A DNA stretch of 50,684 nucleotides from Candidatus Eiseniibacteriota bacterium (GCA_043810925.1 JBDRNT010000170.1:1-50684), one strand, 5' to 3'; positions 1 to 50,684 are shown, counted from the first letter of the stretch. Notes: generated by a model not told the origin, from the letters alone. Translations and numbers: made by a program.

Positions 1-154
1 CTTTTCTATATCTCATAGTAAGTGGCCTTTCGTTGTGGGTTTAAAGTTGGCTTCCATACCTACTTTTTCCCACAGCGGGAGGCTTTTCTGCAAGTATGAA
101 GTGAGCGAAGTATCAGGATTTATGACGCATTGAGGTTAGTAAACCGTCGCCGAA

Positions 155-2365
155 TTACTCGATGCCGGCGAGAAGGCGGATAGCATCCTCGTCTCCCGGG
201 TTGAGCTCGAGAACCTTGTTGAACATTACTGCTGCACCTGCGCGATCACCCCTTAACAGCAGAACGAGGCCCAGGTTGCCGTATGTCTGATAGAGGTGCG
301 GCTTGCTTCTCGCAGCCGCTCGAAATTCGGCCTCGGCCATATCTCTCCTGCCCGTGCCCAGGTAGAGCAAGCCAAGGTTGTTTCGAGCCTCGGCGAAATC
401 CGGATAGAGCGCAAGTGCCCGCTTGAAGGCGATCTCTGCATCCTCAAAGCGCCCTGCTTCCCGGTAGACGAGGCCCAGGTTATTAAGACCGTCGGCATAG
501 TCGGGCTGAAGGGCAACGGCCTTTTCGTATGCAATGCCGGCCTGATCAAGCAAGCCACGGCTGGCATAGCAGCGGCCCAGGCCGATGTGCGGCATCGGCT
601 GATCCGGACGGAGCTCCATCGCCTTCCTGAAGCAATCCTCCGCGTCCTTCACGCGTCCCAGGTCCAGGTAGCACAATCCCAGATCGTTGTGAGCCGCAGC
701 ATAGTCAGGTCTGACCGCAAGGGCCTTTCTGAATTCAATGAGTGCCTGCTCAACACGTCCAGCATCTCGGTGGGTTTTCCCCACACGGTAATAGGTTTCG
801 GCATTTCCGCTTGCCATGTGTGCGGACTGGGCAAAATGGTGTGCCGCTTCATCCTTCTTTCCAGCCCATGATAGGACTTTTCCCAGATTGAGATGCATCC
901 TGGCCATGTACTCGGTGTCCAGGGATGCCTCAACCTCACTGAACGCTGTTCGCAGTGAACTGCCGTCCGGCACACTGGCGATAGCGACCAATCGTTCGTG
1001 TGCCAGCTTCTCTGCGATCTCAAGTGCCATGATCTGATTGCCTTCGATCGTGAGGTGAACATGATCAAGGAAGAAGCCGTTTCCGAGGATCTGACTCCCG
1101 GTCCTCCGGTGAGCGAGCTTCCTGAGGCAGGACCGCAGGTCCACGAGGGGCACCTGGTGTTTCTCACACACGCGCCTGATCGCGGCATTGATCTCACCCG
1201 GCGCTCTCAGAGGACAGACATCTTCATCCCGGGCCAATGAGTAGCAGCTTTCAGCCAGGACGGCTTCGCCCGCAGCATCAAAGCAGCTTGCGATCCTGAA
1301 CTGGAGCCCGGCGTGGCGACCGTCGATTTCAGCGGCTTCCCTGAATACGTCGATCGCCCCACCGATCTCGCCGGCCTCAGCTCTCTCGCAACCCAGGGCC
1401 CATAGACTGTCCCAGCGCACTTCATCTGCCGGTTTGAGGCCCTCGACATGAGATGACTTAAAGGGAGAGAAATCCCGGAGGTTCGAGACCGTGTTGACCA
1501 GCACCAACGGAATGCTGTGAGATTGAGCCATCTTGACTATCCGCTCGAGGTTCTGTTCGTAGTGACCGAGAACGTCCAGCCGGCGGGTATCATCCCGCAC
1601 GTAGTAGTCAAGTCCAGCTGTTCTATCAAGTATGGCATCCACTTCCGTGTCCATGATCGATCTGGTAGACACCGGGTCCGGACGGGGCGAGAATGCATAA
1701 AAGGCCGCCTGCAAGAGAGCGGTCAACTTCAGATGATCGAGAAAGACGCGAACGCGACCTTGCAGGTGAGGAACGTCACAGGGCCGCCTCTCAAGAAACT
1801 CATTGTGGCCGGTATAGACTACGAGCAAATCCGGCAGATAGCCTGATTCCAGCACTTCTTCAATCAGACCTGCCACACGATAGATTGCATAGGAGATGCC
1901 ACCGGCGTTTACAACCTCGAAGCGGTAACGTGATCCCGACGAATTCAGGATGAGCTCCAACCACCTTGGAAAAGCGGTTTCCCATCCATAAGGGCGCCCA
2001 TAGGTGGATGATCCCCCAAAACAGAATATGCGGAACGTCCCGGGTTCCTTGATCACCGGGAACTCCTGATAGTTTAAGAACGTGAGCTTGTCGGGATCGG
2101 TGGCGTACACGTCTTTGCCGGATGCATTTCCGGCCAACCGGTAGTGCGGTTGAGCAAGACCGGTATGATCCCCGCCATAGTCTGAGATACGGAGTGCCCC
2201 TTCGAGAAGTGCCAGAACGACGATAACGACAACCAATCCAAAGATGACTAAGAGAATCTTCTGGCTTTGAGTCGTGGTTCGTGGAGTGTTTTGGCCGGGA
2301 CGATCAGGATGCTGGGTGCACTTCCGGCGTTGGGTACGGGCCCTTCTGGGCCTAACGCGCCCCAT
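155..2365 (-). CDS. Membrane-anchored SGNH/GDSL-like hydrolase domain with C-terminal TPR array
   Basis: N-terminal TM helix; SGNH blocks GGSSTYG, NAGGISY, YTGHNE, DHVH; multiple TPRs (AHNDLGLCY, GLNNLGLVY, ARNNLGLLY). Confidence 0.85.
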   Translation of the reverse strand: MGRVRPRRARTQRRKCTQHPDRPGQNTPRTTTQSQKILLVIFGLVVVIVVLALLEGALRISDYGGDHTGLAQPHYRLAGNASGKDVYATDPDKLTFLNYQEFPVIKEPGTFRIFCFGGSSTYGRPYGWETAFPRWLELILNSSGSRYRFEVVNAGGISYAIYRVAGLIEEVLESGYLPDLLVVYTGHNEFLERRPCDVPHLQGRVRVFLDHLKLTALLQAAFYAFSPRPDPVSTRSIMDTEVDAILDRTAGLDYYVRDDTRRLDVLGHYEQNLERIVKMAQSHSIPLVLVNTVSNLRDFSPFKSSHVEGLKPADEVRWDSLWALGCERAEAGEIGGAIDVFREAAEIDGRHAGLQFRIASCFDAAGEAVLAESCYSLARDEDVCPLRAPGEINAAIRRVCEKHQVPLVDLRSCLRKLAHRRTGSQILGNGFFLDHVHLTIEGNQIMALEIAEKLAHERLVAIASVPDGSSLRTAFSEVEASLDTEYMARMHLNLGKVLSWAGKKDEAAHHFAQSAHMASGNAETYYRVGKTHRDAGRVEQALIEFRKALAVRPDYAAAHNDLGLCYLDLGRVKDAEDCFRKAMELRPDQPMPHIGLGRCYASRGLLDQAGIAYEKAVALQPDYADGLNNLGLVYREAGRFEDAEIAFKRALALYPDFAEARNNLGLLYLGTGRRDMAEAEFRAAARSKPHLYQTYGNLGLVLLLRGDRAGAAVMFNKVLELNPGDEDAIRLLAGIE

Positions 2366-2560
2366 GCCGCGCCACCTTCTTTCGAAAGGTTCCGGGCACC
2401 CCCGGCCGTCTATACCCGGCTTGGGAACAGGCGATGTGCCTGTCGAAAGTTTCCAGTGCCTGGTCGGAATTGGTCGGTCCAGGGGCCGGCCAGAACACTG
2501 TCTACCGGCGCATGCAATGCTCCGCTGTTCATCGACGGACCAGCCGTCGACTACAACAAA

Positions 2561-2589
2561 AGTCTACCAGATGCCGGCGTGGATATCAA
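2561..2589 (-). promoter_or_regulatory. Putative sigma70-type promoter for the SGNH-TPR gene
   Basis: Minus strand TTGATA-N17-TAGACT with TG upstream of the -10; a TCGACGG-N5-CCGTCGA inverted repeat (2532-2550) lies just downstream. Confidence 0.5.
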
Positions 2590-2615
2590 CTCCAAAAAGA
2601 CCGTGAGGTGGGTGA

Positions 2616-2758
2616 TAATTCGGTACCAGCTTACAAATTACGCCTGGGAGCAATGAAGCAGGGACCGAGCAGAGGTAATTTGTAAGGTAATTTGTAAGCT
2701 GGTACCGAATTACTTGGGACCGAGCAGAGGTAATTTGTAAGCTGGTACCGAATTACTT
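2616..2758. repeat. REP-like inverted/tandem repeat cluster
   Basis: 26-mer GTAATTTGTAAGCTGGTACCGAATTA at 2687-2712 and 2730-2755, with its exact reverse complement at 2616-2641; tandem unit GGGACCGAGCAGAG...AATTACTT at 2661-2715 and 2716-2758. Confidence 0.9.
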
Positions 2759-4180
2759 TACGACGGAGATTTTCCGGGTCTGGGAGAGACCCTCGGTGGC
2801 CAGCCTGCACACGTAGACTCCGGGTGATACCCGGTTGCCCGCGTTATCCTTCGTATCCCACACGACCTGAGACAGGCCCGCAGGGGCGTGGCCGTCTGTA
2901 AGCGACCTGATCTCCCGGCCGTGTACGTCGTATATTGTGAGGTGCGCGCTCTGGTCGGCCGGCAGCGTATAGCGGATGACTGTAGTCTCGCTGCACGGGT
3001 TCGGATAAGTCTGGTCCAGACTGACCAGCTGGGCCAGCGTATTGTCTCCCAAGTAGTCATCGGCCATCGGATCGAACTCGTCCCAGTCGTCGTCGTGCTG
3101 GCACTGCTGTCTGCCCCACCTGACGGTTCTTGCCTGTCCCGTTATAAACTCGTAGACACGTATGCCCGCATTGGTGGCCAGGTAGCAGTCGTTCCTCGCG
3201 CCGTAATAGAACAATGCAAGAATGACCTCGGGGTAGTTCACGTCCTTGATCTGACCCATGAACTCCTCCTGGCCCGCGCCGGTCCTGGTATTGTCCGTCA
3301 CGTCGACCCTGCCGTTCCATTCGATCCGGGGAAGTTCCCACTCCATGCCGCGGCGGATCGCGTCCTCTATTGCCGGATCTACAGGATTGTGGATCGCGTA
3401 CTGCTGGAGCTGCAAGAGCGACGTGGCCTGATAACTCGAGTCATGACCGCCGTGTTCGACGAAGACGCCGTCCTCACGTTGGGTGTCAAGCCCCATATCT
3501 ACGAAATTCCGGCCGATCTGTCTGAAGTTGTCGTCATCGAGAAGAATGCCCGCCAGTCCGAAAGCACAGGCATGGAAGAAGAAGCGGTTAGGGGCATCAG
3601 CAGCTGCAAGGGCGAGGTCGTTTTGTCCCTGCGCAAGCCAGGTTGCGGCTGACCTGATCTTCGGGAGAAGCTGGTTGATCTCGTCCTGATAGGCCGGACC
3701 TACCGAACTTCCCTGGAGGACCAGCAGTGCGTGGCAAAGTTTTGCCAGCCAGAAAGAGACACCCGAGAGATCATCGATCCGCGGGACCGCTTGCCCGGTC
3801 TCGAAATTGCCCGCCGGCGTCTGGCGGTCGAATGCAACATCGATCGCCCGCCAGGCGTCGGCGACCTGCGAGTGGTTGTCCCGGGCGGCCGCGACGGCCA
3901 GATAGAACATCGCGCCACGCTGGAAGACGACATGCGTCCACCCATTGCGGCTGTTGTACCCTATCATGCCGTTCGCATCGGGGCGGTTTCCACCCGCCAT
4001 ATGATCCATGATCTCCTGCGGCATCTCGTTGATCAGTCCGACCTCTATCTGGCCCGAACTCTGACCGTAGGCCGCCGTCCCGTAAAGACAGTAAAGACAT
4101 GTTATGAAAACGAAGAAACCGAGCCACCCGCCGATTGCGGCTTTCCGTCCGGGCGTACTTGTGCTTATGGCTGGTGTCAC
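2753..4180 (-). CDS. Secreted helical (putative alpha/alpha-toroid) enzyme with C-terminal FlgD-Ig / T9SS type A-like sorting domain
   Basis: Signal-like N-terminus; C-terminal LDQTYPNP...TIYDVHGREIR...VWD..DNAGNRVSPGVYVCRL...KISVVK; core paralogous to 13210-14328. Confidence 0.8.
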   Translation of the reverse strand: MTPAISTSTPGRKAAIGGWLGFFVFITCLYCLYGTAAYGQSSGQIEVGLINEMPQEIMDHMAGGNRPDANGMIGYNSRNGWTHVVFQRGAMFYLAVAAARDNHSQVADAWRAIDVAFDRQTPAGNFETGQAVPRIDDLSGVSFWLAKLCHALLVLQGSSVGPAYQDEINQLLPKIRSAATWLAQGQNDLALAAADAPNRFFFHACAFGLAGILLDDDNFRQIGRNFVDMGLDTQREDGVFVEHGGHDSSYQATSLLQLQQYAIHNPVDPAIEDAIRRGMEWELPRIEWNGRVDVTDNTRTGAGQEEFMGQIKDVNYPEVILALFYYGARNDCYLATNAGIRVYEFITGQARTVRWGRQQCQHDDDWDEFDPMADDYLGDNTLAQLVSLDQTYPNPCSETTVIRYTLPADQSAHLTIYDVHGREIRSLTDGHAPAGLSQVVWDTKDNAGNRVSPGVYVCRLATEGLSQTRKISVVK

Positions 4181-4450
4181 TTCGTCCGTATCTCCCTTTT
4201 CGGATCATCTTCTCCAACTTGCTACCGAAACCTTTGAATCGTTCGGTCGTATGGATGGTCTTGCAAGTCGTGTGCCGTCCGGGTGAGGTCGCCATAAGAG
4301 ATTCATATACCTTATGAAAAGAGGCGGAGGCCGGATTGGGGCCGGCCGTAGATCTGAGAAATCGGTGCATTGTGCACAGATTTTAGGCTTCAAGGATTGC
4401 AGAAGCGGAATTCCGGACCTACGAACGGAGCGAACTGGAGCTGGAGTAGG

Positions 4451-5557
4451 CTAGTTCTTAAGAAAGGTGATTATCTCCGAACATACGCGCTCAATCTGCT
4501 CATCTGATGTCTCGGGGCACATGGGCAGCGAGAGTATCTGCCTCGCATGGGCTTCGGAGATGGGGAAATCCCCCTCGGAGTAACCGAGGTGCCGGTATGC
4601 CTTGGTCATGTGCAGCGGAATCGGATAGTGAATACCCACAGAGATACCGCTATCAATGAGATGGGTACGCAATGCATCCCGTTTCTTTGTTCTGATAACA
4701 TACAGATGATAGACATGGCGAACATGGTTCTTCGTAGCCGGTACGACTACGTCCGCATCACTCAACAGCCGGTTGTATAAGTCCGCTCTGTTTCGTCTTG
4801 TATCATTCCACTCGGCCAGGTGTCTGAGTTTCACCCGCAGGACGGCCCCCTGGATCTCATCCATTCTGCTGTTGAGGCCCTCCATCTCATGATCGTGCTT
4901 CTCTGACCTGCCGTGATTTCTCAACATGCCTATCCTGCGGGCGATCTCAGGGTCACTTGTGACTACGGCCCCACTGTCACCATATGCACCGAGGTTCTTG
5001 CCGGGGTAGAAGCTGAAGCATGCGACTTCTCCCAGGCTACCCGCCCTCCGGCCATTGTATTCAGCGCCATGGGCCTGGGCGGCATCCTCGATCACCCTGA
5101 GTCCGTGCTTTGCTGCGAGCTCGTTTATCGGATCCATGTCGGCGGTCTGCCCGAAAAGATGTACGGGAATGACTGCCTTGGTTTTCGGTGTAATTCGTCG
5201 CTCCAGATCTGACACATCCATGTTGTAAGTATCCGGATCGATTTCCGCGAACACGACCTGGCCTCTGGTCGAGGAAACAGCCTCTGCCGTAGCGATAAAA
5301 GTGTTGGCAGGAACGATCACCTCGTCGCCGTCACCTACATCGCAGGCCAGGAGGGCCAACGTCAATGCTTCGGTGCCGTTCGCAACGCCCAAAGCGTGCT
5401 TGGCCCCGCAGAATTCAGCGAATTCCTTCTCGAACTCCTTGACGTTCCGGCCAAGTATGAAATTGCAGTCGGCCAGCACCGGCTCAATAGCTGCACGGAT
5501 CTCGTTCTCGATGGAACGGTACTGTGACTTCAGATCTACAAGCGGGATCTTATCCAT
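4451..5557 (-). CDS. DegT/DnrJ/EryC1/StrS PLP sugar aminotransferase (WbpE-like role)
   Basis: [29 protein letters not shown] (PLP lysine), NSRMDEIQ. Confidence 0.95.
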
Positions 5558-5561
5558 TTCT

Positions 5562-6215
5562 TCAATCGTCCTCTCGGTAGGGCCTGTCTATCAACTCAAA
5601 GGGACAACCCAGTTCGAATATACTGCCGACGACTTTCGACGGTCTCGACATCAATACGGCATTTGGCGGAACATCCTTCATAACCACACAGCCCGCACCA
5701 ACCAGCGCCCGTTCTCCGACAACGACCCTGGGATACAACGTCACGCTGGCCCCGATTATGGCTCTTTTCTTGATAGTCGGCCCGAGCAGGCACTCCTTGA
5801 CCTTAGGACAGAGAGGATGGAAGGTGTTGGTGGTGATCACCTGCGGGCCCAACCAGCAGCCCTCCTCAAGAAAGGAGTACTCGGCGATGCCTGTCTGGCC
5901 CTGTATCCGCACATTGTCGCCGATTTCGACGTGATGCTCAACGCCGCACTGGGTCCCGATGCTGACGTTGTTTCCGATCGTGTTGGCTTCTCTCATGAAT
6001 ACCTGGTGACCGCACTGGAAATCGTCGCCGATCACGTTGCCTGCATAGATGACCGAGTGCGAGCGAATAACTGCTCCGTTGCCGATGATGGTTTCCACCT
6101 CCCCCGGTTCTTTTCCTCTGAGGGGATGGCCGATAATGACGTAGTCACCGATGATAGCCCCTTCACCTATTCTTACATTAGGGTATATTTTATAAGTCTT
6201 CACTTCCAACTCCAA
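5562..6215 (-). CDS. Hexapeptide-repeat sugar N-acyltransferase (WbpD-like)
   Basis: Left-handed beta-helix repeats ([22 protein letters not shown]), [15 protein letters not shown]; start codon approximate. Confidence 0.88.
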
Positions 6216-6295
6216 TCACGGCCTTCCGGGCATCGTCTTTCCAGAGAATATACCATAATCATGTGCATAAACGCCACACCGTACCGCTCGCCCGA

Positions 6296-7429
6296 CTATG
6301 TCTCGAAGTACTTTTCATAGACGGTTTCGGGCACGAGTTTCAACTTGCAGAGGATCTTTATCGGGGTCTTAAATACCTTCATCATCGAGTAGTAGGTCGG
6401 GTAATCGACAAAGTCCTTGCTTGCCGTTGACATCGTCTCGGCCAGATCCTCGCGGGTCATCCCCAGCTGTTTCAGGCAGTAGTCGATGCCGTTCCAGTCC
6501 TCCCCGATCGGTTCCTCTTCCAGTTTCCTCAGTGCCGATTCGCGGGTCATCTCTTTTGACCGTACAAGCGCCGAGTACGAGACCTTTCTTGGATCGACAC
6601 CGAATTTCCTGTTCCGGATATGCAGCGCTAGCGGCTTGTACAGACAGTCGAAATGGTGTCCGCCGCCGTCTACCCAGTTGAATTTCTCCTTTATGACCTC
6701 CCCGATACGTTCATTATTGTATTCGATATACAGGGGCAGCTGGATGACCTTTATCTTCTTGATCAAAGCATAGTTAAGGAGGTTGGGGATCGTGGTCTTG
6801 TTGTAATCCCCCGTATCGAGATCGGCGAATTTCTTGACGATATGTTCGAAGTACTTCCCATCTATATAGTTCCATTTGAGCGGCACGATGCCCTCTGTCC
6901 TGAAGGACGCACCGAGTACGATGTACTTGATACCCTCTTCAACGGCGGTCTTGTAGAGGTAGGAGATGGTTCCGACAAAGCACGGGCCGCAGACGCTGGG
7001 GACCGAGGCCTTGAGAAAGGCCGAATACATCGGGCCGAGCTCCTGCCAATCGGTGGTGATGACCTTGAGGTCGACGTCGAGCGCTTCGACGACCTTCCGG
7101 ACATTTTCCTGAGCGACGCCTGCATGCCACCCATTGTTGACGCAGACAGCGAGTGGTCTCAAACCGAGTTCCTTTGCCTTGTAAAGACAATAGGTGCTGT
7201 CTCTTCCGCCGCTGATGCCGACGATACAGTCGTATTTCCTTCCCTTGCCTGTATCCTTGATCTTCTCCAGCATTCGGCTGAACTTGCGCTTATTGGATTC
7301 GCTCAGCTCATATGTCTTCTCCAGCCGGTCATGCATGTGGCAGTAGTTGCAGACACCGTTCTCATCGAAGCGAATACCCGGGACAGTTGAATCAAGGACA
7401 CACCTGACACAAGTTCGCTGTTCACTCAT
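6296..7429 (-). CDS. N-acetyl sugar amidotransferase (WbpG/PseA-like PP-loop ATPase)
   Basis: CVRCVLD...GVCNYC, YDCIVGISGGRDS PP-loop, HFDC; ATG at 7429 has a GGGGGTG RBS (ORF track starts at 7477). Confidence 0.9.
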   Translation of the reverse strand: MSEQRTCVRCVLDSTVPGIRFDENGVCNYCHMHDRLEKTYELSESNKRKFSRMLEKIKDTGKGRKYDCIVGISGGRDSTYCLYKAKELGLRPLAVCVNNGWHAGVAQENVRKVVEALDVDLKVITTDWQELGPMYSAFLKASVPSVCGPCFVGTISYLYKTAVEEGIKYIVLGASFRTEGIVPLKWNYIDGKYFEHIVKKFADLDTGDYNKTTIPNLLNYALIKKIKVIQLPLYIEYNNERIGEVIKEKFNWVDGGGHHFDCLYKPLALHIRNRKFGVDPRKVSYSALVRSKEMTRESALRKLEEEPIGEDWNGIDYCLKQLGMTREDLAETMSTASKDFVDYPTYYSMMKVFKTPIKILCKLKLVPETVYEKYFET

Positions 7430-7531
7430 TGCGCGGTCACCCCCTGGACATTTCTTCTTATGATAGTATGATGCCAAGGCTGGCGAGAGGTTACGGCCTT
7501 CATGGGGGACGCAATGCGCGGTGGTTCAAGG

Positions 7532-8605
7532 CTATGGACGTTCATTGCCGACTCCCAATTTTGACCTGCGCGGCACAAAGCGTTCCAGGAATACTTCTTC
7601 CCCGGTTTCCACGGATTCGTAGAGAGCGGTTACCAGCTTCAGGGCCTTCCTTGCCTCACATCCGGTTATTGATCCGTCTCTACCGTCGCGTATGCAGTCT
7701 ATAACATCTTCAAAGAACTTGATATGCGCGTAGCCGTAGATGTTGCGTGGATTGCGTGCGTACTTGCTTATGATGTCCTCATCGTCCGGTGATGGATTCG
7801 CGAAGTTCCAGGTCTTGAGCTGGTCCACGGCAAAGCCCCCGACCTCGACAGCACCCTTCTCGCCGAGAATGCTCAGCGAGCCCTCGAGATCCACAGGTCT
7901 GGCGCAGGTCGTCGCCTCGATTGCCCCAAGAGCACCATTCTTGAACTTCACGATTGCCAGTGCGAGGTCTTCAGCCTCTATATCGACGAGCATTGTGCCG
8001 GCCTTGGCCACGACGCTTTCCACCGGCCCCATCATCCACTGGAGAAGATCTATGTGATGGCTGGCCTGGTTGGCAAGGACTCCACCGTCCAGGGCCCAGG
8101 TTCCGCGCCAGCTGTCGCGGTCGTAGTAGTCCTGCCGCCTGCACCACCGGACCCTGATCGTTCCGAGGATCAGCCGGCCGAAGCGCCCGTTATCCAGTGC
8201 TCCGCGAAGCTGCTGTATCGGCATGTTATACCGGTTTTGCTTTACCACGAAGATCTTCACCTTGTTCTCTTCACAAGCCCTTATCAAAGCGTCGGCGTCT
8301 TCCATTCGCAGGGCCAGCGGCTTCTCGACGATCATATGCTTGTGCATTTTCGCGACCTCGACCCCGATTTCGGCATGAAGCCCGGAAGGGGTGAGGATGT
8401 CGACTACATCCACCGGCTCGGTTGCCAGCATCTCGGCGAAGTCGGTATAGCTCGGGATCGAGTACATCTGGCCGCAACGCTGAGCCCGTTCCTTGTCGGC
8501 ATCGGCGACCGCAATCAGATTGGCCCCGTCGATGTTACTAAGTAGTTTTGCGTGTTTCTCGGCGATCTTCCCGCAGCCGATCAGTGCGAAGTTCAGACTT
8601 TTCAT
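7532..8605 (-). CDS. wbpB: Gfo/Idh/MocA oxidoreductase, UDP-GlcNAcA 3-dehydrogenase (WbpB/WlbA-like)
   Basis: GCGKIA, TPSGLH, EKPLAL, VKQNRYN, RWCRRQDYYD..WRGTWALDGGVLANQASHHIDLLQW. Confidence 0.88.
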   Translation of the reverse strand: MKSLNFALIGCGKIAEKHAKLLSNIDGANLIAVADADKERAQRCGQMYSIPSYTDFAEMLATEPVDVVDILTPSGLHAEIGVEVAKMHKHMIVEKPLALRMEDADALIRACEENKVKIFVVKQNRYNMPIQQLRGALDNGRFGRLILGTIRVRWCRRQDYYDRDSWRGTWALDGGVLANQASHHIDLLQWMMGPVESVVAKAGTMLVDIEAEDLALAIVKFKNGALGAIEATTCARPVDLEGSLSILGEKGAVEVGGFAVDQLKTWNFANPSPDDEDIISKYARNPRNIYGYAHIKFFEDVIDCIRDGRDGSITGCEARKALKLVTALYESVETGEEVFLERFVPRRSKLGVGNERP

Positions 8606-8623
8606 CGTCCTTGGTTTCCTGGT

Positions 8624-11600
8624 TCAGTCGAAGTAGTATCGTTCATAACCCAGGTGCTGTGGCGCATCGTACACCCCGTTACCCGCATCCCAGAGAAACA
8701 CCGTGCAAAGGAAAGGCTGATACACGACCTTGGTGTTCTTGGTTATGAAATCAACGAGGTCCGCGTCGAACGCCTTTAGCCGCAGATCGCTGATTATGAT
8801 CCATGCCCGCTCGTTCTCGTTAAAGACAGTCCTCAGCTTGTCTATGCTGTCAACGATCGTGGCACCGCCGCGCCTATCGATCATGATGCCTTCCTTCTTA
8901 AAGATCTCATCGGCCAGACCCTTCTGGAGGAGGTAATAGTCAACCTTACCCGTAATGTTCGCGACGGCACCCGGATGGTGCCCCGCTATTACTATATCGG
9001 TCGGAAACATGTGTTGTTTAACGAATTCCTGAGCAAATGTGTCACCCCTGTTTATCCTTGAGGAATACGATTGAATAATTCGCATCGGCTGGAATGAAAT
9101 AAGCAGGGTCCCAACAATTATACCCAGCATGCTCTTCTGGAGGAAAGGCACGGCCCTGAGGACCGACGGGAGCGGCGCACCGCCATCGCGGTGAAAGGCG
9201 GATATCTCTCTGATGATTCCGAAGATGCTGACGCAGGCCAGAAGACTGTAGAACGTATAGATCTCCGATATGTAGCGCAGACCTATCTGCAAGACCGCGA
9301 CCGTCACGGCAGCTATGGTTACAAGCACAAGTCCGTAAGTGAAAAGGACTATCTTGTCCTTTTTCAAGAAGTAAAGTGGCAGTCCCAACAGGAAGAAGAA
9401 CGATAGAATTACATGAAGTCTGTTATATCCCACAAACATCGTCAACGCGAGTTCGTAGATCCTGTAGATATGGGGAGTTACAACCGACATGCTCGTTGGC
9501 GAAATCGCAACGGGAGGCGTGAGGCATACCAACATGAAGATCATGATGTTGGTTATCACGAGTGCACCTACTATGAAAAGCCCTGCGATCACGGGGAACT
9601 TCTCTCTCCAGCTGGTCCGCGGAGCGAAAAACAGGTAACTCAGGAAGAAAGCGGCGATAAGCGTGACTCCAACTTCCTGGCTTAAGAATGTGAGGGTGAA
9701 AGCTCCGAGGGCAAGGTACTGGTAACGCCGGTTGGTGTCGACAACGAACCCCTTGATGAAGAGGTATGCGCAAAGGAGGCCGAAGAACTGGAACTGCTGG
9801 TAGAACCTCAGGGAGCGACCCATGAAGATCGCCCAGGGAGAAACTGCCAGCAGGAAGGCCGCCAGCAAGGGGGCCTTCCTGTCTCCTAAGAACCTCTCTC
9901 CGTACCGGTACAGGAGAGGTATGGTCAGAATGCCGAAAAGTGCGGACGACAGGCGGCCGGTAAAACGAGTGAGGCCCAGTACCTTGATAAAGACGGCGGC
10001 CAGGTAGTGATAGGCCGGTCCACGGGTATAGTAGACCCCGGACGGATATTCAGGCAGGCCAGTCTTGATTATCCCCATGATCGGCGTCAGCGAGGAGCTC
10101 TCATCACTGTGGTAGCCCTCGGTACCCAGGCCCTTAAGCCGAAGATAGGCCCCCATCAGCATAATAAGTGCCAGCATGACGCCATAACGGTGATCGAGAA
10201 TGAAGGTCCAGAGGTCCGTTATGACTCCGGGGTTAGATGGACCGATAGTCGATCGATCGATCCGGCTTGGTTTCGCCTGCCGGCCGATCCGGGTGCCGAA
10301 CACAAGGTAGGCCTTGAAGAGAAGCATTGCCAGGATGCTGACAACCGTTACCGTCTGCCAGAGTGCGGGGGTGTAGAAGAGTATTTTGTGATGATTTACC
10401 CCGAATCTGAATTTGAGCAGCAGCACGCACGCCATCAGGACGATCGGGATCCAGTAACATATGACCGCCGCCTTCATGGCCTCCAGAATTCCGACTTCGG
10501 CCCGGCGTGAAAGGTAGGCTGAGAACGCAAGCCAGACGAGCAGGAAACCACCGAGACATATGAGCCAATACATAGCCAGGCGTTTGTAGTAGCCCATCCC
10601 CGTGAGCGCACTGCCGGCGTATTTCTTGGTCACCGTCTCAAGGAAATCCAGACTCGGTTTACCACGTGATGCTGCAAAGGACTCGAAACTGCCCCGCTCT
10701 TTCTGTTGTGTCCAGCCGTACTTCACCGATTGGCTTGTCTCCCAACTCGCATCGGTTGCAATGGTAAGCGCTGTGCCTTCCTTCGTCCGGACGAGACCGT
10801 CCAGAAGCAGCTCCGATGGAGCCGACCGCGCCCCGGCCGACGATACATGCTCTTCAGCGCCTCGTGCATGAACCGCTATCGTGTTAGGGCCGCGGCGGAG
10901 CAGCGGTCCCACACTGTACATGAAAACGGGATGGTCCACCCCGGCCCTTGCGGCAAGGACGCCGTTTATGAAAAGATCGTAGCTCCCGTCGGCGGCGATC
11001 CTGATCCAGGCATCTTCGATCTCGGAATCGACCACGAACCGCTTCCTGAAGTAGCTGTCGATACCCGGTGCAAGCGGGTTCCAGATCCACTCACCGGCCA
11101 GCGGCCGGCGGTACATCTCCGGGTCAAGCCTGGTCACGATCTTTCCCCTGGGACCGTCAACGGGCAGCGCATACGTCCAGCGGGTATCCGTGAACTCGAG
11201 CTGGTGCCAGGGAAGTCCCAGTTCCGTCTCCGGGAGGCTGGAGGCCTTCCAGGTGCTGTCCGAACTCAGCGGGTACGTTTCACCGAGGATATCCTCTACC
11301 TCACCGTCAAGCACGAAGCGGGCGGAGCTCCGGTCCGTCTGAACTGCGACCCCCAGCACGTTCTTGCCGACCTTGAGCAGAGATGTGATGTCGTAGAATG
11401 TGGCTATCGTCCAGTCTCTGGGACTCCTCCATTGGGCTTCGGGTGGGTTTCTTATGGGGAACGGGATCTGTCGTCCGATCTTCTGTCCCCTTTCCGACTG
11501 GGCCTCCTGGCAGGGGGACGTGTTTGAGAGGAGGTTTTCTTCCCAACCGACGCGGTCCCCGTTGAGGTAAAGTATGTAGTCGTTGTCGGCACTAATCTGG

Positions 11601-11815
11601 ACCCAGGCATGGGCGACGTTATCGGTCAGGTAAAACTCCTTGCGGAAGTAGCTACGCGGAGTATCGGGACCCTGGAACCTGATCCACTGCCCACTCCAGT
11701 CAGGCGTGTAAAACGGGGTCCGCCGCACACCTGTGCTCTCGTAGAGAAAGTAGCCCCAGAGCAGGCTGAAAAGGAAGATCACCCACACGTATTTCGGTAA
11801 CCTAAGACCGCTCAT
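8624..11815 (-). CDS. GT-C (ArnT/PMT-like) glycosyltransferase fused to two N-terminal rhamnosidase-N-like sugar-binding domains
   Basis: Two W-I...YFRK.F...AW..I.AD..Y.L..NG modules; then many TM helices with GYHSDE, GPAYHYL, RLSSALFG, RSLRFYQ. Confidence 0.82.
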   Translation of the reverse strand: MSGLRLPKYVWVIFLFSLLWGYFLYESTGVRRTPFYTPDWSGQWIRFQGPDTPRSYFRKEFYLTDNVAHAWVQISADNDYILYLNGDRVGWEENLLSNTSPCQEAQSERGQKIGRQIPFPIRNPPEAQWRSPRDWTIATFYDITSLLKVGKNVLGVAVQTDRSSARFVLDGEVEDILGETYPLSSDSTWKASSLPETELGLPWHQLEFTDTRWTYALPVDGPRGKIVTRLDPEMYRRPLAGEWIWNPLAPGIDSYFRKRFVVDSEIEDAWIRIAADGSYDLFINGVLAARAGVDHPVFMYSVGPLLRRGPNTIAVHARGAEEHVSSAGARSAPSELLLDGLVRTKEGTALTIATDASWETSQSVKYGWTQQKERGSFESFAASRGKPSLDFLETVTKKYAGSALTGMGYYKRLAMYWLICLGGFLLVWLAFSAYLSRRAEVGILEAMKAAVICYWIPIVLMACVLLLKFRFGVNHHKILFYTPALWQTVTVVSILAMLLFKAYLVFGTRIGRQAKPSRIDRSTIGPSNPGVITDLWTFILDHRYGVMLALIMLMGAYLRLKGLGTEGYHSDESSSLTPIMGIIKTGLPEYPSGVYYTRGPAYHYLAAVFIKVLGLTRFTGRLSSALFGILTIPLLYRYGERFLGDRKAPLLAAFLLAVSPWAIFMGRSLRFYQQFQFFGLLCAYLFIKGFVVDTNRRYQYLALGAFTLTFLSQEVGVTLIAAFFLSYLFFAPRTSWREKFPVIAGLFIVGALVITNIMIFMLVCLTPPVAISPTSMSVVTPHIYRIYELALTMFVGYNRLHVILSFFFLLGLPLYFLKKDKIVLFTYGLVLVTIAAVTVAVLQIGLRYISEIYTFYSLLACVSIFGIIREISAFHRDGGAPLPSVLRAVPFLQKSMLGIIVGTLLISFQPMRIIQSYSSRINRGDTFAQEFVKQHMFPTDIVIAGHHPGAVANITGKVDYYLLQKGLADEIFKKEGIMIDRRGGATIVDSIDKLRTVFNENERAWIIISDLRLKAFDADLVDFITKNTKVVYQPFLCTVFLWDAGNGVYDAPQHLGYERYYFD

Positions 11816-11828
11816 ATCTCAGTCTCCG

Positions 11829-13181
11829 TCAATCCCATTCCATGAGGGTCACCGCCTGCCGGGAAACCTCAAGTGCCCGTTGATACTCTCCCTGTTCATA
11901 GTGACACCAGCTGATGCGGAAATAGCACTGGCTGGTCACGATTACCGCGGGGAGCTGATAAAAAGCCTGTAGCGCGATCACCCGTCTCATGGCTGCTATA
12001 GCAAGATCGTAGTTACGAAGCCAGATGTGGCACGAGCCGAGTTCATAGAGCGCATGCATGTTATCCGGGTCTACCTCAAGCACCTTCTCAAAGGCCATCC
12101 GGGCCGAGGCGTATTGCCGGTGGTTGTAATCCTCGATACCCATATTGAGCAGGGTAGCTATAAGGCTCGACCGGGCGATAGGATGATCGGGTCTTATCTC
12201 AAGTGCTTTTCGGTATTGGATCTCGGCCCGGTCAAGCAATCCCTCATGGAAGTACTGGTCCCCGATGTAGTTGTAGAAGTCGGACTCGCCGTCCATCGAG
12301 GTATGGTAGTAGATCGCTCCCAAAGCTGTGTGGAATCCGGAGTTATCATCAAATGGCGGAGCCCACCTGACAGTCTGGCGATATGACTTGATGGCCTTCT
12401 GGTAGAGCCCCTGTGCCGCATAGTCTCTCGCCCGGTAAAGATGGTAGTTGGCCACCACGACGCGGCCGACCAGTACTGCCCCCAGCAAGGCCGCGACAGT
12501 GAGCCCGATGGCTGCACGCTTCCTCGACGGGCGAGGCCGAGGCACCTTTCCGGGCAGGTAGTATCCGATGATCAGGAACACACCTGCCCCCAACGCCAGA
12601 GCCCAGCCCATTCCAATGAACTGAAGGAACCGGTCGCCCAGGCCGAGCCCGTCAAGCCAGCGCGCCACGTTCGACAGCTGGAGGAAGTCCCTGTCGGGTA
12701 TGATAAATCCGAACACTCTGATTGTGTGCCCTACCGGGGTCAGCCTGACGGTTGGATCCCAGGGTATTTCCTTGTTGAGGTAGTTGTTGTAAATCTCTGA
12801 ATCAAGATCCGCAGCCTGCTTCACCATGAGTGCTGTTTTCATTGAAGACGGGGGATCCCACATCAGGAGCGCGTGAGGGAATAGCAGTGTCAGCACCAGG
12901 GCACATAAGCCGACCAGGCGAAAACTGATTCGTTTCCGGCTTACGACCATTGCGGCCGTTGCCAGACCAAGCAGGCCGATCAGTATCCGGAAAGGCATCT
13001 GTATGAATGGTTCGACCTTTCCGAGGAAAGGTAGAGAGCGCTCGCCAGGTTGCGGTCCCGGCAAGCCGTACCAGCTCAAGGCTGCGCTTCCGAAGAGGAA
13101 TAAGACACCGAGGGCTATGACGACTGTTTTTCTATCGGTGAGATCAGCAAACGAAAGCATCCGACTCTTCCCGCCCGACAC
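11829..13181 (-). CDS. Polytopic membrane protein with C-terminal TPRs
   Basis: About 5 hydrophobic segments followed by TPRs (YRKALEIRPDH, FEKVLEVDPDN). Confidence 0.8.
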   Translation of the reverse strand: MSGGKSRMLSFADLTDRKTVVIALGVLFLFGSAALSWYGLPGPQPGERSLPFLGKVEPFIQMPFRILIGLLGLATAAMVVSRKRISFRLVGLCALVLTLLFPHALLMWDPPSSMKTALMVKQAADLDSEIYNNYLNKEIPWDPTVRLTPVGHTIRVFGFIIPDRDFLQLSNVARWLDGLGLGDRFLQFIGMGWALALGAGVFLIIGYYLPGKVPRPRPSRKRAAIGLTVAALLGAVLVGRVVVANYHLYRARDYAAQGLYQKAIKSYRQTVRWAPPFDDNSGFHTALGAIYYHTSMDGESDFYNYIGDQYFHEGLLDRAEIQYRKALEIRPDHPIARSSLIATLLNMGIEDYNHRQYASARMAFEKVLEVDPDNMHALYELGSCHIWLRNYDLAIAAMRRVIALQAFYQLPAVIVTSQCYFRISWCHYEQGEYQRALEVSRQAVTLMEWD

Positions 13182-13209
13182 CTGCTCTGCCTATCGGTTT
13201 CAAATGCTG

Positions 13210-14328
13210 CTATCCCCTGCCTTGCCTGTAAAGTTCAAGGGCGAAATCATAAACCTTATCCGCGAGAGTCCTTACCTGCTCGTCATCGCTTACGTATGAC
13301 CAGTAGACCAGGGCCATCAAGACCTCAGGGTAATTCACCTCTTTGCGCTTCCCCCTCCATACCTCGCCGTCTGGCCCCGTTCGAGCATTGCCATCGGTGA
13401 TCACCTCACCGTCCGCTGTGATTCTCGACAATTCCCACTCCCATCCGAGTTCAAGCGCCGGCTGGAGCCGTCCGTTGAGTTCCTCGTCGCGGGAGTAGAT
13501 GAGATATATCATCAGGTGCCACAGCGTCACGGCCTGGTAGCTACTGTCGTAACCGCCGGCCTCCGGAAATACCCCGTTCTCCCATTGGTTGGACAGGATA
13601 ATCTCGATGAATTCCTTGCCCCGCTGAGTCCAGTCCCCGTTCTCTGCGATCAGACCCATCAGTCCGAAAGCGACAGCGGTGCCGGCGACGGCATTCAAGT
13701 AGTCCGGGGCGTGCTCCCAGTCGGTGCTGAATTCCTCATCCTTCGTTGCTACCAGCCACCCGGTAGCGGCCTTCATCCCATCCAGATGTTGCTCGATCTC
13801 CGGAAGGTAGTCATCCCTGTACTTGCTGTCTTTGATCAAAGCGTAGGAGCGAACCGCGGATTCAAGAAAACCTATCGTCTCAAACCACCGGGACTCGCCG
13901 AAATTCCCCGCCGCTTCCTGGTGGGCAAAGGCGTAGTCTATGGCCTTGAGTCCGCTCTCGATGTAGCCAACGTCATCCTCGGCGATGCCTCTGGCGGTCG
14001 CCTGCCAGCAGTGACGCTGATCGGCCACGTCAAACCTCGTCACCTGTCCGGGTTGGCCGCTTTCATATGCGACATTGGTACCCGACGCGCCACTCTCGGC
14101 GATCATCCTCGGGGTTGCCATGTAGCCGAGGACGGTCGTCGCCAGTGGGTCCTTGATGATCTCTACCGGGGACAGGGTTACGTCCCCGCCATTATCATCC
14201 CCGGGGCCGTCAACACCGCCGCCTGTGCTGTGTTTCGCGTCTTGTCCCGGCGGCGCCTGATTACATGCCAGGAGCAGACCTAAAAATAAGAATACGCATG
14301 CTATTACCGCGACTGTAACTCTTGTCAC
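13210..14328 (-). CDS. Lipoprotein, helical enzyme paralogous to 2753-4180
   Basis: GGAGG RBS and GTG start; lipobox LLAC; G/D-rich linker; shared GGYDSSYQA and RTG...EVNYPEV motifs. Confidence 0.8.
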   Translation of the reverse strand: MTRVTVAVIACVFLFLGLLLACNQAPPGQDAKHSTGGGVDGPGDDNGGDVTLSPVEIIKDPLATTVLGYMATPRMIAESGASGTNVAYESGQPGQVTRFDVADQRHCWQATARGIAEDDVGYIESGLKAIDYAFAHQEAAGNFGESRWFETIGFLESAVRSYALIKDSKYRDDYLPEIEQHLDGMKAATGWLVATKDEEFSTDWEHAPDYLNAVAGTAVAFGLMGLIAENGDWTQRGKEFIEIILSNQWENGVFPEAGGYDSSYQAVTLWHLMIYLIYSRDEELNGRLQPALELGWEWELSRITADGEVITDGNARTGPDGEVWRGKRKEVNYPEVLMALVYWSYVSDDEQVRTLADKVYDFALELYRQGRG

Positions 14329-14378
14329 ATTGCCACCTCCTGTTATCTACACACCACCGTTCGCATGGTCCTCAACCT

Positions 14379-15449
14379 TCAATCAAGAATCTCGACTTCG
14401 CGCCCATCATCCAGGTCTTCATGACCCTCAACAACGACGCGATCACCGGCTTCAAGACCGGATATTATCGCCATCTTGCGGTCACTCGAACCACCGAAAA
14501 CCACCGGCCGCAGACGGGCAACCTGACCTTCAACCACAAAGACCAGTCCGTGGTTCGCCGAGAAATACGTCAGAGCAGATAGAGGTATCACCAGCGCGGG
14601 CTGAACGACCTTCACCTTCACGTAGCCGCTGAGACCGGGGACCAGGTTCACCGAATCAGCCAGGCCCACCCATATCGGGAAACCGGTGATCAGAGGTTCG
14701 TCGGTTATGGCCGGATTTATCTTGTTTATCTGTCCGTTGAATGTCCTGTCGGGAAACGCTCCAAGCGTGACCTCGCATGGCTGTCCCTGACGGAGTTTTC
14801 CCGTTTCCTCCTCATCGATGTATGCAGTAAAGGAAATCTCGCGGGTACCGATCGTGAACAACACCTGTCCGGCTTCACCCACCATCTCCCCCTGGTTTAC
14901 ATAGCGCGCGCTGACAACGCCCTTGATGGGAGCCGAGATCGAGGTGTTGTACAATTCCATCCTGCGTATGTCCACATCTATCTTGGCAAGCTCCAGCCTG
15001 CCTTCGGCACTGACGAGTGCTCTTCTGGCCTCTTCCACGTCTTCCTGGGTTCCAATTCCCCTGATGAACGAGTCTTCCTGCCGCCTGAGCGTAGTCAGGG
15101 CGTCGTCGTAAGTTCTCTGGGCGTTGTCCCGTTCCGCTATGGCCTTGGCCATCTGGTCGGAGTAGGTCGTCCGGTCAAGCTGGGCGAGAAGGTCGCCCTT
15201 CTGAACCACATCACCCACATCGACCTTCACGGAAACGATCCTCGCTGCGAGGTTTGTGGCTATGTCGATCTTCTCCACGGGTTCGGTGTTGCCCTTTGCC
15301 ACAATCATCTCGGTTATTTCACCAAACTCAGCCCGAGCCACTGTGACACTGACCGGTCCGCCATGGCTGAGGATTCTCGGGATAACTACCGCAGCGATAA
15401 CAAGGATCGCGGCCAGGGCAAACATCAAGATTATTGTCTTCCTTCTCAT
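14379..15449 (-). CDS. RND/ABC efflux periplasmic adaptor (MFP) subunit
   Basis: N-terminal TM; VDVGDVVQKGDLLAQLD, ISAPIKGVV, GLEAGDRVVVEG. Confidence 0.92.
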   Translation of the reverse strand: MRRKTIILMFALAAILVIAAVVIPRILSHGGPVSVTVARAEFGEITEMIVAKGNTEPVEKIDIATNLAARIVSVKVDVGDVVQKGDLLAQLDRTTYSDQMAKAIAERDNAQRTYDDALTTLRRQEDSFIRGIGTQEDVEEARRALVSAEGRLELAKIDVDIRRMELYNTSISAPIKGVVSARYVNQGEMVGEAGQVLFTIGTREISFTAYIDEEETGKLRQGQPCEVTLGAFPDRTFNGQINKINPAITDEPLITGFPIWVGLADSVNLVPGLSGYVKVKVVQPALVIPLSALTYFSANHGLVFVVEGQVARLRPVVFGGSSDRKMAIISGLEAGDRVVVEGHEDLDDGREVEILD

Positions 15450-15472
15450 AAGCCTCCCCTAAGAAGTAACAG

Positions 15473-16405
15473 CTACAGCTTCACCCTCAAGACGGTGCGC
15501 GCGATCAGCAGGCAGACCAGCTCGCTTAATATCATCCAGATACGCGACGCCAGCGAAATCACCGCCGCAACACCGACGGGCAGGTAGTAAGCCAACATTA
15601 CGGTCGTGACAGATTCCTTGACACCAATCCCGCCCGGTGCGACAAATGCAAGGAAACTTACGATCCAGGACGTTGCGAAGATCACTATGCAGCCGGGCAG
15701 AACACTCAAGGGTACGTGCGAGAATGAGATCACAAAGAAGTAAAACCCGAGGCCCGCCACGCACCAGTAGACGACATAGTACAGCAAAATCCAGGACATG
15801 TCCCTCCGTTCGATCTGGTAAGGCGGGATGTCCTTGAGAAACCCTTCTTTGCCGAATTTCCTGAGGATATATCTCCACAACCTATTATCATACATCTTGG
15901 TCACCGTGTTGGGGTAGACAAATATCAATATGATAAATGCGACCGGCGGCACAAGATAGAACAGAGGGTAGCCCGTCACAAGGCGAGTGGGCCACCAGTA
16001 GAAGAAACCGAACATCGTAATTACGCCGGCGACCATGTTGAGCACCAGTGCCAGCAATGCACTCAGCGCAACAGTCGTCTTGGGAACCCCGCGTGTGAGG
16101 TAAAACATCGATGCAACGCTCCAAACGTTGCCCGGGAGCCACCGGGTGATCTGGGCGTGAAACCAGATAGATATAACCCGCTTCATCTCGATTTCAGCGC
16201 CGAGGTGTTTGAGTATCAGACCCCAACCGATCGCCAGCAGGAAGAACCCTGCGATTGAAATACCGAACGAGATGGCGAGCAAGCTATAATCAAGAGTGAA
16301 ATCGTAGTCCTTTATCTGGTTCCAGTTCCTGTAGATGATGGAACCGAGAATCACCATTATCAGGGTTACGATCACGATCACTACAGGCTTCTTGCTAATC
16401 TTCAT
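15473..16405 (-). CDS. LPG-synthase-TM / UPF0104 flippase-like membrane protein
   Basis: About 8 TM helices; RWLPGNVW, APGGIGVKE, SRIW; ATG of MKISKK preferred as start. Confidence 0.85.
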   Translation of the reverse strand: MKISKKPVVIVIVTLIMVILGSIIYRNWNQIKDYDFTLDYSLLAISFGISIAGFFLLAIGWGLILKHLGAEIEMKRVISIWFHAQITRWLPGNVWSVASMFYLTRGVPKTTVALSALLALVLNMVAGVITMFGFFYWWPTRLVTGYPLFYLVPPVAFIILIFVYPNTVTKMYDNRLWRYILRKFGKEGFLKDIPPYQIERRDMSWILLYYVVYWCVAGLGFYFFVISFSHVPLSVLPGCIVIFATSWIVSFLAFVAPGGIGVKESVTTVMLAYYLPVGVAAVISLASRIWMILSELVCLLIARTVLRVKL

Positions 16406-16424
16406 CGGTCTACCCAACTAACCT

Positions 16425-17615
16425 TCAGGCCAGTACCTGCTCGTAGATGTCACGCAGTTGATCCGCGAGCTTATCCCAGTCGTACTTTTCCTTGATGAAC
16501 TTGTTACCATCCTCCGCCAGGCGCAAAGCCAGCTCGTCGTTCGTCAATACCTCGACAACGGCTGCGGCCAGTGCGGCAGGGTCCTTCTCGGGTACCAGCA
16601 TACCCGTTTCTCTATGTTTCACAATGTCTATGATCCCTCCGACCCTGCTGGCAATGACCGGCGTATTATATGCGAGGGCCTCAATCAGGACGACTCCCAG
16701 GCCCTCGGTGTCCCCCTTTGAATCGACGATGGAGGGCAGCACAAATACGTCAGCCTCGCGGTATCTTCTGTTCAGTTCTTCATTGGAAACCACCCCGTCG
16801 AATCTGATATGTTGCTCCACCCCGAGGTCTCCAGCCAGATGTCGGAGCTCCCCCTCGAGATCGCCCGTCCCCACGAGAATCAGCTCGCTGTCAACCTTGC
16901 CGACGATCTCCGGCATTGCTTTGATCAAGTATTCGGTGCCCTTGCGCTCAACGAATCTCCCTACAAAGAGGATCTGCTTTTTCGGGTTATCTTTCTTTTC
17001 ATGTTTTCTCTTTACGGCGCTCTGGATTCCCCCCACGGCCGGTCCGAATCCGACAATGTTCACCGTTGTGTCCGTGATCTCGAGGATCTTCGACCTGGTG
17101 AAGGACGAGTTCGATGTTATTCCGTCCGCATGATTGATCGCATGCTTGAGGAAGTGCCTCACAAATGGGTAGGTCCTGACAAGCAGTAGCTCTGCGCCAT
17201 GAAAAGTCAGTACGGTCCTGGCCTTGAATAGCCTGGATGCGAAGTAAGCCCATATCGCATGAGGGAACGGCCACTGAACATGCAGGATATCGAACTTCTC
17301 CTTACGGCAGTATCTGAGGAAGTGAATCAAACCGAAAAACACATAGAAGATCGCGATGAATCTGTAGCGGGCTTCTCTGATTTTGTAGGGTGCACCCTGG
17401 TCGTGGGTGAGATCCTCGTGGTTCTTGAAAAAGTAGCGGAACCTCCGGGCCTCGATCGAGTGGATATACTGGTCCTTCAAGCCCTTAAACGAGGGGCAGA
17501 ACACCTTGATATCGACTCCCCTTGCCTGGAGGCGATGGATGATCTCAATGATCCAGGAGGCGGTGGGGTCGGTCTCCCCCCTGGGGAATACCGAGGTAAT
17601 AAAACAGACTTTCAC
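16425..17615 (-). CDS. GT4 glycosyltransferase
   Basis: FVGRFVERKG, ADVFVLPS, TEGLGVVLIEALA, SRVGGIIDIV. Confidence 0.95.
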   Translation of the reverse strand: MKVCFITSVFPRGETDPTASWIIEIIHRLQARGVDIKVFCPSFKGLKDQYIHSIEARRFRYFFKNHEDLTHDQGAPYKIREARYRFIAIFYVFFGLIHFLRYCRKEKFDILHVQWPFPHAIWAYFASRLFKARTVLTFHGAELLLVRTYPFVRHFLKHAINHADGITSNSSFTRSKILEITDTTVNIVGFGPAVGGIQSAVKRKHEKKDNPKKQILFVGRFVERKGTEYLIKAMPEIVGKVDSELILVGTGDLEGELRHLAGDLGVEQHIRFDGVVSNEELNRRYREADVFVLPSIVDSKGDTEGLGVVLIEALAYNTPVIASRVGGIIDIVKHRETGMLVPEKDPAALAAAVVEVLTNDELALRLAEDGNKFIKEKYDWDKLADQLRDIYEQVLA

Positions 17616-17632
17616 GGCTAGTCACCCATCCC

Positions 17633-18595
17633 TTATCTTCCCGATTCCTTGTCCGGCCGACTCTCTCCCAGCCGCTCCTCGATCTCCTCTATTCTCTGCT
17701 GGCCGCTCACGATCAACTCGGACAGGCAACCCAGCATCAGAAGTATCACTCCGAAGAGGGCAAGCACCAGTGCCACCAGGAGTACCGGCAGCTTGTTGGC
17801 GCCGAGAGCGAGGTAAAGATAGAGGAGATAAAGACCCATAGCGAGTCCGATACCGATGAATATCACACCCACGGAACCGAAGAAGAACATGGGTTTCTTG
17901 GTAAAGACCAGAAGGAACTTCACCGCCAGGAGATCGAAGAACGATATTGCAGCCCTTGAGAATCCAAACTTGGACTTACCGGCTCTTCTCGGGTACCAGT
18001 TGGTCTGGACCTCTCCGATCTTATAACCTGCAGCGGCCATGACCGGAAGCATGTATCGATGCCAGTCCGATCGGAAGTGGAGGTTCTCAAAGACCCCCGT
18101 CTTGGCGGCCTTGATCCAGTTCATGTCATGCGCCGGGACGCGGAAGAGCCACCGCGAGACCGTATTGTAGATCTTCGATGACAGGACTTTCCCATCTCCT
18201 CTGTCTTGACGCCACCCCGCGACCACATCGTATCCCTTTTCCATCTCTCTCAAGAGCTTGGGTATGTCCTCCTCAGGATCCGACTCGAGATCGGCCGGAA
18301 GCAAGATCACTATCTTCCCGGAGATGTTCTTAAGGCCTGTCTTCAGACATTCCGTGAGGCCACTCTTCTTACGGTGTTTAACTATCTTGATGCGATCGTG
18401 TTCCCTCCGGCAGCGTTCGAGAGCTGCCAGGGTGCCGTCGGTACTCCCATCATCTATGAAGACGATCTCACCCGTGACCGCACAGGTGTTGTAGGCTTTC
18501 AGCGTTTTATCCACAAACGTGGCGATATTTCCCTCTTCGTTGTGTACCGGGACAAGAGCAGAAACCTCTACGTTTGTCTGTGGTGTCTCATCCAT
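17633..18595 (-). CDS. GT2 polyprenol-phosphate glycosyltransferase (DPM1/ArnC-like)
   Basis: VPVHNEE, IDDGSTDGT, PADLESDP, DVVAGWR, two C-terminal TMs; ATG 18595 preferred to 18676. Confidence 0.92.
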   Translation of the reverse strand: MDETPQTNVEVSALVPVHNEEGNIATFVDKTLKAYNTCAVTGEIVFIDDGSTDGTLAALERCRREHDRIKIVKHRKKSGLTECLKTGLKNISGKIVILLPADLESDPEEDIPKLLREMEKGYDVVAGWRQDRGDGKVLSSKIYNTVSRWLFRVPAHDMNWIKAAKTGVFENLHFRSDWHRYMLPVMAAAGYKIGEVQTNWYPRRAGKSKFGFSRAAISFFDLLAVKFLLVFTKKPMFFFGSVGVIFIGIGLAMGLYLLYLYLALGANKLPVLLVALVLALFGVILLMLGCLSELIVSGQQRIEEIEERLGESRPDKESGR

Positions 18596-18880
18596 GCTTT
18601 GCCTGCGTACCATTACACCCGCTCCGTCTCGATGGACATAGGGGATGATAACGGCTACTTGTAATAAGCGGGCCAACCAGACTGCCCGTCGTGTGGTTCA
18701 TTGTCGGCGACCTTTTCGCTCAGCACTCTAACACATGAACGCTTCCATGTGAAGGGAATCTTCCCCTGATATGTTATTCGTCTAATTTGATGGCGGGCTT
18801 TAACTTACATCTTCCGTGGCCTCAAATGATCCCGTGTGGGAATCCTCTGTGGCGATGTGCAAGACCCGGTGGACCAGGCC

Positions 18881-19609
18881 TTAAATCCTGCGATGAGAGA
18901 CACGCTGAGGGAATCTGAAGACGTAATGGTAAAGCACAAGGCACACGAAATAGGGAATATACGCCCCCCAGAGGACATCAGAGAGGAAATGCCGTCCCTG
19001 GATAACCCTTGCCGCGCCCAGCAGCGAACCCAGGGTTATGGCTCCAATCAAGGCCCACGTCGCAAGTCCGGGCCGCCGGCCGCGCCAGATAAACCAGAAG
19101 ACGAGGAACGAAAACCCGATTGACGCATGCCCGCTCGCAAAGGAGTTGCCACCCCCTGGCGGGCCCTTTGCCAGCGGGGGCACGTAGTCACGACTGCCTC
19201 CGAATTCCTCAATGGAATCAGGGCGTGGACGTCCCCAGTGCTCCTTGAAGAGCTCATTGACGAGCAGGCCGGCACCAAGCGATGTACTGAGGAAGATGAA
19301 GAGGCCGTAGAGGAGCAGTTGCCTGCGGTGACGACCGGCGATTCCCACCGCGATCGCCGAAAGCGAGATGATGGCCAGGGTGATCGTGAGGTATCTATCC
19401 GACCTGTAGAGTATCTGCCAGAAGACAAACTCCCCGTGAATCCAGGGGTGACAGGGATTCCCCGGAACGAAGAAGAGACGTGAGACTCTGATATCGAGAT
19501 CGGTGAGCCAGAAGACCAGGGTGGTCACAAGAGCGACTCCGCCGAGAATCAAGAGTTCCCGGTACCTGCGTCGAGTACCCGGCGGTCCACCCGCGCCGTC
19601 ACGCTTCAC
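18881..19609 (-). CDS. PAP2-family membrane phosphatase (LpxF/LpxE-like or polyprenyl-PP phosphatase)
   Basis: KEHWGRPRP, SFASGH, ARVIQGRHFLSDV. Confidence 0.9.
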   Translation of the reverse strand: MKRDGAGGPPGTRRRYRELLILGGVALVTTLVFWLTDLDIRVSRLFFVPGNPCHPWIHGEFVFWQILYRSDRYLTITLAIISLSAIAVGIAGRHRRQLLLYGLFIFLSTSLGAGLLVNELFKEHWGRPRPDSIEEFGGSRDYVPPLAKGPPGGGNSFASGHASIGFSFLVFWFIWRGRRPGLATWALIGAITLGSLLGAARVIQGRHFLSDVLWGAYIPYFVCLVLYHYVFRFPQRVSHRRI

Positions 19610-19758
19610 TGCTACCCCGCGTTCTTCCGTTCCTTCAGATCAATCAGCCCCGCCTCACTCAAGAGATAATGTGGAGCTCAGGCGGGCCGCCTGTCAAGAT
19701 GATCGTGATCAAGAGGCACGACCGCGGGTGCCGGGGTTCAACCTGGGAGACAAACACC

Positions 19759-19935
19759 ATGGATGTACGCAAGCACAATCGCAAGGCCTGGAATCGCGAA
19801 AAGGAGGGTGATCCATTGTCACCCGCGCAGAGAAAAATGTTCCGGCAAAACCGGAATAGATTGACAGACTGCGTCCGTTGTGATACGAATATCGTTGCTG
19901 TGGCCACGAGTTCTTCATCCGGTTGGGATCTCTAA
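19759..19935 (+). pseudogene. Possible 5' remnant of a class I SAM methyltransferase
   Basis: GGGAGA RBS then MDVRKHNRKAWNRE, resembling a familiar methyltransferase N-terminus; similarity is lost after about 17 codons. Confidence 0.4.
19861..19889 (+). promoter_or_regulatory. Possible sigma70 promoter for the 19992-21481 cassette
   Basis: Perfect TTGACA, 17-nt spacer, weak -10 TACGAA with upstream TG. Confidence 0.35.
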
Positions 19936-19991
19936 ATCACTCATCGGGGTCGGTGCTTACGCTGTTTCTCAACCTGAAGGAGGCGATTTCG

Positions 19992-20402
19992 ATGGCCCAA
20001 AAGAAGTCGGCCAAGTGTGTTGTGCGCCGGATTACTGTCGACGAGAAGCTCTTCGAGGATCTCATCCGCTTGGAAGTCTGTAATCTTGTCGACGGAGTGG
20101 ACCTTTTCGAAGATGCGTCAAGATTCTGGCAGGAGGAGGACGAGGACGACGACGTGCTGGTCGGTCCCGACAACTACGCGGATGCGCTGGGCATCCCCGA
20201 ATCACTCCGCACGAAGTTTCCATGGAAGGATCTCAAGGAAGGCCAGGTCTTCCTGAGCGGATCGTTCGCAATGTCGGGAGACAAGAACAAGCCTCACACC
20301 TACATTGTCAAAAACGGCGCCAACGAGTTTCTCCGCATCGACGAGATCACACGAGAGGAAATCAAGGAGCTCTATTACCAGGCGATCAAGAGGAGTAGTT
20401 GA
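19992..20402 (+). CDS. Hypothetical acidic protein (136 aa)
   Basis: AAGGAGG RBS before ATG 19992; WQEEDEDDD tract; stop abuts the next gene. Confidence 0.75.
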   Translation: MAQKKSAKCVVRRITVDEKLFEDLIRLEVCNLVDGVDLFEDASRFWQEEDEDDDVLVGPDNYADALGIPESLRTKFPWKDLKEGQVFLSGSFAMSGDKNKPHTYIVKNGANEFLRIDEITREEIKELYYQAIKRSS

Positions 20403-20404
20403 AA

Positions 20405-21481
20405 ATGGCTGATTACCAGATCAAAGAAAAGGATCTCGTTATCCACATACTGAATGTGGGCTTCGGTGACAACATCGTCGTCCAGTTTCCGAGAAGCAAT
20501 GGCCGGCGCGCATTCGCAGTGGTGGACTGCTACAAAGCAGACAAGACGATCAAGTACCTTGACAAGCTCAACGCGGCTACGGACGCAGAGTGCTATATTG
20601 ACTTCATTGCGGCCACACATCCACACAAGGACCATATCCTGGGGATCAGAAAATTGCTCGAACACGCAACATGGAAGCCTGGAGAGTTCTGGGACAGCGG
20701 TTTCAGGCATAACACAACCAAGTACCGGGACATACTCACGACGCTGCGGGACGAGTCGATCCCGATGATCCGGGTCTCATCCGGTTTTGAAACGTACCAC
20801 GGCAGGGTGCGTGTGACGGTGCTGGGGCCGTCGGTGATGCTACGGAACCGGTACAACACATACGGGATTGACATGAACAACGCCTCGATCGTCCTCCGGC
20901 TGGAGCATCATGCGGACTGCGCGATGACGATGGAATCGAAGAAGTACGAGGGCACGCTGAACACCGAATTGCTGCGTGACGCAGGCTCATCGGTTGCGAT
21001 ACTTGCCGGGGACGCAGAGTTTGACAGTTGGGCGCGGGTCACCCAGGAGTTCCCCAAACTCGAGAAGCCCGACGAGCACGATCCTCTTGTCAACAAGATG
21101 ACCAATTATATGTCCTGCAGCGTGCTCAAAGTGGCTCATCACGGCAGCATGCACAGCTCGCCGCTTGACGTGTATGAGAAAATGCACCCGAACCTGGCGG
21201 TCATCTCCACGAAACAGAAGCAGAGCACGGCTGCCGGAATAACACGGAACATGTTCCCGCACGATTCTGCTGTGATTGCCCTTAAGGAAGCCGGATCACG
21301 AGTCTTGACGACAGACGGCAGTTTCTATTTCGAATCCGGCGGCGGCTCCACGCCTGATGCCGCGCTGAGCGGTGAAGGGAGCATTGTGATTGCGATTCCA
21401 CCGGGCGGTAAGCCGAGATGGACCAAACTCGACGACAGCGCGAAGGCTACTCCCGACCCGCCGTCAATCTTGGAATATTGA
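20405..21481 (+). CDS. Stand-alone ComEC/Rec2-like metallo-beta-lactamase-fold hydrolase
   Basis: LNVGFGD, THPHKDH, NNASIVLRL, LAGDAE, LKVAHHGS, AVIS; no TM or signal peptide. Confidence 0.88.
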   Translation: MADYQIKEKDLVIHILNVGFGDNIVVQFPRSNGRRAFAVVDCYKADKTIKYLDKLNAATDAECYIDFIAATHPHKDHILGIRKLLEHATWKPGEFWDSGFRHNTTKYRDILTTLRDESIPMIRVSSGFETYHGRVRVTVLGPSVMLRNRYNTYGIDMNNASIVLRLEHHADCAMTMESKKYEGTLNTELLRDAGSSVAILAGDAEFDSWARVTQEFPKLEKPDEHDPLVNKMTNYMSCSVLKVAHHGSMHSSPLDVYEKMHPNLAVISTKQKQSTAAGITRNMFPHDSAVIALKEAGSRVLTTDGSFYFESGGGSTPDAALSGEGSIVIAIPPGGKPRWTKLDDSAKATPDPPSILEY

Positions 21482-21513
21482 CGGGGTGAAGAACCGATAC
21501 GCGGCGTGAAACG

Positions 21514-22509
21514 CTAACGGTACAGAGTGCCGGATTCCTTGCGGACCCTGAGGTGTTTTATCATATCCTCGGTCATCGAGGACAGGTCCCACGTGGGTTT
21601 CCATCCCCACTCCTCACGTGCTGCGGAGTCATTGATCGAGTTGGGCCACGAATCGGCGATTTCCTGGCGGTAGTCGGGTTCGTAGGCGACCTCGAAATCG
21701 GGGATGTGCTTCTTGATCTCAGCCGCGAGCTCGGTCACACTGAAACTCATCGATGCATGGTTGAAATCGCTGTGCCGTTTGAGTTTCGAGAAGTCGGCTT
21801 GTGCAAGCTGGATCGTGCCCTCGATACAGTCGGGCATATACATCATCGGTAGCCTCGTATCTTCCCGAACGAAGCAGGTGTACTTGCCCTTGTCAACGGC
21901 TCCGTAGTATATGGCGACGGCATAGTCGGTTGTGCCGCCGCCGGGGAGTGTTTCGTAGGAGATGATACCCGGATACCGGAGACCGCGGATATCCAGTCCG
22001 AACTTCTTGACATAGTAGTCGCACAGGAGCTCCGCACACACCTTGGTCACACCGTACATCGTGGTGGGTCTTAATACGGTCTCCTGCGGCGTGTTCTCAA
22101 GCGGTATCCCCGGGCCCCACACTGCTATTGAGCTCGGGACGATGACACGTGCCATCTCGTACTTGAGACCCATCTCGAGGATGTTGATGGTGCCGTTCAT
22201 GTTGACGTCCCAGCAAAGCTGGGGATTCTTCTCTCCCACGGCGGAGAGGATGGCGGCCATGTGATAGATGGTGTCGATATTGTACTTCGTTACAATCTCC
22301 TCAATGGTTTCGATTCTGGTACAGTCTATGAAGTGGAAGGGACCGGAGTTCTTGAGCTCCTCTGAAGGTTCGGTCTTGCGCCCGGTTGCAATCACATTGT
22401 CGGCGCCGTATCTGCGGCGAAGTTCCATCGTGAGTTCAGAACCTATCTGTCCGACTGAGCCGGTCACGAGTATCTTCTTCATTTCCTTCGTCAAGACTGG
22501 TTTCCTCAT
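21514..22509 (-). CDS. tdh: SDR-type L-threonine 3-dehydrogenase
   Basis: TGSVGQIG, YGVTK, PGGGTTDYAV, LPMMYMPD, RQEIADSWP. Confidence 0.9.
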   Translation of the reverse strand: MRKPVLTKEMKKILVTGSVGQIGSELTMELRRRYGADNVIATGRKTEPSEELKNSGPFHFIDCTRIETIEEIVTKYNIDTIYHMAAILSAVGEKNPQLCWDVNMNGTINILEMGLKYEMARVIVPSSIAVWGPGIPLENTPQETVLRPTTMYGVTKVCAELLCDYYVKKFGLDIRGLRYPGIISYETLPGGGTTDYAVAIYYGAVDKGKYTCFVREDTRLPMMYMPDCIEGTIQLAQADFSKLKRHSDFNHASMSFSVTELAAEIKKHIPDFEVAYEPDYRQEIADSWPNSINDSAAREEWGWKPTWDLSSMTEDMIKHLRVRKESGTLYR

Positions 22510-22536
22510 CTTACCTTGGTCGCGGAGGTCTTCCGG

Positions 22537-23940
22537 TTATACCTCGACACGGTCTCTTGCATCACCAGGCGGCATTGGGAATATCTTCTTCTTCCCGGAC
22601 AGTATCATCGAAGCCCAGTGTTTTGAAACGCGGGGGAACACTCTCCAGATGTACGACATGTTCTCAACTGCTTTGCCCGGCCGGCCGTAGAATGACCAGT
22701 AGGCTTCTATCTGGATCTTCCTCAGTTCGTCTGGACTGACATCGTCGAGTTCTATCGTAGGATGAAGCCCCGAGTACAACCCCCAGTCCTTGTGAAGGAG
22801 CCGGTCCTTGACGTTCTCATAGAGCCTCGTACCGGGGTACGGTGTCAGGAGCGAGAACTGGGCCCGGCGCGGGTCGAGACGTTTTGCGAAATCGATGGTC
22901 TCCCGCATCATAGCCTTGGTTTCGCCCGGAGCCCCAAGGATGAACGCCCCGGTGACTTCGATCTTGTTCTCCTCAAGAATCTCCATCGCTTTCAAGGCAT
23001 CACTCAGAGTGGCCTGCTTGCCGTACCCGTCCAGGGCTTCCTGGGTGCCGCTCTCAAAACCGATAAAGGTCCAACTGAATCCGGCCCTGGCCATGGTGCG
23101 AACCATATCGGGGTGCTTGACGATGGTATCGACACGTGTCATTGCAGCCCATACCACATCCCAGCCCCTGGCGATTATCTGCTCGGAGAGCTCGATCGCA
23201 CGGCCGGGCTTCAGAGTGAAATTGTCGTCAACGAATGAGACGGCCGTGTACCCATACTCCTTGTGCACGAGTTCCACTTCCTCAAGAATGTTCCCGGCCG
23301 ACCTCGCTCTCCAGGCGATCCCTGAGAACTGGGATGCCGAGCAGAATTCGCAGTCGAAGGGACAACCCCTTGATGTAACAAGTGTGGTCATGGCGCGACC
23401 GTTCATCTTCTCGCGATAGGCGCTCAGCGGTAAGAGATTTCTTGCAGGGAAGGGGAGGGAGTCGAGGTCGCGGATGAACTCGATATCGGGTGTGCGCCGG
23501 ACCTTGCCGTCGGCAAGGTAGGAAACCCCACGGACCTCGTCGAACGGAATCTCCTTCGACAGGAATCTCACCAACGAGAGCATGGAGTATTCACCCTCGT
23601 TACGAACGACATAGTCCACGGCTCCGCTTTGAAGCGCCTCTTCGTCCATGAAACTGGCGTGGGGACCTCCCATGACCACTGTAGCCCCCTGGCTCTTGGC
23701 ACGCGCCGCGATCTGAAGAGCTGTTAGAGCCCTGGTGGTGTCGGATGAGATGCCAACAAGGTCGAAGTCGGAGTAGGCATAGCGGCTCCAGTTTTCCGTC
23801 TCAACACCGAAGTCGACTATCCTTACGTTATGGTGTTCTTTGAGCACCGACGCGACATACGCCAGGCCAAGTGGAGGACGGCTTATGCCCAAAATACCGT
23901 ATGAGAAACCCGCGGCCGGGTTGACCAACAAGATATCCAT
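22537..23940 (-). CDS. B12-binding radical SAM protein
   Basis: PPLGLAYVAS, GGPHAS, TSRGCPFDCEFC, FVDDNF, GFESG, TPYPGT; AAAGGA RBS before ATG 23940. Confidence 0.93.
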   Translation of the reverse strand: MDILLVNPAAGFSYGILGISRPPLGLAYVASVLKEHHNVRIVDFGVETENWSRYAYSDFDLVGISSDTTRALTALQIAARAKSQGATVVMGGPHASFMDEEALQSGAVDYVVRNEGEYSMLSLVRFLSKEIPFDEVRGVSYLADGKVRRTPDIEFIRDLDSLPFPARNLLPLSAYREKMNGRAMTTLVTSRGCPFDCEFCSASQFSGIAWRARSAGNILEEVELVHKEYGYTAVSFVDDNFTLKPGRAIELSEQIIARGWDVVWAAMTRVDTIVKHPDMVRTMARAGFSWTFIGFESGTQEALDGYGKQATLSDALKAMEILEENKIEVTGAFILGAPGETKAMMRETIDFAKRLDPRRAQFSLLTPYPGTRLYENVKDRLLHKDWGLYSGLHPTIELDDVSPDELRKIQIEAYWSFYGRPGKAVENMSYIWRVFPRVSKHWASMILSGKKKIFPMPPGDARDRVEV

Positions 23941-24036
23941 TAAATCATATCCTTTGTGTGTGATTAAGCACTGTTCGTAAAAGGTAGCAGGAAACGCAAT
24001 ACCAGTCAAACGCATTTATCATGTGGCGGCCCTGGG

Positions 24037-26409
24037 TCACTCTGCAACCGGCAAGAACACGGACCCTGAGACGGGATCCAGCGTGACCCTGAACAAAGGA
24101 TCGGGGCCACCGGCTGTTGCAGGAATGGACTTGTACGCAAGCGCATCCTCAACACGAAGAACACCTGGCTCAAGCGGTACTTCCACCGTGACCTCGTCCG
24201 GGCCTGCATTCATAACGACGATCGCATCTCCGCCGGGTCCGGTCCGCCTGAAGGCATAGACCGGTCCTTCAGCAATGATCTTCTCGAAGCCGCCCCGGGT
24301 GAAGCAGGGATGCTGTCTTCTGAGGGTGGCAAGTCTGCTGACATGGTCATGCACCTCAAGGCGCCGGGTTTCGTCCGGCCACTTCCAGTGGAAAGGCCTG
24401 CGGCAGACCGGGTCACCGGCTCCCGCCATCGCGATCTCATCACCATAGTAGATTGTCGGTGCTCCCACATACGTCATGGCAAAGAGCATGGCCAGCTTCA
24501 GCCTGCGGATGTCGCCGTCGGCTTCGGTAAGGAAACGCTGGGTGTCATGACTGCCCAGAAGGTTCATCATCGCTCTCACGCCCGGCTCGAGATAGATGAG
24601 CCGGCCTGGGGCCAACGCCGTATCGAACTCCTCCGCACTGATACTGCCCTTCGCAATGAAAGCGAGCACCGGGCTGCGGAAGAACTCGTAATTCATTACG
24701 GCATCGAAGTACCGGCCGTTTACCCATTCGGGTGATGAGCCCCAGAGCTCCCCGACGATGTAGGCATCGGGTTTGGTGTCTTTGACCCGCTTGCGGAAGA
24801 GTTCCCAGAACCATAGGGGTACTTCGTTTGCAACATCAAGGCGGTAGCCATCAACGTCCATTTCCGAAAGCCAGAACTCGGTCACCTTAAGGAGATGGTC
24901 AACCAGCGGCCAGTTGGGTTCGGCGTCATCAATCTCGGTGACCGTGTGCTCTTCCGGACCGGGTTTCGAAAGGTCGAAGTTCAAGTTGGGCATCTGTCCG
25001 AAGCCCCACCAGCAGTCGTAGTACTCAAGAGCATCCCCGGGTGTCGAAACGTTGCTGCCGGGTAACGGCCATTTCTTCCACTCGTACCAGTCCCAGTAGG
25101 CTGATTCGGAACCCTTCTGGCGCGCATCGAGGAAGGCCCAGTAGGTGTGCCCCGTGTGGTTAAAAGCAAGATCCAGGATGATGCGGATACCGCGGCCGTG
25201 GCATTCAGTCACGAAGCCGGCGAACTCATCGTTGGTGGCGAAGTGCGGATCGATCTTCATGAATGTTGCGGCATCGTACTTGTGGTTACTCTTTGCCTCG
25301 AAGACCGGGTTAAAGTAGATCGCGGTAACACCAAGGTCTTCGAGATAATCAAGATTCTTCCGTATACCTTCAATGTCCCCGCCGTAGAATGAGTTCCAGT
25401 CGGGCTTGCCGTCCGTTTTGTAGGGGCTCCGCGTGAGTCCGGCTGTGTCGTACCAGTCGTCGATCATGTGGAAATACTCGCCGTTTGTCTTACCCGATGC
25501 CGGCAGCTCGGCAAGGCCTTCGTAGTACCACTCGGAGAAATCGGGATCGTTGCCGGGGCTCCCGTTTGCGAATCGCTCAGGGAAGATCTGGTAGATAACC
25601 GCGTCCCTGACCCAGTCGGGGGTCGCAAATGCTGTGACCGTGCTTGAGTCAAAACGAAAGAGCCTGAGGTCAGCGGGTCCGGCGATTCGTGCTCCCAGCC
25701 TGTCAAGGACAACTTCGGTACCTCCATCCACGATTTCGAAGTAGTAAACAAGGTCAGTTGCCGGCAGCGTGGCCTCGTAGTAGTCATACTTACCGTCTGA
25801 ATCAAAGCGCTCGAGGGTATCGGATCTCTCCCGGGACCAGAACAAATCATCTTCCGGCAGGTCGCACGTATTCAGCCAGTGGATGATCACGTGCTCGATG
25901 TCTCCCATCCATGCCCGAACCCGCAGGGTCACCGTACTATCGGCATTGAGGGAACGCTCCCAGGCATTATCTCTGTGGTCGAGTCCGTCCAGCATCATCC
26001 GGCCGTCCCCGCGGACCAGAACGATCGCCTCAAAAGAGTCATCAACATCTATGACGGAGTTCCTTCCACCGTAACCGTCGGGTTGGAAGCGCGCCGCCCT
26101 CTCATCCGTGATCCAGTTGCCGTCGGCCACGAACTTGTACGGGTACTCGCCTTCCGGCAGCAGGAGCATGACTTCGAAGCGGCGATCGATCCGTCTCATG
26201 GGGGTGGCATCCGTGCTCCAGCCGTTAAATGTGCCCGCAAGGAAGACCTCGTCGTAGTAGCTCAAGGGTGAAAAGGTGAAGATCACTTCTTTAAGCGACG
26301 ATCCGGTACTGTCGGCCTCATCCCCGGCGAGCGCGATGGCCGATCCCGCTATAAGAACAAAGAGCACAGCAATCAGAAGCCCTACCGCTCGAGACTGTTG
26401 GTCTGACAC
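24037..26409 (-). CDS. Exported GH13 neopullulanase/cyclomaltodextrinase-like glycosidase with N-terminal CBM48/AMPK-type module
   Basis: Signal peptide; LAGTFNGW...YKFVADGNW; YQIFPERFANG, SNHKYD, GYRLDVANE, VGELW, GSHD catalytic triad. Confidence 0.92.
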   Translation of the reverse strand: MSDQQSRAVGLLIAVLFVLIAGSAIALAGDEADSTGSSLKEVIFTFSPLSYYDEVFLAGTFNGWSTDATPMRRIDRRFEVMLLLPEGEYPYKFVADGNWITDERAARFQPDGYGGRNSVIDVDDSFEAIVLVRGDGRMMLDGLDHRDNAWERSLNADSTVTLRVRAWMGDIEHVIIHWLNTCDLPEDDLFWSRERSDTLERFDSDGKYDYYEATLPATDLVYYFEIVDGGTEVVLDRLGARIAGPADLRLFRFDSSTVTAFATPDWVRDAVIYQIFPERFANGSPGNDPDFSEWYYEGLAELPASGKTNGEYFHMIDDWYDTAGLTRSPYKTDGKPDWNSFYGGDIEGIRKNLDYLEDLGVTAIYFNPVFEAKSNHKYDAATFMKIDPHFATNDEFAGFVTECHGRGIRIILDLAFNHTGHTYWAFLDARQKGSESAYWDWYEWKKWPLPGSNVSTPGDALEYYDCWWGFGQMPNLNFDLSKPGPEEHTVTEIDDAEPNWPLVDHLLKVTEFWLSEMDVDGYRLDVANEVPLWFWELFRKRVKDTKPDAYIVGELWGSSPEWVNGRYFDAVMNYEFFRSPVLAFIAKGSISAEEFDTALAPGRLIYLEPGVRAMMNLLGSHDTQRFLTEADGDIRRLKLAMLFAMTYVGAPTIYYGDEIAMAGAGDPVCRRPFHWKWPDETRRLEVHDHVSRLATLRRQHPCFTRGGFEKIIAEGPVYAFRRTGPGGDAIVVMNAGPDEVTVEVPLEPGVLRVEDALAYKSIPATAGGPDPLFRVTLDPVSGSVFLPVAE

Positions 26410-26618
26410 AATGAATACCTCCCGAAAGTCGGTACGTTATCTTTCTAAGAGTGATATCAGGCGATACTACTCCGGTCAATCGCAAAAGCCGCAGAATGCA
26501 CAGTCGGGGGGTTGCAAATCGGTGGACATTATCGCTGTGTGGGCGGAGCGTGTGGAACGGGAATCGGCATTTGACTATGAATGAATGAAATAGGTTGGGT
26601 GGAGAAAGCGCGTATTAT

Positions 26619-26634
26619 GGGCACGGATGTTGCA
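26619..26634 (+). promoter_or_regulatory. sigma54 (-24/-12) promoter of the pilin gene
   Basis: GGCAC-GGATG-TTGCA, i.e. GG-N10-GC, about 56 nt upstream of the ATG. Confidence 0.75.
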
Positions 26635-26690
26635 ATAGGTAGAGGCCAGTTTGCTCCGGTTTTTGAAAACCGGAGCCGGGAGGTCAGCCC

Positions 26691-27113
26691 ATGATTTGCG
26701 GCAGGAAGGGTTTTACCCTGATCGAGTTGATGATTGCCGTCGTCATTATCGGTATCCTGGCGGCGATTGCGATCCCCAACTTCATCGCCCTGCAGAACAG
26801 GGCGCGAGAAGCGAATGTGAAGTCCAACATGCACAGCCTGCAACTCGTGTTTGAGCAGTTCTCGATCGACAACAACGCCATCTATCCTGAGGATGCAACC
26901 TCGACAACGCTTGTGGGGGATACCATTCAGGACCTGTGTGGTGGAGCGTATCCTGAGAATCCCTTCACAGGGGCGCCGACCGTGGTGTCCTGGGACGCAG
27001 ACCCGGCAGCCGCCGGGGTGGTTGGTGTCAACCCGGCGAGTGTCACGGGTTATGTCATCAAGGGTTATGGCGAGTCGGTAGCGCTCACTCTGGAGCTCTC
27101 GACGGGCGGTTAA
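26691..27113 (+). CDS. pilA: Type IV major pilin-like prepilin
   Basis: GGAGG RBS; RKG|FTLIELMIAVVIIGILAAIAIPNF class III signal with E5. Confidence 0.9.
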   Translation: MICGRKGFTLIELMIAVVIIGILAAIAIPNFIALQNRAREANVKSNMHSLQLVFEQFSIDNNAIYPEDATSTTLVGDTIQDLCGGAYPENPFTGAPTVVSWDADPAAAGVVGVNPASVTGYVIKGYGESVALTLELSTGG

Positions 27114-27777
27114 GCGCAGGGACGGCGACATAGTCTTCGCCTGAGAAGCTCTGGCTGAGGTTCTTGTATGTCCGCCGGACCGGTTCGAAGCGATAGAACG
27201 CCCTGGTGGGGGCGACGACGTACGTGAGATCAGGAATCAGATCATCGATGAAGTAGTAGCCACTTGCGTCGGTGAGCACGGTCTTGTTCCATAGATCGTG
27301 TTCGTCCCGGACCGCCAGTGCCACTCCTCCCACAGGTTCACCTCCGGCCTCAAGAACATGTCCGTCGATCCTGTATGTCACGCCGCAATATCCTGTGAAG
27401 TCCACTCCTGAGAGTGATCCGCCCAAATCGGAGTAGGTCGTGAGTGGTGGTCTGAAGACACAGGAGTCCTTACCCGGGATTATGGTCACGCGGCGGGTCG
27501 ATACCTGAAAGCTCAGATCGTATCGGCCACGCGAATCGGTCATGGTCGAGCAGATACCGGTAGATACACCCGCCTCGTCGAAACTCATGTATGCCTTGAT
27601 CTTAACGTCACCGATGGGGCTGGCTGTCTCGCTTCGGACTTGACCTTCGATCCCATAGGTGTTGCTGTCGGAAGGGTGGTCCGCGTCGGTAATACACCCG
27701 CCCGGGAACACAAGAGCAATGAGGGCGGCAAGCATGGTGACCCATCCAAGCCTGCCCATTATGCGGCCTCCTCTCAC
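27085..27777 (-). CDS. Lipoprotein with two carboxypeptidase-regulatory-like beta-sandwich repeats
   Basis: FPGGC lipobox-like; repeated I(E/D)G.V...P(I/V)G.V...TD.SG/RG.Y...F.P units. Confidence 0.75.
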   Translation of the reverse strand: MRGGRIMGRLGWVTMLAALIALVFPGGCITDADHPSDSNTYGIEGQVRSETASPIGDVKIKAYMSFDEAGVSTGICSTMTDSRGRYDLSFQVSTRRVTIIPGKDSCVFRPPLTTYSDLGGSLSGVDFTGYCGVTYRIDGHVLEAGGEPVGGVALAVRDEHDLWNKTVLTDASGYYFIDDLIPDLTYVVAPTRAFYRFEPVRRTYKNLSQSFSGEDYVAVPALNRPSRAPE

Positions 27778-27837
27778 CGGCTCATGTCACCTCCAGGTCG
27801 ATCCCGGCACCTGCTTTTCGGGCACGGAGACCCGACG

Positions 27838-29517
27838 CTACGGTTTGAGGGCATAGAGAGAATTAGTGACATCGCAGGTGACGTAGATCGTGCCCGAAGG
27901 CCCGACCGCAACCCCGTTGAATACCCAGGTGGGATGATCGCCCTGAAGACAGATATCGAGGCCATCCGCCATCGTGGTTTTCCCTCCTGTCGCCGGATCA
28001 ATGCGGGTCAGCCGCCGGGCTTCCCCTTCAATGACAAGAAGACTCCCATCCAGATCGACGGCAAGACCCTCCGGGTACGTGAGCCCTTTCGCCACTGGAA
28101 TCGGCCTGTCAAGCTGCCGGCCGTCAGCAACGATCTTGAGCACCATGCCCGTTGCACAGTCGCTTACCCATAGATCATCATCGGTTGCCGCGAGACCCAC
28201 GGGAACTCCCAGACCCCGGGCAATCGGTTTGCGCTTTGCAGGATCATGGGAGTCTACTCTGATCACGCTTCTTGATTCAAGATCGGCCACAACGATATCA
28301 CCTTGAAACCTGATCGCGTTCAGCGGAGATTCGAAACCGCCGATTTCTTGAAGGACCTCGCGTGTCTCGGGATCGAAGACCTGTACGGTACCCTTCATCA
28401 GCCATGATGATACGATCAGGTTGGTACCATCACCGGAAACAGTGAACGGTGCCGTTATGCATCCGTCCATACCAAGAAGATGTCTCTCAACGCTCAGCTC
28501 GTCGCCTGTCGATGGGTCGAACTCGCGTAATGTCCATACATCGGCTACGAACACGGTTTCGCCGTCCGGGCCGGGAAGCACCGCTACGCCCCCGGGTGCT
28601 ATCATGCCGCCCGCGCACACGGTGCGCAACGCCCCATCCGGGAGGACTTCGTGAATCGAACCGTCATGAGCACTCGAGACAAAGAGCCGGCCCCGCGAGT
28701 CAAGTGCGAGGTTGTCCAGTCCCGGCTGGAGCTGGGCGATCTCGGCTTTGTAGCCCGTCCCGGGGTCGATCCAGGACACCTTGCCTGTGGCGTGATCTGC
28801 GACGTAAAGCCGTCCCTCGGCATCACACTTGACCGCCACCGGGGCCGTGAATCCACCGGCGACACTCGCAGTTTCACCGGTATCGACATTGATACGCATG
28901 ATTTCGCCCGTCTTGATGATCGGGCCGTAGAGGAACCCGTCGGGCCCCCAGCCCATGGCATTAAGGAACCCGAGATTCTCAGCTATGAGCCTGGGCGGAT
29001 CGATAAGCTCCGGGTCGAGCTCATACAGTGCATCACCAATGAAGTCGAGAGCGACGAACAGGCGCCGGCCGTCATGGGAAAACGTGATCGCGTTTGCGCC
29101 GGGCGCTACGGTCTGAGCATGCCTCGTGCCGTCGGGTGCAAGCCTCACAACCTCGCCTGAGGAAAATGCAGTCCAGTAAAGCGAGCCGTCGGGTCCGAAG
29201 GCGACGTCGTCGGGACTCAGCACTTCCTGGTTCGCACCCATGGTGCTCAGGAGACTGCCGGTTTCGGGATCGATGACCAGTATCTCATCGCCCAGGACGC
29301 AGGCGACGTGCAACTGGTCGGATTCATCGAACAGTATGCCGTTCGCCCCATGGACCGCTGATCCACCGGCAATGAGAGTCGGCGTGATCTGACGTTGATC
29401 CCGCGGCAGACTGTCCGGACGGGGGGGCGACCCACAGCCGGAAACGGCCAGTCCCAGAAGGAGTAACGGCAACAGGCCTGCGCCACATGTACTGGATCTT
29501 TGTCGTAGCATCATCAT
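27838..29517 (-). CDS. Lipoprotein with tandem SMP-30/NHL-like beta-propellers
   Basis: LAVSGC lipobox; repeated PDDVAFGPDGSLY, LDNLALDSRGRLF, PEGLAVDLDGSLL blades. Confidence 0.85.
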   Translation of the reverse strand: MMMLRQRSSTCGAGLLPLLLLGLAVSGCGSPPRPDSLPRDQRQITPTLIAGGSAVHGANGILFDESDQLHVACVLGDEILVIDPETGSLLSTMGANQEVLSPDDVAFGPDGSLYWTAFSSGEVVRLAPDGTRHAQTVAPGANAITFSHDGRRLFVALDFIGDALYELDPELIDPPRLIAENLGFLNAMGWGPDGFLYGPIIKTGEIMRINVDTGETASVAGGFTAPVAVKCDAEGRLYVADHATGKVSWIDPGTGYKAEIAQLQPGLDNLALDSRGRLFVSSAHDGSIHEVLPDGALRTVCAGGMIAPGGVAVLPGPDGETVFVADVWTLREFDPSTGDELSVERHLLGMDGCITAPFTVSGDGTNLIVSSWLMKGTVQVFDPETREVLQEIGGFESPLNAIRFQGDIVVADLESRSVIRVDSHDPAKRKPIARGLGVPVGLAATDDDLWVSDCATGMVLKIVADGRQLDRPIPVAKGLTYPEGLAVDLDGSLLVIEGEARRLTRIDPATGGKTTMADGLDICLQGDHPTWVFNGVAVGPSGTIYVTCDVTNSLYALKP

Positions 29518-29611
29518 AAGCCTATCACATCATAGCACGGGGGGATCACACGTTTCCATCGAAATTCGGGCGACCCGGTGGTTCTGTCAGCGAATCCTTG
29601 ACCCTAAAGGC

Positions 29612-31106
29612 CTATCTCGGTACACACAGATACGTAGGTCTGGTTCGCTTACCCGTGACCGGCCAGAATGCATCCTCATCAAGGAAGATCGGTGCATGGC
29701 AATTGTAATGACCCTCGATGTCCTCGCGTCGCCAGCTGGTGTCAAGTATGATGACGTCGAACCTGCCCTGGCTGACGGACTGCCTTATATCCGCGATAAG
29801 ATCTGCCCGGGCCTCTTCACTGCCTCGAAGCACATCATGAATGGCCATTCGATGAGCGTAGGTCTTCTTCCCGGCCATGCGGGATAAATACCCGTGATCG
29901 GGGCATAAGAACCTCACCCTGCACACGTGAGATCATATCAACGAGTTCTCGGCCTGCCAGCAAGTCCTTTGCCGTGGGGACCTGATCGACCGGGTCATAC
30001 TTGAGGATGCCGAACTGTATCAGGCAGCTCACAGTGATGAGAATCATGCCCATCTTTGCTCCGGTTGTGGGACGCCCGCCGACCCGTCGGGAGATCCGGT
30101 CAACTGCCAGACCGAATATCACTGCAACACAGGCGTAGGCAGGGAAGAGGACATTGTCGTAACCGCCCAGATGTAGTCTTGATGACAGGGCTCCACCCAG
30201 CATGCCTGCAGCGAAGAACAGATAGAATAGCGCCCTGTCACGGGATGATTGTCTGAGTCCGGCAAAAAGGTAGGATCCGCACAGGGCACAAGCTATCGGC
30301 AAGGGCAGGAACAAATCCTTAACCCAGAAGTCCAAGAACAGACTCGGGATGATCTCATGCCCCCTGGGCAGCCCGTAGATGTAGAACATGTACCATCCCT
30401 CATGAATACTATCGAGTGCGATTGAGCTTATGACCACCGTCGCAAGCGCCGTCAAGATCAAGTAGCAGGATCGCCTCCAGTTCTGGTATGCGGCATGCGC
30501 CATCAGGGGTAATGCCATGATCAAGGCCACCTGTTTTGTCAAAAAGGAAAGCCAGACCAGGATTCCGGCCAGCACATACGCCCGATTCGACCGTGAGAAC
30601 CTGATCACATAGACAGCCAGGAGAAACAGGAAAAGGAACAGGGAATCGACTCTCGCTATATCAAACCAGGCACCACTCAACCTGTATGTTGCTGCGAAGA
30701 TGGACGCGGCAAGAACGGCAGCCGAGTTATTGCCCGTCTCGCGTCGTACGATAGAGAATATCAGCGCGAAGCAACCCAGTGATGATGTGAAAGACACGAG
30801 TCTCAGAGGCACGAACCCGATACCGAGAACCCATGAGACACCAGCCGATAGATAGAAGTAAAGCGGGGTGTATATGTAAGCGACGAATTCAAGCGTGGGC
30901 TTCACGTAGAGTCGGTCCCCGGCCAGTATTCGTCTCACATGGTCTACCGAGCCTCCTTCCATCCACTCGAGCTCAAATGGATACTGTATCCGCAGGATCG
31001 CCAGGACCACATAGACACCAACGTACGATAGTGCAACACAAAGCAGTACGTAATGAGATACCCTGACCAGCCGATCCTGCCGTTCGGTTCCCATCCCCGG
31101 CTTCAC
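29612..31106 (-). pseudogene. GT-C (ArnT/PMT-like) glycosyltransferase split by a +1 frameshift at 29900-29903
   Basis: 5' ORF has ELEWMEG, IYTPLY, ARVD, TKQ; removing one C from ATG CCC C GAT CAC restores MPDHGYL and joins ORF 29612-29926 (497 aa total). Confidence 0.8.
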
Positions 31107-31317
31107 CTCCAGGAGTAGACCCTTCCTCGAGTCGAGATATTACCACACACGAATGAGCTGTTTGAAGGAGATTGGCGCGAGCCCAGGTTGATGCGTGTCC
31201 GATCGCACACGATACATGCCCCCGGGAATCCTTCCCGTCTCACAGCCGACTGCACGCCGGCCTCGACAATTGCGTGTCCTCCCCTGCGGCAGTACGCAAA
31301 TGCCTGTGTCATTCCGC

Positions 31318-31344
31318 TAATGCTGTACCGGTAGTTGCCGATAC
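31318..31344 (+). promoter_or_regulatory. Putative sigma28/FliA-type promoter of the giant-protein operon
   Basis: TAAT-N15-GCCGATAC versus consensus TAAA-N15-GCCGATAA. Confidence 0.55.
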
Positions 31345-31382
31345 TTACTAAGAATAGGGACTGTTGCGAGCGGGGGTGTATC

Positions 31383-34300
31383 TTGTGCAGTAGCGCCGTA
31401 CGCATAGCGGCAGCGGTCGTGATTCTCGTTGCTGCTCTTATCCTGTCCGCGGTACAGACTGCCGTGGCCGTGGTTTACTACGTCTCGCCTTCGGGAGACA
31501 ATCTCGACGACGGTCTCAGCCAGGGCACCGCGTGGCTTTCGGTTGATCACGGTGACGAGCTGGGCATCCTTGCCCCGGGCGACACCGTGTACATACTCCC
31601 CGGTATTTACCTGGTCAGCAACACGATCTCGCTCACATCTTCGGGTACGGGCGTGGCACCCATTGTGTACGCCGGGCAGGAAGATGCCATGCCCAGACTC
31701 GTGAACATCGATTCAGAGGATGCATCCATAGTAATGGACGGTGACCATCTGGTCCTGAGTCACATAAGTCTCACCGCCGACCCCCTTGTAACGGTGAACG
31801 GCATAGACATCAATGGTGATTCATGCACCGTTTATGGCTGTCTGATCCACGACATCCTCTACGACGGAATCGAGGTCACCGGTTCATACAACCTGATCCT
31901 GAGGAACGTAGCATATTCGTGTGGACGTCACGGTATTCAGAGTGTGGAATCCGGTGTTCACAACCGCTACTACGGCAATACCCTGTGGGATAACAACTAT
32001 GACGGCATACAGGTACTCGGCAGCGGAAGTGACAACCGGATATTCAACAACCTCGTAATTGAGAATGGGGATGACGGAATCTCCGGGCCGCCGGACAATG
32101 TGTGCGGTTATAACGATGTTTGGAACAACCACGGCATGAGTTACACGGGCGGCGTGAGCGATTCGGCAGGCGGTATCTCGGAAGATCCGGTGTTCGCGGA
32201 TGCTGCGGCTGGTGATTTCACGCTCCGGTCCGGTTCACCGGCAATCGATGCCGCTCTGGACCTTGGCTATCCGTACACCGGTGCGGCACCCGATATGGGG
32301 GCAATTGAGTACACGGCCTACGATGCGACAAGTTACTATGTTTCGCTTTCGGGCGATGATGATAACGACGGGCTGAGCCCCGGGAGCGAATGGCTCTCAA
32401 TCGATAATGGGGACCAGAAAAGTATCCTGGCGCCCGGGGATACGGTAAATATCCTGCCGGGCACTTATCTGCCCACGTCGACCGTACAACTCAAGACCGA
32501 TGGCAGGGCAGATGCGAACATAACCTACCGCAAGTTCGGCAGTGGCGACGTCGTGGTCGATATGGGCGGCGCATCAAAAGTCGCGATCCTTATTGAAGGT
32601 GATCATGTCAGGCTTGACAGCCTTGAAGTAACGAATACCGACGAGCAAGGGGTCCATGTTAAATCTGATTCATGCAGAGTGCGCGGCATGTATGTCCATC
32701 ATACGGGCAAGGCAGGTATCCGGGTTGAAGGCAAGCACAATCTATTCGTCAAAAACATCATCGCCTTCACCGCCGACGACGGCGTCAAGAATGAAGGTGG
32801 CGCAGACCAGAACACCTACCACAATAACACGGTCCATTCCAACGCGAACAAAGGCTTTGACCTCAATACCAACAATTCACGCCTCTTCAATAACATAGTT
32901 GTGGACAATGACAAGGGGATAGACGGAAATTCAGCCAATGTTTGTGGCTTCAACGACGTCTGGGGTAACACCAGCGACGACTACAATGGTGGCGTTTTCG
33001 ATTCAGCCGGGGGCATCTCCGCCGATCCCGAGTTCTTCGATCCGGTGAGTGGAGATTTCATGCTTCAATGCGGTTCTCCCGCGATCAATGCCGGACTCGA
33101 TCTGGGTGACCCGTACCACGGCGGTGCACCGGACATGGGGGCGGTCGAGACCGACCATTGCGACTCAGTTGCATACATAGTTGTTGTTCCGGACACGGCA
33201 ACCGTTTTGGAAGGTACTTCACTCCAGTATGCCGCCTACGGCTATGCCTCCGACTCGACCTTTGTCCAGGATCTGACCGACTCGGTGAGTTGGGGCATGA
33301 CCGATCCCTCGGGTACGATAACCGCCGGCGGACTCTATACGGCAGGCCATGATCTATCCCCTCCGGATTACCATGTGATCGCCAGCTATGTTGCCATGGT
33401 CGACTCCGGGGCAGTGACTGTGGCAACGGATGGTACGCTTAGCTATATTCGGGTCGAACTTGAGGACGGAAGGCAGTTCCCCGATACTACGCTTACCACA
33501 GACAATGACACCACGGTCTTCTACTGCCGCGGCTATGACTCCGGCGACAATCCCCTCGGAGACATTGTGGCCAACTGGAGCCTAATTGAGGGCGATTCAA
33601 TCGGCAAGATCCTGCCGGCGGGTGGCATGTCAACCACTCTTGAGCTTCGGGTAGCGGGTACGGCCCGCGTCGAGGCCAGGCTGGGCGGAGGTCTTGCAGA
33701 TACATCAGGTGTGATCACATGTGTTGCCGGGGAGCCGGTGACGTTGTCAGTATCGCCTGATACGGCCGTGGTCTCAGCCGACAGCACACTTGAGTTCACG
33801 GCGTCTGCAACCGACGCCGACGGCAACCCAACGGGTCCAATTGTGAGCACCGTGTGGGAGGTGCTGGGAGGCATCGGGTCCATCGACAGCACAGGCCTTT
33901 TTGCGGCAATGACAGTTGGGACGGGCAATATCGTCGGGACAAGCGCAGGTCTTAGCGATACGACCGGCGCCATCGAAGTCGTCGTGGGAGAGGTGGCGCG
34001 GATCGACGTTGCTCCCGCCACCAGGGTGCTTAACGAGGGATCATCGCAGCAGTATACTGCAAACGGCTATGATGCCGATTCCAATTTCGTTTTCGACCTG
34101 ACCGATTCTGTTGCCTGGACCACGAGCGATCCATCGGGTTCCATAACCACCGGCGGACTCTACACCGCCGGCAGTGCTCTTTCACCTCCGGATTACCATG
34201 TGATCGCAACCCATCTTGCCATGGTTGACTCCGGCCTGGTGACGGTGGTGACGGACGGATCACTGAGTCACGTTCGGGTAGAGCTTGAGGATGGAAGGCC

Positions 34301-37300
34301 GTTTCCGGACACGACGCTTACGACGGACAATGATACGACCCGGCTTTACTGTCGTGGCTATGACACGGGTGAAAATCCCCTCGGAGATCAATCGGTCACC
34401 TGGGAGGTGATCGGTGGTGATTCGATCGGAGAGGTTTCACCCATTTCCGGTACGTCGACGACGCTCACGCTCTCGAGGTCGGGTACGGGCCGTGTCAGGG
34501 TTACTCACTCAGCCACGATCAAAGACACCTCAGGTGTCTTGACTTGTGTGGCCGGAGAAGTGACGTGGATCGATCTCACCCCGGCTTCCAACATCATCAC
34601 CGAGGGATCATCACATCAGTACGCTGCAAACGGCTATGACGCCGATTCAAACTTCGTTATCGATCTAACCGATTCTGTTGCCTGGACTACTACCGATCCA
34701 TCAGGCTCTGTAACAACCGGTGGATTCTATACCGCCGGCAGTGATCTTTCACCGCCGGATTACTATGTGATCGCAACCTATGTTGCCATGGTCGACTCGG
34801 GAGTGGTGAAGGTCATCACGGATGGTTCGCTGAGATATGTCCGTGTTGAGATGGCTGACGGGACGCCTTTCCCGGATACGACACTTACGACGGATAACGA
34901 TACGACCCGGTTTTACTGCCGTGGTTATAACTCGGGTGACAATCCCCTCGGAGATCAGCCGGTCACCTGGGAGGTGATCGGTGGTGATTCGATCGGAGAG
35001 GTTTCACCTCTTACCGGGACGTCTACGACGTTTACGCTTCTGAGGTTGGGCACGGGCCGTGTCGGCGCCACTTACTCACCCACAATCAAAGATACCTCTG
35101 GTGTAATAACTTGCGGTGCCGGTGACCCGGCGGAGCTCATTGTCTCACCGGACACTGCGACCGTGTCTGCGGACAGTACCCTCCAGTTCACGTCACTCTC
35201 ACTCGATACCGACGGCAATGAGACCGACCCACAGGTGATACCTGCGTGGGAGGCATTGGGGGGAATAGGTGCCATCGACAGTTCCGGCCTCTTCAGTGCC
35301 GCCACTGTAGGGACGGGCAATATCCTCGCCGTCGGATCGGGTCTTGCCGACACCACCGGTACGATAACGGTGATTCCAGGCGAGACTGTCTGGATAGATG
35401 TTCTTCCGAGCACCCAGATCGTGATCGAAGATTCATCTTACCAGTTTACGGCCTACGGCTACGACGGCGACTCTAACCTCGTAGATGACTTCAGCGTTGA
35501 CGCTCTCTGGAGCACGACCGACCCATCGGGTTTGGTGACGGGTACCGGTCTTTATACGGCCGGCACCGATCCTTCGCCGCCTGTCTACCTTGTTAGGGCA
35601 AGTCTGGATCTGCCGCTTGGAAGTCTCCACTCTGTCCGGGATTCAAGCGAAATCACGGTGCTTACCAGCGGATCGATCAAGTATGTTCTTGTCGAAGCGT
35701 TTGACGGCACTCCTTTCCAGGATACAACCCTTACGACGGACAATGACACGACACGTCTCTACTGCCGAGGCTACGACTCCGGAGACAACCCGGTCGGGGA
35801 CCTCGCGGTTACATGGTCCCTGATTGGCGCTGACTCAATCGGCACTGTCAGTCCGGGTCCGGCCACCCACACAACGATGGAGCTGTCCCGGTTGGGAACA
35901 GGTCTGGTTGTTGGAACCTATGGTCCGGGCATGAGTGACACGACGGGCATCATAACCTGCGTTGCAGGTACACCTGCGAGTCTTGTGATCGCCCCGGATA
36001 CGGCTACCACATCCGCCGGCAGCTCGGTCCAGTTCACGACATCGACACTTGACGCCGACGGCAACCCAAGTTCATCGGTAACGATCGATGCGTGGGATGT
36101 GCTGGGTGGGATCGGCACGATTTCCGGTACCGGGCTCATGACAGCCACAACCGTGGGAATCGGTTCAGTAGCCGGTTCGGGTGAAGGACTCACCGATACA
36201 AGTGGTGCCGTCACTGTGCTTGCGGGTGAGCTCAGCCAGATTGCGATCACACCGGACTCCGCCGTGGTGACCCTCGGTGGCACGCTGGCCTTTGAGGCCG
36301 GTGGCACCGACGCTTACGGCAATGTCGCGGACGTCGGGGATCTCACCTGGGCCGTGCTCGGTGGTGTGGGTGGGATAGACGGCGCAGGCACTTTCAGCGC
36401 TCTTGCAGTTGGATCGGGGCGCATCACGGTTGAAAGCAGCGTAAACAGCATATCAGACACCAACCGGGTGGTTACCGTTCTGCCAAGCGGCCTGAAGATG
36501 CTGGTTGTCACCCCCGACACCGCAACGGTCAAGATTGCAGGCTCCGTCCAGTTCGCCGCAACAGGTTTCGATGAGAACTTCCAACCTGTCGCCGTTGGTG
36601 ATCTCACCTGGCAAGTGCTTGGGGGGATCGGGTCGATAGACCAGTCGGGAGACTTCGTGGCATCGACCACCGGGGTGGGCTACATTGCGGCCACAAGCAG
36701 CGTAGGCGGCGTGGGTGACACGACCAGTATGATTATCGTCGAGGTTCCCACGATCTCTGAAGTACCTCTCGGAAACAACTTCGCCCGTGCCGGCCAGACG
36801 CGTGTTCCGGTACTCGGCTTTAAGATCTCCAACGCTTTCGATGGACCTGAACAGCTTGATGGCATCACGCTTCGCGATGCTTCACACGGGACAGGCAGCG
36901 CCGGACAGATTCTCTCAAACATCGACTCGCTGGCGCTCTACATCGATTCGAACTCGAGTGGCGGGCTTGACCCGTCGGATGCCTTCATCGCCGGAACGGA
37001 CGCGATCTCAAGCACAGTCGATCTGTCGTTCTCTCCGGTCATGATCGGACCCGGCTCAAACCGTACGTTCTTTGTCACTGCAACGATAACCCGGTTCCCG
37101 TGTGACGGGGACTTACTCGATTTCTTTCTATTGCCTTCCACCGATGTCGACCTGGCAGGCGGCACTCCGGTCGCCGGGCCCGACACGCTCAATTCACTCG
37201 GGCTTTGCATAGTTGATGGTCTGATCGCAAACCAGCTGACCCTGATCCCGACAGGTACCGGCACACTGACATCGGAGAGCGGTCTGTCCAATGTTCTGGT

Positions 37301-40300
37301 GATCGACGTGCCCCGGAACGGTTACGCCGCGGACGTCCTTGAGATCTTCTCGGTCTTCAACACCGGGACGGCAGATACCACGGACCTCGATTCACTATCG
37401 CTTTACATGGATGACGGCAACGGTACCTGGACCGGTGGTGAGGAGGAGACCTACATTGGTGATCTGTCCTTCACGGGCAATCAGTGGGAGCTGAGCGGTC
37501 TGTCGGTGGCCCTTACTGAGCAGGTCACCCGGTTTTACCTGGGAGCGAAGCTGTCTGAGTTCGCCGGCAACGGAGCGACCCTTGCACTGGGCTTCCCGCT
37601 ACACGCACTTGAGATGTCCTCTGATAACGATGGACCGGTCGATACTGCGATAGATCCTGTAGAGACGATAGCGATTGCCTCCACCGAGACGATACTGGCA
37701 GGTGTGCTTCCGCTTGAGGCAGGGGAGTTGATACCGGGTACGACCACCGGTCCGATCACGGCCGTCGAGCTCGTCAACCGCTATTCTGAACCCGTGCATG
37801 TCGACAGTATACGGTTCACCAATGCAGGGTCTGATCCCGGCGGCGCATCACAAGCCGAGCTCGACAGCCAGATAGACGCCGTAAGTCTCTGGCTTGAAGG
37901 CGACGGTAATCATGCGACGCGCGGGCCGCTCGACAGCTTGATCGCCTCCGGTGGACTCCAGGCGGGCGAGGTTGTCTTTGCAACCGGCGGGATTTCAATT
38001 CCTCCTGCCGGTGGTGCTGTCCGCATGACGGTCGAATGCACCCTGAACAGACTGACAAGCAAGAACGCCAACCTCATTAATTTCGCCATATTGGACGGTG
38101 CGGATATTCACTTCGCCCAGCCGGTCGCGCTGTCCGGGAGTTTTCCCCTCAAGAATGAAGGTGATTTTTCCATAAATACGTTTCCGGCATCGAATGTTGC
38201 CGTTCATGCCGTCCCCGGCGGGACGATCTTCGGCGGCGAAACCGACCACCTGATATTCGACTTCGAACTGCCGCGTAACGGCTATGCCGCTGACAATCTG
38301 CGCAGCTTGAGGATAGTGAACACGGGATCCTCAAACGAACAGGACGCCCTGGAAAGTGTTAAGCTCTGGGCCGCTTCGGGCGGTCTCGGTTCACCACAAA
38401 GCGCCATTCTGCTCGGCGAGTTTGAACCGGAAGATGGTGGGTGGCTTATCTCGGACCTGGCGGTGCCGCTTGCTGAGGAAGGCAACCGTCTGTTTGTCAC
38501 CGTTGATGTTGCGACGGATGATTTCGGGGGAGGCACGCTTCGCTTTGAGATCCCCATTCATGGGGCTCTGTATGCTTCGGGAACCAATGGTCCCGACGAT
38601 GCGCCTGTTGGTGACCTGCAATCACATCTGCTTTTTCCTGCGAACCGGATAACTGTAATACCAATTCCGGGTGAGGCATCGGTGGTCCGCCCGGGAGCTG
38701 TGCGGACGGCCGTTCTTACCTTTGCTCTTTACAACGGCTATGCGCACCAGACACACGTTCTTGAAGCAATCAGGCTGTCAAACGGTTCAAGGTCGGTTTC
38801 AACCAGCGCTTTTGCAGACCATGAACTGGGCCAGGTGTCCCTCTACCATGACGAGAATACCAACCGGACTTTTGACGATGATATGCTTATAGCGTCCGGG
38901 TACTTCACAGACGGGAGTCTCAGCCTCAGCGGTCTTAACGTATCGCTTCCTTCCGAGTCGTTATCGTATTTCTTCGTGGCTGCGAACCTGCCGCTTGACG
39001 TGATCGACTCGGACACGCTTGTTGTGACAATCGACGAGCACTCAGATTTCACATTTGCTCAGAGTGTCAATCTCAATGGCGACCTTCCTCTGTCAAGAGG
39101 CGGTATTCTCACAATAGACGGATCTGTTGCCGGCCAGTACGGCCTGGTTCCGTGCACCGTGCGAACCCTGTCACCGGGTGATACGGCGGTCACGCTCTTT
39201 GCCCTGCGACCTGCCTCTAACGGCAACCAGGTCGATGTTCTCGAGTCCATGAGGATGGGCAACGATGCAGATGCGGATACGAGTGACTTCACCTTGCTCA
39301 AGCTCTGGCGTGACTCCAACGGGGACGAGACTTATCAAGCAACCGACTCACTCCTGGGACAGGCGACATACGTTGGAGGAGACTGGCTTTTTGAGGGGAT
39401 CGGGCTTGAGATCGCGGGTGAACCTCCCGTCCTCTTCGTAACGGGAGATGTGACCCTGCGAGCCACGCCGAATTCGTCGCTGCGGCCCGTGTTACCCCTG
39501 AATGGGTGCGGGTACGCCTCTGCCAATGACGGCCCGCTTGATGTACCGCTGGGGAGCGGGTACGCATTTGTGATCTCGACCTCAGGCCTCAAACTGACGT
39601 ATGAGTCGCTCAGCCCGAGGTATTCGGTTGGTCAGCCTGTTGATCTGAATGTTCATGCGACCAACATCCTCCCAACTACTATGTACGATGTCTCCTGTGA
39701 TATAACCGGGATTGGCGAGCCTGGAATAGTCAGTCTGGACAGCAGCTCCGTTGCGCGAGGAGTGTTGTCTCCGGGTGGGACGGCGGACTTTACGGCGAGC
39801 TATACTGCTCTTGAAGCAGGTACGGTGCACTGGCGGATCCAGGCTTTCTCGTCGAACCCGGCCGACTCATCCGCACCTGTTCAGACCGAGCCTGTTGTGA
39901 TCCAGACCGCACCGTCCGGCGCCGTGGTGGAGATGATAAGCTCGATTCCCACCGCCGTTACCCGGGGCCAGAGACAGGTTTTCCCGCTGAGTATCAAGTA
40001 TAGACACTCCGATCCGTCACCGCTTGCGGCCTCGATAAGGCTGGACAGTCTCCGGGTCGGGATCATGGATGAGACGGGAATCCCGCTCTCGGCCGGCGCG
40101 ATCTTCTCCAGAATGGTACTTGCTACGGGTTACACAAACCTTACGATCCTTGAGACGTTGCCGGATGCATCAACCGTGCTGCTCGGGTTCAGCCGGCCGA
40201 CGGTTGTGTCTCCGGGAGACGAACAGGTCCTTTCACTCCAGGTGGACATAGACAGTCTCGCCGGAGCCAACTCATTTGCCCTGACCATTAAGAGTGCAGC

Positions 40301-42221
40301 CGGTATTCAGTTTACCGACAACAACACAGGTCTCCCGGTCGCCCTTGACCCGGCGGTTAAGTTCCCGCTTAAAACCGCTTCATGCAGGGTCAACAATCCC
40401 TCACAGCGTGTCGCGGTGTCCTGTGTATCCGGACTGAACGGATACGCGAACTACGGCCAGGACAATGTCGATGTTCTGCATCTGGTCTTCCGGCATCCGG
40501 GAATATCCGAGGACTCGCAGGTACAGTTGACCGGTCTTTCCTTTGCGTTCGTCGATGAAGGTCGGAACACGGTGATCGCCGCCGATCTTTTTGATCGCAT
40601 CAGACTGCTGCGGCGGGAGACCGTGCTCGGAGAACTGAGCGGGTCCGATGCGGGCGACAGCCTCCTTACCATGTGGCTGACCACTCCACCCGTCGTGAGT
40701 CCGGGCGAGGTCGATACCCTGAGGCTCGAAGCTTCGATCAAGCCCATGTCTGTACACTCGGCGTTTGAGCTGACCATCTCTGACAGCACGCTTTTCACGC
40801 TGCGTGATCTGAGTTCGGGCGGGACGGTTGTCGCGATGAGTGACACGGGTTCGACGGCTGGCGGCAGCGTCTTTCCGATTATGTCCGGTCTTACGCGGCT
40901 GAAGTACCCCGCTCTTGAGCCCGAGGTTTGCGTGGCGTCAATCCTACCGGCCACAGTGATCGCCGGGAGCGATTCGGTTGCGCTCATAGAGATCGGCGTT
41001 GATTACCCCGCCGGCATAGAGCGCTCGTCCATCGCCTTCGAAACGGTGAAAGTCGCCGTTCTCGACACCCTCGAACGCGCAATCGACCCACACCGGTTAT
41101 TCGACCGCATCGGTTACTGCGTGCCGGGTGCGCAGGCGGTTTACGAACCATTCATCGAACTTGATCGTGGCTATACCGTGTTCCGGCTTGGTCCCGGCGG
41201 CATAACCATAGAGCCGGGCGGAAATGCTGTCGTCCGGCTGATAGCGGACATAGAGGCCGATACGCAGTTTGATCACTTCATCCTGAGAATATACCAGGAA
41301 GACGGACTTTCTGTCGTCGATGCCACGGACAGAGCCCACCACCCTGGCTTTGTCGAGGCTCCCGATTGCGGTGAGACCTTCCCGTTCGCGACAGGTATGA
41401 CAAGGATCCTTCTGCCGGCAGGCGCTCCTACAGTCAGGGTGAGCCCGCTGCCCGCCGAAATCGCTTTCCCCGGCCAGGCGGGCCATACCTTCTTCACGGC
41501 GGATCTGGTGTATGGCGGCACGCAGCATAAGGGGGATCTCGAAATGGAGTACTGGCGCGGGCGGATTTTCAAGCGCGGACCTGACGGGCTTGAGCCGGTA
41601 AGAGGAGATCAGGTCTTTGAAAGAGTCAGCCTCCTGTCCGACGGCCGGGCTGTCGCTTCTGACACGTCTTTTGCGGGAGACAGCCTCTCGCTATATATCG
41701 ATGAAGAATACATACTGCCGAGCGGCGAAAACAGGGCCATAAGCCTGACATGTGATATCAGGTCGGATGCCGTCCTTGGGAACTACGCCGTCGAGTTCGG
41801 TGATTCCGCATTCGCCGGTTTTGTGGACCGGGATCTCTTCACGGTTCTGCATCCCCGACTGGTGGGCGCTGATTACCCGGTTCTTACGGCCGAGATATCG
41901 GTAACCTCAGGAGACCTCGCCGGCTCCTTCAGTAACTGGCCGAACCCGTTCAACCCGGATCGCGAAGTGACGACGATAGGGTTCGTTCTTGCCCATGACG
42001 CCGAAGTCGATATCGAGATATTCACGATAACCGGTGAGCTGGTCAAGACGGTGGCGGCAGGTGCTTACCGGCCGGCCGGGGCGCATGAACAAGACATCTG
42101 GACCGGGCTGAACGATTCCGGGCACAAGGTGCTTCCAGGTACGTACTTCTGCAGAGTTACAGCCAGATATGCATCAGGCAACGCTGAGGAAGTGAAGAGG
42201 AAGGTCGCGATTATACGATGA
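31383..42221 (+). CDS. Giant secreted surface protein: two right-handed beta-helix modules, Ig-like repeats, C-terminal FlgD-Ig/T9SS-like tail
   Basis: TTG 31383 with GGGGG RBS and signal peptide (ORF track starts at 31335); 2x YYVS.SGD...PGDTV.ILPG.Y...SPAI.A.LD..PDMGA.E; PDTATV/GGIG repeats; NWPNPFNP...IFTITGELVK...WTGLNDSG..V.PGTY...KVAIIR. Confidence 0.9.
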   Translation: MCSSAVRIAAAVVILVAALILSAVQTAVAVVYYVSPSGDNLDDGLSQGTAWLSVDHGDELGILAPGDTVYILPGIYLVSNTISLTSSGTGVAPIVYAGQEDAMPRLVNIDSEDASIVMDGDHLVLSHISLTADPLVTVNGIDINGDSCTVYGCLIHDILYDGIEVTGSYNLILRNVAYSCGRHGIQSVESGVHNRYYGNTLWDNNYDGIQVLGSGSDNRIFNNLVIENGDDGISGPPDNVCGYNDVWNNHGMSYTGGVSDSAGGISEDPVFADAAAGDFTLRSGSPAIDAALDLGYPYTGAAPDMGAIEYTAYDATSYYVSLSGDDDNDGLSPGSEWLSIDNGDQKSILAPGDTVNILPGTYLPTSTVQLKTDGRADANITYRKFGSGDVVVDMGGASKVAILIEGDHVRLDSLEVTNTDEQGVHVKSDSCRVRGMYVHHTGKAGIRVEGKHNLFVKNIIAFTADDGVKNEGGADQNTYHNNTVHSNANKGFDLNTNNSRLFNNIVVDNDKGIDGNSANVCGFNDVWGNTSDDYNGGVFDSAGGISADPEFFDPVSGDFMLQCGSPAINAGLDLGDPYHGGAPDMGAVETDHCDSVAYIVVVPDTATVLEGTSLQYAAYGYASDSTFVQDLTDSVSWGMTDPSGTITAGGLYTAGHDLSPPDYHVIASYVAMVDSGAVTVATDGTLSYIRVELEDGRQFPDTTLTTDNDTTVFYCRGYDSGDNPLGDIVANWSLIEGDSIGKILPAGGMSTTLELRVAGTARVEARLGGGLADTSGVITCVAGEPVTLSVSPDTAVVSADSTLEFTASATDADGNPTGPIVSTVWEVLGGIGSIDSTGLFAAMTVGTGNIVGTSAGLSDTTGAIEVVVGEVARIDVAPATRVLNEGSSQQYTANGYDADSNFVFDLTDSVAWTTSDPSGSITTGGLYTAGSALSPPDYHVIATHLAMVDSGLVTVVTDGSLSHVRVELEDGRPFPDTTLTTDNDTTRLYCRGYDTGENPLGDQSVTWEVIGGDSIGEVSPISGTSTTLTLSRSGTGRVRVTHSATIKDTSGVLTCVAGEVTWIDLTPASNIITEGSSHQYAANGYDADSNFVIDLTDSVAWTTTDPSGSVTTGGFYTAGSDLSPPDYYVIATYVAMVDSGVVKVITDGSLRYVRVEMADGTPFPDTTLTTDNDTTRFYCRGYNSGDNPLGDQPVTWEVIGGDSIGEVSPLTGTSTTFTLLRLGTGRVGATYSPTIKDTSGVITCGAGDPAELIVSPDTATVSADSTLQFTSLSLDTDGNETDPQVIPAWEALGGIGAIDSSGLFSAATVGTGNILAVGSGLADTTGTITVIPGETVWIDVLPSTQIVIEDSSYQFTAYGYDGDSNLVDDFSVDALWSTTDPSGLVTGTGLYTAGTDPSPPVYLVRASLDLPLGSLHSVRDSSEITVLTSGSIKYVLVEAFDGTPFQDTTLTTDNDTTRLYCRGYDSGDNPVGDLAVTWSLIGADSIGTVSPGPATHTTMELSRLGTGLVVGTYGPGMSDTTGIITCVAGTPASLVIAPDTATTSAGSSVQFTTSTLDADGNPSSSVTIDAWDVLGGIGTISGTGLMTATTVGIGSVAGSGEGLTDTSGAVTVLAGELSQIAITPDSAVVTLGGTLAFEAGGTDAYGNVADVGDLTWAVLGGVGGIDGAGTFSALAVGSGRITVESSVNSISDTNRVVTVLPSGLKMLVVTPDTATVKIAGSVQFAATGFDENFQPVAVGDLTWQVLGGIGSIDQSGDFVASTTGVGYIAATSSVGGVGDTTSMIIVEVPTISEVPLGNNFARAGQTRVPVLGFKISNAFDGPEQLDGITLRDASHGTGSAGQILSNIDSLALYIDSNSSGGLDPSDAFIAGTDAISSTVDLSFSPVMIGPGSNRTFFVTATITRFPCDGDLLDFFLLPSTDVDLAGGTPVAGPDTLNSLGLCIVDGLIANQLTLIPTGTGTLTSESGLSNVLVIDVPRNGYAADVLEIFSVFNTGTADTTDLDSLSLYMDDGNGTWTGGEEETYIGDLSFTGNQWELSGLSVALTEQVTRFYLGAKLSEFAGNGATLALGFPLHALEMSSDNDGPVDTAIDPVETIAIASTETILAGVLPLEAGELIPGTTTGPITAVELVNRYSEPVHVDSIRFTNAGSDPGGASQAELDSQIDAVSLWLEGDGNHATRGPLDSLIASGGLQAGEVVFATGGISIPPAGGAVRMTVECTLNRLTSKNANLINFAILDGADIHFAQPVALSGSFPLKNEGDFSINTFPASNVAVHAVPGGTIFGGETDHLIFDFELPRNGYAADNLRSLRIVNTGSSNEQDALESVKLWAASGGLGSPQSAILLGEFEPEDGGWLISDLAVPLAEEGNRLFVTVDVATDDFGGGTLRFEIPIHGALYASGTNGPDDAPVGDLQSHLLFPANRITVIPIPGEASVVRPGAVRTAVLTFALYNGYAHQTHVLEAIRLSNGSRSVSTSAFADHELGQVSLYHDENTNRTFDDDMLIASGYFTDGSLSLSGLNVSLPSESLSYFFVAANLPLDVIDSDTLVVTIDEHSDFTFAQSVNLNGDLPLSRGGILTIDGSVAGQYGLVPCTVRTLSPGDTAVTLFALRPASNGNQVDVLESMRMGNDADADTSDFTLLKLWRDSNGDETYQATDSLLGQATYVGGDWLFEGIGLEIAGEPPVLFVTGDVTLRATPNSSLRPVLPLNGCGYASANDGPLDVPLGSGYAFVISTSGLKLTYESLSPRYSVGQPVDLNVHATNILPTTMYDVSCDITGIGEPGIVSLDSSSVARGVLSPGGTADFTASYTALEAGTVHWRIQAFSSNPADSSAPVQTEPVVIQTAPSGAVVEMISSIPTAVTRGQRQVFPLSIKYRHSDPSPLAASIRLDSLRVGIMDETGIPLSAGAIFSRMVLATGYTNLTILETLPDASTVLLGFSRPTVVSPGDEQVLSLQVDIDSLAGANSFALTIKSAAGIQFTDNNTGLPVALDPAVKFPLKTASCRVNNPSQRVAVSCVSGLNGYANYGQDNVDVLHLVFRHPGISEDSQVQLTGLSFAFVDEGRNTVIAADLFDRIRLLRRETVLGELSGSDAGDSLLTMWLTTPPVVSPGEVDTLRLEASIKPMSVHSAFELTISDSTLFTLRDLSSGGTVVAMSDTGSTAGGSVFPIMSGLTRLKYPALEPEVCVASILPATVIAGSDSVALIEIGVDYPAGIERSSIAFETVKVAVLDTLERAIDPHRLFDRIGYCVPGAQAVYEPFIELDRGYTVFRLGPGGITIEPGGNAVVRLIADIEADTQFDHFILRIYQEDGLSVVDATDRAHHPGFVEAPDCGETFPFATGMTRILLPAGAPTVRVSPLPAEIAFPGQAGHTFFTADLVYGGTQHKGDLEMEYWRGRIFKRGPDGLEPVRGDQVFERVSLLSDGRAVASDTSFAGDSLSLYIDEEYILPSGENRAISLTCDIRSDAVLGNYAVEFGDSAFAGFVDRDLFTVLHPRLVGADYPVLTAEISVTSGDLAGSFSNWPNPFNPDREVTTIGFVLAHDAEVDIEIFTITGELVKTVAAGAYRPAGAHEQDIWTGLNDSGHKVLPGTYFCRVTARYASGNAEEVKRKVAIIR
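33170..36760 (+). repeat. Intragenic tandem Ig-like module repeats
   Basis: Four DPSG...LYTAG...DTTLTTDNDTT..YCRGY blocks plus several PD(T/S)A...W..LGG(I/V)G blocks; 49-bp exact repeat at 34393-34441 and 34960-35008. Confidence 0.9.
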
Positions 42222-44233
42222 AACGCAGACTACTGCTTGCCATCTGTCTGGTTTCTGCCACCGCCTTATCCGCGGTAGCCGGTGACGGCGGCGCGCAGTC
42301 GCCCTTCAGCATGGGTGCAGGCGCCCGGGACCTCTCCCTGGCCGGCTCCGCGCTGGCTGAGGCCGATCCATTCGCGGCGCCATACTGGAATCCGTCGGTG
42401 CTTGCACGGACGGACCGGCTGTCGCTGGGTGCGTTTCACAGCCGTCTTTATGAGTCGCAGACTGTTTACCAGTATGTTGGACTGGCCGTTCCCACCATGG
42501 ACCTGGGTGGTTTCGGTTGCGGGATCTTCAGGCTGGGAGTCGGCGGGATCGAGAAGCGTGACGGGTTCAACTACCTCATGGGCGAGATCGAAGACAGCCG
42601 GCTTGCCGTCTATGTGGGCTACGGCCGCTCGGTATCGGGCTATGATGTCGGTCTTGCCGTCAACCTTGATCATCATTCCCTGGATGACTACAGTGCAACA
42701 TCTTCGCCCGGTCTCAGCGCATCGGTAGGGCGACACTTCGAGCCCGGTCCGGACTGGCTGCCTCGTGTCACTGCCGCCGTAAACGGACGAAACCTCATCA
42801 GACCGCGGATGAAGCTCGTGGATGCAAACATTACCCAGCCCTACGGCATAGAGGGTGGAATATCACTGACGGTTCTGCCGAAACCTTCGTGGGATCACAG
42901 TATAACAGCCTCGGCGGCAGTCGCTAAGGCCGACCTCGTTGACCCCCATATTGCAATCGGCCTTGAGTACAGTGTCCAGGACCGGCTATGGGTACGGGGT
43001 GGGGTCAGGAACGGCAAAGCCTCTTTCGGAGCAGGGCTGATGTACAGATCGATCCATCTTGATTATGCAATGGTCGATCGTGATCTGGGCAGTCTCCATA
43101 TGTTCAGCATAAGCGCCGACCTCGGCAGGCCAATGAGCGAGAAGCGGCAGATCCGCGCCGAGGCGCGGGAATCCGAGTTCAGCGCACTCATAAGCAAGCG
43201 GTTGGATGATCGGAACCGGGAGACAATCTCGAGTCTGGTCGCGCACGGTCAGGAACTGATAAGCAAGGATGACTTGAAACAGGCGGGCATCATTCTGGAC
43301 CGTGCCATTTTCCTCGCATCAGGCAGCGGTCTTGATACCATGCGGATCTACCGGACTGCCAGGGACGCCAGAGCACAGGTCGAGAAGGCGCTGCTCCAGA
43401 GTGCGTTCGCCGCCGACATGGACTCGGCGCGGGTCAGGATGGACACGGGAGACTATCTGGGCGCCAGGTACTACGCCGACCTTGCACTGGCGAAGATTCC
43501 CGACTCGGACGAAGCCGCAGGGATCCTTGAGAGTGCGGGCACCGCCATACACCAGAGCATAAGCAAGGATCAGATTCTTGAATCCCAGCTTCGCCTGGCG
43601 GACTCGCTTATGAGCTATGGCAGGTACGAGGAAGCATTGATCACCGTGCGCGCACTGAATACGATATCCGAAGATGACGAGAGGGTGAAGACCGCGACCA
43701 GAAAGGCGGAGTTCGGCCACTGGTGCGAAATCGCCGAGACGGCCTTCTCCCGGGCGGAGTACGGGAAAGCCAATGCCGCCCTGGATTCGGCCCTGGATGT
43801 CTTCCCCAAGCATCCCTGGTGCCTGAGTCTCCGTGGGCAGATCCAGCAGGTGCTGAGTCGTCCCGTGGAAAGTGTTACTGCGCCTGAGGTTGATGTGGAC
43901 ATACCGCTCGGAGATGACCTCCGCAAAGAGGTTGATGCGGACTACAGGACCGGGCAGCGATTGTTCGAAAAGGGTAACCTGGCCGGAGCCGTGGCACGAT
44001 GGGAGAAGGTGGAACGGCTTGCCCCGGGCTACATGTCGGTCCGGACGTATCTGGTTGATGCATACAAGTTCCTCGGTGTTGAGCTCTATACCAAGAGCCG
44101 GCTGGCCGACGCCGTGGAGGTCTGGAAGAAAGCTGCCAGGCTGGACCCCGCCAGCAGCGAGATTGCCGGTTACATCAAGCGTACGGAGAGTGAAATAGCA
44201 ACTTTGGAGGAGCTGTCGTATGAGTCCAGGTAG
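42218..44233 (+). CDS. PorV/PorQ-like outer-membrane beta-barrel fused to a C-terminal TPR-like helical region
   Basis: Signal peptide; GAGARDLSLAG...YWNPSVLA; barrel end GLEY...RGG...FGAG...LDYA...LGSLHMFS; then helical repeats (WKKAARLDP); ATGA overlap with the giant gene. Confidence 0.85.
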   Translation: MKRRLLLAICLVSATALSAVAGDGGAQSPFSMGAGARDLSLAGSALAEADPFAAPYWNPSVLARTDRLSLGAFHSRLYESQTVYQYVGLAVPTMDLGGFGCGIFRLGVGGIEKRDGFNYLMGEIEDSRLAVYVGYGRSVSGYDVGLAVNLDHHSLDDYSATSSPGLSASVGRHFEPGPDWLPRVTAAVNGRNLIRPRMKLVDANITQPYGIEGGISLTVLPKPSWDHSITASAAVAKADLVDPHIAIGLEYSVQDRLWVRGGVRNGKASFGAGLMYRSIHLDYAMVDRDLGSLHMFSISADLGRPMSEKRQIRAEARESEFSALISKRLDDRNRETISSLVAHGQELISKDDLKQAGIILDRAIFLASGSGLDTMRIYRTARDARAQVEKALLQSAFAADMDSARVRMDTGDYLGARYYADLALAKIPDSDEAAGILESAGTAIHQSISKDQILESQLRLADSLMSYGRYEEALITVRALNTISEDDERVKTATRKAEFGHWCEIAETAFSRAEYGKANAALDSALDVFPKHPWCLSLRGQIQQVLSRPVESVTAPEVDVDIPLGDDLRKEVDADYRTGQRLFEKGNLAGAVARWEKVERLAPGYMSVRTYLVDAYKFLGVELYTKSRLADAVEVWKKAARLDPASSEIAGYIKRTESEIATLEELSYESR

Positions 44234-45824
44234 CAGAACCATGCTGGCGGAGGACTGGCCCGAAGCATCCCAGTTTAAGAAGTCCATTCGTTTGGAGTTT
44301 GCGCTCTATGTCTCCGGGATCATGATCGCGATGATGCTGGTGATGGGGTACATCATATCCAGCCGGTATGTAAAGACCGTTACGCAGAGCGTCGTGGACA
44401 AGCTGCTGGTCCAGGCTCGCTCGTACTCCGAGCCGGCAGGAAAGCTGATCATCGCCGGCGACGCACCGGATGCCCTTTTACTCAATAACATATGCAAGAA
44501 GCTCGCAGACGGCGATCCTGACATCTACTGGGCCGGTATCACGGACGATCGCGATACATTCATAGCTCATACGGATATCAAGCAGGTGATCAACTCGGCG
44601 AAAATGCGGCCGGTCAGATCGGGTCAGTTCCAGAAAATGCTCAAACCGAAAGAAGGATTCAGCCTTGGGCGCGACACGGTTTTCATTGCCGTCCCTATAG
44701 CGGAAAACAATGTCGCACTGGGGAACCTCTCGGTAGCGGCTTCAGCGGCCCCCGTCAGGAAGGCGAGGACCACATCAATCGTGACTGTCGCCACAATCAC
44801 TCTTATCATGGCCGGGATCGGCATTCCCGTCACCATCGCGGTGTTACGCCGGAGACTTCGTCCGATCAGCATCATTACGGATCACCTGAAGACCGTCGAT
44901 CTTCAGAACATCTCGCTGGATATTCCTGTTACGAGTAAGAACGAATTCGGGTTTCTCGCGGAGACCATCAGGGTGATGGGCTCAAAGCTGGGCGCGGCCC
45001 AGAAGGAGCTGATTGAGAAGGAGAGAATGACGCGGGAGCTTGAGATAGCACGTGAGATTCAAGCCAATATCCTGCCGAAGGCCTACCCGACGGGTGTCGA
45101 GTTCCAATTGGCGGGTACCTACCGCAGTGCGAAGGAGGTCGGAGGCGACTACTACGATTTCGTCGAGTTCGATGACGATCGCCTTGGAATCCTGATCGCC
45201 GATGTTTCAGGGAAGTCCCTGCCCGGAATGCTTGTGATGTTGATAACACGCGATATTGTCAAGCGACTGGCCAGATCGGTTCGGGAACCCGCCGAGCTCC
45301 TGACCGCGGTGAACGCAGATCTTCTGGGGAACATCAAGCAGGGCATGTTCGTAACCATGTTCTACGGGGTCCTGGACAAGAAGACGGGGGAGTTCAAGTT
45401 CGCATCGGCGGGCCACAACCAGCTGATAGTAATCAAAGGGGACACAGGGAAGAGTGAACTGATCAAGACGCGCGGTTTCCCGTTGGGCATGATGGATTCG
45501 GACACGTACAAGAAGCGCATCGAAAGCGGCAAGATCATGCTCTCGACGAACGACTGGCTTATACAGTACACGGACGGAGTTAATGAAGCGCAGAACATCG
45601 ACGGGGAGGAGTTTGGGCTCGATCGGCTCATGCAGATCATTCAGGAGCGCAGAGACAAATCGCCAGGGGATCTCGTCAGCGAAATGCTCAGGGAACACGA
45701 CCTGTTTGTGGGCGATGCGGCTCAGTATGACGATATAACGTTGTTAGCTATTAAATGGGTGGAGCAAACTGCCGATACAAGAATTGGTGTTTTAGGGGAG
45801 ACAGAACATGTCGGTGACAACTGA
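44220..45824 (+). CDS. Membrane HAMP + PP2C/SpoIIE Ser phosphatase (RsbU-like)
   Basis: Two TMs around a periplasmic domain, HAMP (NEFGFLA), ELEIAREIQ, EVGGDYYD, ADVSGK, SAGH, YTDGVNEA, DDIT. Confidence 0.95.
   Translation: MSPGSRTMLAEDWPEASQFKKSIRLEFALYVSGIMIAMMLVMGYIISSRYVKTVTQSVVDKLLVQARSYSEPAGKLIIAGDAPDALLLNNICKKLADGDPDIYWAGITDDRDTFIAHTDIKQVINSAKMRPVRSGQFQKMLKPKEGFSLGRDTVFIAVPIAENNVALGNLSVAASAAPVRKARTTSIVTVATITLIMAGIGIPVTIAVLRRRLRPISIITDHLKTVDLQNISLDIPVTSKNEFGFLAETIRVMGSKLGAAQKELIEKERMTRELEIAREIQANILPKAYPTGVEFQLAGTYRSAKEVGGDYYDFVEFDDDRLGILIADVSGKSLPGMLVMLITRDIVKRLARSVREPAELLTAVNADLLGNIKQGMFVTMFYGVLDKKTGEFKFASAGHNQLIVIKGDTGKSELIKTRGFPLGMMDSDTYKKRIESGKIMLSTNDWLIQYTDGVNEAQNIDGEEFGLDRLMQIIQERRDKSPGDLVSEMLREHDLFVGDAAQYDDITLLAIKWVEQTADTRIGVLGETEHVGDN
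45752..45778 (+). promoter_or_regulatory. Internal sigma28/FliA-type promoter upstream of the STAS-kinase and STAS genes
   Basis: TAAA-N15-GCCGATAC ending 29 nt before ATG 45808 and upstream of its GGGGAG RBS. Confidence 0.65.
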
Positions 45825-46605
45825 AAAAGGTAGGAGGATTCTGGTACCCGGTGATCTGGACGAGGGGGCTCTGGATGGCTTCTTCACTGAGCTGGATATT
45901 ACGCTCGAGGAGACGCCGAAAGAGATCTCTCTGGACTGCTCGCTGCTGGACCATGCGACATCTGGTCACATAAACGTACTGTGGGATGCCCAGACCAGAT
46001 GTGAACACGCCGGTATCCCGATGCGACTGCTGTCTGTGAGGTTCGGTCTTGAGCGAGTCCTCAGGATCCTTGATCTGTTTGATCTGTTCACAGTTGAGCA
46101 GGTAACTACAGCCCCGGGCGACGATGCCACCGGCGGGAGGATCGGGGCCTTCATGCCCCCGGCCCTCGAGCTGGAGCTTCGCTCAACGATGGAAGACGTC
46201 AGTGAGGCCGTGGTCAGGCTCCACGACTACCTGGTGCGGCTGGGTCTTCCGGGCAGTTATGCCTTTGACATGGAGACGGTGTTTTACGAGGTTGCCACGA
46301 ATGTTCGCCGTCACGGAGGACTCGGGGAGAATGAGCTTATGTCGATCAGGGTGATACCGGGTGAGGAGCGCGTCAGCCTGCGTTTCGCGGATCCCGGGCA
46401 GCCCTTTGATCCCACCGGCAGGAAGACCATGTTCGATCCGCGCCAGGCCATCAGGCTGAAGCAAACCAACGGCATAGGATTGACAATGATAAAACGGCTC
46501 GTGGATACGATTTCATATGAACGTGTGGGAAACCGGTTGAACGTATTGACCCTGGAAAAGAAGATTAGTCCGGGGTGGAGGTGGCGAGATGATATCTCGG
46601 AATGA
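45808..46605 (+). CDS. STAS domain fused to anti-sigma Ser kinase (RsbW/SpoIIAB-like HATPase)
   Basis: STAS (LDCSLLDHATSGH...RVLRILDL); EVATNVRRHG, DPGQPFDP, GIGLTMIKRLVD, NVLTLEK. Confidence 0.9.
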   Translation: MSVTTEKGRRILVPGDLDEGALDGFFTELDITLEETPKEISLDCSLLDHATSGHINVLWDAQTRCEHAGIPMRLLSVRFGLERVLRILDLFDLFTVEQVTTAPGDDATGGRIGAFMPPALELELRSTMEDVSEAVVRLHDYLVRLGLPGSYAFDMETVFYEVATNVRRHGGLGENELMSIRVIPGEERVSLRFADPGQPFDPTGRKTMFDPRQAIRLKQTNGIGLTMIKRLVDTISYERVGNRLNVLTLEKKISPGWRWRDDISE

Positions 46606-46933
46606 CATCGATCATGAGTCTGTTGTCATTAATCCCGGTAAGGTCATGGACAACAGCAATGCGCATGAGGTTACGAAGTTCATAACTGCCCTACAGAAAG
46701 AGGGCTGCAAAAATGTCGTAATGGACATGAGCCAGCTCGAGTTCCTTTCATCCGCAGGTGTTGGATCGATCCTCGGCACCGTCGGCAGGGCAAGGGAGAT
46801 GGGTGGAGACATAATCCTGTGTAACCTCTCGAAGAAGGTGTTGCATATCCTGGAAGTCCTCGATCTTTGCGGCTACTTGACTATTAGGGAAAACGAGGAA
46901 GCGGCAAAAGAGGTATGTTCCGCCAGGGAATAG
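46589..46933 (+). CDS. STAS anti-sigma-factor antagonist (RsbV/SpoIIAA-like)
   Basis: VVMDMSQLEFLSSAGVG phospho-Ser motif, GGDIILCN..KVLHILEVL. Confidence 0.93.
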   Translation: MISRNDIDHESVVINPGKVMDNSNAHEVTKFITALQKEGCKNVVMDMSQLEFLSSAGVGSILGTVGRAREMGGDIILCNLSKKVLHILEVLDLCGYLTIRENEEAAKEVCSARE

Positions 46934-46936
46934 TCT

Positions 46937-48586
46937 ATGGACCGAGACTGCACACAGCAGGTAGTCGCCTCCCCGGGATCGGACAGCTGTGGGGAAAGGC
47001 AGATCCTTGCTCTGGACGCGCTTTCGAAGCTCACCAGGCAATTCTGCGACAAGCCTGACTTTGAGCAGTTGATCAGTCTTATCTTGATGACCATGTGCGG
47101 TCAATTCTCAGTGGCCGATTCATTCGCCTTGCTGCGCAAACCCGGCTGGCAGATCTGGAACAATTCATTTTTCGCGACGGGGAAGCTCACGGGAAATATC
47201 CGGCTGGGGTCGCTGGTGCTGACTCCCGACGACCGGGAGCGGTTTGCGGGTGAGGAAACCGTTTGCAGAGTAGCCCGGCTTGCATCACAGGGCGAATCGG
47301 ACAGCATAGTCTCGCTTCTTAGCGAGTCCGGTGTCAGCGTTGTCTGTCCGCTGGTTCACGGTGACGCATTCTTCGGCATAGTAGGTCTCGGGGAAAGGGT
47401 GACCGGGAAGGGCTATGGTGAGGACGATCTGAGTCTGCTGGGCACCATCATAAGCACGATCACTCCTCTTGTGGCCAACTCCTACTTGTTCTGGGAGATT
47501 GCCGGCTTGAACGGTTGGTACCTGGACATACTGAACAGCGTGACGCAGGGTGTCTTCGTGTTTGACAGGGACTACAAGCTCCAGAAGATCAATACGGCCG
47601 GGATGGATATTCTCAAGACATTTCTCCAGCGAACTTCCGACCAGCAATCGTTTGTCAACAGCCCGGTTGACACGGTTTTTCCGGAATGGGTATTCGGCGA
47701 GTTAGCCGGTCAGGTGGTCCAGTCAAGAGGCGCAGTCAAGCCGACAACCGCAAACAGGGTGTTCGCCAGGGCCAAAGGGACCGAGCGCATCTACAACGTT
47801 AGTATCACCCGGACAGTCGAGAACGGCGGCGCCAAGACTGCGCTCATCATGACTCTTGACGATGTAACCGTTCAGAAAGAAAATGAACAGCGACTCTTCG
47901 ATCTCCAGAAACTTGCAGACAAAGGTTTGATGGCCTCATCCATATCCCACGAGCTCAACAACTTCCTGACCCTGATTCTCGGCGGTGTCGAGCTTACCCA
48001 GATGGCGCTGGCTGACGGGGAGTGCGTGAAGGCTGAGACCATGCTCGACAGGATCCGGGGCAATATCGTCAACATGGAGCGCTTCACCGCAGGGCTGACC
48101 GATTACACCCGGCTTGATTCCAAGCGGCAGCGTGGGGACCTCAATACCGTGATAGATGACGTACTCTGTTTCCTCTCGGTCCAATCACGTTTCAAGCGGG
48201 TTACTATCACTTCGGAGCTCGACGTCGAATTGCCCGAGTTCGATATGGACACCGACCAGATCGCCCAGGTGTTGATGAACCTGCTCAACAACGCGGCTGA
48301 TGCGATCAAGGAAGCGGGCCGGAAGGACGGGATGATAAGCATAAGCACAGCACACGGAGAAGACGACATAACCCTTCTCATCAGTGACAATGGTGCCGGC
48401 ATGCCTCCCGAGGTCAAAGAGAAGCTCTTCGCGACGCATTTCACAACCAAGGAACATGGACACGGCTACGGCCTGGTTACGTGCGCGACAATCATAGAGA
48501 GTCACGGCGGGACCGTCACGGTTGACTCCGATGTTGGCAGGGGGACCACCTTCACCATCCGCTTCCAGACCGCAACGAATCGGTAA
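46937..48586 (+). CDS. Cytoplasmic GAF/PAS sensor histidine kinase
   Basis: GAF-like (GIVGLGER...DLSLL), PAS-like (GVFVFD...IN), SHELNN, NLLNNAADA, DNGAGM, FTTK, GHGYGL, GRGTTF. Confidence 0.93.
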   Translation: MDRDCTQQVVASPGSDSCGERQILALDALSKLTRQFCDKPDFEQLISLILMTMCGQFSVADSFALLRKPGWQIWNNSFFATGKLTGNIRLGSLVLTPDDRERFAGEETVCRVARLASQGESDSIVSLLSESGVSVVCPLVHGDAFFGIVGLGERVTGKGYGEDDLSLLGTIISTITPLVANSYLFWEIAGLNGWYLDILNSVTQGVFVFDRDYKLQKINTAGMDILKTFLQRTSDQQSFVNSPVDTVFPEWVFGELAGQVVQSRGAVKPTTANRVFARAKGTERIYNVSITRTVENGGAKTALIMTLDDVTVQKENEQRLFDLQKLADKGLMASSISHELNNFLTLILGGVELTQMALADGECVKAETMLDRIRGNIVNMERFTAGLTDYTRLDSKRQRGDLNTVIDDVLCFLSVQSRFKRVTITSELDVELPEFDMDTDQIAQVLMNLLNNAADAIKEAGRKDGMISISTAHGEDDITLLISDNGAGMPPEVKEKLFATHFTTKEHGHGYGLVTCATIIESHGGTVTVDSDVGRGTTFTIRFQTATNR

Positions 48587-48701
48587 TCTCCGACCGAAGT
48601 CTCAGTCAGTTCCATCTCTTGAACAGCGCGGTGCGTCTACCTGTTCCGGGCAGGCCGAGTCTCCGACTCGCCGTGACGGCACCAGAGTCCAACGAATCTC
48701 C

Positions 48702-48730
48702 TTGATCGTCGCAGTTATGTATGGTAAACT
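48702..48730 (+). promoter_or_regulatory. Putative sigma70 promoter
   Basis: TTGATC-N17-TAAACT with extended -10 TG. Confidence 0.55.
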
Positions 48731-48797
48731 GATCGGTGGAGTGTGATGTTTCTGCTGTGATTGATTCCTTGCTCGGAGGTCCGGGGAGTGCAGGGGA

Positions 48798-50588
48798 ATG
48801 CCCATGCGACTGTCCGCCCGTATGCGGGTGATACTCACATTCCTTGCGTTGCTGTCCATCTGCTCTTTAGCATCGGAGTGCCACGCAGCGATCGCCGATG
48901 TAAGAGCTCTTCTCATCGGTAGCCATGTCCGGGGTCCCGACAACTGGATTACCCAGGAGAGCCTCAGGCTCGAAAACCTGCTTACGTTCAACGGCATCCC
49001 GTTTGAATTCTTTGATGTGGAAGACGATAGCCTCGATCAGTCCGACCTTGATCAGTATGACGGTGTAATACTCGAGGGCAGTTCTATGCGCTTCTGTGCT
49101 ACCGAAGCCGAGCGCAGCCTGCTTGCCCAGAACATGGAAGCCGGCGGCATCACCGTCTTGCTCACGCTGATCAACGGGAAGTACACGGATCTTAACGGTA
49201 CACTCTATGACGCAATAGACGTATGGGTGAATGGTCTCGAGAACTTAGAGTTCAACGTCCGTCTCCGTGAAGGGGCGGTTAAGATCTACAATTACTGGAC
49301 CGACGACGGCTTCGTGGTTGCAGGTGGATCCGATTGCAGACACATTGGCATATGCGTCAACTCTCTTAGCACCTGGGCACGCGGAGACCCTATTTTCGGT
49401 GACTACCGTGTATACGGGGTCGATTTTGCTCTTTCACGATGGATGGAGAACACCTTTGGGGTCGACGCCAGAGTGACACTGCCGGTGATCTCTGTGAGAC
49501 TCGATGACACTCAGACCAGTACGTGCGAACGGCACCAGGAAGTGATCGACTTCATCGACGCAAATAAACACAGGATAAGAGCATCAGGTTTTCTGGTAAC
49601 AGATGCGAGCGCCTACAACTGCTCGGACAGCACGTTACAGAACGACGAGCAGATCATAAGCCAGTGGGGCAGCATGTCACTTCATGGTAAGGTTCACACG
49701 CCCGTCGGTGCTGACGGCGAAAACCGTGACTATCAGACACAGTATGACGATATGAACGAGGCGGTGGCCTTCCTTCAGCAACACTTTTCACGGTACAAAC
49801 CCATGAAAGCATCTCCAATGAACAGCTGGAATGAAGCTACACTGCATGCGATGTACGATAATGGCATATACTACCACTCTGCGTGTCTGTGGACTAGTGA
49901 CGATTACAAAGCACTGTATAAGAGCCTGTTCGACGTGGGAAACGAGCTTGATCGAGAAAGGGTGTTCGCGAGGGGTGCGTCGGGCCTCTTTAGGTATTAT
50001 CCGTTGGTTCATTCCGATCAAACGGGTGAGGTCCGGATATACAGCGTGGATTGGGGTCCCGTTCTCAGTGCTTTACACACCCCGGCTCAAGCACTTGATG
50101 TCGTGAGAAGCTACGGTCTCGATTGGTGGACCCCCGTGCTGATAGGTGCACACTACCGTCATGACGAACCTCATGGTGCGGACCTTAATCCAGAGGGCTG
50201 GATCGCGCTAATGGGGGCACTGATGGATTCTGTAGACCATGACAGTTATTACTGGCGCAGGTGGGTTGACAGTTATGACTTCGCAAGGAATGTCGAGCGG
50301 TTCGACAAGGCCCTTAGCATCAACGCTGTTTCGGTCGACGGTGACATCATTACATACGAGATCACTGCTGATGAGCCCTTACGCTTTATGACACTCAGAG
50401 CGGAGAAAACCGGGTACAAAGTGCAATCTGTGATGATCGACGGCACCGAACACTGCTACTTCGGTGATGCCTATGTTCATTTGCCCGAGATTTACGGGAA
50501 CACTGTAATAGAGGTGTCACTGACTTGTCTGGAGAATGGCCGAGAGTCAAGCCCTTTCTTAGTGGGAATTCCCGGCGGCCTTCCCTGA
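48798..50588 (+). CDS. Secreted polysaccharide-deacetylase-like (NodB/DUF2334-type) protein, probably 3'-truncated by an IS
   Basis: Signal peptide; VRLDDTQ and SLHGKVH metal-binding-like motifs, PMNSW; last ~15 codons read through IS-like sequence. Confidence 0.65.
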   Translation: MPMRLSARMRVILTFLALLSICSLASECHAAIADVRALLIGSHVRGPDNWITQESLRLENLLTFNGIPFEFFDVEDDSLDQSDLDQYDGVILEGSSMRFCATEAERSLLAQNMEAGGITVLLTLINGKYTDLNGTLYDAIDVWVNGLENLEFNVRLREGAVKIYNYWTDDGFVVAGGSDCRHIGICVNSLSTWARGDPIFGDYRVYGVDFALSRWMENTFGVDARVTLPVISVRLDDTQTSTCERHQEVIDFIDANKHRIRASGFLVTDASAYNCSDSTLQNDEQIISQWGSMSLHGKVHTPVGADGENRDYQTQYDDMNEAVAFLQQHFSRYKPMKASPMNSWNEATLHAMYDNGIYYHSACLWTSDDYKALYKSLFDVGNELDRERVFARGASGLFRYYPLVHSDQTGEVRIYSVDWGPVLSALHTPAQALDVVRSYGLDWWTPVLIGAHYRHDEPHGADLNPEGWIALMGALMDSVDHDSYYWRRWVDSYDFARNVERFDKALSINAVSVDGDIITYEITADEPLRFMTLRAEKTGYKVQSVMIDGTEHCYFGDAYVHLPEIYGNTVIEVSLTCLENGRESSPFLVGIPGGLP

Positions 50589-50684
50589 TCATGCGACCTG
50601 CCTCCCGACAACTTCTTCATTCTCGATCTTCAGTTCACTCATGATGGCATCCCTCAACTTCGGAAGATGTCGGTAGCCCATGAT
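50542..50684 (-). mobile_element. End of an IS256-family element (transposase C-terminus plus terminal inverted repeat), continuing off the window
   Basis: Minus frame 50684-50589 reads IMGYRHLPKLRDAIMSELKIENEEVVGRQVA*, like IS256/Mutator C-termini; candidate TIR GAGAGTCAAGCCCTTTCTTAGTGGGAATT from about 50542. Confidence 0.7.

Follow-up and report, generated by a model that had tools for sequence, protein, structure and literature searches.

A conserved six-gene module of Zixibacteria-like and other FCB-group bacteria that probably links surface structure to cell signalling

Outer-membrane barrels can signal what happens at the surface to a partner in the inner membrane, as in the TonB-dependent FecA–FecR–FecI system, and periplasmic TPR scaffolds occur fused to barrels in the TPR-barrel exporters BcsC and PgaA (like PelB), which have their TPR part at the N-terminus and export a polysaccharide. 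For T9SS, the CTD protein PorA, which binds PorV, reportedly passes a signal from the surface on to PorXY–SigP (PMC7712824), and the extracellular loops of PorV are described as binding cargo CTDs (PMC10994853). PorE, a protein with TPR in its published domain list (PMC12773672), has been described as bound to the barrel PorP on the periplasmic side (PMC9143113). Among partner switches, the membrane RsbU of Chlamydia reportedly has a periplasmic sensor (PMC11619594; Soules 2020 as cited in PMC8256260), the Bordetella BtrU/V/W switch is described as controlling type III secretion and SypE/SypA of Vibrio fischeri as controlling the Syp polysaccharide (PMC8256260). A preliminary description of the locus analysed here had stated that no described system was like it; our searches of the literature brought up no account of the cassette, but the statement is too strong, given that PorA–PorXY–SigP, as reported, is a published precedent for surface signalling from T9SS (PMC7712824).

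The sequence analysed (hereafter the window) comprises 50,684 nucleotides from Candidatus Eiseniibacteriota bacterium (GCA_043810925.1 JBDRNT010000170.1:1-50684), with the block of interest at positions 31,318-48,586. Reading of the window for ORFs gave six tightly packed genes, g1 to g6, all on the + strand. Genes g1 and g2 overlap by ATGA, as read in the sequence itself, and the coordinates give overlaps of 14, 17 and 17 bp for g2/g3, g3/g4 and g4/g5 and a gap of 3 bp for g5/g6, confirming at every junction the overlapping or abutting ends first described. The proposed block start, 31318, needs correction: the g1 frame actually begins at 31335, with the start codon TTG. This block is a real, conserved and so far undescribed module, and it probably links surface structure to cell signalling. 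The reading that we prefer, at a probability of roughly 40%, is that a T9SS-type giant protein with a PorV-like barrel of its own is joined to a sigma-less switch that operates through the five steps proposed below.

Conservation of the block was apparent at several levels. The same genome has a complete paralogous cassette on a different contig (identities of 52, 49, 62, 48, 61 and 52% for g1 to g6), gene order was preserved in 7 of 7 genome loci, g6 included, and metagenome loci with room (at least 300 nt available) kept the order for g1 (23/23), g3 (31/31), g4 (24/24), g5 (23/23) and g6 (20/22). A second small phylum had the same six-gene plan in 6 of the 8 loci with room. The arrangement is thus not unique to this genome, an objection that had been anticipated when the locus was first described; because it is duplicated within the genome and its order is conserved in dozens of loci, the block is more than a product of chance. 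The cassette belongs to Zixibacteria-like and other FCB-group bacteria. Half of the genomes of the phylum (9 of 18) have a g2 orthologue and the rest do not, which weighs against our preferred reading. Outside the phylum, a long PorV-TPR gene was directly followed by a membrane HAMP-SpoIIE sensor in 7 of 10 loci, and the three remaining contexts were ExbBD/TonB, a FliG-like protein and, at an eighth locus with a sensor, an sCache-HAMP-cyclase behind a small CTD cargo. The loci with a sensor favour coupling to a periplasmic sensor, and the three other contexts count against our preferred reading.

The first gene, g1 (31335-42221, + strand, 3628 aa), encodes a putative giant secreted surface protein with a hydrophobic signal segment near its N-terminus (aa 22-40). 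Its domains include a right-handed beta-helix at about aa 200-530 (Pfam Beta_helix, 2.4e-19) and Ig-like Big_2/Big_1 repeats, and a long stretch belongs to no family; relatives show 40-52% identity over the C-terminal ~2000 aa. Near the end lies a putative T9SS-type sorting domain (aa 3546-3612; 41970-42170, + strand), recognized as a FlgD_ig-like beta-sandwich that scored 28.7 bits with FlgD_ig when the last 928 aa were searched alone and 25.4 bits within the whole protein, against a cut-off of 27 bits. This tail aligns with the CTD section at the C-terminal end of two NCBIfam models, PorU and T9SSA_dep_M6i, and about 45 ORFs of the genome, g1 among them, have ends matching positions ~1000-1080 of the PorU model. 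At E 0.01, g1 had no match to Por_Secre_tail or TIGR04183, nor to a CHU_C/type B tail (Pfam, NCBIfam); a CHU_C tail was present on one out-of-phylum giant only. Profile searches of the genome recovered SprA (541.8 bits), PorU (526.6 bits) and PorV paralogues. The Gld part of this search consisted of GldL and GldM and gave no match for GldL or for either of two GldM models at E 0.001-0.01 in this 91.7%-complete genome, which counts against our preferred reading; the controls likewise gave no match to TIGR03517 or TIGR03513. The recurrence of the tail type on about 45 ORFs in a genome that has SprA, PorU and PorV agrees with the initial view of g1 as a surface cargo with a sorting tail.

The second gene, g2 (42218-44233, + strand, 671 aa), combines two parts. 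Its N-terminal part (aa 1-305; 42218-43132, + strand) is a signal peptide followed by a PorV-like (FadL-superfamily) outer-membrane beta-barrel, identified with NF033709, AF2 and Foldseek. The match to PorV_fam NF033709 (E 3.6e-16, 59.7 bits) covers model positions 9-325 of 326 and falls below the 90-bit curated cut-off, which counts against our preferred reading; in the genome-wide search, g2 scored 60.5 bits and was one of 20 PorV-like matches, 10 other loci exceeded the cut-off, and a canonical PorV adjoined PorU elsewhere. The AF2 model of the barrel (pLDDT 85, strands 68-302) found its best PDB matches in 8gl6_F (E 3e-10, TM 0.65) and 6h3i_F (E 2.5e-8, TM 0.61), both chains named PorV, with FadL and TodX ranking next, so that the PorV-family barrel proposed earlier is borne out by fold, with a family score short of the cut-off. 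No match to the PorP/SprF family was found on g2 (Pfam, NCBIfam, E 0.01). The PorV fold of the barrel, the CTD-like tail of g1 and the genomic SprA, PorU and PorV together count in favour of a cargo–barrel pairing. The C-terminal part is a helical/TPR arm of 365 aa (aa 306-671; 43133-44233, + strand), defined by Pfam TPR families and AF2 secondary structure as a 44-residue helix, then helical hairpins, a disordered linker (548-565) and a TPR module (566-669); we infer that this arm sits in the periplasm. Across 19 cassettes, mean pairwise identity within g2 was highest in the C-terminal TPR module (59.8%), followed by the barrel (51.4%) and the middle helices (40.4%). The g2 family numbered 143 proteins at E<=1e-5, and nearly all of the best 120 were about 670 aa long.

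The inner-membrane phosphatase with periplasmic domain and HAMP that had been proposed for g3 (44220-45824, + strand, 534 aa) was seen as a two-TM PDC/sCache-HAMP-PP2C architecture from Pfam, hydrophobic segments, AF2 and Foldseek: TM1 (28-46), a PDC/sCache periplasmic domain (47-189), TM2 (190-208), HAMP (209-257, also matched by Pfam) and PP2C/SpoIIE (318-513; SpoIIE 5.7e-46, 157 bits), the last with invariant acidic residues. The periplasmic part, modelled by AF2 at a pLDDT of 76.9, gave its best Foldseek matches to the sensor domains of WalK/YycG, DcuS, DctB and CitA. It was 55.2% identical among cassettes, close to the PP2C domain (59.8%) and to the C-terminal module of g2 (59.8%), and all 94 of its 94 matches fell in SpoIIE proteins of about 532 aa, many of them on contigs equal in size to those of g2 matches. 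The joint occurrence of the two families and the conservation of this domain and of the g2 C-terminal module count towards our preferred reading; against it, the distance-matrix correlation between arm and sensor domain (r 0.85) was no higher than that of any other region pair.

Small molecules are the usual ligands of PDC/sCache domains, in keeping with a sensor that works independently of the arm. The ligand-binding DcuS, DctB and CitA are among the structural matches, and two loci of the second phylum had the giant protein and PorV-TPR followed by a convergent gene, with no switch genes, and therefore point to a role of the g2 arm independent of any cis-encoded sensor; the sensor fold and these loci count against our preferred reading. 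Under an alternative that we consider quite possible, although at less than even odds, g1 and g2 would be a cargo–anchor pair and g3 to g6 a co-regulated module without physical wiring to it: the TPR arm would serve as a periplasmic chaperone or as a dock for the 3600-aa cargo, the translocon or peptidoglycan, like PorE or SprE, and g3 to g6 would sense an unrelated small-molecule or envelope cue through the PDC domain and control expression or secretion of g1 and g2. Published accounts lend it parallels in the PorP–PorE–cargo complex, in which a barrel and a TPR protein are joined with the cargo (PMC9143113), in SprE as part of an extended translocon (PMC10994853) and in partner switches that lie within the loci they control and have non-sigma outputs (PMC8256260). 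Against it, the g3 periplasmic domain was met in this cassette type only (94 of 94 matches) and is as conserved as the catalytic domain, a degree of conservation seldom expected of a ligand sensor that stands alone, and at one out-of-phylum locus the adjacency of PorV-TPR and HAMP sensor outlasts a change of output to a cyclase, which fits coupling on the periplasmic side.

The three remaining genes encode cytoplasmic or soluble components. In g4 (45808-46605, + strand, 265 aa), Pfam shows a STAS domain (aa 13-97, with a conserved A-T-S motif) fused to a RsbW/SpoIIAB-type serine kinase (HATPase_c_2, aa 126-250, 60.4 bits), with N, G1 and G2 boxes that 22 orthologues conserve; no hydrophobic segment was found in it. 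The cytoplasmic anti-sigma kinase of the preliminary description thus stands as regards the kinase domain and fails as a plain anti-sigma kinase, since that domain is fused to STAS. The single-domain STAS protein g5 (46589-46933, + strand, 114 aa) is of the anti-sigma-antagonist type (TIGR00377, 64.6 bits, above the 53.45-bit cut-off) and carries a putative phospho-acceptor motif, L-S54-S55-A-G, conserved in 27 orthologues. Pfam identifies g6 (46937-48586, + strand, 549 aa) as a soluble PAS-HisKA-HATPase histidine kinase with a GAF-like N-terminus (GAF was seen in orthologues); it has no strong TM segment and no receiver, and in four related loci (L054, L057, L059 and L071) it is a hybrid kinase carrying a receiver at its C-terminus. 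Judged by sequence, a RsbU/RsbV/RsbW-type set is complete, comprising the PP2C domain of g3, the STAS protein g5 with its conserved Ser and the GHKL Ser kinase of g4; the phospho-Ser motif of g5, the ATP boxes of g4 and the acidic residues of g3 count towards such switch chemistry.

Signals could also travel in the opposite direction, as inside-out control over a giant adhesin has a precedent in LapD–LapG–LapA. The state of g6 and of g4/g5 would then be conveyed via HAMP out to the periplasmic domain of g3, which would grip or free the g2 arm and in this way decide whether the giant protein is retained, exposed or released. Such a role would suit the two cytoplasmic sensors of the cassette (GAF-PAS in g6, STAS in g4), the position of HAMP between membrane and enzyme in g3 and the high conservation of both arm and sensor domain. 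We nevertheless consider it unlikely, because PP2C is an enzyme output that receives the signal in known partner switches and because a protease or release factor is absent from the cassette.

With regard to output, no sigma factor or anti-sigma target was found among the cassettes examined, which were the one of the window, those of 42 related loci and the variants outside the phylum. In variants from other phyla, the output position is taken by GGDEF enzymes or HTH tails. No SigB/F/G equivalog in the genome scored above the cut-off (best match 131 bits, cut-off 234 bits), four further sigma-70-family matches lay elsewhere in the genome, and none of the six proteins matched TonB-dependent transducer, FecR-type anti-sigma or ECF sigma families (Pfam, NCBIfam). 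The release of a sigma factor, as first proposed, therefore finds no counterpart in any cassette examined or in an equivalog that reaches the cut-off. It could be retained if contact with cargo or polysaccharide were relayed through the barrel-TPR protein to g3, upon which dephosphorylated g5 would capture g4 and free a sigma factor encoded elsewhere, a scheme in keeping with the RsbU, RsbW and RsbV motifs carried by g3, g4 and g5 and with the four further sigma-70-family matches; however, the absence of a sigma gene in or beside all cassettes examined, the missing SigB/F/G equivalog, the STAS domain that g4 has of its own and the different outputs in other phyla make it improbable.

Our preferred reading, a giant and its own barrel joined to a sigma-less switch, can be laid out in five steps, drawn by analogy and given in order of falling confidence. 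First, the SprA/PorU/PorV machinery would help to export g1, which g2 would then hold or shuttle at the surface, as SprF does with SprB and PorP with PG1035. Second, the 365-aa helical/TPR arm of g2 would hang into the periplasm. Third, a periplasmic cue would be read by the WalK-like PDC domain of g3 and relayed via HAMP to PP2C, which would dephosphorylate Ser54 of g5, with the kinase half of g4 re-phosphorylating it. Fourth, the cue would be the state of the g1–g2 complex, sensed through the g2 arm. Fifth, the output would be a partner of unphosphorylated g5 or of g4 other than sigma, most simply the co-conserved kinase g6. A relay from surface cargo through barrel and TPR to the phosphatase is plausible.

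The recurrence of the cassette in many uncultured bacteria indicates a real, unstudied module. PorA–PorV–PorY/PorX–SigP of Porphyromonas gingivalis uses a two-component system and an ECF sigma, unlike the cassette, and has a small cargo, no dedicated barrel-TPR protein and genes that are not in one operon. The likeness to the Fec system is a functional analogy only, as g2 is without a TonB box, FecR-type anti-sigma and ECF sigma, and the TPR part of BcsC and PgaA is N-terminal whereas that of g2 is C-terminal to the barrel. With RsbU–RsbV–RsbW and SpoIIE–SpoIIAA–SpoIIAB the cassette has in common PP2C, a GHKL kinase and a STAS protein whose Ser is conserved, but it differs from these switches: it has no sigma, its kinase bears a second, fused STAS domain, and it includes a conserved histidine kinase and attached secretion genes. 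The Btr and SypE/SypA switches likewise lie inside the locus that they serve and have outputs other than sigma release, and the cassette is alike in placement; they serve other export systems, without an outer-membrane partner or a cargo-linked periplasmic sensor domain. PorV shares its FadL-like barrel fold with g2 aa 27-305, the PorV_fam match spanning the whole model, but PorV has no TPR arm, whereas g2 has one of 365 aa (periplasmic by inference), and its gene accompanies that of one particular giant cargo. In SprB–SprF and PG1035–PorP–PorE, a very large surface protein stands beside its own anchoring barrel, as g1 does beside g2; those pairs combine a PorP/SprF barrel with a type B CTD cargo, in contrast to the PorV fold and FlgD_ig-like tail found here, and PorE is separate from its barrel whereas TPR is fused to the barrel in g2. 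Finally, the published SprB–SprF and PG1035–PorP pairs are without signalling genes, and the cassette includes them.

Six plus-strand open reading frames of the window make up the cassette considered here: g1 (31335-42221; a giant surface protein of 3628 aa), g2 (42218-44233; 671 aa, a PorV-like barrel with a TPR arm), g3 (44220-45824; a sensor phosphatase), g4 (45808-46605; a kinase fusion), g5 (46589-46933; a single STAS protein) and g6 (46937-48586; a histidine kinase). The junctions reported in the preliminary description proved accurate (an ATGA overlap between g1 and g2, read directly from the sequence, then overlaps of 14, 17 and 17 bp and a 3-bp gap), and two of its details had to be corrected: the g1 frame opens at 31335 rather than 31318, and g4, previously taken for a plain anti-sigma kinase, was found by domain scan to have a STAS domain fused to its RsbW-type kinase. 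Promoter and terminator scans of 31000-31450 and 48400-48900 returned nothing above shuffled sequences, and a sequencing-run search with window positions 40000-48600 matched no run and no RNA holder.

We assessed how consistently these genes occur together within the genome, the phylum and metagenomes. A complete second cassette was present on another contig (C62) of the same genome, with identities to g1-g6 of 52, 49, 62, 48, 61 and 52%; the possibility that it is an assembly artefact of the MAG or a strain duplicate was rejected because copies of merely 48-62% identity are far too divergent for that. All six loci fetched from relatives carried g1-g6 in order, and a metagenome scan with the g2 alignment recovered 35 further loci. 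Same-strand neighbours were counted wherever 300 nt or more of sequence remained past the preceding gene, the genome loci being the six relatives plus C62. Every neighbour was found in 7/7 genome loci, and metagenome counts were 23/23 for g1, 31/31 for g3, 24/24 for g4, 23/23 for g5 and 20/22 for g6, numbers that are not independent trials, as the loci include near-duplicates (for example, L041 and L042) and are all kin. The preliminary description had proposed a synteny search and named a gene order unique to this genome as grounds for rejection; instead, the order was kept at all genome loci and at nearly all metagenome loci with room. Two metagenome loci (L045 and L055) were without g6, and in four others (L054, L057, L059 and L071) g6 ended in a C-terminal receiver, making it a hybrid histidine kinase, with an extra PAS domain in two of the four. 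At one metagenome locus (L067, 528-821) the g3 orthologue ended after 97 aa and was followed by opposite-strand genes; either this cassette has decayed or the contig is a chimera. The six genes very probably act together (probability roughly 0.9).

The g2 family comprised 143 proteins at E ≤ 1e-5 in public collections; the best 120 of these were almost all ~670 aa long and 41-88% identical, and their source labels, where given, were Zixibacteria or FCB group. A g2 orthologue was present in 9 of the 18 phylum genomes (split by contig ends in two of the nine). It was missing from the other nine, four of which are 96-99% complete, so not every genome of the phylum has the cassette.

No conserved genes were found 3′ of g6 or 5′ of g1 among related loci, and the genes after g6 were convergent in most loci. 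Three flanking genes were considered as further members and rejected, having no counterpart in related loci at E 1e-10: a beta-propeller gene, the upstream PMT_2 gene (29835-31106, the second in the window, head to head with g1 and not conserved beside the cassette in relatives) and g7 (48798-50588, + strand), a 596-aa ORF that has a hydrophobic segment at its N terminus and matches no Pfam or NCBIfam family. Farther upstream, the minus strand at 4451-24015 is a glycan and envelope biosynthesis region encoding a DegT aminotransferase, a hexapeptide transferase, a GFO oxidoreductase, a 1063-aa PMT_2 protein, GT4, GT2, PAP2, an epimerase and a B12-radical SAM enzyme. On C62, the gene before the cassette encodes an S8 subtilase carrying Big_7/Kre9 domains and a Por_Secre_tail (L009, 103-2952), and the gene after it a protein that weakly matches S41 peptidases (L010, 586-1851); neither is conserved at the window cassette.

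The giant protein g1 has an N-terminal hydrophobic segment, a right-handed beta-helix, Big_2/Big_1 repeats and a FlgD_ig-like tail (28.7 bits in a scan of the last 928 aa alone; cut-off, 27 bits), and the NCBIfam PorU and M6-like models align to this tail with their CTD ends. The part of the PorU model that it matches also matched about 45 other ORF ends in a whole-genome search. A phmmer search of g1 against the PDB gave one weak FN3 match and nothing else, and residues 1601-3540 yielded only sub-threshold leads in a protein atlas (0.82 and 0.80), to FlgD_ig-tailed proteins labelled Krumholzibacteriota. Elsewhere, the genome encodes SprA (541.8 bits) and PorU (526.6 bits, adjoined by a canonical PorV), and the PorV/PorQ family model PorV_fam had 20 matches, 10 of them over its cut-off. 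Together with the ~45 CTD-like ORF ends, this amounts to a very large set of carriers and cargoes for a genome of 3.85 Mb. A 475-aa protein in the window (2753-4180, - strand) that matches no family except FlgD_ig, with a clear tail at 38.3 bits, is likely another CTD cargo. GldM (TIGR03517, PF12081) and GldL (TIGR03513) were not found with these models in the 91.7% complete genome, with controls silent for both NCBIfam models; the motor may be very divergent or lie in the absent 8%, or the lineage may have a motor-less sorting system. The motor is therefore 'not found with these models' rather than demonstrably absent, and g1 is labelled a T9SS-type cargo subject to that reservation.

The adjacent g2 covered the full PorV_fam model at E 3.6e-16, with a score (59.7 bits) below the 90-bit cut-off. 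In its AlphaFold model (20 homologues, pLDDT 85), the strands lie within residues 68-302 and residues 306-669 are entirely helical, with a disordered linker (548-565) before a final TPR module; the top Foldseek matches (8gl6_F and 6h3i_F; TM 0.65 and 0.61) were confirmed to be the PorV chains of the F. johnsoniae translocon, followed by FadL and TodX. In analogy with the SprB-SprF and PG1035-PorP-PorE systems (PMC9143113), g2 is probably a dedicated carrier or anchor of g1, a barrel that would hold or shuttle the giant protein.

On the inner side, g3 has two strong hydrophobic segments (28-46 and 190-208) followed by HAMP and SpoIIE domains, and the model of the loop between the segments (pLDDT 76.9) has a PDC/sCache fold, nearest to the WalK/YycG extracellular domain and then to DcuS, DctB and CitA. 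The phospho-acceptor motif of g5 (LSSAG) was kept in 27 orthologues, and the N, G1 and G2 boxes of g4, along with the A-T-S motif of its own STAS domain, in 22. Domain and hydrophobicity scans identified g6 as a soluble kinase (GAF-PAS-HisKA-HATPase).

A profile search of 1.84 billion representatives returned 443 proteins at E ≤ 1e-30, among them a second tier of full-length proteins (~630-700 aa, 220-350 bits), some with source labels such as Candidatus Krumholzibacteria or 'PorV/PorQ family protein'. Of 201 genomes sampled, 183 were from outside the phylum, and 15 of these matched at E ≤ 1e-20; neighbours were scanned at the 10 out-of-phylum loci with an open frame of at least 557 aa. A membrane HAMP-SpoIIE sensor lay directly 3′ of the barrel gene in 7 of the 10, and a protein of 2337-3534 aa directly 5′ in 5 of the 10 (three of these giants with a FlgD_ig tail below the cut-off and one with a CHU_C tail). 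The output side varied: L102 had all six genes on the same plan, its RsbW being a plain one; L103 had an RsbW-type kinase domain fused to the sensor C terminus, with a GAF-type histidine kinase still last; L104-L108 had the RsbW-type kinase fused to the sensor N terminus, with a GGDEF gene after the STAS gene in L105 and L106 and an HTH tail on the sensor itself in L105 and L107. In another phylum, L110 (11709-16274) has a 610-aa PorV-TPR gene, then a 444-aa Kelch protein with a FlgD_ig tail and an sCache-HAMP-adenylate/guanylate cyclase, that is, the same input side as the window cassette with a different output. The PorV-like/TPR genes of L109 (389-8680) and L111 (461-8516) stand in unrelated contexts: one has ExbB, ExbD, a TonB_C protein and a TPR/YfiO-like protein of 1144 aa as neighbours, the other a TPR-tailed FliG-like protein.

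Among 10 genomes of the small phylum to which L102 belongs, nine had the barrel-TPR gene, and six of eight further loci with room had all six genes. The other two (L122 and L129) had the giant protein and barrel followed by a convergent gene; as their genomes also hold a full cassette, each is a second giant/PorV-TPR pair, whose sensor may be encoded in trans. Because this pair occurs alone, the giant protein and its barrel are the core, to which a HAMP sensor with a periplasmic domain and a STAS switch are added in most cases.

The alignment to the PorV model runs to the model's last position, at g2 residue 301, and outer-membrane barrels have their termini on the periplasmic side, so the g2 arm is predicted to be periplasmic. 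Conservation of its C-terminal module and of the g3 periplasmic domain is close to that of the catalytic domain, and the g3 domain is confined to ~532-aa SpoIIE proteins of the same lineages (94/94 matches). Coupling on the periplasmic side is favoured by this conservation, by the restriction of the g3 domain to the cassette and by a barrel-sensor adjacency that outlives a change of output domain (at one locus). Co-divergence of arm and sensor domain was rejected as a coupling signal: in a mirror-tree comparison of 12 regions of g2-g6 across 19 cassettes, all pairwise-distance correlations were high (0.52-0.93), and the r of 0.85 for this pair was no higher than for others, shared phylogeny swamping the signal. 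When residues 305-671 of g2 (the arm, in a 20-row alignment) were co-folded with residues 47-187 of g3 (its periplasmic domain, 21 rows) without controls, the score was 0.00, which is uninformative either way. Physical coupling of arm and sensor is conceivable, at somewhat below even odds.

The preliminary description had envisaged a trans-envelope signalling operon in which surface contact, relayed through barrel and TPR arm to the phosphatase, releases a sigma factor. Of this, the conserved gene set spanning every compartment holds; the relay is a hypothesis, and sigma factor release an unlikely one. No sigma factor gene occurred in the cassettes examined: the output is not a co-encoded sigma factor, and any sigma factor as output is highly improbable. 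A broader, speculative and on balance unlikely proposal is that the cassette typifies a new class of FCB-group cell-surface signalling, in which a T9SS cargo would act as receptor in its own PorV-like barrel, whose fused TPR arm would span the periplasm and touch the PDC/sCache domain of a HAMP sensor, with an output interchangeable by lineage (here a PP2C phosphatase, a sigma-less STAS switch and a histidine kinase; elsewhere kinase-phosphatase fusions, GGDEF enzymes, HTH tails or a cyclase).

Literature searches found no publication describing the six-gene cassette, and none joining Zixibacteria with type IX secretion, type IX secretion with the STAS domain, or PorV or T9SS with partner-switching terms; literature with both PorV and RsbU was staphylococcal and unrelated. 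To our knowledge, few systems are known by which two-membrane bacteria sense the fate of their own surface proteins, and for the type IX pathway we know of a sole published hint, PorA-PorXY-SigP, and of no route across the periplasm there. The cassette is a compact, strongly conserved candidate with one gene per compartment. Both its outer- and its inner-membrane member have a conserved periplasmic domain of a size suited to expression and binding assays, and the cassette gives an initial clue to the function of an operon that is a signature of uncultured Zixibacteria-like lineages. The nearest idea in print concerns PorA (PMC7712824): this CTD protein binds PorV, and a role in passing a signal from the surface to PorXY-SigP has been proposed for it. 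Btr and Syp are examples of partner switches that have outputs other than a sigma factor and whose genes lie within the secretion or polysaccharide locus they serve (PMC8256260); in the cassette, partner switches without a sigma factor are tied to a secretion substrate.
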